The position numbers were made by a program, and so were the translations under genes. Positions 1-64,000 of a DNA stretch of 64,000 nucleotides are shown piece after piece. Source of the stretch: Bispira polyomma (lineage: Eukaryota). Every line of letters begins with the position of its first letter. Within the stretch, counting starts at the first letter, position 1. The notes below the pieces were generated by a model. That model worked only from the letters and a program-made list of their open reading frames with translations. It was not told where the DNA came from and did no database searches. Location of the stretch: NCBI GenBank assembly GCA_965649765.1, contig OZ287756.1, positions 56,234,001 through 56,298,000 of the forward strand, read 5' to 3'.

Positions 1-216
1 TTCAGGTCCACAGGATCGTGATCCAGAATGTGGAAGAGCTTCTTGAAGGCCTCCACAATAAAGATGAGTGCAATTAACAGGGCGAAGCTCTCTTCCGTGA
101 AGCGGGTGATGTAACGGACCAGGGCGCTCAGGTCAAACATCACCATGAAGAAGAGGATCAGAGACATCCACATACCAATCCAGAAGCGCAGAGACAGGTA
201 GTCCAGGCCATAGGTA
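1..216 (-). CDS. SLC4A10: SLC4 exon (TM4-5), runs off the window: [16 protein letters not shown]...[28 protein letters not shown]
   Basis: ctccctccag| acceptor, phase 2; ITRFTEE motif. Confidence 0.97.
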
Positions 217-3200
217 CTGGAGGGAGAGAGAAGAAAGCATTAAGGATCGGGCTATAAGGAGTGATTACAAAGTACAGTATGACCTCTATTATCTTACTAT
301 ATTGGGAGAAAGAATTTGTTTGGATAATAGAAGGTCCGTAAAATAGAAGGGCCATTTTAGTATGAATTAATACTAAAAAATCAGTTTTGTAAAATGGAAT
401 ATTTGGAAAATATAGGGACAATAGAGGTTCCACTTAATGCCTAGTCAAACTCCTTTAAAGTTGAACTCTGATAACTGGAATTACCTGTTAAGTAGAAGTT
501 ATTGTAAGGTCCCATTGCTATATTTCTAATTAAAATTTACCGTTAAGTAAAACCAATGTTTACGTTCCTTCCACCGGCTTTATATATTGATATAATTACT
601 TACCTGCAGAAGTTGTACACTATGGTCTCAAACACAAGCACAGGCCCCGTCGAGCCAATGATGGTGAGCGGCTGTCCCGAGAAGATGTGCCAGGATATGC
701 CACAGATGGCGCCACTCATCAGACTCTCCATAGCCGCCTGTGAAAGGGAGGAAATGGGGGGAGCGTTAATTATGGTTAATTAAGGTGTGTTACAGAACAT
801 CCTTCTAATAAATTTGAAGCAAAAAATAAAGTAAACCATGCTTATATACTTACATGCATATATAATACCATATATATCAGCCACTCAGTATCAATCACTA
901 TTATAGCGAATAAAATTTTCTGCAATTTCCACCAAACATATTATCGCATTTAATTGTGAAAATTTGTTTTTTTGTTTTGTGGCATCAAACTAGACCTGCA
1001 ACAAGTAGGTAGTTTTGTACCCGAGTATTCTTTTACCATTATTCGATTTAACAAGTACTCTGTTCTCGTTTTTCTTTAAAAAGTTATAGAAGAAAATGAC
1101 TCAATTGAGATCAATTTTATAAGAATATTTATAAAACTGTAAAACTGCTGACATCAAACGTGAACAGAGTTCTGTTTCTTCAAATGTTGTACTCCGATTA
1201 GTTGATAACTCTATTTTTGAACGAGTACTTGAGTAGTCTTTTACAGCCCTACAAATAAACACAGTGCTACAGTAAAATTGGCCTTCGACTGACACTGACG
1301 CACACACCCTTACACACGCACCACATCTACACTTACCCTTAGGGGTGAAACGGGTACCAAAAATGCAGCCCAAGTATCCGCAAGCATCTAACCATCCCGA
1401 CCGAATCCAGGTACCCACGAATATAGTATACACCAATCCCAGAAACCAGTCTAGCAATATGGCTGTTCTTGTAAACAAAGTCTTGTAAACAAAAACTAGC
1501 AAATATGTGGGCTAATATGGAAAATTAGGAAGAAAACGTATATATTACGTGCAAATATGAGGCCAAAGTTATTGTTTTCAATGAAGAAAACATAATATTT
1601 AATTTAGTTTATATTAGTTTATATTAGTTTTTAATAGACGTTTCAAGTACTGGAATATTAAGGATAGTGGTGGAACGATTGTCGGCAAACATCGATACGT
1701 CGGTCGAGATAGCTTATACTATCAAACATTGATCTCATAACGTCATTCATCGATTAATCGCTAAATACTGTTTCTAACTTTAACTACTAGATCTTTTTAT
1801 GTTCATATGTGATTTGAGATGGTTTTTAAGTCAAATAAAGCAATTTTTGTCAACTTTATATTTGTTTTCGTGTACCATCATGTTTACCGAAAGTTATATA
1901 GGTTAGCGGTAGATACTAAATGTCAAACGTTCGAATTTGACCAAATTCTTACCGGATCACAGCATATTCGGCCCGGGATGGCAGGATAAGTAACTTAATA
2001 CTCTATAACAATATAATTTTGTGTATAATCGATTTCAGGTTGATCATCGGTCGAAAAAATTAAGCAATTAATCGACCTGCAAAATCAAACCAATTCCCAA
2101 CACCAATTACGGATGTACTCGACAGTACTAAAATATCCCACCGTGTGCCGCCGGTCACCGATTACCTGTTCATAGCCCTACTTACAATGTTGTTGTCTGT
2201 TGCTGCTCCCAGAAGCCCCCCAAATGTGATAATTGGTGTGAGACAGGCAAAGTAGATGAAGAAGAAGGAGGCCAGACACTGGATGTCAATGGCGTCCTTG
2301 ATGTCACTTGGGTAGAATTGCAGCTTGCGCTTGACGTCTTGTACCAGGCCACCGAATAACCTGTGTATGTGTGAAAAGACACAACATGGAACAACTAATC
2401 TAATCAATTCTTTAATGGTGCTTAATCTCCGTATTCAGTAATCATGGACGGAAGAAAAAGGGTAGTTACCAGGAAGAGAGCCGGTGATGGTAAGACTGTG
2501 TTTGGTGGCCTGGTACAGGACATCAACTCTAAGCACTGGTCCTCTATATATATATCTGTCTCTATTCCATGTACAGACGGATATAGTAAAGACCAAATAG
2601 AGACGAATATATTCTAACTAGAGCTTACACTTGACGTCTTGTAACAAGCCCACGAATAACCTGTATTTGTAGATACACACAACATTGAATTTAGTTCAGA
2701 TTTTCGTCGCTTTCAACAGTTTAGATCATATCAAGATGGCCAAAGTCAATGGTGGAAGAATTTTTATTTTTATTTTATTTTATTTTTTTTTTAAATTGGG
2801 ATATTTAACGTACACTGTAGTACCTGTATAGGTTATATTGGGACGGGCAGTTGGAAATGCTGGAAGAAACACTGCATACAGTTGATCAAGGTTCTGCACT
2901 GAAACCAGCGGCCAACAGTAAGGAACTACCACCTTTCCCACATAGGCATCGACGGGATTCAAACTCACGCCGCCAAGAGGTGAGAGACCAGTGATTGTGA
3001 AGCGCAATGCTTCCTAACCACTAGGCCACCGTGGCCCCTCAATGGTGGAAGAAACCTGTGCTTACGCTTAATGTCTTGTACACAGGCCAACTTTAGTGTG
3101 AATATTCACGCACAGTTATAACAGTGCTGCGGATAACAGAAGATGTAATAATTACAATGAGTTCACTGTATTCTACTGGTCAAATGCAGTAGCAACTCTA

Positions 3201-6200
3201 TTATCAGAACCATGTTAGAAGAGACAGCAATATTTTGTTCAGATAATAAAATAGTTTCATAAAATAGAGAAGAAGACATTTTAGTATAATATATAAACAA
3301 TAGGAAACTCTAAATTTGGGAGAGTGAAATTGAGTTCATAAAAAATCAAAAACCTTTGGATAACTGAAGTTTTTGGCTAAAAATCAAGGTTTTAATGTAA
3401 TTGCAGAAGCACCAGTGTTTATAAATTTGCAAATTTTAGGTGAGCCAGGTATCTTTACAGAGTTGCTAGCCCATCTTGCTAGTAAATAAACTAAGATAAA
3501 TATTAAAAAAAATAAGACGATTGATATTTCAAAACAAATGTTTCTTACTTTATTTATTTACAAAAAATGCTTGATTTTATTAAAAAATTTAGAATTGCTT
3601 GCTTTACTGTTTAAATCTCTTTTGGTCTTTCTACTGTAGATAGTAGTCCATGTAGTTTCATCTATGAATATCAGTATAGAATATTGATTTTTTGCAGACT
3701 ACTGGACAGAGAACTTTCGGCTTGGGCTTGTAACTTTTAAGAGTTACCAGCCCGCTGGACATGTCAGTTTCACTGTGATAGTTTTCAAAGACTGTAATGT
3801 AACAGAGGCTGTTCATACCTGCCAGTTCTCTCTAATGTTGAGTCCCCATGGCCCTCACCCTCGGGTCCCCCGCCCCCATTTCCTCCCCCTCCGTCTGCGG
3901 CATCTTTCTCGCCCCCAGCCCCACCCTTCTCGTCCCCACCCCCGGTCCCGTTAGGCATGGTGTTGAGGTTCTCCGGCACCGTCGGCATCTTCTTGCGGCC
4001 CTCCTGCGAGGGGACGCTCTTGGGCGGCTCAATCCGGATGTTTGGGTCCCACTCTCCAGGTGGTAGCACCGTCACCTGATCCAGGAACTCGTCAATACCC
4101 ACCAGCAGGTCGTCACGCTTACGTGCCTTGTAGGCGATTTCATGGAACACCTAACAGTAGAGACAGAAAGTGTATGATATGGGACAGGAGGTAACCAACG
4201 AGAGTTATTTCACACAAAGTGAGAAATATTAAACCTTCAATTTAGCCGGGTTGATTGCTTCCAACCAATCAATCAATGCCTTACATATTATTTCCAACAT
4301 AGCAGCAATATCTGGCAGCACCTGACAATATTAAGCTGACACCCCTAAGTTTGGCCGGGTCGATTGCTTCCAACCAATCTATAAGATTTCCTAAGTTCCA
4401 ACATGGCAGCGCTTTCCAAAATGGCTGCGCACTTAAAAAGGGGCTCAGCCACTAAAATTGGTCCTAAACACTTCTGTTTAGTATTTATCATTGACAAGTA
4501 TTGTGTTAAATAATATGGCGGCTTTCTGAAACAAAATTATTAAGATAAAAAAATACCCAGATCTTCTAATATATTTTGAAATTATTATTCAAGCATGAAA
4601 ACTTAAAGTTAATGCTATTACTGCGCGAAAATGCATCTGTATAAGGTATTTTGTGAATGTTAAGCATTATGTGAGCGAATAACTATTACTTTCAAGGAAT
4701 TGAGTTGGAAATATGGACCCACCCACCACACCCATCCATAGACATATCCACACAGATACCTGGTCAGACATCGATGTAGCTATATCTGCCAATCTCGTAG
4801 TATCTGGTATATTTCCTTATTTATGTCACAAACAGCCACCCACTCACGCACACGCACACAACCACCCACCCACACAAAAACACCCCCTAGCCCCACCCAC
4901 CTCATCAGACATCAGTGTAGCTTTAGACCTGCCAATCTTGTGGTACCTTTCCTTATGTCTGGATACAAACACAACCACTTACACACACATACACACAGCC
5001 ACACACATACCCACACATACACAGCCACCCACACAACCACCCACGCACACACCCACCCACCTCATCAGACATCAGTGTAGCAATAGACCTGCCAATCTCG
5101 TGGTACCTCTCCTTATGTCCATGTGGCCCCAGTAAGATGAACAGGAAGCGTGTTGGTATGGGCACCTCTGTGAGGTCACCCAGGTGTGCCGACTTCTTGA
5201 GGCGGATAAAGCCCATGAGGGGCTGTTCCAGGAAGTCCACCTCCCCTACCATAATGTTAGAGGCCTCGGCTCCTGGGGGGAGCTTCTTGAAGAAGTGCTC
5301 ATTGAACTGGAAGTAAAATAAACAAAAATAAACACACATTAAAACAAGGTTGAGTTATTAATTTATTCAATAGTAACATCACTAATTAGAAGTGCAATGA
5401 GTAGTCGGTTAATCCCTCTAACCGAGCGGTTTGGCATGTGGCCTGACTCAGAAACAGGAAATGGATTACTCGCTAAGTTTACTTTTGACACACATACAAT
5501 ACATTAAACCATACATAAACATAAAATTATATATAACTAGACCTAGCGCATCGGAGAATGGATGCATATTTGTATCCACCAGAAGGACAAAGCACCCTAG
5601 GTAGAAAGCACCTTAGGTAGCAAGAACCCTAGCTAGCAACCAAGCTAGGAGCCAAGCTAGGAGCCTATGATTTCCCATTTATGCTAAAGCCTTAAATCGC
5701 ACAAGTGCAAAAATGTGGAACCAATAAGTATAAGATAGGCACTTTAAAGTTTGGCCTACCCATTTGACCTTGCACAAGGGATCCAAGGTCAAATTTGACT
5801 ACAGCAAAAGATTAGCCACCCATGATTTCCTATAGGTTGGTTTCACATCCCAAACCTTAATATTTTAATTTTTTGTGGTGATAGGGGTATTTCCTAGTAT
5901 ATTACCTTGTGCGTTGAGGGTACCCGACTCAAGTCACTGCCTTCTGTATCGACTGGAGAGAGGTGAGGGGCTGAAGCTTTTCTGTTAAAGGACGGGATTC
6001 CCTTCAGCCCTTCTATAAACCATAGCAACACAAAAAACACATGTCTCACACAGACAATATAATAAAAAAAATTTCATCTTTCAGTATGGCCGGCAGTAGT
6101 TAAGTAGCACCTTGCAATCAAGAGCTTTACAAAATCTATTGCATGTGAATCATGTGTCGCTGCATAAAAGTAGCTTTAACTACATCGAAAAATTTTTATA

Positions 6201-9200
6201 ATTATAAATTTATGTTTTAAAAACCAAAAGCGAGTGACACATAAATGAACTATTCAATTTATTTACATGTATTAATTAAAATTCAATAGTACATGTGGAA
6301 TATATAAATTACCAGGTATTCTCATAATTTAATAAAGATTTATAATGTTGCATTAGTTTACATTTGAGGTACTGTTACTTGTTTTAAGTGTATTGAGCAA
6401 GTCTTAGAAAGTCGAGTAATTTTAAACCATCACACCAACATTTAGTTCAGTTCACCCACGCAAAAGTAATATTGCAGTATATCAATGACAAAAAGTAGCA
6501 ATTTAAGACAGACAGACAGACAGACAATATATCATATAGACATCATCATTACAAAACGATACAGCGGAACTCCTTTAAGTTGAATCTCAAGAGACCATGA
6601 AAAATACAATGAAAAACATTTTTTGTCGGACAAAAGGTGCCGTATTCACAGTCTTAAAGTCTCAACTTTGTCCTAATTAACTTAACATTAATGATATTTA
6701 ATACTGCATACCGTTTGTTTTAGTGTTAAGAGCAAAGTTAACACAGAGCAAAGATCCATACTTACTGTCACACTGGAACCAAGACCAAAATCTTGACCTT
6801 AAGTAGGCCAAAATCTTAAGATTAAGTCAAGACTAAAGCCTTTTATGAATACGGCCACAGATTTTATCCACATGAAAGGCAAACTGGCTTAACAATTTAA
6901 AAGTTCTACTTAAAGACTGAATATATATCAACACATTCAAAGCCAATATGTCAATGCACGACTCCTGGAAAAATAAAAGGATATAGAAAGTTTTTAAATA
7001 AAAACACACGTCTGCACACCATACTGAAATACTGAATGTGAGAAAAAGTACCTGGCATATAAAGAAAAAAGGTACTCGCGTCAAGAAATACACAAAACAT
7101 AAAACCTCCAAAAATATGTTGTTGAAACCAATTATCTGGAAAAAAACGTTGAAAAATTGTTTGTCACTTGACAGCAAAACGTCATTGAGTACTAGTGGGT
7201 AAATCGCTCAATATATGTCACAAGATATTGAGGCAAAATGCTTTTAAATATTAGCATATATCTAAATGACTAATAAAGAAATCGGAACATTCTATTTTGT
7301 CATTACAACAAAAATCGGCGGGAATGACAAAAGGAAATTAAAACCGGTAATTTCTTTCAATGTGGATTTGGAACTTTTTTTAAAAAAAAGACAGCCTTAT
7401 CAAGCTTTATATGATGATGGTAAACTAGGCAATTTCAATAATATTATACCAATATTATGCACATGTTATACACATCAATATCGGTGCCCACGAACTCAAA
7501 ACAATAAATTTTGAATTGTCCATATATATCGATAAACAATTTACCCACTTAAGGAAATACACAAAAAAAAATATTCACAGCAAAAAGGTCAGAAAATCAC
7601 TTGACACAAGGCGTCAGTAACCATTAGTGGATTGGAAAATCTTTGTCAAGGGAACTTTGATCTGCAGTTGGCTGGCTTCTGATTGGCTAACATGGGGTGC
7701 AGGGTATTTGGGCCTTATAAAGTTAATGAATGGACTGCTTTAATCATAAATGGACTGCATGTACTGATAACCACAGGAAGACTACTGAGTATATTGATTA
7801 TAGAGGTGGGTACTTGAGGTACTGGTATAATAATTTACAGGCGAGGAGGGGTACTTTGGCTACTTTAAATGTCTGGGTATATCAATTAGAGTGCAGGGTA
7901 CCTTTATTGGTTACTCTGGGTATAACAATCAATTTGAGGGGTACTATTTGAGGTACTACTTACTATGAATGTGATTACTCTTGAAATATATGATGGTCGT
8001 ACCCCTTTTCAGTCTAATAAAAATCTGTTGTACATCTTTTATATCATAGCAGTTTCTGTTTCGGAATTTTTATGTATAAATTATCTTAATTATGATGTTA
8101 AAAACGTTTAGATCAGAAATTAAAATGGACCGGATTTTGGAAGATTGACTATATATATCATTCACAAAGGGGGTACCTTGGGTGGGTATATGAATCACCT
8201 TTGTGTACCTTGGGTGGGTATATGAATAACCTTTGTGTACCTTGGGTGGATATATGAATCACACAGTTGGTACCTAGTTTTATCAGGCACAGGACTTTCT
8301 TTTATTTCAATACAATGCATATTACACCACTTTTACACCACAAATTACAAAAATATACTCCCAGTATCCTAACAGTACAATATTGGCTTCTTAAGACATT
8401 GCGAACACCGTGCGACATAGAACATTATGGTAGCATACCCCTATCTTTTCACTGATACACACACTCTCCTGGTCCCCAAAGTACTTGTTTACAAAGTAGC
8501 TGGTACCCAAAGTACTTTTGTACAAAGTACATTTAACCCCAAAGTACTTGTTTACAAATTACATTTAACCCTAAAGTATTTGTTTACAAAATAATTACAA
8601 CCCTAATGTACTTGTTTACAAAGTACCTGATATCCAAAAGTATTTGGTTAAAAAAGTACCTTTACCCCCAGAGTAACTTGTTTACAAAGTACCTTTAACT
8701 ACAACTTACTTGTTACCTCAGCCCTAGACTCAATAAATTAAGTTTTCAATTCAAGAGTAGCCGGGTACCTTCTATTACGACACCAACTTAGATGGATTCC
8801 ATCACAACCAAACCCCTCTCAACCCCCCACCCCAACTTCTCCATCCACACAGACAGTTGCCCCTGTCTCCCCGCATCTACTCACAGTTATGGTGTTTTAA
8901 TGGCTGATCAAAGCCCAGCGTTTGTCTTGTACAATGAAGGGAGCCACAGACACAAAATGTCAACCCATAAAAATGGAGCTTTTGAGATACGGAAACCCTA
9001 CAGCCTTTGGGTGAAATCAGACCAACTTCTTCAGTCTCAGAGTTTTTTTGAGAACTCAGTAAGCTCAGACAAATTTTAGCTGCTTAAACGACTGCCCGTC
9101 TCGAGCACCTGCCCATACGGACGACTATTATGAAAACAATATTGCTTTGCCTTACAATACAAAGGCTTTTGCATGATAAAAAAACTGTTAATGGTCTTAA

Positions 9201-12200
9201 CTACTTAGCCAAAGAAAGCAGCACAGCGTTCCATCACATTGACACACACAAAGATACACAGAAAACAATAGCTTTACCTGTAAGACGTCTAAAAACACCT
9301 TGTGAAAAAACCACCTAGGAGATTGTGGTACTTAGTGTAACTTAGTGACACCCAACTTAGCCTGTTGTTATAACTCAAAATTAACCCTTAGCCAGCTAAC
9401 CCCTAATTCCTAACATTTGACACTTATAACATTTGTTTTGTCCTAGTCCTGAACCCCATTCTTTTGGAAGAGGAATCCTGTCCCCGAGCATGACAGTACC
9501 ACTAACTAAACGTAACAATATGTCTCCAATGGGGACGTGGAGGGCTGTAGTCCCAAAATAAGAAATTTGTACACAACCAGCTAGACTTAATTCAGTCTTC
9601 TTATTGAGGACACAATTTTAGATGATGTCATTTTATAAAGTCATCTGACGTAAAAAAAGGAAGGGTTTTTTTTGCTTCAGACAATGCATCTTGATTCTCA
9701 GCACACAAAATTCAACTACAGCAGAACCCTCATTATTCCAAATACAATATATTCCATTATTATGGACATACTTTCATCCTCCCACTTTTTCTAGGGCTGG
9801 GAAGAGTGGTAATTTTTGCACTCGAGTACTCTTTCACCATTTTACTTTCCTCTTCAACAAGTACTTTTTTTTAGCGATAAAAGATACAAAATGGCTCACT
9901 TTCCATTGAAATATATCAGAAATTGACTTATTGTCATCTGTATGCAAATATATACAAAAATATATTAATATTTACCCGGGAAGGAGTACTCTTTCCTCCA
10001 TTTTGCACTCTTAAAATATTCATTAGATACTCCATTCTTTAACGAGTACTCGAGTATTCTTTAACAGCCTTAAATTTTCTTCCCTAAATTCTTCTTTTAT
10101 ACTATTATAATATTACCTCTTGCAAATTTACCTGCAAAAAAATCACCTTTTATTACATCCGAATAGAATTTTTCTCTCTCTCAACATGTACGAATAATAG
10201 AGGTTCTACTCAATCTACTGTTTTATATATATTAAATCAGAGGTCCAATTTTCTTTGCTCACTGTAAGCCCCAGTCCCCCCCTCCCCCTTAACCACCACA
10301 ACCACCTTACATAGTTTATCTTGTGAGTGAATCTTTGTAAACCCCCCACAACCTATCATTATATCATCATGGAGGACACATAACATGGAAATATATGCTA
10401 TTAGGAGGTTATTATTAAGCAAAGGTTTGCGGAGGGTTTTTAAATTAAAAAAAAAAAAAAAAAAATAGGGAATGAAAGTAGGCGGCAAACCCAAAGCATG
10501 CGGCGTGGATTTCCTCCGTTTGTACTCAGCAGATGGACTGGTGAAATCTAGAAAAATAGGAAGGTAAAACCATACAGCTTTAACAACACCTGAGCAGCAT
10601 TATGGTACACTAACTAGTTCAATTATTTTTTTAAACAGTTTTTTTAATTTAAATATGTATCACTCATACTACACCAATTTAAATTAATATTAGTTGTTCT
10701 TGAACAGAAAACACCAATTTGTATCAAAAACACTGGCTTTTGGCTTTAATTTAATATAAACATTAAAAAATATGTAACAATCGTTAAATACAAAAAAACT
10801 ATATAAACATTCTGTCTTTTTGAGTTTAATAATGAAAAAGATTTCTTGGAGCCTAAGTGACCCCAAGAAGATAAAAAGCACAGTACTCGCCCTACTGGGC
10901 TCATATTACAAAGTTGATCTTCTTTCATCATATAATTTTTTTATTACACACTACTTGGATAGTTTTACTATTATATATTGTTAGCCCAAACAACCAGTCC
11001 TATCATGAGTTACAGAGTTATAGCAACCTCTAAAACACCACAGTGACCTTGTGAAGGTCACAGATTAATTGCCACCTGAGATAATTTAGTCAGTTTTTAC
11101 TTGCCACGCAAACACAAATCACCACCTAAAACTTTGTCGCCTGTATTAATCTAATTAATAATAATACTGTGCATAAAAGTTGAGATTTCAGTTGGAATGC
11201 AATGTCACTAAATTTACACAGCCAGGCATTTTGAAGGCAAAGATTCACTGCAATGAATATGCATCCTAAGTGGCCAACTGAGTGTATTTTAAGACATGTA
11301 TACTCATTTTAAATTTTCACACTAGATAATTTAAAGATTTTCACAAAGGAAAGTTCACTTCAATTCCAGCAAATTTATCCTCAAAATTTAAATAGCCAAA
11401 AAAATGTCCCCTTGCACTGAAATAACTATTTAATTACTATAATTCAAGTACAGATACACCAGGGCTAGTATTCACAAACTTAAGATTCTAAAATCTTTAG
11501 TCTCTATCAATTTCATTGGCTGAAAATAGTGTTTCAAATGAAAACATTTCTAAGAATTGCATTTTAATAATGTTTGTGAATATGTCCCCAAAACCTCCAT
11601 TATTATTCAAACTTCTTTGACCTGAATATTTCTTTTCGGGTACATATATGCTCTTTTATTACCAAAATTATATTGTGCTGTATGTTTTTTTTAAAATAGA
11701 GTATAAAATGTTGTTTTTTTTTATATTATTATAAGAATAAAGTCTCACTGCAAAGAGGTTTTGAAATAATAGAGGTTTTACTGTGTTTTATGCAAACATA
11801 TCAATGCATGTATAAATAGGCAATGTAGTTAAATATGAGAAGAACTAAACTGCAAATAAATATATATACCAAAAATCCATCCGTTATACAAGCCACTTAG
11901 CAGAATTTTTTTTTTCAAACAGAGCATGTTATAAAAAAGATAAACTGCCCAATATAGGAAGCAAAACCAAACAAACAAGTACAAGTCAGCTGGTCAATGT
12001 CCCTAGAGTAGAAGCTATAAATGTAGCACAGTGAAACAAGCACAGGAATGCCAGAATGGGCATTACTCTCAGCCCCCTCCTAAAATGCGAAACACAAGAA
12101 ATATACAGAAAGCGATCCTTGATCAAGTATGATGGATAACTGATATTTCTTTTTTCTTTTTTTTGACCATCAACATATCAGTGTTGTACAATACCATATG

Positions 12201-15200
12201 GGTCAGTATACTAAGCCCTGTAGAGATAGCTAAATGGAATTCCAGGTGATATCTTTTTGAAGTGAAAATTTACTTTGATGACCTCTGTTTTTGATCAATT
12301 TAACCCAAGGCTCAAAACAAGTGGAAAAGTTAGTAGATAAAAAGACAACTATAAGAATTGTCCATTTTTATCTTCTTCAGAGAGGTAATTAGTGTTGTGT
12401 TATTATTGTTGATGGTTGTGGTTAAACAAACAATCCTAATAATTTCTGTATCCTAATAAATCACTTGACACAGGATAAACATCAAAATCCATATTAGGAG
12501 TTATTTCAAGAAAAGACCATATTGGGACATACCAAGATACTTTTTTTACTCAAACAGAAAGCAATTAATTTGTGCATAGATACGTACATGCTACACAACA
12601 ATTTTGGTGGCCAAAGAGCCCAATCAATAAATACTGTCAGTATCAATGAACAATTTACCCAGTAATTCTTATGTCTATTTTGATGAAAAACTTTTATTTG
12701 AAAGATTTTTGCAGATGTAGAATCCTCAGTAAATTGATATAGAGTTAAGACGACCTTGAAACCACAGAAATTTGTCAGAAACAATCATTGTAAAAATGCA
12801 CAAATAGGCAAGAATTATCCACGCATATATATTACCAACTATCATCAATGAGAAATACTTGTAAGAGTTCCGCAGAGTTCCACCTCTCGGTATTATAGTT
12901 GTTAAGCAGGGTTATTATCTCAGCTTGATACCATATCAGAAGCGAACAGAAATTTTATTACCTCCCCATGACACCATATCAGAAGCTATCAGAACCGTTA
13001 ATATCTCTCCATGACACCATATCAGAAACTATCAGAAATGTTATTATCTCACCATGACACCATATCAAAAGCTATCAGAAACGTTAATATCTCTCCATGA
13101 CACCATATTAGAAACTATCTGAAAAGTTATTATCTCACGATTACACCATATCAGAAACATTATTATCTCATCTTGCCACCATATCAGAAGCTATCAGAAA
13201 CGTTATTATCTCACCATGACACCATATCAGAAACTATCAGAAAAGGGTTATGATGTTTGAATAGGAAAGAAACTCTCCGCACAACCCAAGTATAAATGAA
13301 TCCAGGGGCCGTATTCACCAGGAAACTCAAGCTCTTGAACTCAACTCCAATGATCGCTAGCTGTTAATTCACAGTACATGGAAATAACCTACACTTCTAA
13401 CAATGCATTTTAATACAAGCCTTCAGCGCTGAATTCAAATATGTCTCCACAATTTACCTACTATAGGTTTTATTCTGGCAAGAGATATGTGTACTGTTGA
13501 AATAGACAGTACTTAAACAGTGCCTTGGATTTGAGCTTGAGATTTTTCAGGAATACGACCACCCCAGAAGTATATAATGTAGAAGCTAAAAACTTAAGAG
13601 AAGAGAATATTTAGTACAGCAGAACCTTTTTTTACGGACATCTTGGGAGAGTGAGAATTTGTTTGGATAACAGAATGTCCGTAGAAAATAGAAGTGGCAT
13701 TTTAGTATAAAACAATAGCAAAAAATAAGTTTGGGAGACTGAAATTGAGTTTATAAAATCAAATATTCAGATAATAGAGTTTCTACTGTACACATGACAG
13801 ATTTGATATACATGTATGTATATATATGGGAGAGTAAAGAGTGAGCGTTAATGTCAAAAGCAATACAGGAGAGTTAACTTAAGGCTGTAAATCAGACCGT
13901 GTGAGAGGGCGTGGGGGGTGGACATTCTTCTGGAGTAGTTCATCATGCCATCTGGAACAGAAAACGGTATACGTATGTCAGAAGGGTGGTTGTACACGTA
14001 AACAACAACAGGCGTAAGTACACATAACGAGTTATTGCAATAATAGTGTATACACTATTTACTACATAGAATATTCATTATATGACAAAACTGCGTATTA
14101 TATTCATAACCATACAGTGAAACTTGCATATAAACATAAAGATCAGCCAAGGGAACCCTCCACAGTGGTCATTAAACTAGACTCCTTGCATATATGTCAC
14201 AAAACAAGGTCATATTAGTTTCTAGCAGTCCTGAGAGACAACAGTATTCTGAAGAATAACTTCTGATTAACAGCAATGTCAAGGTAATTGCCTGAAAACA
14301 ATTACCTATATTAACTGTCTTCATTGTTAACACGGTATATGTAAATTATGTGCGTAATCGGGTACATTATTAAAGCAGCATTTTGAGCATCATGGCTGAA
14401 GGCAATTAGTCCAGGCCATTCTAGGTTTTAAAATTGGCTGCCAGGTGTTTAATTAAATATAAACAGTGGCTGCTGTTTATATTTTTGTGGTGAAAGCAGA
14501 TAGTGCAAATCGCCTTCAACGCACAATTACCTCCACAGCTTCTAAAATCTCTGAAAACAAAATCCCAAACATGCTCAAAAGAACTTTTGGTTGGCTTGGC
14601 TCTCTCACTGAAACTGTATCTATATCAATATAACAAAGTTACAACAACCATTCTGTTACAGTTGAAGAAAACTATTATATATAACGTACATGCACACACT
14701 AAAAGAACAAACAACCAACTTTATACACTGAAGCCAGGAATTCATCTGTCATCCACTATATACATATACTGAATCAGTCTAAAAGAAAAAAAAGAATTCA
14801 GAGAAAAACGATGCACAGGCATACAGCATGCAAAGATCATTATGAAGTACACGAACATAAAGAAGTCATGTAGAACTGAAGAGTTGTCTTTGAAAACTTA
14901 AGCTGAAATCTAAGCTATCTACCCTATCTCTGGTTAGAGGGACGTGAAGTAACATCTGACTGCATATTTGGGAGTCCCTTTTATATAGCCTTCAACTGAG
15001 TTGAGTCAGTAGCTTACATATTATTAATAGCAGACAGCTCTTATAATAATGGTGCAATACAGTATAATACGTCATAACTTATTATATGTATATCATACGT
15101 CATAATACGTCATACTTATGTATATTTATATTACATTTGGAAATCAAACCTAAAAATCATAATCATTCCTATTGGTACAGCTTTAAACATTTCAACATCC

Positions 15201-18200
15201 ACCAAATTTAGCAAAGGTTTTTTTAATGTAACTAGTAGGATAAGGTTAAATATGAAGAGGCTTTTTTTCAAGATGGACGCCAAAAACAGACGCATTCCAA
15301 AAAATTGTATCATACTCTTTTAAATACCCCAACAAGAATTAGGCCAATAAGACTCCATGTTAAAAAGGTGCCATGACCAAAATATGGTTGATGTTGCATC
15401 AAAACTGTAGCCTGTACAGTGTTGAAAAGAGGGTGCTGACGACAGCAACGGCATATTCAGGCGTAATCCAAAATCATAATATACATGAAGATTTCTTGTG
15501 ATTATTATGGCGGTTGGACCACGGGTAGACTTTTGAGAATATGACACACAAACGCGATGAATCATGCAGACTTAACACAACTGGATCAAAGCAAAACAAC
15601 ATCCACAGTCAGACTTCGAGTATGAAAGAAAACGGTCACCCGTCCACAAACACTGTTCTGTAACATTATATATAGGCTTTAAAAGAACAGACTCTCCAAC
15701 AGGAAACTGATGCAAACTTAGCACAAAAAAAGGCATGCAATTAATATGGCAGAACTTATAAACATTACCAAGGTTTTGTTAAAGAAACTCAACCAGATAG
15801 CTTAGAAATTTCACTTCATCCTTGTATACCCCTTGCCAATTTGTGACATGCACCCTCTGAGCGGGCAGAACAATGCAAAGCTGCAATATTTAGTACCTGC
15901 TCAAAACTGGTCTACAATTGCACCCAAAATGAGCTTTCTCCAGTCAAGAGAAAGTCAAGACTTTCGCAAAACATCCTTGGCAACTCACATGCCAGCCCAT
16001 AACTCAAGGCAAACAAAACTTGACATAGTGCACCTTCTTAATATGGTGTTAAATATGAAATCAGCTTGGCCGTTGGGGTGATACAAAAGGAGGAAGCTAA
16101 ATGTGCTTAAGGCTTTAGTGATGTAAACACAAAAAACGATCGCCGCTAAACCACGTTGTGAAGGAATCACTGTCTAGAAACATACACTACATTGTTATAA
16201 AGGCCTCAAAGTCAATTTTTAAATACGATTTTTGCTTTATGAGTTGTGAAAATGATAGAGGACAGATTAAATAACAATTCAAGCTGAATTTTATAAATTT
16301 TAACACTGATTTTAACAATTTATCAGCAGCAAATACTATGTATAAGAAGGTGTAAAATTGTAACAAAAACATCAATATTTGTCCAAGTACACCCTCCACA
16401 AACGTGACACAATACACATACCAAGAAGGTATTAATACTGAAATATTGTACATGACTAGAAAAAGGAAAACATTAGCAATATTTTGAATGAATTCGTTTT
16501 TTCATGAAAGTACAAAAACGGGGATAAATAGAAAAAACATTAAAGTTACACTCTTCTGAACAGAACGATACTTTGTATTCTTCGTTTAAAAAACATAAGG
16601 AAACATATTTAAAAATGTAATTCATTCAAAACAATATACACGTTCTATAAAGTTGTGTAGTATATATAATATGTTTATATATGCTGGATCAATACTCGTA
16701 TTGTGTCACAATAGACGGGGCTCTCTGCGAGAATTGTCTACAAATATGACGTTCTACCACAGATTTCAAATCGTGTGACGTCACAATACAAGAATCGTTA
16801 TACGGCTTTTTTATTAACTATGCAATAAAATAATGAAGTTTTAAATAGTATTTGAATATAAAAATATGTAAAACGATCATTAAATAACCATTTTATGACT
16901 GCTGTAGTAGGTATATGTGCTAAAGTTACAATTCATAAATGCAATATGATTTATCGGCAACGTGTTTGTGTGTTTACGTTACTAAAGCCTTAATTAATTA
17001 ACTAATGCCATAACACAGGGAACGCTTAATAAAACATGGCTGCCTCAGCAAAACACTAATCTTATATATCTTAATGCTTAAGTAAAAACGATCATATCTA
17101 TGATGGAGTAGCAGTAAACAACAATTGTAACCACGGCAACACGTCACCTTTTCTTTTTTTAAAAAAAACAAAACAATTAAACGAGGAAGAAAGGGGAAAA
17201 AAAACCTGCAAGCATACAAGACAGACAACATGGAAAACCTGGGAAACTGTCACCAAGACGCTTGTCCGAGGGGTGATGGGCCCCGTGGTTGCCATGGTGA
17301 CCACCGTGGTGGTGGTGGTTGTTATGGTGGTTGCCATGGTCATTGCTGCCATGAGAGGATGTGAAGCTGTGGCCCTCTGGTGAGTGAGAGACAGACAAAC
17401 AGAAAGAGTTTACAAAGTCAACATAATGTGTGTCTGTTTATGGTCATTTTAGGGGGTTTGGTTTAAAGGGGGTTTGGTTTAAAGGGGGTTTGGTTTAAAG
17501 GAAAAAGAAAAAGGTAGCGAAATCTAAATGTTGCTTCCAATTAGTATCATTATTATCACATGAATTTAGTTTGGGGTTTACGTGGTTTTTAACAGCTTTG
17601 ATCATTTCAAGACAGTCAGATTTAATTTTAATGGTGGAAGAAACCAGTGGTGAAGCACTGTAGACTACTGACCTACAGCAAGTACCTCACAAACTATAGT
17701 ACATGAAGGAATGAACAGGATTCGAACCCACATTGGTGAGAGGCCAATGATTGTGAGGCAGGCACTTCTAAACACTAGGCCATTCAATGAGATTCCTAAT
17801 ATTGCACTAAAGTCATAAAACTAGCTAAATTTCTGCTCAAATGAAATAATTATACAGCGCTCTGCTAACGTATGATCCTCTCACTTAAAAGCACTTTTCT
17901 GTTCAGAAGGGATATCAAGATCATTTAGATCTCAACCCTCTAGTTTCCAAAGAACTTGTACAAAAAAATCTTGCATAGCCAACTGTAAGTAATGATATTG
18001 TCAATTTTTCAGACATGAACACAATGTATAATGATGGTTGAGTTTATACTCTTGATCAGCAATAAAACAAGGGCTATTCATTTTAACTAAAGTGTGTCTA
18101 TAAGTATGCACATTTACACATTTACAATGATTTGCTAGCTAAAAAACCACTCTGTCCTTTGTAATAGGTACCATTAGTAAAACCAAAGCATCACACAATG

Positions 18201-21200
18201 AGGCAGAAAATCAGTCTGGGGGGCAAGGTCAGAGGAGTAAACCTGTAAAGTTAAAGACTTTGAAATGACTGACACTCAGTATTCTACAAGTCATAATGTG
18301 CCAATGTACATCATGTAGAATCAATATACCATGTGGATGGTGTGGAGCTAATAAAAAAATAATTAAAAATTACCTGGCGAGACATTGTCGGGATGTTTAT
18401 AATACACGTTTGGGATCAATAATTGATATGCCCAACATACTCTCATTCAGAGTGTGCCTAAAAGAGTGAGGATGACTATTAAAACGTTTACTCTGTTATG
18501 TACATATCTATAATTATATTGATATGCAAGGTGTGTTTCAAAGGGTTGTTGGTGTCTTACATAGGTCACTGTTCTTGGTTAATCGATGGAAACTAGAGGG
18601 TAAATTGTTTGGGTTGATGTACATCGATATCGAACATAAAATTACTTCAATATCTGCCGACAATGGGACAGAGCAAGAAATTTGTGAAGAAACTAGAACA
18701 AATCTAAAAAAAAAAAACTTATCTAATTAAAACCGAAAGTGAGAAACCGCTAAATATGTTTACAAATAGGCATTGTCATAAAATGGTTATAATTCATTGA
18801 TTAAAAGCTATCAACCTTACAATATGATTATAATTGTTGTAAAAATGTTACCCCAAGGAGAAATATGTGTCATTTATGATATCGATGTGTTGGCATTTCA
18901 CCTCCATATCGGAAGACAGAAGCCCAAACAATAAATATTGCCGATATCGATAAACAACTAGAAAACGGCTTTTGATAACAAAAACGAAGCGTCGCTAAAG
19001 TTGAAATAATAATGAAATTGTTTAGTGTACAAGGTTTGATATTGTTTAAAAGTTGACACATAAGGAGTACTTTTGGTCAATGTAAGCTCGAAAAGGATCA
19101 CCATTTCCGAGATAACAGACGTTTTCTAAAAAGACGCAGAAATTGAAGATGGTTGCCCAAATCAAAAATTACTATAAAAATTTACATAAAAGAAAAATCA
19201 GCCCTATGAGTCGAAAAGGAGCTTGAAATCGCTCTATCTAGCACCGTTTCTGAGATAAAGGACATTTTCGAAAAAGACGCAGAAATTCAAGATGGCCGCC
19301 AAAATGTAACATTTTTTTAAAAGTTTAAATATAAGCAAAATCAACCCCGTTGATTGAAAATGAGCTCAAAATCGGTCTATCTAGCACCGTTTCCAAGATA
19401 AATGACATTTTCGAAAAAGACGCAGAAATTCAAGATGGCCGACAAAATTAAAATTTTTTTGAAAGATTACATATAAGTAAAATCAACCCTGTGGATCAAA
19501 AATGAGCTCGAAATCGCTCTATCTAGCACCGTTTCCGAGATAACTGACATTTTCAAAAAAGACGCAGAAATGCAAGATGGCTGCCAAAATTGAAATTTTT
19601 TTAAAAGTTTACATATAAGCAAAATCAACCCTGTGGATCGAAAATGAGCTCGAAATCGTTCTATCTAGCACCGTTTCCGAGATAACTGACATTTTCAAAA
19701 AAAACGCAGAAATTCAAGATGGCCGACAAAATTGAAATTTTTTTAAAAGTTCATGTATAAGCAAAATCAACCCTGTGGGTCGAAAATGAGCTCGAAATCG
19801 CTCTATCTAGCACCGTTTCCGAGTTAACGGACATTTTCGGAAAAGACGCAGAAATTCAAGATGGCCGTCAAAATTGAAATTTTTTGAAAGATTACATATA
19901 AGTAAAATCAACCCTGTGGATCGAAAATGAGCTCGAAATCGCTCTATCTAGCACCGTTTCCGAGATAACTGACATTTTCAAAAAAAACGCAGAAATTCAA
20001 GATGGCCGACAAAATTGAAATTTTTTTAAAAGTTTACATATAAGCAAAATCAACCCTGTGGGTCAAAAATTAGCTCGAAATCGCTCTATCTAGCACCGTT
20101 TCCGAGATAACGGACGTTCTCGAAAAAGACGCAGAAATTCAAGATGGCCGCCAAAATTGAAAATTTTTTAAAAGTTTATGTATAAGCAAAATCAACCCTG
20201 TGGTTCGAAAATGAGCTCGAAATCGCTCTATCTAGCACCGTTTTCGAGATAACGGACATTTAAAAAAAAACCTTAATTTTTAAAATTTTTGAAATTAAAA
20301 TCGTTTTATATCAGTTAACGATCGCATATTTTTGGATGGGGTAAAAAATAAATAAAAATTCAAGCTATTCTTTAAAAGTTACGCGCTGCATGTACTGGTC
20401 TAAAATTAAAAATAAAAAAAATCCTCACACGCTCAAAAAAGCACCCATCAACACATTTTTTTCCCCATTTTGTATGATTGAACGAGCCTGTCAATCAGTC
20501 AATTATCACCAGATTGATCTAAAAATTTACGGACATCTATGCTTTAGTATTTGCAATGTGCATGCGAAATTTCATTGAACTATGACAAGTACTTCAAAAG
20601 AAAAGTTGATAAAAGTGCAAGATAGAGCAAAATAGAGCAAAATACTCATTTGAAGTACTCAGTACTCATTGAGTACTGGACTTAGAACTGTGAAATTTTT
20701 ACATCATACATAAAATCAAAAAGTAGATGAATAACTTATACCAAGAAAAAGCCGAAATCCCAATAGTTTCCGAGATAGCAAAAAAGTACCGATTTTTCGC
20801 ATTTCAATAAAAATCAATCGGTTGGCAATCAGTCAATTGTCATCCGATTAATCTCATCAGTGTCTCCCGTCCTGAAAATTACCTTACCAAGGTACAAACC
20901 AAATTTCATTAACCTATGATGAATACTTTTTGAGAAAACCTAGTGACAAGCACTTTTACACCCCCCAGGGTCAACTGACATTTAAGTAGGCCAAAGTTCA
21001 AAGCCAAGAATATGAAAAAAATTTCCCACTCCTGGTTAAGAGAACTGCCAAAAATAATTTTGATGCAGATAATATTGAAGGAGATATTCAAGGAAGACCA
21101 TGCGGCGGCGGCGAGGAAACCAGGGGTGAAACCAAATAAGCGCCCTTTTCAAGGGACGCTTAATTAACCCACTAATGGAAACATTGGGCTTTAAAAGGTG

Positions 21201-24200
21201 AATAATGTGACATTATTTTCTGAAGTTACGACTCCATATTTTTCTTAAACACAAGCATTTTATTTGTGGCAAAAGTAATTGACTGCGGTATAATTTGTGC
21301 CACCAACGTCATACTTTACGTGATCATCACAGCCAACACACATCATACATGTAATTTGACAGATTTCTGACGTCAATTTTCTCGCTCAAAGCCATTGCCC
21401 ATGGCACAGGTAACAGCTATTAATAGCTATATACCATTATTGTTTAACATGGCAATTATCCAACGACACAGCATATATTATATGAAATTCTGGAATATAA
21501 TATTTTTAAAAATCGCAATCTATTTACCAAATATTATATACTTTGGTACAAAAAAAAAACAACACTTCAAATTATTCCAAATTGGAATTACTTTAATATA
21601 TTAAGCAGAACATTTTTTCTAATACATATTATTTTACCATGGAAACTATATTACCCTGAATGCTACCAAAAATTTTTTTTAATTTGTCATATTTTTTAAC
21701 ATTACAATCTCTATTACCCAAACCAAACAATAAATTTGTTGAAAGAATCCATGTAAATCTTCTCATTTCAAATTTCCTCCAAAATTCAATCTTCTGTCTG
21801 CCTTTATAGTCTAAATGTTCACTAAGTCTTATCTTTAAACAATAACATCTAAATGGTTTGGATAATCGAGGTGTCATTACAGTATAGAAAATCTTTACCT
21901 AAACAAAAAACACATAACAATAAACAACAGTACATTATAGGAAATCTTGACCTACAAACAGTGAAAAAACATGCAGTTATAAACAGTGACACATATTTAG
22001 TATAAATTAATGGTTAGCATTACTGACTGATGAACCATATGACACACTTAATTTGTTTTAGAAAATTGTGACACTTGTGTATGGTGGACACAGCCAATCT
22101 TTTTCACAAATTGATGAAGCGGCAGTATATTGCCCGTACTAAAGGAGTTACAGGTTACATTATAGCTGGGATTACTGAAACACACACCACAGTCGACTCT
22201 TGGAATGTCACAACTTACAGCCTCTATGATTTAATTTCTGCAATAAGTGCACAATCTGCCTCAAAATATGCACGAGCAAGTGAAAGCCGAAGTCGGTGAA
22301 CACATCTTCCGTGAAATGGTTAATGTAAAAACACTGTTACATCCATACACAACAATGTAATTAAGTCAGTTATGATTAGATATATAATATCATTGACAAT
22401 GTTATTAGCCTAAAAATAATTGAACTGTGATAGATAACTTACATCTCGATAAAAATGATGCTCATAAAATTCCAAAAAATACTCCCCCTACAAAAAAATA
22501 CAAAAACAAAATGTTTCTGTGGTCTTTACTCGGGAGTTGTAACTGGACTCGTTTAATACACATATTTCATTTAACTACGTAGACTTTACCTACTAAATAG
22601 CAGATATGATAGAACATAGGACATAGGTGCACACTATGTATATCAACAAAATATGTTGCTTGGCAGGTGCTGAAGTTACCAAAAGCTGAGAACACTTTGA
22701 AGTTAAAACTTACGACAACAATTTGACATATATGACAGTGGGTAAATTGTTTATTCATATATTGGACTCCTCCGACGGGTTTTTAGATTGGTTTAAAACT
22801 TTTATTTGTTCAATATTTTACCTTGTGGCAGCACTTACAAGTACACAAACCATTTTAAATAGCATATGAATACCTTTCCTCAAAACAATATACTTCTAAA
22901 CACTTTAAGTGGTTCAGACTTTTTAATTAATGCTTGGGTAGATTTCACATGTTGAAACAAAAATGTTTTATTATTTTCTTGGTAGTTGGACTGATTTTAT
23001 AATCATTCAATAATGGCGATAATGATGCCCTCGATATCTCAATCTTGTGACACATAAACAATTTACCCACAAATGAACTTGAATTAAACACGTCGTCGGA
23101 AGAGTTCTCTGTGTTAATATGTACGTGTGTAACACAAATGTCAGTAATAGGTCAGTTATAAGCAAGTGTATTTCCGTTAATTACAAGAAGCTACCAAAAT
23201 ATTAACTAAATAAAGACAACATGTATTAAAACTGTGCCTGGGTGCCAAATTCTCCCAGAATTTTTATTTATTTGGGTTTTTATGTCACTTTTGGTCATAT
23301 TGTGACAGCCAGGTTTATTGTTGGGACGAAACCCAGTACTACTTGTACTGTAAACCACCCACCTGCAGCAAGTGTTACCTCGGGACTTACCTCTGCCAAA
23401 TGAAGGAAGCAGGTGGGAGTTCCAATCTACTGTACTCTGAGGGGTGAGAGGCTGTGTAGTGATACTAAAGCAAATGCTTGCAAAAACACTGTAGGCCAGC
23501 ATGTTATTGCATTTTATTAGATGACGACGCGTGTCACACACATAATAGACACATTTTATTACACACATGTACATATAACACATACAGAACTCTCTGGACC
23601 TTCAGAACAACAACATATTAAAAGGAACTAAAAGTAAGAACTTGATGATTAGATCAGAGATGTGTTTGTAGATACAGAGCTTGTTGTTACCTTCGTATTT
23701 TAACCTTTCCACTGGACCTAGAGATACAAGGAGAGGAACACAATGACTGGATGGCTGAAGGTGTGATTCTGTATTTGTATGTGTGCAGCTGAATATGTGT
23801 GTGTGTGTGGCTGAATTTTGTGTGGGGCTGAATTTAGTGTGTGGCTGACTTTTGTGTGACTGAATGTGTCTGGCTCAACGTATTTCTGTCACACTGAAGG
23901 TATGTGTCAGCAGCTGGATGCATGTGGCAATCAATAAGTTTAAAATATTTTTAATATGTTCATTTCTGAAGTAACTACTACAATTCCATAATGCAATACC
24001 GGTAGCGAATACCATTTTTTTTGCACTTTTTTTAACAAATGGCATAAAGCACGTTGATTAAAACTGTCTTTTATGGAACAAACATAAGATAAAACAACAA
24101 AAAGACTTTTGTAAAACAAAAATACAACATCACAGCGATTTGAAAAGATTTGTGAATGGAAGCCCCTCCAGAATACTCTAATCTCTGAAATTTGTAAATG

Positions 24201-27200
24201 AAAAACCAGTTCAACCAGTTTGTTTATCTAAATAAAACAAGTTACAACCTGTTAGCTGTCTTCCAAAACAGTTGTTGAAGAATTAATTTCTAAAGTTTGA
24301 CTAAATGTAACCATACAAAAATTTAAATGAAATTTTTATCTTTCTCAGCATTATTGCTCCTAACTCATTTCTGTGCCTTATTCTAGTTTTGTTTACTGTA
24401 TAAATTCCACATGTTAAAGGATCTACAAAACTTTGTTTTAATTTTCTTCCTAAAATTCTTGTCATTTTCTTTTTTAAAAACTAGTTAAAAACTTGTTGTC
24501 GGTTGGTTTTTGCTAAACCAACAACAATCATGGTTTAAGAAAATTCCAAAGTAACTGCAGCTCTAAAAATAATCTCACAACGATACATGTATATGTGTAA
24601 AAATGAATAAAAACAATACAACCCAACCACAACAACGGAAACATTTAAGTTAAACCACTGGTAACTATTGTAACTATTGCCAAACGAAAATCTACACCCA
24701 AACTTTGTGCCACCATACAAAAAGAGTACTGAGTTACTACACTGATGTTCGGGTCATAATTATTATACCGCTTTGTCGAATTTTTTTCTTCTCACACAAA
24801 ACATGGATATCAACTGTGTACTAACATAGATCCGAAAAAAAATAATAAATAAATAAATATAGATACTAGTACTATCTGCTGAAAAGAATCCAATATAACA
24901 TGTGTACCCACAGAAGAGAACTAGTACTTCTAATCTACATTCAAAAACATTTATAATTGTAGAATTGTCACGAGTTTCCCTGTCACCTGACACACATTAA
25001 ACCCATCACACAATTATTATACAACATCCTTACCTTTGGGTTCCAGTTGCTTGGAGGAGTGTCGTTTGCCAATATCTGCAAGGGAGCGCACCATCGACAT
25101 CCCTTTACCTGGAGAAATTTTTTTTAAAAAGACAAAAAGATCACTTAAAGAGTATGGGACTGTGTGTATTGCATGGGTGAGACAGGGCACTCTCTGGTAC
25201 TCAATAAGGAGCCCAATTTGTTGGGAAACCAAAGTGAAACTAGCGGGTACTCAAAAACGTACAGTTTTACAGTTAAAATCTCGACAACCATCTACCTGTA
25301 AAACAACCAGACAAAAACAACACTTGAAGAGTAGGGCTATGGCTGTGTATTGTGCTTGAAAATCTTATTGCGATATATTCCAGTTGCATTCGATATTCAG
25401 GTATTGCAATTTATTATCCACTCAGCCGTGAAATACAGCAATTTGGTGTGTAATACTTCAATGTGTTGTTGCACCCTTATTGAAGAGGTTTAAGCATCAA
25501 CCAGACTGAGGCTCTAAGAGTGATTCCCAAACTTTTCACTTTATTTTTCTGGATCATGGTAATTTCTTTTAATACTTTTTTTTGGGGTTGTAAAATTGAT
25601 GTAGCAAATGATGGCCAAGCAGGTAACACCCTTGCTTAGGAATACAGAGGACCTGGGTTTCAATCCCAGCCTTTGGGGAGTGACAGGTACAGGTAGATGT
25701 ATAGTGGCTCAGATGACCACTACAAAGTGGCAGAACTCTTGTGAATGGGTCCTATCACCAGTGGCAGGCTAAAGAACCTCGCATTGACATTGACATGAAT
25801 TCGAAAGTTGCGTCATTCACAAGCCTCTATCTTCAGTAAGAGGAATAATAACAGTTAGTGGTGTGAGTTTGCATGATTGACACTTTACAAGGGATTTAAT
25901 CCCATCCAAGTTGAGATCCTACCTCCAATACCTAACTACCAACTTGAATTTAATTAAGGGTTCTATGTCGCTTTCAAAAGCTTAGATCATATCAATGACA
26001 GCCATATTCAATGTTGGAAGAAACCAGTGCTAAAAAGCCATTGTAAACCAATGGCCTACAGCAAGTACCTGACAAACTTACCCACATAATATAGTAACAA
26101 AATGGATTCAAACCCACATTGCTGGGAGACGATAGTTATAATAAAGCAGGAGTTTCTAACCACTCGGTTACCACGGCCCCATACTATCCTTGAATTTCAA
26201 GCAGTATATATGAGTGTTTGGACATATTGTGTTTACCTTAAAAGTGATTTTCTAATTAAAAAAAAATAGTATAATACCTGTAAAATATTATTAAAAATTT
26301 TATATTGTGTAAGACAAAAAATTGTAGTTTTAAATGCTTTAAGAACATAAGCTATATGTGTATTACATCTCCTTAGGAGGATAATCCCGAGCTGAAGCAC
26401 GGTAAACCACAAACCTACAGTAAGCACCTGACAAACTTCCCCAATGAGGGAACGAATGTAATTCAAATCCACATTGGTGGGAGACCGGTGATTGTGAAGC
26501 AGGCGCTTTTAACCACTAGGTCAGTGCAACAGCCCCTAGCTATATCTATTTTACATCTCCTTTAAGAGGTTAATCCCCAGCAGGCCGATGTCCTAACACT
26601 GACCTTCTTTCTTCTGATGCTGATGTCTGTGTTTGGCCATTAACACGTCAAACGTCTGGTCTTTGTACTCAATGTTCAGGTGATTGCCAGCAATCATACA
26701 GTCCAGAACCATGTCTGCAAAAATAAAAATCAAGCCCAATATAAGACATAATACAGTGTCTGAACAAGGTATGTGTAAAAAAAACAGGTCACATACACTG
26801 GTGGCATAAGTATTGCAGTAATCGAAAACCGGGACGTAAAAACAGGAATGACATCCGGTATATTTTGTTTAATATCACAGTCTTCTGGTAAAACGTATAC
26901 CAGGTTTACATGAGTTATACCTTCCAACAGGAACTGACAGCTCAAAAACCTTTGAAACTCATAAACATTTGTTTCTTATAAGCGTAAGAATTAAATAAAA
27001 TTTTAATATTTTGATATGATAAGTGTAAAAAAAAGTAAAATATAAATATTTTGGAAGAATTCTAGTATTCCCCCTCACGTGTACGAATACATCTATTACC
27101 ATATAGGGATATTTAAATAACCCCCCTAAACCCAAACCCTCAGTTTAAGTGTAAAATATATTAAGGCTAAAGAAAGATGGCTCACTCCCCTAACCCTAAA

Positions 27201-30200
27201 AAAACACATTGCCTTCAACAATTATTTTCTTGGGGTACTACTTTTTAAAATAGTAGAAGTGAGGGGGGAATTCTAGACCTTAGCCAATATTTTTGCCAAC
27301 CATGCCTGAATGCACCGTACCTGAACACCATTAACAACACTAACACACACACTAGAGATGGGAGTCATATTCAAAATGATAATCGATCGGTGGGTAACAT
27401 ACGATCGAAAAATCAATTAATTGTATGACCTTGATTCAGGTGATGGCCATCAACTATATAGCGTCTGTTAGGGTGTCAGACAAGTTCATATTTATGCAAT
27501 GAAAAGAGACGTTTACACAGACAGACATTCACCAACCACTCACCGACTATAGTGTACAAGTCATTAGCCTCCATGTCTAACATGACTGTCCCCGACAGGA
27601 TGCCTTTCCTCAGTTCAAACAGCGAGTGCAGTGACAATGTGGCCACGTGGGGTTTAGACCAGCGCTCTCCACCTTCTTCCACATCTTCTTCAAACTTCAC
27701 CCACCTGACAGAGACAATTATAGTATAATGGCAGTCAGGGGTCGATGTTTCACAAAATATGGTGGTAGTCTGCAGACTACCTAATTTTTAGTTTTGGTAG
27801 TTTGGTCTACAAGTCTCTGTACAGGCCTCCTAAAATACCTCAACCTATATCTCACCCCTTACTCTCAGCAAGTCAATACCCGTCGTGGTAATCCTAACAA
27901 ATATATTTCTCAATGTTCCTACCTTTGATCGCAGCATAATAACACAGAACCAAATTCCATTTTAATCGTAGTTTGTCATGCACTGCACCTAAGTTATGGA
28001 ATGACTTACCACAAAATGTTAGATGCTGGCTTTCTCTTTCGAATTTTAGAAGTAAGCTTAAGACCCATCTCTATCAAAATGCTTATCCCTCCTGACACGG
28101 TCTTAGCATTACCGACTGTCTCCCTGGTAATTACCCCTTTTCCGTCCACCATAACATGATTACTGAAGAACGATTCTGATTTTTTTGCGCCTTAGAATCT
28201 ACTAGTTCAGAGATTAGATGCCATTACCGAATTGATTTGATTAGATTAGATTAGTCAAGACCAAAATTTGATGGTCAAGCTTAAATATAGTCAATTTGGC
28301 CATCAATACTTTTATTACGAGGATGAAACATATTTTGTACTTGTTATGACATTGTAATATACCTGCATCAGTAAAGGAGTAGAGTATTCAAGAGTTTTAT
28401 TGGGTTTAAAAAAATTTAGCATTAATGAGAGATTTCTGTTGTCTTTGCTTCTATGTAAACATCATATTTTCTATGTTATTTAAAGTGAAGGTAAAATTTT
28501 TGCCAATGAATTTTAAATTTAATGAAGCAGTCTGTCGGACTACAGTTTGCAAAGGTTTTGGTAGTCTGTTTCAATTTTTAGTCATCTGAAACTACCAGAC
28601 TACTGTATACATTGACCCTGATGAAGGTCGTACCACTTTCCAGGATTTTAAAAATGTTGTGTGTATATATACCACCGCTGTGCCTTGCTCCCACACTAGT
28701 TTTTGTTTTTACCTTGCTGTTTTTAGCCTTATTAATAGTATTTATCTATCACGGCTGTGCCACACTTAACTGACTGTGTGTGTTTTTATCTGGCTGTCTT
28801 TAGTAATACTCCCACATGTTTTTACCTGGCCATCTCCTTCCACTCCATGTACCACACTTAAGTGACTGTCAGTTTTTACCCCTATTAGTACCAGTGTTTA
28901 TCTATCACCCCTGTGCCACACTTAACTGACTGTGTGTTTTTACTTGTCAGTTTTCAGCCTTATTTTAAGTGTTTATCTATCACCCCTGTGCCATACTTAA
29001 GTGACTGTATGTGTTTTTACCTGTCATTTTTCAGCCTTATTAGTACCAGTGTTTATCTATCACCCCTGTGCCACACTTAAGTGACTGTATGTGTTTTTAC
29101 CTGTCAGTTTTAAGCCCTATTAGTACCAGTGTTTATCTATCACCCCTGTGCCACACTTAAGTGACTGTGTGTGTTTTTACCTGTCAGTTTTAAGCCCTAT
29201 TAGTACCAGTGTTTATCTATCACCCCTGTGCCACACTTAAGCGACTGTATGTGTTTTTACCTGTCATTTTTCAGCCTTATTAGTACCAGTGTTTATCTAT
29301 CACCCCTGTGCCACACTTAAGTGACTGTATGTGTTTTTACCTGTCAGTTTTAAGCCCTATTAGTACCAGTGTTTATCTATCACCCCTGTGCCACACTTAA
29401 CTGACTGTGTATGTTTTTACCTGTCAGTTTTAAGCCCTATTAGTACCAGTGTTTATCTATCACCCCTGTGCCACACTTAAGCGACTGTATGTGTTTTTAC
29501 CTGTCATTTTTCAGCCTTATTAGTACCAGTGTTTATCTATCACCCCTGTGCCACACTTAAGTGACTGTATGTGTTTTTACCTGTCAGTTTTAAGCCCTAT
29601 TAGTACCAGTGTTTATCTATCACCCCTGTGCCACACTTAACTGACTGTGTATGTTTTTACCTGTCAGTTTTAAGCCCTATTAGTACCAGTGTTTATCTAT
29701 CACCCCTGTGCCACACTTAACTGACTGTGTATGTTTTTACCTGGCCGTCTCCTTCCACTCCATGTCGTCCCCGTCAGTGCGGAGCTCTTCCATCTCACAG
29801 AACACATCGTGCGCCTGATGGTCGTCGTCCTCCTCCTCCTGGCCAAGGATGAAGGCCACGCGCTGGGACGGGGGGGTCGCTACAAGGGAAAGAGAGAGAG
29901 ATAAGATGTAAGTTAGAAACACAGCTAAAATACTGAGACACATTTCATGGTCCATAGCTATAAATACCATCTGTTGTGTTTTATCACTTTTTAATTATCG
30001 GAAAGACATTTAACTTCAAAATATATATTGTACAAAAATAGGAATCAGTTGGTCTTATTTATTAGACCTGATCGATCTAATTACCTTCTGTCAATCTACA
30101 TCCCAAACACATTGTCCGAATTCAATGAAACACCCTCAAATTAGAGACACATTTCGAGACCGGACCTAGTTATTTTGTGTAATTAACACCGCCTTTGTTA

Positions 30201-33200
30201 AAGGTTTAGATCGATGACCAAGAGGACCATGAAGTCCGGTCAAACATTACAAATATACAATAGGTTGCTTGAGAAAAAACTTCCTTCCATATACCGGTAC
30301 ATTACTTGAATCATAGACGAACAAGTAAAAGAGACAAATAAATACATTTGAATACACTTTTTACTAGTGGGTAAATTATTTGGGCTTGTTGAGATTGATA
30401 TTGAAAGTAAAATAACTTCAATATCGGCCGATATAGGGACAAAGAAAGTTGTGTAGAAACTTAAAACGTATTTCCAAAACGAAAACCTACCCGAATGAAA
30501 CCGGAAGTGAGAACCATTAAATATGTTTACAGTTAGTAATAAAAATGGACTGCAAATGGTTATAATTTAAAAGGTATTAACTATAAAATATCAATAAAAT
30601 TGTTTTTAAAATGTTATCCTAAGTTAAAATATGTATCATTTATGATATCGATGGGTTGGTATTACACATAGATATTGGAAAGCAAGAGCTCAAATAATAA
30701 ATATTGCCGATATCGATAACAATTTACCCACTACTTTTTCCTTTTGATTATAGTCTGAAGATCGGAATATTTACAAAAAAAAGAGTTTTACTAAAATATT
30801 ATTATATGTTTCAGTATGTTACAAATTACAATAAAAGCAAAGAACTATATTTTACAGTACAGATTTAAGAAAACAAAAATTATTATAATTGTAAACACTT
30901 TATTAAGAAGAAGTGCAGTATGGTACATGCTAAATTCAGGGCACAAAGCTGGTTTACCTCATTGAATTGAGGCAACAAACCAATACTTACACAACCCATA
31001 AATGTCTAAATATAACTTGCTTTTTATACTGTTAAAATAAACAATTGAAAGTGAAGCTCAGGAAAATTACGGTCTAGCAAACCTAATTAATTCTAGTACA
31101 TTAAGAAGCAATGAGGTAGGGCAATGAAAAGCTAGTAATAGGAAATGTGGAAAAAATAATACTTTAAAGTAAGGCACTTATGGTTCAAAACAGTTCACAA
31201 ATGTTAAATATAGTAAGGGGTAACTGGAAAGTTGACTACACTAATACATAATGATTAAAAGTCTTTCAAAATTTTTATGTCTGAAAATTTAATTACATTA
31301 ACCAAATTCATATGGCTTCCCAAGTTTCTAGCTCTTATTATTATTGTTTGTAGTAGTTTGTTTATTTGAATTTATTTAGATTTTACGTCACTTAAAACAG
31401 CTGTAGTTATAATTGGTTTTAAGAGGTGGAGAAAACCAGAGCTGTAGCACTGTAAACCACCAACCTAACAGTAGCAAGTACCTGACAAACAGTAGTTTGT
31501 TTAAAACCTAACAATACACCTCTAATTTTTTTTATCCATGTTGGTTGGTTGGTTTGTTTGTCACCAAGATTGTAACTAGTAAGTAAACCACTGAACATAA
31601 TGTTTGTGTGGAGTGATGGTGCAATTAGGCTGAGGAAGCATTCATCACATTTTAGAGCAAACAAAGGACTGAAAGAAGCCAAGATTATATTTCCCTCATA
31701 TATCAGTGGTCGTTTTGTATATAAAATATTATGAAATTCTTGTATATTAAGAGGTTAGGTTGATGTTATTTTATTAATTCTGGTTATAAATAATTGGATT
31801 TATGAGTTTTCTTGTGCATCATTATCTGTCGATGACTGCTTAATGTTATCAACAAATGTATATACTTACTAACTAGATGATTTGTCAAATCCTCTACTCT
31901 CTTTAATTAAGTACAGGTAAACACATGTGATAGACACACACTGAGCTCAGGAAATGAAATTCGTCAAAAAGTGGTGGAAATAATGTTATTAATGTATCAA
32001 GAGAATTCAGAAAGACAGAGAGAGAGAGAAAGTGTGGAAAAAAGGCACTCTGGAAAAAAGACACAAGGAAAAAAGACACATTGGAAAAAAAGACTTGGGA
32101 CACTTTTCCATAATTTCAAAAACAGAGGATAGTATTCCCAAAATGGCCAGGGGCCGTATTCACTAAAGTTCTTATACTTGGAATTATTCTTATACTTAGA
32201 ATTATTCTTATACTTAGAATTATTGTTAGAAAAATTTATGTACTTATAATTTTTTTCTTATTCTTAAGTTAACTTTAGTTAAGAAAAAGATTATGCATTT
32301 CTATTCACAATTCTTAGCTTAAGTTAACTTAAGTTAAGAAAAAGATAATGTATTTCTATTCACAATTCTTAGCTTAAAAAATTCTTATTCTAAGAATAAG
32401 CATGTGAAAATTCTTAAAATAGAAAATTTTCTAAGTACAAAAATGATTCTTATTCTAAGTATAAGAATGATTCTAAGTATAAGAACTTTCGTGAACACGG
32501 CCCCTGGTCGAGACATTGTCCTAAAACGTAGCACAAAAGTATATGCTAGTTCTAAGACATTAATGTTCCAGTCATTTTATGAATACCGCCCCTAAACTGT
32601 CTTTTTTCCCCTAGATTCAAGACACACAGACTCCAGTAAGTCAAACCTACTGCCATCATCAATGATTGAGGTGTGAGATCCTCCTCCCTGGTAACTGTCT
32701 TCCACTGAAAGGACTGGAACAGAAGCCAATGTACTCATATGACTGTCTTGTTATGTATACAATAAGTCATATAATCTCAGTCTAAGTTTTTATAAATATC
32801 TAGATTTGCTCACACTTCTTTTTCCCTTTTGGGGGTTTAAATGAGAGCATTTTGTAGGATATCCTGTGTTCCCTTAGGGTGTCAGCAGTAGCTTCTATAC
32901 CACCAGGAGCTGTACTCACGAAAGGGCTATTAAAGCCCAGACTTTGTCTTAGATCTAGTATGCTTTTGTGCTAGATTTAGGACAATGTCTAGACTTAGCC
33001 ATTTTGTGAATACTGCCCTGCGCCCGAATTCATACACGGACTTAGCCGAGCGTCAGGCTTAAATGTAGCACAAAAGTATAAACTTCAGAACATAAAATAA
33101 AAACACCTAGTCCACAAAAAAATATACATACATGTACACTCCAAAAGGGATTATTAACCAGTGGGCTAAATCTGCAAAATCTATCTTTTAATATTTTCAA

Positions 33201-33571
33201 CACTGCCTGAGGGTTACATACGTGTAACAATTTTTTTTAAATCTAGCTCAAAAGTATAGAATCTACTAGATCCAAGACAAGTCTCTGCTTAACCCTTTTG
33301 TGAATACCACCCTGGCGACTAGGAAACATTAATTTGACAGAACACAGAATTGGTCTATATATACATGTACATAATACTATATACCCTAAACTCCCTCATA
33401 ATAGCCCATGGGCTTTTAAATTGAACTTAAGGAAATGTAGGGGATGGGCTCTAAAGACAATGTGTTTGTTTTTTTTCATTTCAAATTTTAACAGTAGAAT
33501 CTATTTAAAGAAAACTAGGGGTGGGCTCTTATGAAAGCATTGGCTATTACAAGGGAGTTTAGGGTAGATTC

Positions 33572-33602
<31 letters not shown>

Positions 33603-36600
33603 ATATTGAGAATCCATCTGAAGGGCATATATCTTTTGAAGGACATTCATCATGACTCAGAGGGTACTTGTATAAAGTATATAGTGGCTGGGTTTTTTTT
33701 GCCAATGATTGATTTCTTTCAAATCACAGGTTAACAAAATTGATAGCCCAGTTAACCCCACAGACAAAGTGAACAAATAAGAACGACTTTTCAGGAAAAA
33801 GAGAAATCTATATTATATACTGATACTCAGGCCTCACAGTATAATACTAAGCTAATCACGTATTAAACTTTATGCTAAAACTTAAAACAATCTGCAAAAC
33901 TATATCCAGCTGTGTCTTAAAATGTGTAGAATTATAAAGAGATCTAAACTACATATCAGAATTTTTTTACTGAAAACTATATTAGATGAATAGTATAATA
34001 TACCTAGGTTGCATGTATTACTCAAAGAGACTGCTCAGTCACACTGAATGTCTGGCTACATGTATTATTATAGCCCGGTCACACATACACAGAGCATCAC
34101 ACCATAACGGATATATGTAACTTTGAACCTCAGCACTCAGGATCGTAGTAAAAATTTGTGTATTATGATGTAATTTTCAGTGTTTAGCCATTCAGTAACA
34201 TCCAGTAACGTCCAGTCACATTCAGTAACGTTAGTTAGTTATGTTACACAATGAATTTAAAAGGTAAAGCCACTTAGTAGCAGGAATACTTAAGTTTATT
34301 ATCCGTTTTTAGGGCCCGTATTCACTAACAGACTAAGCTAAGTGTTTGGATTAAATCTAGCACAAAAGTATCTCATTTTGCTGTTTTATATTGTAAATTT
34401 ACCAATATAACCAATATTTACCAATATAATTATTGTCTCATCTTCTGTCTCATCTTCTGTTTTGAGACTTTTCGTCTCATTCTGTTGTTCTATATTGTAA
34501 ATTTGCCAATATAATTACTGTCTCATCTTCTGTTGCTACATGTTGGTGTAGTTGTACTTAGCTTAAGGTCAGGCTATAGTGTGGGGTGCTAGGGTGCCCG
34601 TGAGTCGCCCACGGGACGAAGAATTGTGCGGTGAGTTGTAGGGACAAGCTTTCTGAGGCTCCCCACTGTTGAGTTCAGGTTAAGGGCTTCTTCTTTTTCT
34701 ACAACCTCACTAGGCATGTTTCTGCTTCGGGTTGTCCTTTTTTCAGCACTGTTTGCTGTGGCTATGGCTCATAGGTATGAGTTGTTGCATCAGAGTGTTG
34801 CTCATACATCAGCAACCTCATTGGCTAAAGTTGCAAAAAATTTTTCATACACTTGTTCTTGTCGTAAATTTCCTACCACCATTAATGGAAGAGGTCTTGT
34901 TTTGTTACTTTTACTCGCCGGCGATGTGTCCCTTAACCCTGGCCCTGTCATGCTCGGGGTGTTAAATGCTAGATCCGTGAGGAACAAGGGTCCACTCCTT
35001 GCAGATATTGTGACATCGCACGACCTCGACTTCCTTTGTGTTACTGAGACCCATGTCCGTCTATCTGATACGGATAGCTTCCTACGGTCTATTACTCCTC
35101 CAGATTTTGTGTTTCCTCAAACGCCTCGTCCCTCACGTATTGGTGGCGGTGTTGGTTTCTTCATCAGATCCTCCTACAAACCAAATAAAATAGATTCTCC
35201 TGTCTATCAATCCTTTGAAAATATGGTGGTGTTAATTGGGCTTCATGGCCGCTCACTGTTGCTTGCCTGCGTCTATCGCCCTTCAGGATCCTGCACCTGT
35301 AATTTTTTAGAAGAATTTATGTCTTTTGTTGGTTTCTTGTCTTCCATTAACAGTTCATGTCATATCTGTGGTGACTTTAACATCCATGTTGATGCACCAG
35401 TTGGTGACGGTCATAAATTTATGACCTTTCTTGATTCATGCGATTTAAAATAGTTAGACAACCTACCCATCTGCATGGTCACATTCTGGACCTTATTTTA
35501 TCTCCTTGTGATCAGGATGCTATTGTGGATGTCAAAGTCTGTGATTGCATATCGGATCATGCATTAGTCAAATGCTCAATTGCCTCTCCCCCACAGGTGG
35601 CTCATATTCCCAATACAGTGCATTATAGGAGGTACCACCGTATTAACATGTCTGACCTCCGTACTGATCTTGAGAGTACTTCCTTTATTAAGTCACCTGC
35701 CAATTCTGTAGCCAAACTTTATGAACAATACATACATGACTTGGGTGATGTACTAGATAAGCATGCACCACTTGTATCCAGAATGTCAAAGAAAGATTCT
35801 GTGCATTGGCTCTCTGATTCTTACCGACGGGCAAAATCTCTCAGGCGCCAATATGAAAGAACTTGGCGAAGGGCCAAGAATCCATTAAATAGAAGTCGAC
35901 TACGTCGCCAGATTGCTCGGTGCAATGTACTTGTTAACGAGGATAAGTCGGTGTATTACAGTAAACTTATCTCTGACAACAGTCACAACTCCAGGAAGCT
36001 GTGGCACGAACTGCGCAAGACCCTTAATATGGATACCAATGTGGCACTCCCGTTCCATGATTCTGATAAATCACTAGCTGATAAGTTTGCTTCCTTTTTT
36101 TTTTGGACAATATTAAGAGAATTAGAGATACTTTTGTTGTCTCTGGAACTAAAATTGATGTTCATCCTCTTTCTGATCCCCCAGAAATTACTGCCTTTAC
36201 CAGAGTCTCTGAAGATGATGTTAGTAAAATAATAAGTAACTCGCCTACAAAATCCTGCATGTTGGATCCATGGCCAACATCTCTTATTAAAGAATGTAGT
36301 GATATATTACTCCCATCCATTACAAAACTTGTAAACTGCTCACTTACGGAGGGACATGTACCTGATGGTTTTAAAACAGCTGTGGTTACTCCTCTTATTA
36401 AGAAGGCTTCTCTTCCGGTTGATGACCTGAAGAATTATCGCCCTGTATCTGGTCTTAGTTTCATATCAAAACTGGTTGAACGCGTGGTTGCTAGGCAACT
36501 GTTAGATCACATCTTTGTCCACGACTTAGACAACCCATACCAGAATTGGCTCTACTCTGTCCGATCTTTGTAAACTCTTGTTTGGTGTCCCTCAAGGTTC

Positions 36601-39600
36601 TGTTTTGGGCCCTCTGTTGTTCTCATTATATACTGCTCCTCTCAGATTGGTTATTGGCAAATACACAAGAATAAAGTTTCATTTTTATGCAGATGACACC
36701 CAAATTTATGTGCACCTATCCAATAAAAATACATCTACTGTCTTTGAACAGTTGAACAGGTGCCTTGACGAGGTGAAAGAGTGGATGTCAACTGGTAAAC
36801 TCAAACTTAATCCCGACAAGACTGAGTTCATAATCTTTGGCTCAAAACAGCAGAGGGATAAGTTGAAAGCATTGTTTCCAGTTGACATCCTGGGTAGCCC
36901 TTTCAGTCCAGCTGATTCTGTCAAGAACCTGGGTGTATGGTTTGACTCTGACTTTCTTTCTCTAAACACGTTCAGAGTGTCTGCAAAAGCTGTTTTATGC
37001 AACTTCGTGACTTTAGACGTGTCAGACGGTTTCTCACTTATGATGCTTCTATACTTGTGGCCAATGCCTTTGTCAGTAGTAGACTGGATTACTGCAATTC
37101 ACTTTTCAGGAGTCTCTCAAAGTTTAATTTACGCAAATTACAATGCATTCAAAATAGTGCAGCTAGAATTGTGTCAAACACCAGTCGATACACTAGTATA
37201 ACTCCTATTCTTAAGAAATTGCACTGGCTCCCTATTGAACAGCGTTCAGTGTTTAAGACAGCTACACTTGTTTATAAGTTTCTCCACACTGGGTTTCCAA
37301 AGTATTTTGCCCCATATCTTTCCACTTACAGTAGTTCCTACAATACCAGACGTAGTCAGAGTGGTAGTAATTTCCTTGTTGTTCCGAAGTTCCACCCATC
37401 TACTCAAAAGTCGGTTAAACAGTTTGGTCACAGCTTTGCTTTTGATGCTCCCATTGTTTGGAATGGTCTTCCTGATGTGATTCGTGCTTCCCCCTCACTA
37501 GCCTGTTTTAGAAAGAAGCTTAAAACCCACTTGTACACCAAAGCATACCCACCTTAGTCTCAATCATCCCCTGGCGCGCTCTATGTTGCTGACCCTTTTT
37601 CTGTCCCTTGATTTTGGAAATTGGATAACTGTCTTTTGTGCTGGTGCGCCTTAGAGTCCCCTTTGTTAAGGGGAGATTAAGCGCAATAAAAGTCTAATTA
37701 CAATTGCAATACTAGATTTAAGCCTAAGACTGCGCTTAGTCTGTTAGTGAATACGGACTCTGATGTTTTGTGAGGATTCATGATTTATTTGTGGCGTTTC
37801 ATTACGTTTTTGTGAGGTTTCTTGACATTTTTGTGAGGTTTCATGATGTTTTTGTGACAAATCTGCGACAGATCAAAATAAAACAAAAACAGTCACTTTA
37901 TCGCTAACTTTCACTAGGTAGAGCTACTTTAATAACTGCTACATATTACTGCTACTTTGGTGAAACATTTTGTGACAACTACAGATGAATACAGAAACAG
38001 AGAGCTCTGCCATGATTAGTTAAAAATATTCGTCTCAACTTCTGAAATGTATCTAAAAGTAGAACGATTGCAGATGTTTCGCAAAGACATTAGAAGGAAT
38101 TCTCACTTTGAGTGACATTTCGAAAAGTAGTACTATCATAGCTGCTGAACAGAGAGGTGTGACCAGAACATTACTCTAAGAGTGGCCAGTTATATTAAAT
38201 GACTGGCTACATGTATTACTTTGTGAGTGGCTAGTTACATTGAATGACTAGCTACATGTATTACTGAAAGAGTGGCCAGTTATATTACGGTAAGAATACA
38301 ATTTTGTATTACTCAATGAGTGGTCAGTTATATTGATTGACTGGCTACATGTATTACTTAATGATTGGCTAGTTACACTGAATGACTGGCTACATGTATT
38401 ACTCAATCAGTGGTCAGTGATATTGATTGACTGTCTGCTTGTATTACTTAATGAGTGGCTAGTTACATTGAATGGCTGCTTACATGTATTACTCAATGAG
38501 TGGCTAGTTACATTAAACAACTGCTTGCATGTATTACTGTACTCAATGAGTGGCTAATTCCATGGCTGATCTCAGTTCTCTCAAAGGCCTAGCTGTCTCA
38601 CAAACTCACACCGTCAATCAAATCCCACAATCAATACCAGGACTCTACATAAATCTCACTCCAGCTTTTTTTCATTTGGGATTGTATTTTTTCACACCTC
38701 TGTATTGAATGGATAACTTTCAATTGAATGGAATCACTGGATCCTCAGGATTTCACAAGTCTAGAGCCTCAGATACACACACAAACATATAAACAGCTAG
38801 GAGAGTGGATCTAGATATAATGGTTCTTTAGCTAGTATTCTTTACCTTTATAACTTTATTAGTAAATCCTTCGATTTTCGGCCTACCTCATATTTTCAGC
38901 CTATATCATGTTTAAATAGAGGTAAAAATTACTGTCTGTACACAAACAGATCATTTTCAATGTTGGACATTAAGGTAAACCAGTATCAGTGTATTTTGAA
39001 ACCTAATTATGAATAATAGCCTGCAAAGCAATTGAAACCATAAGTGTTTATTAGTTGCTAAAATAGGCTGAAAATACGGTGAACCATCATAACTCCTGTT
39101 TTATACGTGATGATCCGGTAAAGACACAATAGTCAATTACTGGTATAAAGTACTGTCAATTGTCTTAATCCATCCAATTATGACTAAGCTAGACGTTATA
39201 TCATTCACAGTGAAGACTCCCTCTATTACCACTTGTCAATAACACAATCGACTATCTTGTTTACTAAATTGATTAACCTTTAACTCAACATGAACGTGCA
39301 GTAAATTTAAAGTGTGTGTTTTTACATTCCCTAGTACAAGGTTGTCATTTTTTTTTTTTTTTCAGGTGAGCTGCCTGATTAGGAATAAAGTTATTATTTC
39401 TCTATTGTAAACAAAATTGTAAAATAAAAAAGTTTATGACAAACCTTGTTTGAAATTATAGTACACAGATACATTTCAAATGAAATGTTCAAATTTTTAG
39501 AATAAAAAATATATTTACATGTCATTGTATGATTTGAGATTTAGTCTTAATTATTATAATAGTGAGTCTCTGAACCACTTTTTGCGAATACAAACTTGAA

Positions 39601-42600
39601 ATTTGTCTCAGTCGAGACTCAAAAATCTCAAATTTCAGAAATTTGAGACCACTTTCGGTATTAGACTTAAGACCTCTTTGTGATTACCAACCCAGGGGTG
39701 AATTATTAATGAAAGGGTTAAGTCTGGACATTGTCCTAAATCTAGTACAAAAGTATGCTAGATCTAACACAAAGTCTTGGATAATAAGTCCTTTTGTGAA
39801 TATTGCTCCTGGATGCTACTATTACTAAAAATGGTTTTCAATTTCTTTAAAGGAGGATGAGAGTCCTATATTTAATATTGTTATACACTACTTCAAGTAT
39901 TCAAAGGATGCTCTACTTTATTTTCGCTTACAAATTTGAAATAGTGAGTCTATCAGGAAGTAATTTATGATATTACATGTACGCCTTTATTAATCACAAT
40001 TACTGGTGAACTACTGCAAACATGTCCATTATGTAATCTAATCTGAGACATTAGGTGCTTTAAATCTCCAGGCAAATATTGATGTTCCTTAATCAAGTAA
40101 CCATAAAACAATATTATATTACAACACAATGATTTACAACAACTAGGCCATTTAATATACAGTAAGTCTGTAAACAAATGCCATGGGCAAGTTATATTTA
40201 CAGCACATATAAACAATGTGACATTCTCTCTGTTAATATACAGCAATCGTAAACAATGACATGCAGTACATGATCCATTGTAAGTTACACATTCACAACA
40301 TCCATAATTAACACAGCCATTGTCTTATGAGTGTCTACTTTCTACATACAAATGTGTAATTGTTAGTGCTCCAGCTGGTATTTATGATTTTGGAATCGAA
40401 ACTGGAGTTCGTGAATTAATACAGCTGTACACACACAAACAGTGTCACACAAACATGCAGATGACATGATGTTACATGGGTATACCCTAGAATACCTGTG
40501 TGGGGTGAGCGGCCAGCATTCTCATTTTCCTGGTCCAATACTGCACAGTCCAGTCAAAACCAAGCAGCAATGAATTAATCAGACAAATGTGCATGAGAAG
40601 AAGTTGACTGTGTTAAACTTTAAACTCACCAGATTTGCGGACACAATAAAATGTTTTAAAGTAAGCCTACGCTTCCTTTCAACATGTTCTAAAATCGGCC
40701 AATTTGTGTGTGGCCGACGTAGCGCTAATCCTTTCATCAGATTTGTTATATGTGAAATAAAATTTTAAAAAAAAATTCTTTTTTTTTTTCCTTAATATCT
40801 TATTCAAAAATCGGACAGTCCTCCCGATTTTTTTGCTCCCTGACATATAAAAACTGTTGGCCCGACAGACGTCGGCCGACGTCGGATCGGATCTGATGCA
40901 AATATGCTGAAGGGACACACTTGGTAGTATTGTATCATGAGGGAAAAAAAGCGCAGGCTAAATTATAGCCAACAAACTAATTACCTACATTGCGTAAAAG
41001 ACCTTGTGTGGTGTGCAAATCTAGGCACTTTGTTGAGAAATAAAAGTACGAAAAGTACTGGGTGATTTTTTTAAACATATATGCAGTGCACAGTCAGCAA
41101 TGTATTTCTATTGTGTGACATCACAACACAAAACTTTTTATATCCTGGTTTCATCACATAATGTACACATCTGGTGAGTTTTGAGCAAATGCACAAGTTG
41201 TGAATGCATACTTCGCCTACGTCTATGCAAACACAATTCTGGTGAGTTTTAAGTTTCAAACACTAAAAATGATTAGATATCCAGTTAAAAGTGTTGGAAA
41301 ATTGGGGATCTTAGAATTATAAACTGAAGCGAAAAACCCTTTCACACAATCTTAATTGGCAAGTCTTTTATTGGAGGCAAGGTATTTATATATGTATGCA
41401 AGGAAGAAACCAAGACTAATCAAAACTAGACTTGCACCAGACTTTCAATTCCTGACGTGTAGTAAATTTGACCTTCTGTCAGAGAAGTTGACAAGACCAA
41501 TTCCTGATAATAATGGGGCACATAATGTAAGGACACCGGCAAACAGGCTTTATGTATAGAAAGTTACTCAGGAGAAATGTACCTACAAAAGGGCTTTAAG
41601 TCTGAACTTAGTCCTTATTTTAGCATTTATGTCTACAATTGAATCCCTTCAAGCTAAACCGCACTGGACTAGGAGAGACTTCTCTACTTGAAAGCAGACT
41701 GTCTTTAGTCTTAGCCTATGCCTCCTTTCAGCACATTCCGACGTCGGCCGATTTGCGTGTGTCCGGTCCGATCCGATCCGACGTCGGCCGATGTATTGTT
41801 TCCTTTTATCAGATATGTAGTTAATGTTTTAACATTAAAATTTTAATTTTTTTTTTTTCTTAATTTTTATTCAAAAATCGGATCGACCTCCCAATTTTTC
41901 CCCTCTCTGATAGATAAAATATGTTGGCCCAACAGACGACGGCCGATGTCTGATCTGATCTGCTGCAAATATGATGAATGGAAGCACTTGGTTATATCAA
42001 TTAACGACTTTTAAAATCGGCCGATGTCGGCCGAGAAAAACATGCTAAAAGGAAGCGTAGGCTTAGTGTTCACTGCAAAGTTAACACTAAGCAATAATCT
42101 TTTCTAACTGTCACTCAAAATCATGACCTTTTCGGCCCAAATTATTAAGACGAAAATCTTAAACTTTAAAGACTATTAGGACTAACACTAAGACCTTTTA
42201 TGAATAGTCGACCCCAGAGAGACAGAAACCCAATCCTATAATACAGACCAAAAAGTGGAGGGGGGGTGGGGCGGATAAGGGGTAGGCACTTGTCTAAATT
42301 ATCCGTCTGCAATATAAATCGCTCATCAGCACCAAAACCTTACATTGATTTTCTTTGGTGAAATAGAACCTGGGGCTGTGTATTCATTTAACATTCTTAA
42401 ATGGTTTGGTCTCTGAGCCAATTAGATTGTTTGAATGATTATATATAGCCAATCAATTTGACAGAGACAAAAATTTTTAAAGACTTTAAGAATCTCAGTA
42501 TTTCCAGTTTGAGATGTCCCAGCTACATCATCTTCTCAACACTCCGACAGACTCTTGGAGGCTTCAAATAACAAATGAGGTATTGCCACGCATCCTACGG

Positions 42601-45600
42601 AAATGTTTAGCACCAACAGGTCTGAGGGGGTCTGAGAAGCGGTCGCATAATTAACACAACCCTTAGACACTACAACAAAAAGTTAAAAGAATAAAACCTG
42701 GGACTACAATTCTTCTTTTTCTCTGGTTTTTTTTCTGTTTTCCTTTTGCCGTGGAAACATCGCACTTTTCAGGAGATGAACTAAGTTTTCTTTTTTTTTT
42801 TTTTTTGAACCTTGTAACCATAGTCCCATCAAAACTCAACAAAGAACCTCTACTTTTAGTCCAGATCTAAATTTATTTACTTTAAAATTTAGCATTTTTG
42901 TAAATGTGTGACTTTGACAGATGCAAAACTATACGTCCACAAATACTTAAGAATTGTTATATCAACTTATACTTTCACAGCCAAAGTAATTATCAAATCA
43001 TCAATAAATCTTACATTTAAAGGATTTGTTGCACAGTGTAACTTCAATTATTGCCCCGTTAAAGGAGAGTTGTCTTAGGTACTAAAATTGACAGACTCCA
43101 TGAGGTGTTTGAACCTCCGAGACTTAAGAGCTGGTAGGGTATTGGACTATTGGTTTCAACTTGAACTCATGAACTGTAATTATTCCGTTGTGTACAAAAT
43201 TTTGGTTTGGTACTTTAGCAACAGCACTTCGGGCAATATTTTGCACTGGGAAAAGGTCATACACTCAAGAGGTCACATTATGAGTCCCGACCAAGACTGT
43301 TACCATCCTATATTTTTTATCCCAGCAATAAAGGCTATAAGTGTAACACATTCAGACTTGAACAAGGTTTATCTGGTAACTTTATGACATCTGTGTTGAC
43401 TTGAGTATATTGATACCCCCTGTTCTTTAATAACCTTTAAAGCTTCCCTCTCTTATTAACACTGCCAATAGTGAAAACAGATATTTAGGCAGAAAACAAA
43501 CCAGGTCACAACTTTGCTAATTTGTGAAGAGACGAGATCCTCTCTTGATCGATACATCAATAATTACTAGAGCTGGGGTTCAAGGTTATTGGCTTTTCAT
43601 TAATTAACCAGTTGTTTATTTGCAAAACCAACTGACAACCAGTTATTTACTGGTTATAAAAAAAAATCTGAATAGTCACTGGTAAGAATAAACCACAAAA
43701 CTATTGAGCATATATCAGGTAATGGGTCTAAAGTATAAAATTAAACTTAACATTGGGGGGGCAAACTTATAATACACCAATATTGTCATTTAATAATGCC
43801 CAGATAATTCAAACCAGTAAACTTCAACTGCGGTAGTATCAATTTGGCTAAAGTTGGCCTATTAGATTAAAAGTAACAACTGACAAAAAAGATCCATCGG
43901 ACAGAAAAATGATCATTCTATAAATTGGTTAAAGTGGAATACCAATTTTAGTCCTTCTTTTCAGTCCCTCAAACAAAAAATACTTGAAGTATCAAGTTTA
44001 AATCATTGTCATCAACTTATTTCTCTGCTCACTACACAATATGTAGTCTTTAATTTAGCCCTTAAAGTTGCCTCTGAAGGATCACACTAAATGGCTCTGT
44101 ATGAGACCACGATTATTAGTTATAATATAAAAGATAATGCCCCTTGTGTATTGGCTTTAACATTTAAGCCCCTAATTACACTTGGATTTTAAACAGAAAA
44201 CCAACTGGCACCCTCTTATAAGGTCAGACATTTCTTTGTTATTAGTCTATCAAGTCCAACCAGAGAGATGGGGTGGAGTGAGGCTGTGGGGGAGAGTGGA
44301 GGGGAGAGTGGAGGGGAGGGGGGAGGGGGGGGGAGAGGAGGGGGGGGGGGAGGGCTGCCATATCAGCTAGCTCAGAGCCTATTGATTTCTAAATGTCACA
44401 CACACATACACTCAGACACCCACACCAGTCTGAGTAAAGTCTTTACACCACTAGCCTTGCCGAAAGGCTCACAGGTGGGTCACTAATTATTTTATAACAA
44501 TGAAATCTAAACAATGTAGTAGTTGAGATTAGATTAATTTTAATTTAGGGGGTTTAACATCACTTTTAACACATTGTATTGGTCATATCATGATGACCAG
44601 TTTCAGTGCTGGAGGAAACCAGTGTATACCAGGTGGTCAAGATTGGACACTGTAAACCAGGACCCTAGAGGTGGGAGGCGAGTGTGTTAGCACTGCACCA
44701 CTGAGGCCCTGTAGTAATTAGGAATAAACACACCAGAAAATGAGCACTCAGTAGACTAACAAGGGTGTAAACCTCTGCCAGATGGTACAAAACCGAAAAG
44801 GAACGCTACAGATCTTGATCTCTCAAAACACGGCTATCTTAAAGTGAAGATGAAGAACACATAATTTGACCAAAATACTCATTTTCCCTGTGGTTTATTT
44901 CGGTATACAAGGTTTATACTCATTAAACTACATAGTAAGTACTCAGTAATCACTTCGCCTTGACTGGATCAATTAACTATTTAAAGTTTATTGGTTTTCT
45001 GATTTGTTTTCCCTTAATAATCTTAAGTCCTTAGTGCCTTCCACAAAGTTTGGGCCAAATTGTTTAGTACTGTTTTTGTGTAATGTAATTATCTGCTATT
45101 AAGAAACAAACAATCATACCAACAGACACATAAAAACATCATCTCCTCAGTGGAAGTAATAAGATGATGATCATATATTGTTTACATATAATTCCTGTAC
45201 AGGAAAGATCCAGATATTTTTTATTACATGTAGAACTTTAACTTACATCATGCTCAATCAAAGGCGTACGTATTTGAAATTCTAGTCAATCAAGGGTGGT
45301 CGTACAAACTTGAGCCTCAGGCAAGACTAACTCCTACAGTGCTAAATCCCTTCCCCCCCCCCCCCCCCCCATCCCCCCTCTGTCTGAAGATGCTCTTTCT
45401 TGTGTATCAGTGTGTGAGCAGCAGAACCAGTCCTCTCAAAGCAAGCTATAACTTACAGTTGGCATTTTGCCATTTGGGTTTTCTTGTCCACTCTCAAGCC
45501 CAAAACCAAAAATTGTCTGAACATGAGTTAAAGTACAGTGTAGCATACTTAATAGAGAGTGTAGTTTGGTGGGTTGTTTTTTTAATCAATTCCGATAGTG

Positions 45601-48600
45601 ACTTCACTTGAAAAAGACAGCTATAGATAGATAAACTTCAGTCCACAAACTGTCATTTCTTAATAAACCAAGCACACTACATCAAGGAAATCGAGTTGTG
45701 TTCCTTGGACTATTTCTTATTTTAATTCAGTCACTTGTAAAAACAATGCTTTATTATTTAAGATGATAAAAAAATTAGGCCTCTCATTTAAAGTGCTATC
45801 AAAATTGTTGAAATACTTGACATTAGGTGTAGTCTTTACACAAACTACCCCTCTTTGAGCACTACATTAATAAACCATATGTGATTTTAAAAGATATATT
45901 GACTGAGGTCGGCCATACTGTTTGTTTAAAGGATGAGACAAAAGTAAACACTAAAGCAACATCTTCTCATCAAGCTTATTAATAGGCAGAATTCTACTAG
46001 TTGGAAACAAACACAATTATTCTAAATAATAAATATCTATATTATTTTAATATAGTGGTAAGTATTGTACCAGTTCACACCCACCCAGATGGAAATAGTC
46101 AAAATATCTTTGTAGTGTTATTGATTTTCAACACTGATATTAGTATTTTATACATGACAACAAACTTATGATTTCACGTTAAAATTGTCTGTGCTTGCTT
46201 TGTTTGTAAACCAATTAATATTTACAATCCTTTACAAGATGGGCATGGTAACAGTAACTGGTACAGCACAGTGCCACTAGATATATCATTCTCCGCCCCA
46301 AAATAGAAGAGTTAGAAATTTACCCTGACGACCGATAGTATTAACCGTATTATGGTTATATAATGTGTTGTATTTCCAGACGTTTCTGTGTGAACCGTTT
46401 ATCGTAATTAATACATGTAGTATGTAGATTCTACTTTATTATTCTAGACTGTAAACAAACTATTACTTCTCTGTTCTGGTCTATTGGCAAGTAAAATGTT
46501 TACTAAAATAGAAAAAATGTGAGAAAAATTAATGGAATATTATGGTAACTTTATTGCCATAATAAACTGCACAGACTGTCTATCAAATGTATGATATTTT
46601 TCTATACTGATCATTTAAACCCTACTGTTATTATCAATATAGTTTAGGCTGATTAAGTGATAAATATGCAGATACGGTAATAATTATTATGGCCCCTGGA
46701 ACTCTGATAAACGCTTAAAGGATAAATATAGGTAGAATATAATTACAACTCAACATCCAAATTAAATATACCTCACACTGATTTTCGTTTTCAATTACAT
46801 ACTACCAAGATCTCCTTATTTCTTTAAACCAACAAATGTGAAAACAGAGAGGCTCAAACCAAATCAGCCAAATTAGGCCCTAGAATCATCCCATTAGCAG
46901 AGGAAATTGACAATCCTAAACGGTCACTTGGTGCCAACATATAAATGTCTTCTCCGTGAACAGAATGTGTAAATAAAATTCCTATAGCAAATAGAACTGG
47001 TGTCTTCTAAATCTACGCAAAGTTAATCAGATGCTGCAAACAATAGAATTCATAATATCTGTAATAAATGTTCAAAATTAAGAGAAGTATTGTGTATAAA
47101 CCTACAAGGGCACACAGTGGAAAGCATACCTCTATTAAGGTGCCACAGTGCTGCCAAGAAGTGAAAAAAATTAATGGTTTCTTCTTAAATATTCCATGCC
47201 CGATCCCTCCACCAAATTCCAAGTAATTGATTAGGGCTCATATTACTGAAAGTAACTCAACATCAAACTCAAACTCTGAGCTCCAATAAAGGCTAAAAAG
47301 ACGGGAAGTCCTTGTACAGAATAAACCTACACTTGTGAGCAATCATTTTACAAGAGCTTTTCGCGCTGAATACAAATATGCAGTCAGATGTTACTTTAAA
47401 TACTCCAGTCTACCCAGAGAGATATGGAGACTTCAGATTCGTGCTTAATGAATCTCAGAGTCTAACAGCCCGAGATTTTCCGAGAACACGACAATGGTTC
47501 ACCAGCTTTTGGGGTATGATTCTAGTGACAAGCAAACTAACCAAAGAACAGAGGATAAAAATAAACTCCTTGATGGAGGTAACAAAAAGAAAACAGAACT
47601 TTTAAGAGATATTCAGTGTTAATAAAATCAAACTCAAAGTTCATTAAATCAAATGTGAAGTTTAGAGCTGCAGGCTACTGGTTCAGCCCAGAGTGAAGAT
47701 AAATAGATACTGCTTTGAGCTTCATGTTTTCTGTGAGATAATAATATAATAGCACCACCATTAAAAAGAATATGACAGATGTTAAGAAAATAGAGATTCT
47801 ACTGTATTTCGATTATAGTCGCCTGTAATCTGGTATTGAGTAAATTACTCTAAATCTATGGGAGACACTGTCTGGCCAAACACACAAACATGGTGAAGTA
47901 AACCCACATAGTCACACACTTCTTGTTGGAGGGGGAGAGGGTTATTATCGGATATTGATTACTGGGAAGGGACATTGAAATAATGTATATATCACAGCAA
48001 CTCTGACTGCCTGGCTGCAGGAGAGGACCAGGCCTCATAAAATGAAAATATTCCTTAACAGTATGGAGAAACAATGTCATAAAATGGAGTAGTGGCAATT
48101 AAGTAATGAAACAGACGTAACCTAAACCATCTTACATTGATGGCATTGTGCAGGAGATTTAAATATGACGTCAAACATGTAGCCTGCCTCACAGGCTTAG
48201 AGTTTCATATCAGTCTAACAGTAAGTGGATGTTTCCATGACGGCAAATTTTTCGCTTTTAATAATTTATAAGTGTCTGTTTCCATGTGAGCAATGCCGAT
48301 AGGTGGCAGGCGGCAATGCAAGGCAATTTTTTCACTCCTGGTAGTATAAACATTAAACTTGGAGATGTAGACTTAACAGTCTCAATAATTCAAACCAAAC
48401 ATAAACCATCATTGATCACCCTGAGTCTCTCATATTAACATCCTACATTTTCTCTTTGTAAAACCGAATTGGGCTATTAACTCAAAACTTTGAAGAAAAT
48501 ATGGTTTGGTCAAAATCTGGTTAGTTTTTTGTTTGTTTTTTATAATCATGGGGCGATATTATTCACAACTGTGCTAAGGGTGGACATTGTCCTAAATCTA

Positions 48601-51600
48601 GCACAAAAGTATGTATACTAGAATACATGTAGAATCATAGACAAAATCATGGCTACAAAGCAGTTCTCGGAATAATACAACCCTGCCAATAAACAAACCA
48701 ACAATCTGACAAATCAACAGCCAGGGGCAAAAACATAAACTCATTGGCTTGGTGGATGGAGGTAATAGATATATACAAGAGAATTGAACTGGGGTGAAAA
48801 ATCAATCAATTCCTAAGCTCTCTGTAGCGGTACTAGAAATCAGGGAATGGAGTGTTTGTCATCATGATACAGATAATGGATACTCTCACATCCACCCTAG
48901 ATATATCACTGACAAGAGTCAACCCAGGAGACTGTATTCACCAAAGGTGCTTAACCTTAGTTTAAAGCTAATAACATTTATGTCTAAATTATTTAAGACT
49001 GTATCATTGTTAAGAGCAACGTTACCACTTAAAGCATTAAGATCTTTTCTTACTTTCACTGGCACTAAAACGAAGACCAAAATCTTAACCTGTTCGGCCA
49101 CATTCAAAGACCAAAATCTTAAGTTTAATACTAAGTTAAGACTACGCGACCTTTTGTGAATATAGCCCCCAGGCTCTAATGAAAAGCTGTCACATCAGAT
49201 TTCGATATATTTTACAAGGCCCTAAGGAAATGCATTTACCCTTAGTCCCTTAGTAGTATACTGCAGTGAGTGGTGTCTTTCTTCAAAGTGGATATAATAA
49301 ATTCTAACAAAAAAATATCTTCTTACATTTCAAAAGTTTTTGAGTTAACATTTTGTTTAAAATGCATAAAGTTCAGAACCTGTTTTATGATTAAATATTA
49401 TGAAATATATAGTATTGAATGTTGTTTGTTAAATATAAATAAAAACTTTTTATAATGCGCTGTATATATTTATTATACCAATAAGAAATGCAACATTCAT
49501 AAATAATGCGCACCTTAACCGATCGATGGGGGTGGAATTTATATCATAAAGCATGAAAGGCTGAGAGATGGTTAAAAACGAAACAACGTACATAAAACAC
49601 TCATTAAAATGATTCATTTCTTAATCTAAAATGCTTAAACTTGAATAAATTTAAAGTCACGTAATACATTTAGTCTAAATTCTGTAATGCTAGCTGTTTC
49701 AAAATGGTTATTGTAGGCCATTATGGACTTACAATCACATGATGACGATAAACATTTCTGGTTTGTGGGTCAGACTGCAAAACAAACTTTGTTACTTTAA
49801 TTTTCTGCACACAACGGCTATATTGATTTAATCTTAAAGGCAATTTGCATTACTATTACATACTTAAAAACTTACTTCCTTTGATGTTGTCGTGACAGCT
49901 GTCACATTTAAAGACTAAACTTTTCAGTGTGAGTTGTTGTTGGGTTGCCACACTACAATGGTCCAATTTCAGCCACCGATGGAAAATTACACCATGATAC
50001 AGGAACACAGGACTGTAGGCTTAAGGCAAGATTACACCTAGACTGAGTAGGTCTGAGTTCTTTGCCGCAGTTTTGTGGTTTTTGTAGATACCAGCGACAG
50101 AGCGGGTACCATAAGCAAAAGCTAACAAATCTTACACAGTAGTTTACTATATTCTATAGAGCGGGAAATACAATATGTATGCGTAGATTACATACTATGC
50201 TGAAATATTTTCAAATAATGATATTTATGCAATTATAGTTCTCATAGGTTGGCCATAAGTTATAATATAACTGTTTACGGCTATTGGACCAATCAATACA
50301 GCCCCAAACTTGAAGGTAATATGTTGTTTCTTGTATGTTATTTGTGCCGAGTCAGATTGGTGAAGTTTTGCCTCTGGTAGTCACCGCTTTGTCCATCGTG
50401 CGATGGGTGCACGATGGAACAGCAACTCGGGTTAGGTTTATTACCCTAAAGACCAAAGCAGAGAAAATAACTTAAAATAAGCACTGTTGTGAGTGGTACC
50501 AAGTAAATAATAGATGATGAGAAAAATAAAATACCCTCGCATGTTTACATAAATAACACAGATAATATTATTGCAGCACCAAATAAATATTCTTCAGTTT
50601 TTACTTTTGTTTTTATATTATAAGGGTTTAAAATGGAAACCCTCGATAGCCACGGGCCAGTTGAAGTGATTTGATCACTTTTATAAGTCATGACATCATC
50701 GAAGGGTGTAATTGGTAGTTTGTGCATCCACGGCCCGTCTCTAATGACAGCTAATATTTGGTAAGGATTGAAGCCTGGAAGGTTATATCGATTACGGATG
50801 TGACCATTTTAAATGCAGACTCTGATTTTTGTTGGATTTGAGACACTGTTTTTACATACAGTATTCCCGCAAGCAATAAACACTGCAGTCCTGCCCATAA
50901 CATTGATAGAAATTCCAGTTTGAGAAAAATATGAATTTTTGCGTAGCAAAAGTTTGACTGACCCAAAACTATATGGCATTTGACGTAATACTGCAGAAAT
51001 TTGTCAACTTCTACCAAACCGAGGTTTGATCCACCATGAGATGACAACTATGTACTTGTTTAACTAAATAACGTTAGTCAGCAGGAGATGGGACGGTAGT
51101 CACGGTACTGAAAATTTTGTCATGGTTGGCAGACTAAATGATACCGGTTCTGAGATACAGCGAGTCCCGTCCCATCCCTTTAAACCACCAGTTCCTTGCA
51201 TGTTAGTCTGTAAACCTTCTATTTTTGTTAGCAGTTAATCAAACAGAATAAACCCCAGTAATACCAATTAAAACAGTAGAGGTGTGACAGGGCTCCCAGT
51301 TACTGAATAATATTGAGCCAAATTTTTGGGGAATTTAAAGTGAAACTAGCAATACAGGAACTCGAAAACATGTACGTTTTATAGTTCTAAAATTTATTAC
51401 CTTATTGCCTATTATCCTACTTCACTTAGTTGAAACAAAAATTTGGTCTACTAAGTAATTTATTCAGCTAAATATATACGTTTTCCTTATAATTTCCAAT
51501 ATTCCCCTACATATTTTCTACTTCTGTTTGACAGATTTTGTTTACATCAGCCGCCATATTGCGATCTAGACTGGTTTCTGGAATTGGTTCATACTAAATG

Positions 51601-54600
51601 TGTGGGTACCCGGATTTGAGAAGGTCAGAAGTTTGCGCTTAGTCAGGCCCCAATTTGTTTACCCATCACACCCCTTGTAGTAGAAAATAGACCACCTGTT
51701 TATGGTTAACAGTCCAATTTTCTCGTCTCAGTAAGAAACCCTATAGAACCTGTAAACATACTGCACCTCCACCTTCATACTTTAAAATTCAGGCTATTAT
51801 AAATATTATAAATTTTTAAATTCTAAAACACTTGGTTTCCACAAGTAAAAATAGCTTATAATATTCCATTTTTGACCCAACTTCTGGTATAACATGTAAC
51901 ATGTGTACATGAGCTGCAGTTTTTAACCGGAAATATAGTTCTCAAAAGGCTGTTCAAGTTAAAAAAGGTAACATATTATATGTATAAACAGTAAACACTG
52001 TATTAAACAAAGATCCCAACCCACGACCTTAGATTTAGAAGGCGTGTGCATTAACCGCTATGCCGCTGAGACTTCCATCTAGTGTATGACGATAATGGTA
52101 CTGGTCACTCTTGAAAGTGTTTGGTTTTTGGCTTTTTTTACAAAATCGATAAGGACTGTCAGTTTGGTCAGATTTGTGACAGCTTTTCTCTTTTAAACAC
52201 TCCTCAAAGATGAAGCGACATGCATTTTGAAACTATTAATCTGTTTCTAAATTTAATAAATTAATTGTAAATAAATGTTCATAAAAACCCTGCCTCACCA
52301 TTAAGCATATTAACAAAAGTGTCTATATTATCATTACACAAACCTCAAACACCTCCACCATTTTCTTTCCCCCTGCATATAATAGTTAGCAAACATAAAC
52401 AGTATACGGTCAGTTCTTGACAGTCCCAGCGCCACCTTGTGTTAAGTGTATTGGCACTACCTGATCTGTTTACTATGTAATCACTGCTGTTTGACGGTGT
52501 GTGGTCAGGCACAGATTCCTCAGACCGGGAACGTCTGAGCTTGTCACGCACTTTACCTAATCCACGCCAATTGAATCACACATGTACACATAATGCCAAA
52601 TATAGATATATATGTATAACACATTATACTAGATATAATTAATTTCCTTATAGACAATGATTAATAATTTAATATATAGTCACATTAATTATATAAAAGT
52701 CGGCCCTGTCTGGATATTGAAGGGGTAATTTGACAACTGCTATTTAAATGTTAAACTTGTGTTTAACCCCTAACAGTCCTTCTAACACGTTAACCACAAA
52801 ATAGTTTACTAGTTCCCTGGCAGTCTCACTTCAAAGGCTTTCACCTGGTATCGACAGAAAATTACTAAAGTCCTATTTAACCATTAACCTTGCTAATACT
52901 TTACCAGATCCCTAACAGTCCTACTTCTAACCTGTTTAGATAATACCTATCTAATACTTTACAAGACACCTACTAGTGCTATATATAATTCTGAACTTAT
53001 CAAGTACTTTACCACATCCCTAACAGTTCTATGTCTAACCCTTTTCCTAATTTACCAGTTACCCACCAGTTCCATTTCACCTCCCCACTACTTATTATAC
53101 TCAATATACCATACCATACATATTACATACATATCTGCCATTATCTGGCTATAGCACTGGTGTGTCACCACATCTAAATATCAAAAGACAAAGACATTTT
53201 TTATGCCTACATCGGGACATACCAAGAAATATGAACGTTTTCTTTTTTTGTGAAAAGTGAAGTCAGTTAACTAAAAACAGAAAGTGGGAACAGTTGAATT
53301 GTTCATTGGATCATGTAATAGAAAGATTTATTTAATTTCCAATTGTAATATCTTGTCATTGAGAAAAGTATGTTGGGATAAATATTGAGTTTTCAATATA
53401 TTATTACACCCGTAGTAATAGCGCAGTTACCCAGCCATCTTTAGTTCACACCAGTTCTCCACCAATAATATATTAATATCCAAAGAAAAGCCGAGGACTT
53501 AACCTTTCTCTGGCATGAAAGGAAAACAAAAAAAACACATCCAGTGTTTTTCCACCACAAAAATTCTGTACTCTCTGTACTAAATAATGTGTGTGTTCAC
53601 ATTCAGGCCATACTTCCAGTAGGTGCCGGAGAGAGTTTTGTCCACACATTTAGGTCAGGTATAGTAAATAGGCACGCACTACCTCTCTAAAGAGCCAATG
53701 AACTGACTCTCTATTACTTCAAACATGTTGAGAGATCATATTGTTCCGATAAGAGGAATTTCTCTTCTGTTTTTTTTAAGTAAAAAAACAATAGGAAAAA
53801 TAATGTACATTTGAAAGTGTGTGTGTGTGTGTTCATAAAAACAGAAGTTCAGATAACAGAGGTTATACTATCATTATAATTTGGCACTGAAAGTTAGGGA
53901 AGAATTATAAACCATATTTAAATGTCATATTGGTGATCATGAGTAAGATGAAACACTTGCAGAAATCTCTGTGATTTAAAGGCTTTTACAAACTGTGCAT
54001 TACAAAAACCAAAGCAATTTATAATGACAACTAATGCTGGGATCAGAGGCAGTGTTTCGAAATCGAGGATCGAAGTCTGCGGACCGAGTTGAACTCGAGT
54101 CGACTCGAGTGTGAAATATACGTGAGATGTATATTATGATACTTGTCCAGGTAGTTTTTACACATGTTGAGATGATAGTGATTTATACCAATCATTTTAA
54201 TCCATTATAGGTTTATTTAAACATTATAATATAAAAAGATACTTAAAATAATGAAATAATATGAAATAATCAATGCTCATATGAACGCTGTTTAAGGTAT
54301 ACCGGCTGTTACGTCAAGTGTGACGTTGTTTATGTCTGTTAAATGTCACAAAGTAAAGTTGCAAGTAAGATCAGGGAAAAAACTTGTTATGGTAAGCAAT
54401 AAAACAACTAATAATAATTAAAATAACCTTTATTATGAAGGTAGTAAATCATTGAAGATTTCGGCCATATTTGAGAGTGACTTTTAGTACTCGATGTTTC
54501 CCTATATATCGCCCACCGAGTCCCGACTCGAGTTACCGTCAACTCGTCCCAGCATTAATGACAACAATCTATTGAAGGCCTTTCCCATATGCAGTTGAGC

Positions 54601-54774
54601 ACACACTACACACAGTGTACTTACGAGGTCTCTGCGACTCCTCTGCTATGCTTTGCTGGTTAGTACTGTCCCTGTTCTTGTGCTTGTGATGTCTACGCTT
54701 GTGGCGTTTGCCCTGGTTGGGGAAGTGTAGGCCTACGTACATGGCCTGGTTCTGCCATCTGTCTGTGTGATGAC
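1..54774 (-). CDS. SLC4A10: SLC4-family Na+-driven chloride/bicarbonate exchanger-like gene (SLC4A7/8/10, NDAE1 type), partial and multi-exon
   Basis: GT-AG exons join in frame and give hallmark SLC4 motifs: [135 protein letters not shown] matches the electroneutral NCBTs rather than NBCe1 (SSTGP) or the AEs (GFSGP). The symbol is approximate: invertebrate genes are co-orthologous to SLC4A7/8/10. Confidence 0.95.
272..434. mobile_element. Tc1/pogo(Tigger)-like MITE
   Basis: tacagtatgacctctatt...aatagaggttccact termini; interior similar to the copies at 3186-3370 and 13615-13790. Confidence 0.55.
604..737 (-). CDS. SLC4A10: SLC4 exon (TM2-3): [44 protein letters not shown]
   Basis: ccctttcacag| acceptor, AG|gtaagt donor, phase 0-2; QPL and STGP ion-site motifs. 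Confidence 0.97.
1665..2105. mobile_element. hAT-like MITE
   Basis: Imperfect TIR (tagtggtggaa / ttcccaacacca); 8-bp TSD attaagga/attacgga (7/8). Confidence 0.55.
2186..2360 (-). CDS. SLC4A10: SLC4 exon (TM1): [58 protein letters not shown]
   Basis: acacag| acceptor, |gtaagt donor, phase 2-0. Confidence 0.97.
2761..3038 (-). mobile_element. Full-length tRNA-derived SINE with 15-bp TSD
   Basis: Minus strand begins GGGGCCACGGTGGCCTAGTGG (A box), GTTTGAATCC (B box), A-rich tail; TSD tcaatggtggaagaa at 2746-2760 and 3039-3053. Confidence 0.9.
3819..4150 (-). CDS. SLC4A10: SLC4 exon: [43 protein letters not shown]...Gly-rich linker...LERTGR
   Basis: gttag| acceptor, AG|gtatga donor, phase 0-2. 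Confidence 0.97.
4757..5060. repeat. Tandem degenerate duplicates (~150-160 bp) of the 3' end and donor of exon 5061-5306, spaced by CA-rich DNA
   Basis: 4893-4958 matches 5053-5118 (ctcatcagacatcagtgtagc...gtacct.tccttatgtc); an older copy lies at 4757-4828. Confidence 0.85.
5061..5306 (-). CDS. SLC4A10: SLC4 exon: [29 protein letters not shown]...[17 protein letters not shown]...[11 protein letters not shown]
   Basis: ttccag| acceptor, GAG|gtgggt donor, 246 nt, phase 0-0. Confidence 0.97.
5906..6012 (-). CDS. SLC4A10: SLC4 exon: [36 protein letters not shown]
   Basis: gtttatag| acceptor, AAG|gtaata donor; phase 1-0 supplies the frame change needed to reach the next exon. Confidence 0.85.
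6636..6857. mobile_element. Harbinger-like MITE (GGCCGTATTCAC TIR family)
   Basis: gccgtattcac ... atgaatacggcc; interior similar to 48928-49169. Confidence 0.7.
7193..7549. mobile_element. hAT-like MITE (AGTGGGTAAAT TIR family)
   Basis: agtgggtaaat ... atttacccact; reverse-oriented relative at 22736-23070. Confidence 0.65.
8170..8265. repeat. ~32-bp tandem repeat x3 (gtaccttgggtgggtatatgaatcacctttgt)
   Basis: Visible tandem copies. Confidence 0.85.
8470..8715. repeat. ~30-bp minisatellite (cccaaagtacttgtttacaaagtac...)
   Basis: About 8 degenerate tandem copies. Confidence 0.8.
9792..10072. mobile_element. hAT-like MITE (tagggctg...cagcctta); related copy at ~990-1251
   Basis: Short TIR and shared subterminal ctcgagtact motifs in both copies. 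Confidence 0.55.
10491..10547 (-). CDS. SLC4A10: Putative 57-nt cassette exon [19 protein letters not shown]
   Basis: cctatttttctag| acceptor, G|gtttgc donor, phase 1-1; YxRRxSTPHAL motif shared with exon 13898-13951. Confidence 0.75.
12910..13245. repeat. ~42-43-bp minisatellite (acaccatatcagaaactatcagaaacgttattatctcaccatg)
   Basis: About 8 tandem copies. Confidence 0.9.
13306..13565. mobile_element. Harbinger-like MITE
   Basis: cag|gggccgtattc...ctcaagctc / gagcttgag...gaatacgacc inverted termini. Confidence 0.65.
13615..13790. mobile_element. Tc1/pogo-like MITE with TA ends
   Basis: tacagcagaacc ... gtttctactgta. Confidence 0.65.
13898..13951 (-). CDS. SLC4A10: Putative 54-nt cassette exon [18 protein letters not shown]
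   Basis: ttttctgttccag| acceptor, G|gtctga donor, phase 1-1; peptide paralogous to exon 10491-10547. Confidence 0.75.
17254..17376 (-). CDS. SLC4A10: Putative His-rich cassette exon [41 protein letters not shown]
   Basis: ttgtctgtctctcactcaccag| acceptor, GC-rich open frame in phase 1. The donor is uncertain: G|gtgaca at 17254 or CAG|gttttc at 17239; both preserve the frame. Confidence 0.65.
17565..17782 (-). mobile_element. tRNA-SINE copy
   Basis: Minus-strand TGGCCTAGTG A box and GGTTCGAATCC B box; same body as 2761-3038. Confidence 0.75.
18958..21163 (+). mobile_element. Non-autonomous Helitron/Helentron-like element carrying a satellite array
   Basis: Inserted at AA^TT with no TSD; 3' (GCG)n microsatellite followed by subterminal hairpin aagcgccctt-ttc-aagggacgctt. 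Confidence 0.6.
19085..20260. repeat. ~142-bp tandem satellite, about 8.5 units
   Basis: gagctcgaaatcgctctatctagcaccgtttccgagata...aattcaagatggccg repeated at ~142-bp spacing. Confidence 0.95.
22736..23070. mobile_element. hAT-like MITE (AGTGGGTAAATT family)
   Basis: gtgggtaaattgttta ... taaacaatttacccac. Confidence 0.65.
23263..23497 (-). mobile_element. Degenerate tRNA-SINE
   Basis: Body motifs (ctgtaaaccacccacctgcagcaagt, gggtgagaggc) shared with the other SINE copies. Confidence 0.55.
23691..23717 (-). CDS. SLC4A10: Putative 27-nt microexon (G)PVERLKYE
   Basis: Long pyrimidine tract ttcctctccttgtatctctag|, AAG|gtaaca donor, phase 1-1, open frame. Confidence 0.65.
25034..25108 (-). CDS. 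SLC4A10: SLC4 exon: [25 protein letters not shown]
   Basis: tttctccag| acceptor, G|gtaagg donor, 75 nt; VRSxADIGK motif. Confidence 0.92.
25598..25780 (+). mobile_element. Degenerate tRNA-SINE of a second family (possibly Deu/Nin-like core)
   Basis: tggccaagcaggtaa A-box-like, gggtttcaatccc B-box-like, downstream ggcaggctaaagaacc. Confidence 0.5.
25955..26535 (-). mobile_element. Two tRNA-SINE copies (25955-26180 and ~26395-26535)
   Basis: ggattcaaacccacatt B-box complement, aaccact A-box complement, gcccc 5' end. Confidence 0.7.
26604..26714 (-). CDS. SLC4A10: SLC4 exon: [37 protein letters not shown]
   Basis: tttttgcag| acceptor, G|gtcagt donor, 111 nt; KHRHQ motif of the SLC4 Nt domain. 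Confidence 0.92.
27544..27704 (-). CDS. SLC4A10: SLC4 exon: [53 protein letters not shown]
   Basis: gtcag| acceptor, G|gtgagt donor, phase 2-1. Confidence 0.96.
27736..28620. mobile_element. hAT-like MITE containing an old L2/CR1 3' fragment
   Basis: caggggtcgatgt / acattgaccctg TIR; repeated gtagtctg/cagactac subterminal motifs. Confidence 0.55.
27810..28255 (+). mobile_element. 5'-truncated L2/CR1 LINE fragment
   Basis: Encodes ...APKLWNDLP...[16 protein letters not shown], similar to the C-terminus of the 34.7-37.5 kb LINE; (gatta)n tail. Confidence 0.75.
28680..29740. repeat. 80-bp minisatellite abutting the exon donor (9 near-perfect units 29021-29740 plus degenerate units), with 240-bp higher-order period
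   Basis: ctgtcagttttaagccctattagtaccagtgtttatctatcacccctgtgccacacttaagtgactgtatgtgtttttac; a variant unit recurs at 29021, 29261 and 29501. Confidence 0.97.
29741..29879 (-). CDS. SLC4A10: SLC4 exon: [46 protein letters not shown]
   Basis: cccttgtag| acceptor, AG|gtaaaa donor, phase 1-2. Confidence 0.95.
30365..30733. mobile_element. hAT-like MITE
   Basis: tagtgggtaaatt/aatttacccacta TIR; TSD ctttttac/ctttttcc; homologous to 18594-18957. Confidence 0.8.
32151..32503. mobile_element. Harbinger-like fold-back MITE with long internal inverted repeats
   Basis: cag|gggccgtattcac...gtgaacacggccc|ctg; interior ttcttatacttagaatta repeats are mirrored. Confidence 0.85.
32505..33315. mobile_element. 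Cluster of short Harbinger-like MITEs (aaatctagcacaaaagtat core family)
   Basis: Copies at ~32505-32592, ~32906-33018 and ~33021-33312 ending in tgaatac..ccc. Confidence 0.6.
32651..32738 (-). CDS. Candidate alternative first exon ([29 protein letters not shown]) or 63-nt cassette (32651-32713)
   Basis: In-frame ATG at 32738, internal ttctgttccag acceptor, A|gtaggt phase-1 donor compatible with exon 29741-29879. Confidence 0.4.
34372..37710 (+). mobile_element. L2/CR1-clade non-LTR retrotransposon (LINE), near full length, decayed
   Basis: APE motifs (NARS, VTETH, GGGV, YRP, GDFN, ILDLI, SDH) and RT motifs ([40 protein letters not shown]); 3' stem-loop gcgccttagagtcccctt..aaggggagattaagcgc and (ATTACA)-like tail. 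Confidence 0.95.
34716..37557 (+). pseudogene. LINE APE-RT ORF broken by frameshifts (~35450, T-run ~36100, ~36955) and an internal RT deletion (~36545)
   Basis: Five consecutive ORF pieces; the STETAL/LDLSAAFD segment is missing between DNPYQ and FGVPQGS. Confidence 0.9.
38178..38555. repeat. 45-bp minisatellite (24+21 subunits)
   Basis: gagtggctagttacattgaatgactggctacatgtattactcaat, about 8 copies. Confidence 0.9.
39696..39808. mobile_element. Short Harbinger-like MITE
   Basis: cag| ... |ctg flanks; gacattgtcctaaatctag..aaagtatgctagat core. Confidence 0.7.
40615..41256. mobile_element. MITE hosting the 40665-40958 insertion
   Basis: aaactttaaactcaccaga / tctggtgagttttaagttt inverted termini. 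Confidence 0.55.
40665..40958. mobile_element. PIF/Harbinger (Tourist-like) MITE, TAA TSD
   Basis: taa|gcctacgcttcc ... aagcgcaggc|taa; gtcggccga motifs. Confidence 0.75.
41714..42062. mobile_element. PIF/Harbinger (Tourist-like) MITE, TTA TSD
   Basis: tta|gcctatgcctcctttcagca ... tgctaaaaggaagcgtaggc|tta; homologous to 40665-40958. Confidence 0.8.
44270..44354 (+). repeat. Polypurine G-rich tract (G-quadruplex potential)
   Basis: Many G3-G10 runs separated by short A/AG loops. Confidence 0.7.
44545..44710 (-). mobile_element. tRNA-SINE copy with internal deletion
   Basis: Same tail and body motifs as 2761-3038. Confidence 0.6.
48928..49169. mobile_element. Harbinger-like MITE, CAG TSD
   Basis: cag|gagactgtattcac...gtgaatatagcccc|cag. 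Confidence 0.75.
54032..54557. mobile_element. hAT MITE with perfect 8-bp TSD
   Basis: atgacaac|taatgctggga ... tcccagcatta|atgacaac; ctcgag subterminal repeats. Confidence 0.88.
54625..54774 (-). CDS. SLC4A10: SLC4 exon (N-terminal): [33 protein letters not shown]...SQRP
   Basis: ctttag| acceptor, C|gtaagt donor, 150 nt, phase 1-1; resembles the YxGxH plus His/basic N-terminal segment of NCBTs. Confidence 0.88.
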
Positions 54775-54854
54775 CTAAAGCAGAACAAAACACAAGGGTA
54801 GTCACATTGTCACGCCAGGCACTGGAATAGTCTCCCAGTTCAGCTAACATCACT

Positions 54855-55289
54855 TAAGTGAGTGTTTCCATGCAGGTAATTTTCTGAGGCGATCAGGCGA
54901 CGGCGATTCTATCAGTTCAATTGATTTATAACCAAGTGTTTCCATGTGAGCAACGCTGATGGGCGACGGGCAATGCCAGGCGTTTTCCGGTACTATGAGC
55001 GAAAAAAATTGCCTGGCATTGCCCTCTGCCGTTGTAAACATTGCCGATATTTAAAAAATAACTCACTGAAGGTAAAAATTTCGTGAAAATATGGTGAGAA
55101 GTTGAGAGCACTTATTTCATTGGGTTTATGCTGCTTTTTGTTGCATCAAAATTGGTTGAGAAATGATTAAAATATTTAAGTTTAAACACAGGTATCCAGT
55201 TTTCTCAAATATTGCATAAACATAAATAATTGCCGTTGGCCGTCGCCTGATTGCCCATCGGCAATTGCCGACATGGAAACATACAGTTA
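54855..55289. mobile_element. MITE (tgtttccatg TIR); fragmentary relative at 48220-48345
   Basis: tgtttccatg...aggcgacggc / gccgtcgcct...catggaaaca inverted ends. Confidence 0.7.
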
Positions 55290-55457
55290 GTCTAGTAGAA
55301 ACACTTTCTAGGCTTAGGAGAAAACTTTAACCTGTCTCTTTAAACATGTATCTGGCTTAATTTCAGGGTATGAATATTTAGGATAATAATTATGTACAGT
55401 TAATGCCTGGGTCCTCTTTTAATTTGAATTTGTTCTTAAATAATCAACTGACACCAG

Positions 55458-55698
55458 GGCTGGTATTCTCGAATGTATACTTAGCTAAACTCATACTCAA
55501 CTCATATCTGGTTTCTCTATAACTCTGGATACGGTAAATATATCTAAAATCTGACTCCATATTTGAATTAAGTGTTAAAAGCTCTATTAAAACGAATGGT
55601 CATAAGTATAGGATATTTCCATGTACAATCATTTCCACATGGCCTATATTTGAGTTGAGTATGAGTTTAAGCTGAGTATACTTTCGAGAATACGGACC
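55458..55698. mobile_element. Harbinger-like MITE with ~45-bp TIR, CAG TSD
   Basis: cag|ggctggtattctcgaa.gtatactt.agctaaactcatactcaactc ... gagttgagtatgagtttaagctgagtatactttcgagaatacggacc|cag. Confidence 0.85.
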
Positions 55699-58159
55699 CA
55701 GTTTTTCTGACTTAAAGCTTAAACATGAAGACTACATAACTATCTAACTACAGTATTCAAGACACAAGGGCAAGGTTGGGCCTGAGATGCCCTTATCTAT
55801 CCCGCCATCTCCTCATTGGTAAAGCTCCACAGATCACATGGACACAGTATGCTCTGATAAAACCCACCTAGTGTCATTAATTAGTACTTTTTCTTTCTCT
55901 CTGCTTAGTTTTTGGCCTACCTCATTAATCTCTATGTTTACAAGAGGTGAAGGGAGCCTTTTCTCACACACACAAAGCTGGCAAGTTCTTATACACAGTG
56001 CATACACCTCCTTAAAACACTGACATACCATTCACTAGTAGTGTTCTTACACAAGTATCAGGTCAAATTTGTACAAACAACCTAGGCCCTCTCTCTCTTA
56101 TATAATTTGCAATTATAATTAATATAATATTTAGAGGGATGTGGCAGTCTGTTCTGGGTGTATATTGGTATCTATGGCTTTTGCATTTTCATTTTTATTA
56201 CAAAGCGAAATGTCAACTGTGTCAGTCAATCACTTGCTTCTTACACATACTACCTTAATTATTTAAATCAAGTGCACCTCAAATATATCACATGTCCAAA
56301 GTTGGTTGAATTTGTGGGCTGTTTAAAGACCAACTTGCACATTGTAGCAACTTTCTGTGAAAAGAATGCATATACAGAAAAGTTTCAATTGATCACATCC
56401 ACTATGTAGGCAATATCAACAACAGAACTCAAAAACGTATTACTAGAAGCAAAAGTATTTCATTGAGATAAGTTATGAAAAGTATCATGTCATTTAAGTT
56501 TTAACAGAAATTTAAATTTCGACTAAAGGCCTTTAAAGTTTAATTTCAGTTGACAACTTGACATCAAATTTTATCTCATCCATTTTGTTCGACTGACAAT
56601 TTGTGACAAAGGGCATACAACAGTCTACACTGAGTCAGGGATTAAAATCCCTAATATTTCTAAAAGTATGTAAGTATTCTTACAAAATTCCTTGTGACCA
56701 AAGCAAATATGAAACTGAAACTCCCAGATACATTTTGGCAGACCTTACAATAAACTCACAAATTAATACGTTGAAAAAATTGAAATAGTTTGATTTTCGG
56801 TTTTGATCATGTTCTTTGTTGATAATGTTTGAAATAGTATGCAGTATGATTTCTTTGTATTTTTTGTTTATATTTTCTTCATAACATTCTTTGGTACAGA
56901 GCCATGTTATCACTCGAGATTGCAAACGAAAGGAGGATTAATAGATTATAATTTTATTTGACAGACTTTTAAACTTTTGTCAAAATAATGCAACATAAAG
57001 TTTCTTCCGAAAAACATAAGACAGATATTGAAGTGTATTTACCAAAGAAACTACAGATAATAGAATTAGCCCCACAAATCTCTTGCATCTGTGGGATGGT
57101 TTCTGCAACTGTTGTCAATGAAGTGTCAATTTCTTACTGTATAGTTATAGCAATCTGAGATTACTTTTTGTTATCATAAAAATTAAACATAATCTGAGAT
57201 TACTTTTTGTTATCATAAAAATTAACATAAATTAGTATTTTTAGCTTAGAAATTTGTGTCAATTAAATCTCTAATTTTTTTTACATTTTAATTTATATTG
57301 TGACACAAATATATATTTGGGAAACAGGTGTCCACAACTACGTTAGCGTATACGATATAAAAACACCTATAATGTGCCTTTTAACAATCATAGCTTAATA
57401 TGTATCGATTCATATTGAAGGTCAACCGTCTTTGAGATTACACAATATTGGTTAATGGTTATCTACCACGACTTTTTAAATAATGGCGATCCCTATCGGA
57501 TGCAATGTTTAAACAACAAATTTTTATTTTGTCACCAAAAAAAGTTAAAAGATTATATAAATTTAAACTTTGAGTGGTATCATTAATTACAAGGACTGTT
57601 AAATAGGGTCAATCATGATGTTGTAGTATAATACCATTGATATTATTCTACCCCATTTATCACCCACCAGTCTCAACCTTAAAATAGTGGCTGCCTTCTC
57701 AATTTCTGTTCTGGGTATATATCTGGGTATTTATTTAGATAAGCTAACAGCTACTTCAAACTGATAATGACAATTGCCTTACGATATTCTAGTTGAAGCC
57801 TATCAATTGATAAATGTACGACAGCATTATGTTATTTCTTCACAAAAAGCCTCCTTAAAGCTTATCTCTTACTGCAGTTATCAATTACACAACCAACCAG
57901 TTGGTCTGATTGCCAATATTCACTGACATTAACACAAGCTTCAATTGACTTTGAAGATCTCCTTTAACCAGAAATTATTTTACGTCGCTGTTTAAGTTTT
58001 TTATATTCTGAATTTTAATAAAAAAGAAAAACCAGTTTAAAATCTTCAAACCAGTTGTTGATTCTAAAATAAATGTGTAAATGTTGCATCATACCACTTC
58101 CAATATGTAAATAGATTGGAATTCTTCATTAGTTCACATGTCCACTGTCCAGCACAATA

Positions 58160-58620
58160 TGCATCGGCTCCCTGTTGAACAGCGTTCAGTGTTTAAAACA
58201 GCTACACTTGTTTATAAGTTTCTTCACACCAGGTTTCCAAGGTATTTGGCCCCATATCTTTCCTCTTACAGTAGTTCTAATAATACCAGACGTTCCAAAG
58301 TTCCACCCGTCTACTCAAAAGTCAGTTAAATAGTTTGGTCACAGCTTTGCTTTTGATGCTCCCATTGTTTGGAATGGTCTTCCTGATGTGATTCGTGCTT
58401 CCCCCTCAATAGCCTCTTTTAGAAAGCAGCTTAAAACCCACTTGTACACCAAAGCATACCTACCTTAGTCTTAATCATCCCCCGGCGCGCTCTGTGGTGC
58501 TCGACCCTTTTCTGTCCCTTGATATTGGAAATTGGATTACTGTCTTTGTGCTGTTGCGCCTTAGAGTCCCTTTAGTTAAGGGGAGATTAAGTGCTATAAA
58601 AGTCTAATTACAATTACAAT
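58160..58620 (+). mobile_element. 5'-truncated copy of the same L2/CR1 family as 34372-37710
   Basis: Close match to 37220-37710 including the 3' UTR hairpin; attacaattacaat tail. Confidence 0.92.
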
Positions 58621-58654
58621 ACTGATTTAGTTGGCAAGTTTTGTTGTATTTATG

Positions 58655-58840
58655 AAAGCTTAAACTTAAGATATTAAAGGAGCTGAAACTCAAGATATTA
58701 AAGAAGCTTAAAATTAAGATATTAAAGCTTAAACTCAGGATATTAAAATAGCTTAAACTTAAGATATCAAAGCTCAAACTCAAGATATTAAAGGAGCTTA
58801 AACTTAAGATATTAAAGGAGCTTAAACACAATATATTAAA
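58655..58840. repeat. 21/24-bp minisatellite (agcttaaacttaagatattaaagg)
   Basis: About 8 tandem copies. Confidence 0.88.
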
Positions 58841-59081
58841 GACTTGTTTCTGAGATGGTTCATAACTTAATACTAAATGCCTGGGTAGAAGGTTAGACGT
58901 TTGAGATTACTCAGGTTTTTCAGACACTTAAGTTCAGCTCCAGTTTACCTCCACAAATCTGAAGTTCGATATCGTAAAACTACAGCCGATCCCAGTACTA
59001 ACCGACATTCTATTTCCCCAAAACTTGATTCTACAAACAAATAGACAAAGTTAAAAAAACTAGCGGACCCAAATCTTGAAT

Positions 59082-59263
59082 TACAGTAGACTATTATTTA
59101 ACTAGACCCTCTAATATCCACACGGTTTGGTTCTAGTTATTGCTAACTTCCACTTGTACCTACAAAAATACAGCATTTTCTGATGTTGGGACCTCAAAAA
59201 TGGTGTCACATAATATACCTACATTTGACCTCCACTGGTTCTACTAATACAGAGTCCACTGTA
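59082..59263. mobile_element. Tc1/pogo-like MITE; inverted relative at 62347-62525
   Basis: tacagtagact ... agtccactgta; shared taatatcca..cggtt and ttgggacct interior motifs. Confidence 0.6.
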
Positions 59264-59466
59264 TAGACAACACAAGAATTTCTATTAGTGTTCCTACTTT
59301 GTCTAGTACTACAATAGAACCTCTATTTTTATCCAAACATGTTGCAAGAACAAGATATGATTTTTATTTTGAAAATTATTTAGATATTTTTATACATGAT
59401 AAAACGTAAAAATGTAAATTTAGGAGAAGGAAACACCTGAATGTTTGGATAACATAGAAGTTTGAA

Positions 59467-60529
59467 TACTAAGTGGTTCGGCTGAAAAGTTTAAAGACTT
59501 ACGCGAAATATCCTCCTCGCCGATGTGGCCGCGTGCAAAGGACCCCCGGTCCCTAAGCGGCTGGTCTTCCATCTCGTTAGACATGTTTTCTCTCTTCCTC
59601 AGTTACCAGGGTCACTCTGTCAAAGCCTGTAGAACATTCGGGGTGGAGAGGCGTCTGCTTGTAATGTATTCAAACTCACGGTCACGTTCGGCTATACTTC
59701 AACCTTTACTTTATATGTTTTTATGGGTTCAGCACCGATGCCAAATGTAATCACACCTTTTTTCCAAACCACAGACCAACTGCAACAGTACTGTCTATCC
59801 AAATGACTGCAATCGCTTTTTAGGCACTGTCGGTTCTGCTACCAAAAGCTGTTGGCAACTTTGCAAGTACTAAAATGGAAGGTATATAGAGTTCGCCCGA
59901 CTCTTTTCAAATTGAAGTTTCCTCTGTCAGAGCTATATGGAGAACTATATCTATATATATATAGACACTTTAAGCAAGCAGAGACGTGTTGAACTGTTGC
60001 TGCTGTACAGCTGTCCAAAGCTCCCAATGTGGCTGGATATTTATCCTAGTGTACAATACGCGCACATACGGTACATTCACCTCACCGGCGACATCCACAA
60101 GAGAATCCTCAATGAAGTCCGATTTTGTCAGTAAGTTACCCAAGGCTGTGTGAAAAAAACAAGCGTGCGCAACTCTTCACAAACAATCTTGTCCAATGTG
60201 TGCGTCAGGTCCTCCGATTAAGTGAGTGGCACAAAATATTATCTGTGTGGTGTTTTTTTCACCAACAAAAAACTCATTCTTTTTAAAGTTTGTTTTTGAA
60301 CTAGTGTGTATTGTCCCAGCAGCAAGTGGTCACCTACTAACCAACTGAACGTTGTGGTTTTTAAGGAGACTCACAGATGCATTCAAAAGCCTCAGCTTCT
60401 TCAGAAGGAAGATCCAGCGATTACCTAAGATAAAAAACAAATAAGCAAAAAATTATATTGTAGCGATGTTTAAGTTTAATTTTTAAGGTGAACAAAATTA
60501 AGTCTAAACTTTTCTTTGGTTGATTAGTA
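59467..60529 (-). mobile_element. Highly decayed mariner-like DNA transposon
   Basis: tacta...gaaaagttta(a)agactta inverted ends; remnant SSPYSSD peptide (cf. mariner PYSPDL) on the minus strand. Confidence 0.4.
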
Positions 60530-61548
60530 AGGTTAGAGAGCTACCATCTTCTATACAATGTACCACATGTGGATGGGGAGGGGGTCGGGTCGTCATTTAA
60601 AGAAGATTAATTCAGATGACACAGCGATTAGGTTATCAATTGTGAGCTAACTGGTATCAAAGTTTGATGATAACATGTATGTGTGTGAGCGTGTATATGT
60701 GTGTCTGTGTGAATCACTCTAAAACTCGCTGTATATATTAAATATACGTGTGTTTGTACCTAAACTTTCTCAAGAGTCCATAAGACAAAAAAATCTATGT
60801 GCGTAATTAATATCAAAATATAGACGCCTCTCGAGATAACACTTAAGCCTTAAAATAGACGTAAAGAGATAACAACAAATTACAACATGCTGTAATTTCT
60901 GGAATAAATATCGGTAGGATTTTTGCTCTTTTTTTTTATCTAAAAGTGATTTGCTATTGCTATTAAAGAAAACAACATTAATATATGGCGGTGGAACACG
61001 TTACAAAATGATAGCAACATGTATAACAGTTTAACTATCCACAACATATCTGAAGTCTTAACCAGGTCTCAATGAATCTACATGCTGACCGACAATGTCA
61101 AACTATTATCTTCCGAAATCATCCGCAGAAGCGCCCATTAAGGCGATACGTCGAAATTTAAGAGAAACCAGGGGTGGGTGGGCAATTACGTGAGCATTGG
61201 CCGTTTTGATGTAGGATGCCAGCAAACAAGGTCAACAAACTGTGTCATACCCAAAACTATTTATTTGCGAGTCTTGTTTACGTCATAAACACTGAACTAA
61301 CATAATATTATATGGATGTATTAAACAAGGGAAAGTAGTTTTTATTAAGAAATTAATATATACATCACTTCTGGTACGTGCTTTTGTGTGTAAAATTAGG
61401 TGTTTAGCTTTTTGGCACATTTTAGGGGGTGGGTGATAATGCAAGATCGGGGTTTCCGCAGATAATTTCGGTAATACAAGTTATTTTCTGACATTTTCAA
61501 AACTGCCTGAAGGAGAGATGTAGTGATTTCCCATAATATTCTAGTGTA

Positions 61549-61771
61549 GTAAAGTAAGGAATCTAAACTTGGCCACCCTATATGAAATTTGCCACCCCTA
61601 AAATTCGTCACCTTTAAAATTTAAGCCAAATCAATACAAAAATGGCAAAAAATAACTGGAATTTAGGCAAGTAAAATTGCAATTTCAGCAAATATTACGT
61701 ACAATTCTACCAAATACATTGTCAAAGTGGTGAATTTCAGATCCAGCGGTGAAATATAGATTCCTTATTCT
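61549..61771. mobile_element. TA-flanked MITE; inverted second copy at 63519-63746
   Basis: agtaaggaatcta....ggccac / gtgg.gaatttcagat...tagattccttattcta. Confidence 0.75.
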
Positions 61772-62089
61772 ACACTCCCGAAAATATTGGCATTTGGCGT
61801 TCTATAAATCTCTTTAAAAAGGGCTGTTATTAGAGGGGGCATTTATTACAGAAAATACGGTTGATATGTGAGACAAATAACTTTTTGTTAAGTGTGTGTT
61901 GTGGTAAGGCCTTTCACCTTATCATAACAAGACTCTCCTGAAGTGGGGGGGAAGCTTTATTGATATGAATGTCAAATTTACCAGGTTGGAGCATAGGAAT
62001 CTAGGACAAAGGACAGGTTGACCATATCACGGTTTCATCAGTAGATAGATTAACATCAAACATCAGTCTTGTTTCTAGTTTGAAGTTAT

Positions 62090-62302
62090 ATGGGTTCAAT
62101 GTTACTTTTCAACAGCTTCAAGGTTATATTACACCCACCACATTTAACACTGGAAGAAACCAGGACTGTAAACCAATGGCCCTATTATATGGCAAGTACA
62201 TCACAAACTTCCTCACATAAAGGAACAAACAGGATTCAAACCCACATTGGTAAGAGGCCAGTGATTTTCAAGAGAAGGCTCCTAAACCACGAATCAACCA
62301 CG
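62090..62302 (-). mobile_element. tRNA-SINE copy
   Basis: ggattcaaacccacattgg B-box complement and shared body. Confidence 0.65.
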
Positions 62303-62895
62303 ATCTTCGCACATCTGTGATATACAGTAGAAACCTATATACAGTAACAGTAGACTCTGTGGAAGTAGAAATAGTGTAAGTAGAATTTAAGTATAAGTGG
62401 AACCAGTTTTTAAGGTCCCAAATTCAGAAAATGCCGTATTTTTGTAGGTAATAGTGGAACTTACCGACAACTTTAACCGTATCTTATGGATATTGGAGGT
62501 TTCAGTTATACAGAGTCTAGTTGTATATATTATCGTATGCTAAAGGGACCCAATGTGTCGGATTGATCAATTAATGCCGCAAAGTAGAAATTTCTATTTA
62601 AATCAAGAAAATGTTGTTCACTGATGCAAAATTTTCAAATTAATAATGAAAATTTTATAAACTGGTTGTTTGTTATGATTTGGGTTTAACGTTGACATTA
62701 TGTAGATCATATCACTGGAGAAAACCAGTGTAATACTTAAGTTGGTCAAGCTTCTACACCGGAAACCAGTGACCATCAGCAAGTAAACCAACCAACAAAT
62801 GGTTAAACAGGTTTTCTATTTACAACTTTAGAAAGAAGTTTTACAAATTTTAGTTCTAAAACCACACAATGAGATAATGTAATTCATATATATAT

Positions 62896-63018
62896 GTAAC
62901 ACCTAATTGGTGAGATTGCCCAATTCATGAAATAGGCAAGAAAATTGCCCAATTCGTGAAATGGGCAACTCACTTGCACATTTCATGAAATGGGCAATTT
63001 CATGGATTGGGTGTAACA
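62896..63018. mobile_element. Small palindromic MITE
   Basis: tgtaacacc.aat / attgggtgtaaca ends; internal ttgcccaatt(c)atgaaatgggcaa palindromes. Confidence 0.65.
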
Positions 63019-63328
63019 TCTATATATTATTTAGATGTATACAAACTCTATATTCCACTACAATGACATCTTCTCTCGAGCAGCAGAAAGAGCTAGACAT
63101 TCTTCTGAGCAGGGATTTACAAAAATAAGTAGCAAGTTACACTAATTTAAAAGACTTGTGCAGACAATTTGCAATTTTGCACTTTAGTATTTTTGGTCGA
63201 TCCGGCCCTAATTTGCTTGAGTTTTCCACCATTTTCTAAGGTGGAGGGAATTATGTACTCGCCGAAGCAAAAAGTGATTTGTAGTCTTGACACAAGTTGC
63301 GTTTAGTTATTAATATAATACACTCTTG

Positions 63329-63448
63329 GAGCGGTATTGACAAAAGGGCTCAAGCCACGACTTTGTCTTAGATCTAGTATAATATTTTAGCGCTAGATTA
63401 AGGAAATTAGGACAATATCTAGATTCAGCCTATTTGTAAATATCGCTC
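63329..63448. mobile_element. Short Harbinger-like MITE
   Basis: gagcggtattgacaaa / tttgtaaatatcgctc|ctg. Confidence 0.7.
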
Positions 63449-63518
63449 CTGTATTTTAGCATTGAAAATGTAAAATATTAGTTTGTATTACTTTAAGGGC
63501 CTCTCACAAGGCTACTTG

Positions 63519-63746
63519 TAGAGTAAGGAACCTAAAATTGGCCACGGTATCTGAAATTGGCCACCTAAAAAATGTCGTATTTTTGGTGGAATTGTGGGTA
63601 ATATTTGCTAAAATCAAGATTTTTGTGACTATTTTGCCTCACTTACCTAAATTGCAATTATATTTCACCAGTTTTTATTGATTTAGCTTAAATTTCAGAG
63701 GTGGCGAATTTCAGATACAGTGGCCAATTTTAGATTCTTTACTCTA
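63519..63746. mobile_element. TA-flanked MITE (same family as 61549-61771)
   Basis: tagagtaaggaacctaaaattggccac ... gtggccaattttagattctttactcta. Confidence 0.8.
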
Positions 63747-64000
63747 TATAGCCTGAAACCAGATGACCAGAGTGTACCAACAATGATCAATGATAAAGCA
63801 TACTTATGCTTATGACCAATGAGTGACCTGCATTTGGCACTGCCACATATGCACACTCACACACATACACACTCACACATACCTCTTAATTCTTAATAGG
63901 TTCTTTAAATAACAGACATCAATAAACACAACATTCATGAAGTCTGTGGAAACAATATGCTATTGTTTTCAAACAGCAGACACACATATGGTATATCATG

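Follow-up and report, generated by a model that had tools for sequence, protein, structure and literature searches.

Mirage-type tandem duplications at splice junctions of an SLC4 gene of Bispira polyomma and their probable enrichment at exon edges

The original description of "mirages" is reportedly that of Canestro et al. from 2002. In amphioxus, mirages are known in Adh3, the globin genes BflGb6 and BflGb9, troponin C and PGBD5 (Ebner et al. 2010, PMC3087553; PMC3902484), while junction minisatellites of humans comprise the 37-bp VNTR in intron 7 of F7 and those of 6-16, CBS, lamin B2 and PDGF (Borensztajn et al. 2006, PMC1557585). The GC-rich human minisatellites MS32, MS205 and CEB1 are, for their part, driven by meiotic gene conversion (PMC2599865). 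The accessible parts of this literature treat mirages gene by gene, call their mechanism unclear and give no genome-scale rate, and a literature search for which most subscription papers were out of reach returned neither a genome-wide count of junction-spanning repeats nor a report from an annelid.

The window considered here, a stretch of 64,000 nt of Bispira polyomma DNA, contains a minus-strand gene which, judged from its predicted protein, is an SLC4 bicarbonate transporter. Searches by tblastn placed three exons (2186-2360, 5061-5306 and 29741-29879; cases 1, 2 and 3, respectively) in this NDAE1-like gene and, together with the Band_3_cyto domain, bore out the coordinates that an earlier note on this DNA had given for them. 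The case 2 exon matches PF07565 in a domain search, the predicted exons when joined encode 1153 residues with no stop, and the nearest relative of the gene product in a quick protein tree, protein P0002, carries both Band_3_cyto and HCO3_cotransp domains. Normal junctions are used in X4, a spliced contig of a relative that may or may not carry the copies.

Table 1. Positions of the exons, duplicated units and cassettes in the window
Feature	Position	Strand	Basis
Case 1: SLC4 exon, first transmembrane exon, acceptor duplicated	2186..2360	-	tblastn, boundaries; normal splicing in relative's X4 contig
Case 1: source unit, 39 nt exon and 31 nt intron over acceptor	2322..2391	-	alignment
Case 1: inverted fold-back arm paired with 2600-2656; contains exon-only inverted piece 2501-2526	2502..2562	+	alignment, folding
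Case 1: direct copy, 80% identical (56/70), weak decoy acceptor	2622..2689	-	alignment, splice-site score
Case 1: third copy, partial, exon start	3060..3089	-	alignment
Case 2: distal copy, older, 74% (66/89), decoy donor 6.6	4719..4805	-	alignment, splice-site score
Case 2: proximal copy, 160 nt offset, exon tail 59 nt at 93% and intron head	4828..4959	-	alignment 109/132
Case 2: SLC4 exon, Band 3 cytoplasmic domain, donor duplicated	5061..5306	-	tblastn, PF07565
Cassette exon, 57 nt, phase 1-1 (11 protein letters not shown)	10491..10547	-	relative's contig
Candidate cassette exon, 54 nt, phase 1-1 (11 protein letters not shown)	13898..13951	-	protein comparison
Case 3: decayed distal units of 80-bp array, with exon-tail copy and intact decoy donor	28706..28872	-	alignment
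Case 3: 80-bp minisatellite, 11 copies	28866..29743	-	alignment, repeat search
Case 3: SLC4 exon, N-terminal domain; donor is first unit boundary of minisatellite	29741..29879	-	tblastn

The earlier note had reported junction-spanning copies at all three exons, and for the direct copies this is correct: each set crosses its junction and lies locally, head to tail, in the adjoining intron, and the three echoes are confirmed as true tandem duplications across splice junctions. They are mirages, the class already described in amphioxus and in human F7. Splice signals are duplicated in many of the copies, one distal donor being without its GT. Chance likeness is ruled out, as none of the 1091 shuffled exon-end probes met the score threshold. 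Assembly error is likewise ruled out for cases 1 and 2 by agreement of the assembly with contigs of runs X1 and X2 (one sample; 2394-2755 and 4355-5493) and of run X3 (2399-2755 and 4560-5448), which may come from the assembled individual and can drop variants, and which show zero letter differences except for a skipped repeat at 4965-5064. A transposon origin of the repeat units is not supported since the exon-derived units are local and flanking pieces alone are dispersed: with 40 of 1091 candidates scored in a genome repeat search, dispersal was confined to the case 1 flanking pieces 2387-2501 and about 2682-2760, and the exon-derived parts of case 1 had no match away from the locus.

In case 1, the decoy acceptor of the direct copy scores 4.8 against 7.0 for the real site, and the copies are offset by 300 nt and, across an insertion, by 737 nt. 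This insertion (2761-3053), which has a 15-bp target-site duplication and high repeat depth at 2809-3042, displaced the third copy. The inverted copy included in the earlier claim does not stand as a junction echo of its own, since it is exon sequence only, leaves the junction uncrossed and lies inside the fold-back of the intronic copy (fold z -3.3). The case 2 source (4991-5119) holds 59 nt of exon and about 70 nt of intron over the donor, with copies at offsets of 160 and about 300 nt; in the proximal copy the decoy donor is identical (9.7) and an acceptor has formed anew (8.7), and these two sites delimit a predicted pseudo-exon of 58 nt (4901-4958) that would shift the frame. The 80-bp unit of case 3 has at its start 3-4 bases of the exon, followed by the donor, and contains nothing more of the exon; both units scored for the donor reach 9.1, equal to the real site, and no match to the unit was found outside its own array in a genome search that skips very common words. 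The 25-nt exon tail (29741-29765) is kept in the distal copy alone, at the far end of the array (28826-28850; 24/25, 96%).

The frequency of such echoes was determined in 29 Bispira polyomma genes from three families (dyneins, SLC4 and ABC transporters), where 163 of 1444 homology-predicted junction sides (11.3%, about one in nine) were echoed, the rate being the same in dyneins plus SLC4 (124/1108) and in ABC transporters (39/336). That three cases in a single window look non-random, as had been proposed, is true against a no-enrichment model of 2.8% (3/24 junction sides; P=0.03) but not against the genome rate (P=0.52), and the window's three copies are ordinary for this genome. The own-intron side of the junction holds 120 of 124 copies. 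Rates per gene are uneven (0/66 to 11/34, P=4e-6) and track the GC content of intron sequence outside duplications (rho 0.44, P=0.023, uncorrected, one of six covariates), while the sampled genes showed no link of the rate with CpG ratio, intron size, the fraction of repeats or position on the chromosome.

Counted as independent events, junction copies exceed the intronic duplication rate, as the earlier note had supposed: they stand 3.3- to 3.9-fold (GC-matched, 2.4- to 2.8-fold) above a deep-intron expectation that may be too low, since repeat masking relied on a sample of only 2 Mb and repeat content grows with depth in the intron, and the excess was repeated in a second gene family. Against simulated uniform duplication, including slower anchor decay and deletion shielding, the observed/expected ratio (O/E) was 3.9 (95% CI 3.1-5.1), or 3.3 with heavy deletion in the model; raw values of 4.8-8.3 were discarded as too high because they allow neither for the true length of the units nor for the slower decay of the anchor, and with offset-based nulls and all intron as reference the ratio was 1.6-2.3. 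The excess resides mainly in arrays of at least three copies (O/E 12.6, 8.5-19, or 10.6 with heavy deletion), pairs being barely in excess (1.65, or 1.37 with heavy deletion, one CI reaching 1). Clusters with at least three copies accordingly number 107/160 at junctions versus 35/107 in deep intron, and 82/118 versus 13/51 at offsets of 40-150 nt. The youngest pairs (at least 95% alike) are rare at junctions (4/53 vs 17/72) and so give no sign of more frequent first duplications there. Polarity in likeness to the exon is weak: the copy nearest the exon is more exon-like than the farthest in 37 cases, less so in 18 and tied in 13 (P=0.014), and the rank correlation of likeness with distance is weak (negative in 20/37 arrays); inspection by eye of 70 overlaps between introns and clusters identified none that was clearly an intron built end to end of exon-derived units. 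The mirage class and the junction enrichment, taken together, can be asserted with high confidence.

On balance, we favour the interpretation that these echoes are tolerated by-products of the mirage type, likely harmless, whose renewed amplification favours exon edges and likely works through recombinational repair. Initially, 30-150 nt comprising an exon end and the adjoining intron end would be duplicated head to tail, as is seen directly at these junctions, which leaves one intact exon and places the copy in the intron. If, as the work on F7 and amphioxus suggests, the spliceosome stays with the site beside the exon, decoys would be tolerated and would decay as neutral DNA. Growth to at least three copies, which is far commoner for junction units than for intronic units, would constitute the third step, and in the fourth, for and against which the arguments seem about equal, gain-biased repair or conversion of the SDSA type, starting or ending in the conserved, GC-richer exon, would re-copy the anchored unit; slower anchor decay and higher GC may each add roughly 1.5-fold. 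The likely reason for the surplus of mirages is thus that units anchored in an exon undergo re-copying more frequently than those within introns, and it is an evenly poised question whether gain-biased homology-dependent repair or gene conversion at the exon-anchored unit is the cause. When the exchange rate alone was raised at edges in a toy model, copies shifted to arrays and the total fell, and hence a gain bias has to be assumed.

It is rather unlikely that retention alone is responsible, i.e. that duplication is even and junction copies last longer as their anchor can neither mutate nor be deleted, with exon-damaging contractions purged, GC-rich units prone to repeats and deep introns composed of young repeat-derived DNA. 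The marginal excess of pairs and the lack of enrichment of young ones fit this explanation, as do a deep-intron event rate that grows about twofold with GC, from 24 to 57 events per 100 kb, a repeat content that climbs from about 0.1 beside junctions to 0.48 in deep intron, and the higher scores of echoed donors compared with other donors (9.9 vs 8.6, P=2e-4), which a tolerance filter might yield. So do the per-window match rates, which are similar with GC matching and removal of junction-seeded arrays (exon edges 105/1091, 9.6%, vs intron 180/2005, 9.0%); taken literally, the per-window comparison that the earlier note had suggested is reversed (exon edges 9.6%, intron 15.8%), because 987 of 1424 intronic matches are such arrays. 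However, the simulations, simple as they are, leave the 3.3- to 3.9-fold excess in place after anchor decay and deletion shielding, GC-rich deep units are mostly not arrays (7/19), and the excess is over by about 60 nt from the junction rather than extending for hundreds of bases (60 intronic clusters seen and about 15 expected at less than 15 nt; 15 seen and 20 expected, i.e. background, at 60-100 nt). A ratchet driven by selection only, likewise a simple toy model, generated a 1.4- to 1.8-fold excess with no shift to arrays (odds ratio near 1, vs 4.2 observed) and is too weak to be a sufficient cause. The survival filter previously invoked accounts for the emptiness of exon interiors (17/1273, vs 105/1091 at exon ends) but not, by itself, for the enrichment.

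Damage coupled to transcription or splicing at exon borders (through R-loops, a pausing polymerase or strong binding of U1), whether a GC/AT step is present or not, is improbable as the start of the duplications. Such damage would be consistent with the sharp focus of the enrichment on the junction, with the greater strength of echoed donors and with the involvement of both donors (76) and acceptors (87), but first duplications are barely enriched, and the GC/AT transition, put forward earlier as the trigger, finds no support: intronic steps echo in only 2.3-4.1% (26/1133 unique, 56/1375 repeat-derived), and the junction rate shows no increase with GC contrast (12.2, 12.2, 11.3 and 9.4% over quartiles).

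A selected function of the copies, be it in regulating splicing, in recursive splicing or as a store of future exons, is very improbable, for although 487/580 copies retain a site that outscores the lowest tenth of real sites, a partner splice site is available to 158 copies at 47 junctions (at a length divisible by three for 95 at 30 junctions) and the case 2 proximal copy forms a predicted pseudo-exon, splice dinucleotides are lost at the pace of adjoining bases (kept in 44/50 vs 46/50 and 46/53 vs 45/53), that pseudo-exon would break the frame, case 1 is interrupted by insertions and a fold-back, and amphioxus mirages are reported, in the accessible parts of those papers, without disturbed splicing. 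By the same equality of retention, selection against decoy GT/AG is not seen. Many copies thus keep good predicted splice sites, and the suggested raw source of new exons stands as a potential only.

Tandem whole-exon duplication can give alternative cassettes. Two short exons that lie 3.4 kb apart in one intron, with a common RRxSTPHAL motif, 8/11 residues alike, the same phase and similar length, resemble this situation in that each occurs alone in a relative: a relative's contig has the first by itself, joined to exon 25034-25108 on one side and to exon 5906-6012 on the other, while the motif SRRMSTPHA stands alone at the cassette position in protein P0002. They differ from it in their distance and in the lack of significant DNA likeness (alignment score 17, vs a 95th percentile of 23 in 500 shuffles). 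The pair is accordingly read from its sequence as putative alternative cassettes with a common motif and a possible shared origin, and as the two would be whole-exon duplicates, the YxRRxSTPHAL pair would not be an instance of edge echo as had been suggested.

More tentatively, exon borders may in this animal be gain-biased hot spots of repeat amplification at which recombinational repair copies the anchored unit again, with junction-seeded arrays making up ~70% of locally duplicated non-transposon intron DNA and ~8% of intron bases and with the same junction re-hit in distant phyla, as in amphioxus gene model P0001, which has six repeats of the 20 residues that end the orthologue of the case 2 exon; if true, mirages would represent a general and measurable means by which introns grow and acquire surplus splice sites, beyond lancelets. 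Gene prediction and read mapping can likewise be led astray by mirage copies, as the same gene model suggests. This study adds a frequency (11% of junction sides, with agreement between two gene families), the localisation of the excess in amplification rather than in first duplication, and evidence that neither GC/AT steps nor a simple survival filter is likely to suffice as a cause; with rate and array excess measured, the origin of mirages becomes testable with population and recombination data.

As far as the accessible parts of the cited papers describe them, amphioxus mirages are, as here, tandem units over an exon-intron boundary, at donors or acceptors, with GT/AG often kept and terminal units decayed; their units measure 10-160 bp, those of the globins (150-160 bp) being close to the 160-nt offset of case 2. 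The probable annelid Bispira polyomma is set apart by its lineage and by the fold-back inversion and inserted element of case 1, and length polymorphism, somatic instability and normal splicing are demonstrated in amphioxus, whereas the present mirages are known from sequence. The first unit of the human F7 VNTR, which holds the exon's final 4 bases and the beginning of the intron, heads a row of identical pseudo-donors, and case 3 is built alike from 3-4 exon bases in an 80-bp unit; the human examples are single loci at which splicing was tested (F7 uses the most upstream site, 6-16 and CBS extra sites), in contrast to the 163 of 1444 predicted junction sides surveyed here. Lastly, MS32, MS205 and CEB1 expand through SDSA-type conversion next to a site that is active in recombination, and the Bispira polyomma arrays, with units that are longer and anchored in an exon, would grow alike if the proposed re-copying from the exon holds.

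Alignment of exon edges with the adjacent introns recovered all three copies of exon borders in neighbouring introns (echoes) that had been claimed in an earlier note, at the acceptor of exon 2186-2360 (case 1) and the donors of exons 5061-5306 (case 2) and 29741-29879 (case 3). The direct copy of case 1 indeed crosses the junction, whereas the inverted piece also claimed for it (2501-2526) is exon-only and forms part of the fold-back of the intronic copy, the arms of which (2502-2562 and 2600-2656; z -3.3) were matched by 0 of 200 shuffles. In case 3 a 25-nt exon tail (24/25 identical) survives at the distal end of the array, and in a search that passes over very common words, matches to the 80-bp unit are confined to its own locus. 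The copies of cases 1 and 2 differ in age, and both cases are contained with zero differences in contigs of sequencing runs X1-X3, which may come from the assembled individual.

Features of the window, on window coordinates
Feature	Position	Strand	Remarks
Case 1 source, over acceptor	2322-2391	minus	Copied at 2622-2689, 56/70 identical
Case 1 third copy, partial	3060-3089	minus	Beyond insertion with 15-bp target-site duplication
SINE-like insertion, very high-copy	2761-3053		Separates case 1 copies; target-site duplication 2746-2760 / 3039-3053
Case 2 source, over donor	4991-5119	minus	Copies 4828-4959 (109/132) and 4719-4805 (66/89)
Case 3 array at donor		minus	11 copies, 80-bp unit beginning with 3-4 exon bases and donor
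Cassette exon	10491-10547	minus	Spliced alone in a contig of X4, from a relative; phase 1-1
Candidate cassette exon	13898-13951	minus	Matches motif standing alone in P0002 (nearest SLC4 relative); phase 1-1
Candidate third cassette	~17249-17374	minus	Histidine-rich open stretch after good acceptor, variable N-terminal region; skipped in X4
Tandem array	19099-20261		142-bp unit, 8 copies; probably part of a dispersed element, given its high depth in another run
Intronic endonuclease and reverse-transcriptase-like frames	~34876-37627	plus	Motifs of a putative LINE-type element
Possible alternative 5' exon	52453-52591	minus	Intronic GC-rich open stretch with RRSRS motif
Possible alternative 5' exon	59590-59660	minus	Third RRxSTP-like stretch, just upstream of predicted start codon

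The host is an SLC4 bicarbonate-transporter gene on the minus strand, the 5' half of which lies inside the window; its predicted exons encode 1153 residues with zero stops, and in a quick tree the protein groups with annelid and unnamed sequences (modest support, 87-93, for the annelid grouping), apart from molluscs, arthropods and amphioxus, which makes the animal a likely annelid. Echoes occupy 3 of its 24 junction sides in the window (3/28 if the two unproven cassettes are included), the remaining sides yielding none at a score threshold of 40 (next best 34). Three further junction clusters occur among its downstream exons (L005/L006, window-relative -8748 to -19043), one being a whole 73-nt exon copied 1184 nt away and approximately 75% alike.

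The wider sample from this 1.035 Gb genome, in which the window spans C9:56234001-56298000, comprised 18 dynein heavy-chain loci (20 had been located), the remainder of SLC4 and 10 ABC-transporter genes; the ABC set was added only after enrichment was visible in the first set, and refined cluster rules were applied to both simultaneously. Junctions were placed by homology, a homology-only pass returning the textbook splice consensus, and 551 of 744 candidate introns plus three added by hand (dyneins and SLC4) and 168 of 204 (ABC set) were kept, giving 722 introns, 1444 junction sides and approximately 0.9 Mb of intron. Direct local repeats were clustered; shuffled DNA (350 kb) gave 0 matches at score 20. 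Expectation combined the rate seen deep in introns (107 clusters, 314 kb) with simulations of uniform tandem duplication, in which the exon copy was constrained and both indels and large deletions occurred.

Echoes were found at 163 of the 1444 junction sides (dyneins and SLC4 124/1108, ABC genes 39/336; 76 donors, 87 acceptors), against which the window's 3/24 is typical (P=0.52). This is 3.9 (3.1-5.1) or 3.3 (2.6-4.2) times expectation, depending on the parameter set, so that the non-randomness proposed earlier is borne out at the level of events; the ABC set taken by itself gave a ratio of 4.1, and with GC-rich deep intron as the baseline (23 clusters) the ratio fell to 2.8 (1.8-4.5) or 2.4. 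By parameter set, pairs gave 1.65 (1.13-2.38) or 1.37 (0.94-1.99) and arrays of at least three copies 12.6 or 10.6, arrays making up 107/160 junction clusters versus 35/107 deep ones (P=5e-8). Sixty intronic clusters ended within 15 nt of a junction versus approximately 15 expected, background being reached by 60-100 nt. Junction-crossing clusters account for 6.0% of intron bases, junction-touching ones for 2.1% and other tandem clusters for 3.1%. The rate varies widely among genes (0/66 to 11/34) and loosely tracks intron GC. Dynein loci D03 (C6:20.5 Mb, 0/66) and D12 (C5:30.3 Mb, 0/64) and ABC gene B4b (C9:33.66 Mb, 0/38) carry no echoed side versus 11% overall, and their introns are among the GC-poorest.

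The strongest result against edge-focused amplification came from a per-window comparison in the first 19 genes, using 40-nt probes (mixed-class probes and those with more than 25% simple repeat being excluded) and copies within 2 kb. Taken literally, exon edges are poorer (105/1091) than unique intron windows (1424/9037), with exon interiors at 17/1273 and shuffled exon ends at 0/1091. Of the 1424 matches in introns, however, 987 sit in clusters crossing or touching a junction. With junction-linked clusters removed the intron rate was 437/7860 (5.6%), and at a GC of at least 40% it was 180/2005 (9.0%), equal to the edge rate. Even then an intron window is scored whether it is the source or a copy, so the test leans against enrichment.

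As to cause, the observations require that copies be gained at the exon edge again and again. Consistent with this are the likeness of the nearest copy to the exon (it exceeds that of the farthest copy in 37 cases and falls below it in 18), the mixed copy ages of cases 1 and 2 and the gene-to-gene spread. PMC2599865 proposes that human GC-rich minisatellites arise as a side effect of meiotic recombination nearby, via SDSA; by analogy, we favour homology-dependent repair, which, anchored in the conserved exon, would re-copy the junction unit. Against repair, young pairs are scarce at junctions (4/53 versus 17/72), and unmasked young repeats may depress the deep-intron baseline. A toy birth-death model with an unchangeable anchor and harmful contractions purged gave a 1.4-1.8-fold excess and zero shift towards arrays; when exchange at edges was made five times as frequent, that shift appeared (odds ratio 2.5-2.8) but the total fell. 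The GC/AT step formerly suggested as trigger is not enough by itself, matched intronic steps echoing in 26/1133 (unique) and 56/1375 (repeat-derived) versus 163/1444 junctions, whose rate does not rise with GC contrast.

Decoy GT/AG dinucleotides are apparently neither purged nor preserved, as their retention equals that of neighbouring bases (first 19 genes). A plausible splice site is kept in 487 of 580 copies and a partner site exists for 158, which predicts broad pseudo-exon potential; the proximal case 2 copy has a predicted, frame-shifting 58-nt pseudo-exon. Junction copies are no more than a potential source of new exons. The X4 contig of a relative, recorded as 'DNA?' but read as RNA-derived because its exons are joined, follows the normal junctions. 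The STPHAL cassette pair, previously offered as an ancient example, is a plausible and moderately probable old whole-exon duplication, which would not be an edge echo, with 8/11 residues common and no significant likeness in DNA alignment. Residues 322-380 of P0021 (Lineus SLC4) hold four consecutive RRxS motifs; they belong to the variable region in which the two cassettes lie here, a hint that motif duplication recurred there.

In amphioxus, protein model P0001 (B. floridae, UniRef C3YF00) repeats, at residues ~350-470, the 20-residue tail encoded by the orthologue of exon 5061-5306 six times in tandem. Judged from the protein model alone, this is likely a mirage (a tandem repeat whose unit spans an exon-intron boundary) at the same donor as case 2, taken up by gene prediction, a coincidence that is weak evidence because echo rates are near 10%. 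In human F7 the most upstream donor is the sole one used, according to PMC1557585; by analogy with F7 and with amphioxus (PMC3087553 and PMC3902484), decoys would be tolerated by splicing. The three echoes carry the structural features of mirages and belong to this already known class, with an edge excess at the event level.

Follow-up and report, generated by a model that had tools for sequence, protein, structure and literature searches.

The locus analysed here, a 64,000-nucleotide stretch of Bispira polyomma DNA (the window), raises the question of whether a single intron of about 19 kb can hold an array of freely combined cassette exons. An initial annotation had placed four candidate exons in this intron and had allowed up to 16 isoforms of one protein loop. 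The candidates, here called A, C, D and E, all lie on the minus strand between exons 25034–25108 and 5906–6012 (Table 1). The reading favoured in the current study, at somewhat better than even chances, is that D is matched by an insert in the protein of a relative (P0002), that E is a likely duplicate of D, and that two or three of the four segments are likely to be optional cassettes. D is taken to be a real coding exon, and the real candidates probably number two or three in all. Sixteen isoforms are permitted by the frame only, and those that matter are likely to be far fewer.

Host gene and position of the loop

On sequence grounds, the host gene is an SLC4 Na-coupled bicarbonate transporter of the NDCBE/Ndae1/NBCn type, with predicted transport activity. 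The gene model comprises 1087 residues and is free of stops, and two exons in the window match PF07565 (Band_3_cyto). P0002, of 1187 aa, is presumed to be spliced because it is encoded on a contig of 4380 bases; it carries both an N-terminal Band_3_cyto domain and an HCO3_cotransp membrane domain. Identity to P0002 is 81% for the 1087-residue model and 77%, across 666 columns, for the window model. The bit scores of P0002 are 1086–1191 against NBCn1, NBCn2 and NBCe1 (1191 on NBCn1 9ovr) and 598–713 against AE1–3 (713 on AE2); by this measure the gene is nearer to the Na-coupled members of SLC4 than to AE1–3. In a quick tree, the window gene clusters with annelid homologues and not with those of molluscs, so 'mantle' is probably wrong in the list of tissues suggested by the initial annotation.

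The candidates fall in the N-terminal variable loop (Nt-VR2), between two conserved N-terminal regions. The annotated location therefore agrees with VR2, where the vertebrate cassettes sit. C, D and E lie on three of the nine GC-rich islands of the host intron, and their acceptors (8.9–9.2 bits) are close to the median of the model exons.

Table 1. Exons and exon-like segments of the loop region, in order of transcription
Feature	Positions	Strand	Length (nt)	Description	Support
Constitutive exon	26604..26714	-	111	Phase 1-1; ends in HRHQH motif of the Nt domain	66% identity to P0002 174-217
Upstream flanking exon	25034..25108	-	75	Phase 1-1; final G; RSLADIG segment	74% to P0002 219-241
Candidate A	23691..23717	-	27	Donor gtaaca	Strong splice sites
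Fifth look-alike	23363..23392	-	30	Scores like A	Inside interspersed repeat
Candidate C	17254..17376	-	123	His/Gly/Asn-rich; donor gtgaca	Splice sites, GC periodicity
Exon D	13898..13951	-	54	RRMSTPHAL; donor gtctga	Counterpart in P0002
Candidate E	10491..10547	-	57	RRKSTPHAL; donor gtttgc, weakest of set	
Downstream flanking exon	5906..6012	-	107	Phase 1-0; third related motif RKASAPHL	
Constitutive exon	5061..5306	-		Band_3_cyto domain picks up again	PF07565, E 1.2e-37

Shared splice properties and chance

Each candidate is preceded by AG and followed by GT, has a length of 3n, an open phase-1 frame and a final G, and all 16 subsets are stop-free in the joined model, as the initial annotation had described. 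A junction stop is possible only if an exon ending in T precedes C or exon 5906–6012. The further claim, that phase 1-1 and a final G are evidence of combinatorial design, did not hold. Because the host intron is phase 1, a coding exon can be skipped by itself only if it is 1-1 and 3n, and a final G is seen in 17 of the gene's 20 model exons. When donors scoring as low as that of E are admitted and acceptors are required to reach at least 5 bits, 19–20 phase-1 open 3n pseudo-exons per 19 kb are found in the remaining introns of the gene and 18.8 in simulated Markov sequence; the host intron contains 31 such exon-shaped segments. The common phase, length and final G are not beyond chance plus selection.

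Exons D and E

At the place of D, P0002 carries an insert of 16 residues in which nine of nine residues are identical (0 of 20,000 shuffles), and among the 16 subset models that with D only scores best against P0002. D is almost certainly a real exon. P0002 represents one isoform of another species with D included and does not show D skipped; D could be constitutive, or D and E could be alternatives.

E shares nine of 11 residues with D (0 of 20,000 shuffles), and different codons are used for seven of the nine common residues. In three sense frames of the 19 kb, R[RK]xS[TA]P has two matches only, D and E. The DNA similarity of D and E is not above background, being equalled or exceeded in 926 of 1893 random intron windows, so the case for duplication is one of peptide and codon pattern. 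This pattern suggests that E is likely to be an old tandem duplicate of D, and there is good reason to regard E as a real exon. The donors of D and E both score under all 20 model donors, E at -2.7 bits, in a matrix trained on those same 20 donors, whose scores are thereby inflated.

The motif R-x-x-S-x-P, a phospho-motif consensus of the PKA and 14-3-3 type, occurs in D, E and exon 5906–6012. Among 28 non-redundant homologue loops, [ST]xP[NHQ][LMIF] or [ST]xPHxL is found in nine against 0.64 expected, the pattern having been picked post hoc and the loops being related by descent; the strict form RxxSxP is found in four of the 28 against 1.1 expected. A literature search on 14-3-3 and SLC4A7 gave no report of binding among the matches listed.

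D and E are homologous, of similar length (54 and 57 nt) and of the same phase. It is quite unlikely, though suggested by this likeness, by their common motif and by the single copy in P0002, that they are mutually exclusive exons swapping the context of the phospho-motif, while C and A serve as optional exons or go unused, for at most 8–12 isoforms. The duplicated-exon cluster in the membrane domain of the same gene also favours such an arrangement. However, both exons are 3n, so that neither double inclusion nor skipping is barred by the frame; they lie 3350 bases apart, and a complementary-sequence search around them gave repeats and short hairpins only, with no convincing pair. Frame, intron length and pairing thus provide no constraint against inclusion of both, and 3n pairs in Caenorhabditis elegans are, in the cases described, often plain tandem cassettes (PMC4165533).

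Candidates C and A

C begins exactly at a strong acceptor (9.1 bits), with a donor of 3.5 bits and a GC content of 0.59; its GC per codon position is 0.68/0.40/0.70, compared with 0.54/0.38/0.68 in the CDS. Phase 0 is also open in C and scores about equally. Its sequence has a single match in the genome and matched no Pfam family. The acceptor and the coding-like GC periodicity argue, with reasonable though not strong confidence, for a real exon. The 138-nt alternative to the 123-nt exon, put forward in the initial annotation, was discarded; its second donor (gttttc, 17239) is very poor (-2.3 bits).

For A, the donor (8.0 bits) and acceptor (11.9 bits) are accompanied by a codon score of -1.1. 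A site pair of this strength arises in two of 40 simulated introns, at a threshold set after A had been seen. A also has a single match in the genome, and neither a coding nor a homology signal was detected in it; the chance that it is a real exon is put slightly below even. In counts of splicing-factor motifs, the 95th percentile was exceeded only by YCAY on the upstream side of A and by TGT on its downstream side (two of 40 cells). The 30-nt look-alike near A was treated as a pseudo-exon on account of its repeat, to which 40 of 40 scored candidates match, of 444 candidates.

Homologues of A, C and E were not found in protein searches, in the representative search or in 80 related loci. A search with P0002 residues 185–300 returned one of 19 candidates of near length, P0002 itself, and one of 17 of shorter length, a fragment that stops at the upstream exon. 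Four proteins were obtained in the representative search with exon 26605–26712, none extending across the cassettes, and the 80 loci, from metagenomes, included no close relative bearing A, C, D or E. DNA contigs from runs X1–X3 show no differences to A, C and D. These runs were rejected as a source of RNA; they behave as DNA, and no candidate-intron joint is present among the joints listed.

If D were constitutive, and A, C and E pseudo-exons or decaying relics, the loop would have one form. D is the only one of the four represented in the sole relative's protein, pseudo-exons occur at about 19 per 19 kb when donors as weak as that of E are counted, a repeat-derived segment scores like A, and the gene has partial intronic duplicates of exon ends, all of which would be in keeping with this alternative. 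It nevertheless appears unlikely, since retention of nine of 11 D residues in E despite seven of nine differing codons would be unexpected for a dead copy, and since C has a strong acceptor with CDS-like periodicity and D a donor weaker than any in the model.

Comparison with known optional exons

In the reports cited, VR2 is described as disordered, and vertebrate cassettes located there change activity (PMC5608694, PMC4664831, PMC4464172). They include cassettes I, II and IV of NBCn1 (SLC4A7), A of NBCn2 and I of NBCe1 (PMC4664831, PMC4464172). The worm gene resembles these genes in family, in the loop concerned (from RSLADIG to where the conserved core resumes) and in its candidate cassettes, putatively optional pieces that could be combined. 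The NBCn1 loop has SAPGNL at 381–387, loosely like the worm motif. In contrast to the vertebrate genes, two of the worm cassettes (D and E) look like mutual duplicates, no calcineurin motif was noticed here, and C and the flanking exon are without a sequence match: neither C (at E<=10) nor exon 5906–6010 matched any solved vertebrate SLC4 chain. The proposed lack of relationship to vertebrate cassettes consequently stands for C, while A, D and E are singly too short for this comparison.

In fly Ndae1, four inserts occupy the same loop, and 10 of the 16 combinations occur among 22 isoforms, which were chosen from 120 matches and are predicted gene models from Lucilia, Musca, Glossina, Episyrphus and Sarcophaga. 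The junction residues fit phase 1 with a final G, and the donor is phase 1 at all three readable arthropod genomic loci. The fly inserts differ from those of the worm in being of unrelated sequence, and the donor lies seven codons after IG in arthropods but 11 in the worm, in a variable loop where intron homology is unprovable. That fly orthologues have four such cassettes arrayed in this loop indicates that the design is widespread, and the suggestion of a lineage-specific parallel to vertebrates is not upheld. The fly combinations, the 16 open subsets, the strong acceptors on all four candidates and the rarity of A-strength site pairs in controls are also what would be expected of four real, independently regulated exons that produce the majority of the 16 possible loop forms, as first proposed. 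The absence of a coding or homology signal in A, and of homologues of A, C or E in the searches made, renders this very unlikely.

Judged by analogy, the loop exons are ordinary, optional exons being already present in flies and vertebrates. Literature look-ups turned up no earlier report on this gene. The array would be an annelid case of a pattern in which SLC4 genes have time and again acquired optional exons of unrelated sequence within this one disordered loop. The duplicated phospho-motif would offer a concrete test of the role of loop cassettes, of small extra value.

Possible mechanism

Under the favoured reading, of two or three optional cassettes including D and its likely duplicate E, an unstructured Nt-VR2 split by a phase-1 intron would tolerate any 3n exon. 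Exons could be gained by local duplication, as for D and E, or, in the case of C, by exonization of low-complexity DNA. With D and E each contributing an R-R-x-S-T-P-H-A-L site beside the related site of exon 5906–6012, a loop would carry one, two or three phospho-sites depending on how the transcript is spliced, and 14-3-3 might bind at two sites. The histidine cluster contributed by C would be suited to pH sensing or to zinc binding. A weak donor paired with a normal acceptor may make inclusion dependent on tissue or state.

Duplicated exons at TM11

Outside the window, the gene contains three tandem 73-nt copies of its TM11 exon with AG/GT intact, and no fourth copy was found between the neighbouring exons. 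Three of the eight subsets are stop-free, namely the three single inclusions. In all three pairs of copies, pS is 0.53–0.74 against a pN of 0.17, indicating constraint at the protein level, and the flanking introns are not alignable. Copy 2 agrees with P0002 at 24 of 24 residues; copies 1 and 3 were absent from all proteins fetched. A complementary-sequence search around the copies gave repeats and short hairpins only. The triplet is likely to be a mutually exclusive exon cluster.

The exon variants of NKCC2 differ in ion affinity. Exons 4a/b/c of this gene (SLC12A1), three homologous exons of which one is used, provide a model for the TM11 triplet, although they belong to another family and affect another helix; mutually exclusive exons are reported to be enriched in transporters and channels (PMC8373072). 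Cassette epsilon of NBCe2 is given in an SLC4 review as the sole optional piece in an SLC4 membrane domain, and a 2026 review links TM11 to the outward/inward conformational change (PMC13263692). The triplet is more unusual than the loop exons and of greater importance. With three copies retained by selection, the gene would supply naturally occurring variants of this core helix, whose differences in transport could be assayed directly.

A broader reading, rather unlikely at present, is that exon duplication shapes this annelid SLC4 gene at two levels, with a phospho-site dial and histidine sensor in the Nt loop and a one-of-three swap at TM11. If true, one to three 14-3-3/PKA sites and a histidine-rich element, optional and sensing pH or zinc, would combine with the swap to give at most 48 transporters differing in regulation and transport kinetics, and TM11 would become the first membrane helix in the SLC4 family known to be encoded by mutually exclusive exons. 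Exon ends of this gene are also found partially duplicated within introns, at 4901–4958 and beyond the limits of the window.

Gene model and placement

An SLC4 gene runs along the minus strand, and its 5' half lies in the window (1.04-Gb assembly, G000:C9:56234001-56298000, where G000:C9 is contig OZ287756.1). The gene model is stop-free, with 20 exons and 1087 residues; 12 exons lie inside the window and the others within the next 40 kb downstream, and one small exon near the end, for which no donor was found, is omitted. Window exons matched Band_3_cyto in a domain search. The nearest protein is P0002, an SLC4 protein of another species, and its scores on Na-coupled SLC4 structures were far above those on AE1-3. 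A rapid IQ-TREE analysis of 26 proteins pairs the window protein with P0002 (SH-aLRT 100); this pair falls in one clade with Capitella (97) and Dimorphilus (98), separate from five molluscs. The gene thus probably comes from an annelid. Three more SLC4-like loci, with ~51% identity to exon 5061-5303, are located at G000:C11:38431448, C14:14229274 and C13:24107197.

Candidate exons in the Nt loop

The initial annotation proposed four candidate exons (A, C, D and E) in the ~19 kb intron of the variable Nt loop (Nt-VR2), between exons 25034-25108 and 5906-6012. All were found at the positions implied by their noted lengths and donors; the shared 3n length, phase 1 and final G are as described, and 16/16 subsets are stop-free. 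This pattern, although present in all four, is not more than chance. Because the host intron has phase 1, any individually skippable coding exon must be 1-1 and 3n; a final G occurs in 17/20 model exons of the gene, and a junction stop is possible only where a final T precedes C or exon 5906-6012. With splice-site matrices trained on the SLC4 gene itself (20 donors, 19 acceptors), the loop intron holds 31 phase-1 open 3n pseudo-exons at the donor level of E; the gene's 21 further introns (56.9 kb) give 20.4 per 19 kb, and 40 Markov simulations give 18.8. At a donor score of at least 3.4 bits there are 11 such sites, versus 4.3 (other introns) and 4.5 (simulations); among the 11 are A, with two acceptors, C and D, besides several sites derived from repeats and two that are AT-rich near 7010-7135. 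Since forced phase and chance explain the pattern, each candidate needs its own evidence; judged in this way from sequence, D is well supported, E likely and C probable, and A is a candidate.

Positions of the candidate loop exons (window coordinates) and of the TM11 exon copies (contig coordinates; L001 and L002 are stretches downstream of the part of the gene in the window)
Feature	Position	Strand	Characteristics
Candidate A	23691-23717	minus	AG/GT, 3n, phase 1 open, ends G
Candidate C	17254-17376 (alternative end 17239)	minus	AG/GT, 3n, phase 1 open, ends G
Exon D	13898-13951	minus	AG/GT, 3n, phase 1 open, ends G
Candidate E	10491-10547	minus	AG/GT, 3n, phase 1 open, ends G
TM11 exon copy, 73 nt	G000:C9:56226364-56226436 (L001:2364-2436)	minus	tandem copy
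TM11 exon copy, 73 nt	G000:C9:56225180-56225252 (L001:1180-1252)	minus	tandem copy
TM11 exon copy, 73 nt	G000:C9:56221779-56221851 (L002:7779-7851)	minus	tandem copy

Three DNA runs yielded contigs across A, C and D that show 0 differences, so the assembly is sound there; the runs are probably from the assembled animal and so give no independent support. At 19099-20261 and 20400-21280, the loop intron contains a 142-base tandem array (8.2 units) adjoining a very high-copy repeat.

P0002 has 1187 residues encoded on a 4380-base contig, implying that the transcript is spliced. It carries an insert of 16 residues between its matches to the two flanking exons; nine consecutive residues of the insert are common with D (0/20000 shuffles), and D-only scores best against P0002 among the 16 subset models (2602; 2550 for none and 2574 for E). 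On this protein match, D is genuinely coding in the lineage of P0002 and is included there.

E shares 9/11 residues with D (0/20000 shuffles), and the codons differ at 7/9 of the common residues; D/E DNA similarity is no higher than background. Across the loop intron, in all three sense frames, R[RK]xS[TA]P occurs just twice, in D and in E. E is likely an old duplicate of D kept at the protein level; its donor (-2.7 bits), the weakest of all scored, counts against it.

C is single-copy and forms a GC island (59%) whose start coincides with a 9.1-bit acceptor. In its His-rich frame, GC by codon position resembles CDS; C is open in phase 0 too, with a similar codon score. Homolog searches found no homolog of C. 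His-rich stretches occur in a few homolog loops, such as that of the homolog P0042 (5 His/12 residues), and are not alignable to C. The alternative 138-nt form was rejected, as it would need a donor of just -2.3 bits.

A is single-copy with strong sites (donor 8.0, acceptor 11.9 bits) and has no coding signal. Site pairs as strong occurred in 2/40 simulations; the other introns (56.9 kb) have one such pair in any phase (threshold set post hoc). Against A, a 30-mer derived from a repeat and lying 300 bases away has equally good scores.

Comparison with other loops

Inserts of varying kind are common in this loop among the 120 homologs listed. Fly isoforms (22 picked, one missed by regex) show 10/16 combinations of four loop inserts, whose first residues have A-initial codons and last residues G-initial codons, as expected of a phase-1 array; the fly and window genes share four predicted inserts and a phase-1 signature in the same loop. 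A phase-1 donor is present at the loop point in 3/3 readable arthropod genomic loci. Copepods, chelicerates and other groups likewise have loop-length variants with the same flanks; the variants of flies and of all these groups are database gene models. By these models, the four-cassette design is thus widespread and only the sequences are lineage-specific, so that the suggested lineage-specific parallel to vertebrate cassettes applies to sequence but not to design. The array would add to an already known design, and its 16 isoforms would be frame-permitted combinations.

Putative phospho-motif

D, E and exon 5906-6012 each encode R-x-x-S-x-P-H-(A)-L, which fits PKA and 14-3-3 consensus motifs. 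A looser form is present in 9/28 non-redundant homolog loops (kept out of 88 readable loops) versus 0.64 expected, and in the NBCn1 loop as SAPGNL; strict RxxSxP is found in just 4/28. Nt-VR2 is disordered in crystal structures (excerpts of PMC5608694, PMC4664831), and NBCn1 cassettes located there alter activity by a factor of 3.8 to 11 or bind calcineurin (excerpts of PMC4464172). 14-3-3 grips two sites on one disordered chain far more tightly than one (excerpts of PMC12017986); splicing of D and E would thus determine how many sites the loop has. A 14-3-3 or PKA partner is hypothetical; among the papers listed in the literature search, and in excerpts of bioRxiv 10.1101/2022.10.05.510992, no report of 14-3-3 binding to SLC4A7 was found.

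Tandem copies of the TM11 exon

Three 73-nt phase 2-0 exon copies are located in the same gene, 7.6-12.2 kb downstream of window base 1. Alignment to NBCn1 places this exon behind TM10 and loop IL5, as the one that codes for TM11 (excerpts of PMC13263692). Frame is kept in 3/8 subsets of copies, namely the single inclusions. Differences are mostly synonymous, with pS > pN in 3/3 pairs (binomial p 0.013, 0.002, 0.0006); their flanking sequences cannot be aligned. Copy 2 is identical to P0002 at 24/24 residues. From these features, the three copies likely form a cluster of mutually exclusive exons within the membrane domain. Excerpts of an SLC4 review name a single optional piece among all SLC4 membrane domains, that of NBCe2, and no report of mutually exclusive exons in SLC4 or Ndae1 was found in the literature searched. 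The term 'SLC4' is absent from the main text of PMC8373072, as is 'abts' from that of PMC4165533; the supplement may bear on the point in each case. The duplicated motif and TM11 triplet in the same gene slightly raise the interest of the loop array.

Other duplications and repeats

The 3' end of exon 5061-5306 is duplicated, together with its donor, in intronic sequence at 4901-4958 and ~4760-4826; the former has AG and GT, yet is 58 nt (not 3n) and so is likely a pseudo-exon. An 80-base tandem array (28866-29743, 11 units) starts at the donor of exon 29741-29879 and holds 11 copies of a donor-like CAG/GT motif, which are possible decoy donors. The exon after TM11 also has a partial copy in intronic sequence, at G000:C9 ~56215487-56215546 (L002). 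With these three features, local duplications spanning exon-intron boundaries seem common in the gene.

Intron 2 contains a 21-nt phase-1 candidate microexon (47130-47150), identified solely from its splice sites (acceptor 11.2, donor 5.5 bits), and a broken LINE-like retrotransposon in opposite orientation to the gene (34635-37198, plus strand), with an RVT_1 match at 36530-37198.

What the first reader, a model, noticed from the sequence alone, without database searches (positions are those of the whole stretch)
5906..13951. Serial phospho-switch exons: YxRRxSTPHAL encoded in separate tiny exons with saturated synonymous divergence
Seen: exon 13898-13951 encodes [11 protein letters not shown] and exon 10491-10547 encodes [11 protein letters not shown]. 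Across RRxSTPHAL, seven of the eight conserved residues use different codons (AGA/CGG, AGA/AGG, ACC/ACG, CCC/CCG, CAC/CAT, GCC/GCT, CTC/TTG). The constitutive exon 5906-6012 carries a third variant, [10 protein letters not shown]. Established: RRxS is the PKA consensus and RxxSxP fits the mode-1 14-3-3 site; the SLC4 Nt variable loop hosts regulatory splice cassettes in vertebrates (e.g. NBCn1 cassette II). Inference: an old exon duplication kept by purifying selection lets splicing set the number of phospho/14-3-3 sites (1-3) on the transporter, possibly enabling bivalent 14-3-3 binding. None of these exons is in the ORF track.
Basis: partly seen in the sequence, partly recalled or inferred. 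Interest (0 to 1): 0.85.

Follow-up and report, generated by a model that had tools for sequence, protein, structure and literature searches.

The report
Duplicated phosphosite exons in bicarbonate transporter
In a worm's pH-regulating bicarbonate transporter gene, two tiny look-alike exons each add one likely kinase site to a loop known in mammals to act as a phosphorylation brake; one exon is backed by a relative's mRNA, and a ribbon worm has independently evolved a similar series.

Summary
An annelid SLC4 Na+-coupled bicarbonate transporter gene (minus strand) has two in-frame phase 1-1 exons, A (13951-13898) and B (10547-10491), encoding RRxSTPHAL, with 7 of 8 codons differing. The pattern occurs twice in 1.035 Gb, both here. 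A relative's transcript carries A's core SRRMSTPHA unchanged (9/9 residues, 6/8 codons silent-changed) at the same position, so A is spliced in that species and under purifying selection. B has no transcript or orthologue support and a weak donor. Skipping is not shown: this species has no RNA run. The constitutive third site is not conserved as a PKA/14-3-3 site in the relative. The loop is the NBCe1 'P-loop', where phosphomimetics inhibit transport by binding the membrane domain, a better-grounded mechanism than 14-3-3, which remains untested. Lineus longissimus RefSeq isoforms carry an independent series of 51-57-nt RRxS exons giving 1-5 sites. So this is a new variant of known SLC4 loop cassettes. 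The scan noted this cassette array before only on this same DNA. In passing: three mutually exclusive copies of a transmembrane exon lie downstream in the same gene.

The parts
13898..13951 (-). Cassette exon A, 54 nt, phase 1-1; candidate phospho-Ser codon at 13922-13920
   Evidence: Acceptor rank 26/949 and donor rank 74/1302 in the intron. Core 9/9 identical in the relative's transcript P0282/L008.
10491..10547 (-). Candidate cassette exon B, 57 nt, phase 1-1; candidate phospho-Ser codon at 10509-10507
   Evidence: Strong acceptor (rank 7/949), weak donor (rank 570/1302). No transcript or orthologue found.
5906..6012 (-). Exon C, 107 nt, phase 1-0, presumed constitutive; RKASAP site, Ser codon at 5974-5972
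   Evidence: Needed to restore phase 0 before exon 5306-5061. Orthologous exon in P0282 is only 52% identical and reads NRTSVP.
25034..25108 (-). Upstream RSLADIG exon; ends in phase 1; carries KRHSS, aligned to the start of the NBCe1 P-loop
5061..5306 (-). Conserved Nt core exon (Band_3_cyto) closing the loop
23691..23717 (-). Candidate 27-nt phase 1-1 exon, the best-scoring splice-site pair in the intron
   Evidence: No homologue found.
23391..23426 (-). Candidate exon with the strongest donor in the intron; acceptor and start uncertain
   Evidence: donor rank 1, acceptor rank 507. No homologue.
17239..17376 (-). Candidate His-rich phase 1-1 exon, 138 nt; end uncertain
   Evidence: Similarity to homologous loops not above shuffled control.
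59503..59584 (-). First coding exon of the SLC4 gene
54624..54774 (-). SLC4 coding exon 2
29741..29879 (-). SLC4 coding exon (Nt core)
27544..27704 (-). SLC4 coding exon (Nt core)
26604..26714 (-). SLC4 coding exon; separated from the RSLADIG exon by an intron absent in L002 and Paralvinella
3819..4150 (-). SLC4 coding exon (end of Nt domain)
2186..2360 (-). SLC4 transmembrane exon
604..737 (-). SLC4 transmembrane exon
1..216 (-). SLC4 transmembrane exon running off the window; gene continues to about G000:C9:56211000

Best explanation
A and B are old tandem duplicates of a small exon, possibly copied from the 5' end of the constitutive exon C. Each adds one basophilic-kinase site (PKA or CaMKII type, RRxS followed by TP) to the disordered Nt loop of an annelid NDCBE/NDAE1-type transporter. 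Shown: the exon anatomy, and splicing plus purifying selection of A in a relative. Inferred: both are optional cassettes here; inclusion changes the number and spacing of phosphosites in the loop equivalent to the NBCe1 P-loop; phosphorylation then lowers transport, most simply by the loop binding basic intracellular loops of the membrane domain, so splicing sets how strongly a kinase signal brakes bicarbonate uptake in a given tissue.
For: Relative's intron-less 4380-nt contig L008 (run SRR24204647) has a 48-nt insert with SRRMSTPHA between the RSLADIG and EGLKG exons. Core 9/9 identical with 6/8 silent changes, while four-fold sites in core exons differ at 63% and exon C is 52% identical. 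Shared start, phase and rare donor of A and B. In the relative, cassette and constitutive exon align in register from their inferred acceptors, 4/11 identical (shuffle P = 0.005). The loop aligns with the NBCe1 P-loop, whose two phospho-clusters 18 residues apart inhibit by 70-80% and need loop length (PMC12394656); site spacing here is 19-21. The basic acceptor residues are mostly kept: IL4 R808/K809/H811/K812 all present, IL3 K711 and a basic residue at 714, IL6 R925. Optional cassettes at this intron are general: NBCn1 cassette II, crustaceans, bees, Haliotis, Dimorphilus, Lineus.
Against: No RNA for this species, so neither inclusion nor skipping is shown. The single relative transcript includes A, so A might be constitutive. 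B has a weak donor and no orthologue. K712 and K927 of NBCe1 are not conserved, and the conserved basic residues are common to SLC4s, so that test is permissive. The P-loop mechanism was shown for NBCe1-A only, with phosphomimetics. TPHA is conserved beyond what a kinase or a simple electrostatic brake needs. Splice scores come from a small model (18 donors, 19 acceptors).
Confidence: 0.55

Rival explanations
1. One reading: A, B and C are mode-1 14-3-3 sites; co-inclusion creates a pair that one 14-3-3 dimer binds bivalently, changing activity or surface level. Compatible with the best explanation up to phosphorylation; differs in the effector.
For: All three sites fit R-x-x-S-x-P. Pro at +2 is kept in A, B, C and the relative's cassette although PKA does not need it. 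Spacing 19-21 (16 in the relative) meets the minimum of 15 and is near the typical 20-40 (PMC3914767). The genome has 14-3-3 genes.
Against: None has Ser at -2 of the strict RSxpSxP form. Site C lacks Arg at -3 in the relative. The parallel Lineus exons have RRFS without Pro at +2. No paper on 14-3-3 binding to an SLC4 turned up.
Confidence: 0.3
2. A and B are mutually exclusive alternatives: splicing swaps the flanks of one site (Met or Lys at -1, different upstream residues) and does not change the count.
For: Tandem duplicated exons are often mutually exclusive (PMC9013439). The relative's transcript has only one motif exon. The same gene has a frame-enforced mutually exclusive trio downstream.
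Against: Both are multiples of 3 and 3350 nt apart, so neither frame nor steric limits force exclusion. No convincing pairing elements between the flanks. The Lineus serial exons are annotated together in one isoform.
Confidence: 0.2
3. Only A is functional (perhaps constitutive); B is a decaying or rarely used duplicate, so there is no splice-set series.
For: B's donor ranks 570 of 1302; B is absent from the relative's transcript; no orthologue found.
Against: B keeps 9 of 11 residues with 7 silent changes, an open frame, 51% GC against 31% in the flanks, and a top-1% acceptor; its flanks share no detectable DNA similarity with A's. A long-dead copy would have lost these features, so decay could only be recent.
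Confidence: 0.2
4. The two motifs are chance intronic matches or independent inventions, not duplicates.
For: No DNA similarity in the flanks; the reversed control pattern matches once in the genome.
Against: Two genome-unique matches 3.4 kb apart in one intron, both in frame between AG and GT, one present in a relative's mRNA; shared rare donor.
Confidence: 0.03

Closest known systems
NBCe1 (SLC4A4) P-loop, residues 230-262, with optional cassette I (PMC12394656)
   Same: Same position right after RSLADIG; disordered, Ser/Thr-rich, contains an optional cassette; two site clusters about 18 residues apart.
   Different: Cassette I is 9 residues from an alternative splice site (PMC4664831) and is not a duplicated kinase-site exon; SPAK and CaMKII were implicated, not PKA or 14-3-3.
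NBCn1 (SLC4A7) cassette II, 123-124 aa (PMC4664831, PMC4464172)
   Same: Optional regulatory exon inserted after the RSFADIG exon; carries a signalling-protein site (calcineurin).
   Different: One large exon with a phosphatase docking site; no sequence similarity to A or B; no serial small duplicates.
Lineus longissimus SLC4 RefSeq isoforms X1-X4 (XP_064646371-5; P0507, P0309, P0506, P0508)
   Same: Serial small exons (51, 57, 57, 54 nt), each with one RRxS site, in the same loop; isoforms hold 1 to 5 RRxS sites; also an optional RRQS cassette (18 aa) in the very intron of A and B.
   Different: The series lies one intron further downstream, is phase 0-0, and reads RRFS/RRPS without Pro at +2, so it arose independently. 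These are automatic annotations with no functional test.
Arthropod NDAE1 loop cassettes (Portunus, Palaemon, Calliopsis isoforms)
   Same: Several optional exons at the same intron, some with RSxSxP or RRxS.
   Different: Unrelated sequences; not duplicated motif exons.

Membership tests
SLC4 Na+-coupled bicarbonate transporters (NDCBE/NBCn/NDAE1 group) | Band_3_cyto plus HCO3_cotransp domains | tested here: met
   exon by exon
SLC4 Na+-coupled bicarbonate transporters (NDCBE/NBCn/NDAE1 group) | Closer to NBCn1/NBCn2/NBCe1 than to anion exchangers | tested here: met
   Stand-in P0282: 1191, 1143 and 1086 bits against 713 for AE2; groups with annelid orthologues, SH-aLRT 99, quick tree only
SLC4 Na+-coupled bicarbonate transporters (NDCBE/NBCn/NDAE1 group) | Measured Na+-coupled transport and stoichiometry | not testable with these tools
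   Needs expression
Alternative cassette exons | Canonical splice sites, frame-preserving, stop-free | tested here: met
   (B donor weak)
Alternative cassette exons | Present in mRNA | tested here: inconclusive
   A: yes in a relative. B: no evidence. No RNA run for this species.
Alternative cassette exons | Both inclusion and skipping forms exist | not testable with these tools
   Only DNA runs available
Tandem exon duplicates | Homologous peptide, same phase, similar length, adjacent | tested here: met
   9/11 residues, phase 1-1, 54 and 57 nt, shared G|GTYTG donor
Tandem exon duplicates | Residual DNA similarity in flanking intron | tested here: not met
   No repeat family joins the flanks; expected for an old event
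Mutually exclusive exons | Frame, steric or RNA-pairing constraint against co-inclusion | tested here: not met
   Both 3n, 3350 nt apart, no convincing pairing
PKA sites | R-R/K-x-S consensus | tested here: met
   A, B, C; C not conserved in the relative
PKA sites | Phosphorylated by PKA | not testable with these tools
   Needs phosphoproteomics or kinase assay
Mode-1 14-3-3 sites | Arg at -3 and Pro at +2 | tested here: met
   A, B, C and the relative's cassette
Mode-1 14-3-3 sites | Ser at -2 (strict RSxpSxP) | tested here: not met
   Arg or Lys at -2; about half of real sites lack this Ser (PMC3914767)
Mode-1 14-3-3 sites | Paired sites at least 15 residues apart in a disordered region | tested here: met
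   19-21 residues; loop disorder taken from PMC4664831, not predicted here
Mode-1 14-3-3 sites | Phospho-dependent binding | not testable with these tools
   Needs pull-down
NBCe1-type P-loop autoinhibition | Loop at the homologous position with Ser/Thr clusters | tested here: met
NBCe1-type P-loop autoinhibition | Basic acceptor residues in IL3, IL4, IL6 | tested here: inconclusive
   IL4 4/4, K711, R925 kept; K712 and K927 not

The most novel reading that the evidence does not exclude
Annelids and nemerteans independently evolved serial single-phosphosite exons in the same SLC4 regulatory loop, so that splicing counts out kinase sites one exon at a time; in this annelid the count switches 14-3-3 binding from monovalent to bivalent, a mode not described for any SLC4.
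Probability: 0.2. Interest if true: 0.7.

Novelty: new variant of a known kind. Interest (0 to 1): 0.42.

Why it matters
The function of optional cassettes in the SLC4 Nt loop is largely open, and the loop was only recently shown to be a phosphorylation brake. Natural isoform series that differ by one kinase site per exon, in two phyla, give ready-made constructs to test whether site number and spacing grade the inhibition and whether 14-3-3 takes part. The general ideas (cassettes in this loop, splicing of kinase sites, tandem exon duplication) are known, and the case is confined to one annelid lineage, which limits the surprise.

Tried and rejected
RNA runs for this species: none served; the three runs found are DNA and show no variants over A or B, so no polymorphism test was possible. 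Motif exons in orthologous introns of Paralvinella (L009) and an unnamed animal from a metagenome assembly (L002), and in three paralogues of this genome: none. JGI metagenome scan: 11 loci, none with the motif. Among all proteins fetched, only P0282 has the motif in this loop; a similar string in Gigantopelta P0121 lies before the RSLADIG-equivalent and was not counted. A fourth RRLSTP at 59656 was rejected: 5' UTR, followed by a stop. Pairing elements for exclusive splicing: none convincing. Homologues of the 27-nt, 36-nt and His-rich candidates: none above shuffled control. The species of SRR24204647 could not be identified. Exon 2 was read out of frame (10 of 521 codon pairs), a small error in the core totals. 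The tree is the quick version only. No structure prediction was run: a disordered phospho-loop would not be informative.
Full report
Observation. A (13951-13898, 54 nt) and B (10547-10491, 57 nt) lie between AG and GT, start and end in phase 1 and contain no stop. C (6012-5906, 107 nt) converts phase 1 to phase 0 for the next core exon. The codon list is right: 7 of 8 codons differ across RRxSTPHAL, with 58% DNA identity over 11 codons; the gene's own codon usage predicts about 5.4 of 8 at saturation. The degenerate pattern matches twice in 1.035 Gb, both here, against one hit for the reversed control. In the 19-kb intron, A/B is one of two 9-of-11 peptide pairs; the other looks like a pair of repeat copies; eight control blocks have none. 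The bare R[RK]xSxP motif does occur by chance, twice more on this strand. DNA runs confirm the assembly over both exons.

Gene and organism. Pfam places Band_3_cyto and HCO3_cotransp exons along the minus strand. The closest full-length relative is P0282, from an intron-less 4380-nt contig of run SRR24204647 (L008), about 73-81% identical in DNA on core exons. It groups with annelid orthologues, next to Paralvinella, in a quick tree and scores best against NBCn1, NBCn2 and NBCe1 structures. I read the window as an annelid NDCBE/NDAE1-type gene.

Exon A is real. The relative's transcript has a 48-nt insert between the RSLADIG exon and the EGLKG exon that contains SRRMSTPHA (its boundaries are inferred from the transcript alone). 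All nine residues match A while six of eight degenerate codons differ, including the two Ser codon families. Four-fold sites in core exons differ at 63%, and neighbouring exon C is only 52% identical. A's peptide scores 47 against this loop, with a shuffled maximum of 36.

Exon B is unproven. It has a strong acceptor (rank 7 of 949) but a weak donor (570 of 1302) under a small model trained on this gene. It is not in the relative's transcript, nor in Paralvinella, L002 or three paralogues. Its preserved peptide, open frame and exon-like GC (51% against 31%) argue for long selection. No RNA run exists for this species, so inclusion, skipping and co-inclusion are all unshown.

Origin. A and B share nine residues, phase, size, first dinucleotide and an unusual donor G|GTYTG found at 8 of 1302 intronic GTs (noticed after the fact). 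Their flanks share nothing, so the duplication is old. In the relative, the cassette and the start of the constitutive exon align in register from their inferred acceptors (4 of 11 identical, shuffle P = 0.005), which suggests the cassette was copied from the 5' end of exon C. Molluscan orthologues have KSTPN at that place. Site C is not conserved as a PKA or 14-3-3 site: the relative has NRTSVP.

Mechanism. The loop aligns with the NBCe1 P-loop. There, phosphomimetics at two clusters 18 residues apart cut transport by 70-80% without changing surface level, loop length matters, and basic residues in IL3, IL4 and IL6 are required (PMC12394656). Sites here would be 21 (A-B), 19 (B-C) and 21 (A-C) residues apart, and most acceptor residues are present. 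I therefore rank a splice-tuned phosphorylation brake first (0.55). Bivalent 14-3-3 binding stays possible (0.3): Pro at +2 is conserved and the spacing fits (PMC3914767), but no SLC4-14-3-3 report turned up and the third site is labile. Exclusive use of A or B (0.2) and decay of B (0.2) remain open.

Comparison. Optional exons in this loop are the rule: NBCe1 cassette I and NBCn1 cassette II (PMC4664831, PMC4464172), and crustacean, bee, abalone and Dimorphilus isoforms. Cassette exons that encode kinase or docking sites are a known class (PMC1904267). The closest parallel is Lineus longissimus: four serial exons of 51, 57, 57 and 54 nt, each with one RRxS, plus an RRQS cassette in the intron of A and B; annotated isoforms carry one to five sites. 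That series is phase 0, one intron downstream and lacks Pro at +2, so it is convergent.

Verdict. Real feature, new variant of a known kind. Exon A and selection on its motif are shown; B, alternative use, phosphorylation and 14-3-3 binding are inferred. Interest 0.42.

Noticed in passing
L016:2237-2165, L016:1053-981, L017:7552-7480 (G000:C9:56226436-56226364, 56225252-56225180, 56221851-56221779), minus strand, outside the window: Three tandem copies of a 73-nt transmembrane exon (P0282 residues 904-928, probably TM11) in the same gene, each with AG and GT. 73 is not a multiple of 3, so co-inclusion breaks the frame: a mutually exclusive trio. The middle copy is 25/25 identical to the relative's transcript. 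One copy only in L002, Paralvinella and Lineus; no variant seen among isoforms of other species fetched. May deserve its own follow-up.
   Followed up: partly
L030:10612-13416 and 7306-7356 (Lineus longissimus): Serial small exons each with one RRxS site; isoforms X1-X4 hold 1-5 sites.
   Followed up: yes
window 23691-23717, 23391-23426, 17239-17376: Further phase 1-1 candidates in the same intron, including a His-rich one whose tail resembles an optional Dimorphilus cassette by eye (KRLGD against KHLGD) but not above shuffled control.
   Followed up: partly
window 26604-25108: An intron splits what is one exon in L002 and Paralvinella: a lineage-specific intron gain.
   Followed up: partly
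window 4760-5060: Two degenerate copies of the 3' end of exon 5306-5061 lie in the following intron; similar echoes follow other exons in L017 and in paralogue L010.
   Followed up: no
window 13630-13779: High-copy short repeat (MITE-like) about 120 nt downstream of exon A, with fragments near 10190 and 11770.
   Followed up: no
window 34716-37557, plus strand: LINE-like endonuclease and reverse-transcriptase ORFs in pieces, within an intron of the gene (identified from the translation, not by a search).
   Followed up: no
window 59656: Chance RRLSTP reading in the 5' UTR, followed by a stop before the start codon.
   Followed up: yes

Follow-up and report, generated by a model that had tools for sequence, protein, structure and literature searches.

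The single ORF of a LINE in the window (the whole 64,000-nt stretch of Bispira polyomma DNA analyzed here) begins with a hydrophobic, signal-peptide-like segment and carries a non-canonical 2A-like motif, with Ser in place of Glu, directly before its AP endonuclease (APE) domain. We propose, with a probability of about one in two, that the hydrophobic segment and the Ser-variant motif act together, combining ER targeting with a partial stall-and-skip that would limit free APE-RT. The separate signal-like start of this LINE ORF2 is real and conserved, and apparently undescribed. No report of one was found in the literature (subscription papers, theses, Repbase notes and supplements may hold one), and the parts of PMC12846837, PMC12338488 and PMC11512398 that were covered do not mention such a segment.

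The window copy and its family

The LINE containing this ORF spans 34369 to ~37711 on the + strand (Table 1). The window ORF is 34716-35453 and its start reads as the initial annotation gave it. That annotation had described a signal-like start and a 2A-like motif immediately before APE, and this anatomy was confirmed. Residues R59 to P77 take up 34890-34946, residue 76 is the Gly of NPG, and TCC occupies the Glu position. Pfam Exo_endo_phos (PF03372) covers residues 91-229 of the window ORF (E 3.9e-7), directly after the motif. In the predicted structure the first APE strand is residues 80-84 and the APE pLDDT is mostly >90. The window copy is dead: it carries frameshifts, lacks ~237 nt at 36543/36544 and has a stop at 35451-35453.

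Table 1. Features of the LINE copy in the window.
Feature	Positions	Strand	Description
5' UTR remnant	34369..34715	+	347 nt left of the ~965-nt UTR; no ORF1
Predicted signal-peptide-like segment, residues 1-18	34716..34769	+	One Arg, 13 uncharged residues, A-x-A before His19
Basic linker, residues 19-58	34770..34889	+	Sequence poorly conserved; CSC not conserved
Leucine helix and non-canonical 2A-like GDVSLNPG/P	34890..34946	+	Ser replaces Glu, codon 34929-34931
AP endonuclease domain	34947..35453	+	Pfam PF03372; premature stop cuts the domain in the window copy
Rest of single ORF: linker, reverse transcriptase, C-terminus	35454..37557	+	Frameshifts; ~237-nt gap at 36543/36544
3' UTR	37558..37711	+	Ends in a short tandem (ATTACA-type) tail

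A sibling copy has a stop-free ORF of 1026 aa with APE and RT (RVT_1, PF00078, E 4e-27). With APE followed by RT within one ORF, dispersed copies, variable 5' truncation and a short-repeat 3' tail, the element is an APE-type non-LTR retrotransposon (LINE). Copy depth rises about fourfold or more toward the 3' end, and no long terminal direct repeat was found at the element. We take the C-terminal motifs and the tail of the family to resemble those of L2. A DNA search of the 1.04-Gb genome returned 1,142 candidates; the 40 that were scored were all 97-100% identical over the query. The first 22 nt of the signal-like segment gave 486 genome matches at ≤1 mismatch (control 0) and the family's own 2A-like motif gave 539, with about 500 copies retaining the leader. 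Two sequencing runs compared with the element gave multi-copy coverage only. Judged by its copies, the family is young and has spread recently.

The 5' truncation point of the window copy is at 34369, since similarity to 29 other copies starts at 34369-34373. Most other copies extend further upstream, the longest by ~620-640 nt. The full-length 5' UTR is ~965 nt (903-969 nt and one of 1,416 nt in seven copies, these being the ones among 20 fetched copies in which the 5' end motif was found). A search for ORF1 in these seven UTRs found none. Their longest stop-free stretch is 57-72 codons, so the family is considered to be without ORF1. The claim that no ORF1 lies upstream thus stands for full-length copies; the window copy, on which it was made, is missing ~620 nt at its 5' end. 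The seven UTRs hold 7-13 short upstream ATG frames. One of them (L039:608-1570) contains 183-nt tandem monomers (2.5 copies) and has eight upstream ATG frames of 2-19 codons. Together, monomers and upstream ATGs may provide an internal promoter array and dampen translation at a second level.

At the other end, the loose ends of the LINE lie at 37705-37710 and sibling copies share this 3' end with 1-3 repeat units. Two 50-nt inverted repeat arms (34311-34360 and 37712-37761, 86% complementary) flank the LINE, and contigs show the empty insertion site joined. The site of insertion was a small palindromic repeat that is probably MITE-like. Just downstream of the insertion, four units are repeated at 21-nt spacing (37766-37870). 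By eye, a ~41-nt unit forms a degenerate tandem array at 38190-38560, with a related unit at 34010-34075.

Ser at the Glu position of the 2A-like motif

All 30 copies examined (window copy included) have the start Met and, at the Glu position of 2A, the Ser. The initial annotation had proposed to look for the ATG in the family copies, and it is there. NPGP is intact in 27 of the 30 and the whole GDVSLNPGP in 20. With Ser in every copy, the motif is not a canonical class A 2A (D(V/I)ExNPGP with Glu). It has instead the layout of a non-canonical 2A-like motif with a leucine stall helix, namely GD(V/I)xxNPGP and a Leu-rich helix at -19 to -10. The window peptide has six Leu in the first 11 of its last 20 residues, and a helix is found at residues 58-68 of the predicted structure. 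L66, G69, D70, N74, P75 and P77 are each kept at ≥90% in 32 aligned proteins.

The pattern LAGD(V/I)xxNPGP matched the genome 1,739 times and its reverse 0 times, so the motif is not a chance occurrence (reversed-pattern controls for the motif searches gave 0 matches, once 1). A pattern excluding Glu (after Ser/Cys/Thr-type codons) matched 884 times; both of these searches return mostly, not solely, non-Glu forms. Gln/His forms gave 155 matches, Ser codons TCA/TCG/TCT gave 40 and the canonical Glu form 67. For the family's own motif, 96 Ser and 0 Glu were found among the matches listed (100 of 539). Non-Glu motifs dominate the Bispira polyomma genome. The Ser codon differs among four families (TCC, TCT, AGC and AGT, both codon sets). 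In a wider set, 108 of 220 database relatives carry the motif, with Ser in 49, Ala in 23, Glu in 17, Asn in 7, His in 6 and other residues in 6. The comparison indicates that the Ser has been maintained in the lineage and did not arise by decay, in agreement with the initial annotation, which had argued against simple decay from the codon in the window copy.

We rejected the possibility that the motif belongs to the APE fold (the model has a strand at 71-74), as it precedes PHD-type patterns or long spacers too. A PHD-type Cys pattern directly follows the 2A-like motif in families L072, L087, L112 and L124, the first two of which have a Glu motif and a weakly hydrophobic start. In P0056 and P0311 an additional spacer separates signal and motif from APE.

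ORF1-less LINEs with a 2A-like motif ahead of APE, the Ser variant and the throttle idea have already been published (PMC3708506, PMC3894237), and the position N-terminal to APE stated in the initial annotation agrees with these papers. Odon et al. (2013; PMC3708506) reported Glu-to-Ser in three Nematostella elements; the Glu-to-Ser peptides of Crack-3_NVe and L2A-1_NVe were inactive in vitro. The LINEs of that study, including the Glu-to-Ser elements CR1-2_NV and Crack-3_NVe, share with the window family a single ORF, the lack of ORF1 and a 2A-like motif that immediately precedes APE at 40-80 aa from the N-terminus. Substitution at Glu occurs there too, and a throttle was proposed there. The passages covered assign no function or signal peptide to the part upstream of 2A, whereas the window family has a conserved hydrophobic segment at that place.

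More recent reporter data bear on the Ser variant. In a preprint by Snell and Matreyek (2026; PMC13405545), poly-Leu was linked to skipping and lowered protein. The stall-helix peptides described there share poly-Leu at -14 to -10 with the window motif and are common in LINE ORF2p; 59% of the tested ORF2p cases lowered protein. Only 20-mers were tested in that work, and the passages covered discuss no signal peptide. Its supplement file 3 contains 22 Ser variants in register with NPG among the GDVS/GDIS places listed (30 of 31). Ten of them have at least 4 Leu in the first 11 residues, a cut-off chosen after seeing the rows: six are classed as skipping, two as fall-off with reduction and two as non-skipping with reduction. 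The 12 with fewer than 4 Leu are all plain non-skipping. Row 3866, which has the same last 12 residues as the window peptide, is classed as 'skipping, reduced'. These classes are model calls from pooled human-cell data. The activity throttle suggested in the initial annotation fits this screen as well as the earlier published proposals. Baral et al. (2026; bioRxiv 10.64898/2026.09.24.754024) measured 39% StopGo for one Ser variant.

The hydrophobic, signal-like N-terminus

Cleavable signal peptides follow an n-h-c layout with 7-15 hydrophobic residues, and by hydropathy heuristics the leader has this layout. Its n-region contains a single Arg only and is less basic than initially described. 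In the window leader the best 11-residue hydropathy is 2.76 in frame versus 1.92 and 1.22 out of frame. The value for the window family is not beyond base-shuffled controls (p 0.12), so the support for a signal-like start rests on many families. The sample was a single natural copy per family for 11 families of the Bispira polyomma genome. All eight non-Glu families start with a hydrophobic run (best 11-residue hydropathy 2.09-3.19), with an in-frame value above both other frames in 8/8 and a shuffle p<0.03 in 5/8. The three Glu-motif families sampled have a weak or no hydrophobic start (1.97, 1.02 and 1.43); L061 and L098 are Glu-motif families without a signal-like start in the copies seen. 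Among database relatives, 14/16 Glu leaders have a hydrophobic start, and its lack in Glu families is not a general rule.

Hydrophobic starts, defined as an 11-residue hydropathy ≥2.0 within the first 45 aa, were found in 54/68 database relatives with at least 55 aa before the motif. Only 43/938 internal windows of the same proteins reach the threshold. When the strict motif is lacking, 12/21 long-leader relatives still start this way, which is not clearly different from the 54/68 with the motif (p 0.05). Inspection of these 12 revealed five with a variant or degenerate motif, one with an internal patch only and six with a basic leader without motif. P0036, P0037, P0060, P0144, P0163 and P0195 have a hydrophobic start and no 2A-like motif, most of them with an Arg/Gly-rich basic patch. 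The distribution suggests that the signal-like start is wider than 2A, and the two are not an obligate pair.

The uncharged run begins at or near Met and has a median length of 16 residues. The charge balance fits an N-in signal (C-minus-N ≤0) in 32/43 leaders. A reverse signal-anchor topology was rejected on the unfavourable charge difference (C>N in 11/43 only). The (-3,-1) cleavage rule holds in 38/59 relatives, which does not exceed the 59% seen in linkers; conservation of A-x-A/S before His/Arg, with a variable middle residue, is confined to the nearest relatives. If the signal were cut at A18/H19, the released piece would be 58 aa and not the 76 aa first estimated. Between the end of the hydrophobic segment and the Gly lie 54-102 residues (median 70) in 59 relatives, the lower bound being partly set by the ≥55-aa filter, and 60 residues in the window family. 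Leaders shorter than 55 aa reach hydropathy 2.0 in 1/17 cases, and several of them are N-terminally truncated calls.

Selection was measured in sister families and not in the window's own family. Signal dN/dS was 0.44 in one of the two unsaturated comparisons and 0.32 in the other; the corresponding pairs were 0.32/0.15 (linker), 0.28/0.06 (2A region) and 0.33/0.22 (APE). Pooled Fisher p values for the leader comparisons were 0.047, 1e-5 and 0.001; four of six family comparisons (F/G, A/H, F/D and A/B) are saturated at synonymous sites and were left out of the pooled test. Purifying selection acts on the leaders of the sister families. Within the window family, 17 synonymous and 59 non-synonymous codon differences look like neutral decay. 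The conservation with dN/dS<1 that the initial annotation had proposed as a check is thus seen between sister families (0.15-0.44 for signal and linker) and not within the window family. In a tree of 49 long proteins (FastTree, midpoint root), the window family falls in a 24-member clade with support of 0.998. The motif is carried by 23 members, Ser and Glu interchange, and the hydrophobic start is found in 18/19 members whose leader is long enough.

Proposed ER targeting with partial skipping, and other explanations

In the reading that we favor, a ribosome at Gly76 would have the signal ~60 residues back, beyond the exit tunnel, and SRP would dock the ribosome and the element RNA on the ER. 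SRP could engage because this distance exceeds the 30-40 residues that the tunnel holds (PMC2978324). The leucine helix would pause the ribosome. Some ribosomes would then skip the Gly-Pro bond and continue, giving a signal-free cytosolic APE-RT beside its own RNA; other ribosomes would fall off, be cleared, or read through. Read-through protein would keep the signal and be lost to the ER lumen or degraded, and the 58-aa middle piece would be a by-product. The skip rate may depend on ER engagement, given that translocation is reported to inhibit 2A in some constructs (PMC2978324). Since the family spread recently, we infer that some enzyme must escape the ER to reach the nucleus. The escape would be by skipping or by incomplete SRP capture, because the leucine helix looks too short and polar to hold the protein in a membrane and Met79 is not conserved. 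On a membrane-insertion scale the helix, about 10 residues long, scores +3 to +7, which is too polar for anchoring. Translation from Met79 was rejected as a general route (Met in only 3/29 rows). Against the favored reading stand the two inactive Glu-to-Ser peptides, the lack of an excess of (-3,-1) sites and the 2A-less hydrophobic starts. The weak or absent hydrophobic start in the three Glu-motif families sampled, the neutral look of differences inside the window family, the hydrophobic frames in upstream UTRs and the reported inhibition of 2A by translocation count against it too.

A comparable switch is known from the 2A-like signals of sea-urchin NLR proteins (Roulston et al., 2016; PMC4981915), where skipping determines whether the downstream product is cytosolic or enters the secretory pathway. 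In those host immune genes, signal and 2A are a single N-terminal peptide of 26 aa. The window LINE differs in being a retrotransposon and in having signal (residues 1-18) and 2A (residues 59-77) apart, 40 residues from each other; it does not carry an SpNLR-type dual peptide.

Placement of the RNA, and not a throttle, could be the main job of the leader: the pause would let SRP dock the element RNA at the ER or the nuclear envelope as the site of particle assembly, in place of the missing ORF1. This close rival is unlikely in our estimate, and it is compatible with ER targeting plus partial skipping, not exclusive of it. The lack of ORF1 fits such a role, as do the signal-like starts with a basic leader and no 2A, as if targeting were older. 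In XBP1u, a hydrophobic segment (HR2) exposed during a pause at an arrest peptide recruits SRP and the mRNA is carried to the ER (PMC6624018); the segment-to-Gly distances of the LINEs (60 residues in the window family) compare with 52 residues in XBP1u, although their lower bound partly reflects the length filter and shorter leaders reached the threshold once in 17. Ty1 Gag provides a case of a retrotransposon RNA localised by SRP (PMC3945221). The likeness to both is in mechanism only, as their sequences are unrelated to the window LINE, Ty1 belongs to the LTR elements and no skipping occurs in XBP1u. It is also conceivable, if improbable, that the hydrophobic start is a degradation tag and not an ER signal, so that read-through protein would be destroyed in the cytosol and only skipped protein would survive. 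Leu-rich 2A-like peptides alone lower protein (PMC13405545), there is no cleavage-site excess across the 59 relatives, and N-glycosylation sequons in the linkers show neither excess nor lack (20 versus 19.75 shuffled). Cytosolic quality control acts on exposed hydrophobic ends. The position of the uncharged run at or near Met and the charge balance are signal-peptide-like, however, and the nearest relatives keep the A-x-A/S. Quite unlikely, in our estimate, is that skipping does not occur and that the whole protein is held in the ER membrane by its two hydrophobic segments, with APE-RT on the cytosolic face, from where it would later be released or would act at the nuclear envelope. The in vitro inactivity of Ser variants (PMC3708506) would agree with it, and a basic linker (net positive in 40/43 leaders) could slow translocation. 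The short, polar second segment speaks against an anchor, as does the exact conservation of NPGP, which an anchor does not need; in some families the motif precedes PHD-type Cys patterns and not APE.

The initial annotation had also raised a secreted micropeptide with a CSC motif, and this part was not borne out. That the 58-aa piece is secreted with a function of its own is very improbable: despite the low linker dN/dS in the sister families and a median of two Cys per linker, C47 is kept in 7/32, S48 in 7/32 and C49 in 8/32 aligned rows, and linker length and sequence vary widely. Neither a conserved mature sequence nor a Cys pattern was found, and 2A-less relatives carry the signal-like start as well. 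The linker has a pLDDT of about 60 in the predicted structure, and an ESM Atlas search with residues 1-90 was uninformative (best score 0.77). Least credible is a by-product of a T-rich sense strand, a reading already disfavored and now barely tenable. The element has an AT skew of -0.09 to -0.16, frames in the UTR upstream are often hydrophobic too (to 2.5-3.7 in several families), and the window family taken by itself does not exceed its shuffles. Yet seven of the eight non-Glu families have their highest T content at codon position 2 (in the eighth, positions 1 and 2 tie), hydropathy is lower out of frame, the segment of one family follows a UTR of 15% T, and dN/dS is below 1. Base composition thus contributes to the hydrophobicity, and the start is nonetheless in frame and goes beyond T-richness.

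The finding bears on how ORF1-less LINEs assemble a particle and restrain their enzyme. Tentatively, and with clearly less confidence than in the reading for the window family, we suggest that a broad undescribed class of single-ORF LINEs may have replaced ORF1 with a signal peptide and a stall module: SRP would dock the RNA on the ER or nuclear envelope, Ser-type StopGo would free the enzyme in cis, and the unskipped remainder would enter the secretory pathway. In the published work on LINE 2A sequences, the peptide upstream has no assigned function. The signal-like start would give it a testable role, and it would tie LINE biology to SRP and the ER.
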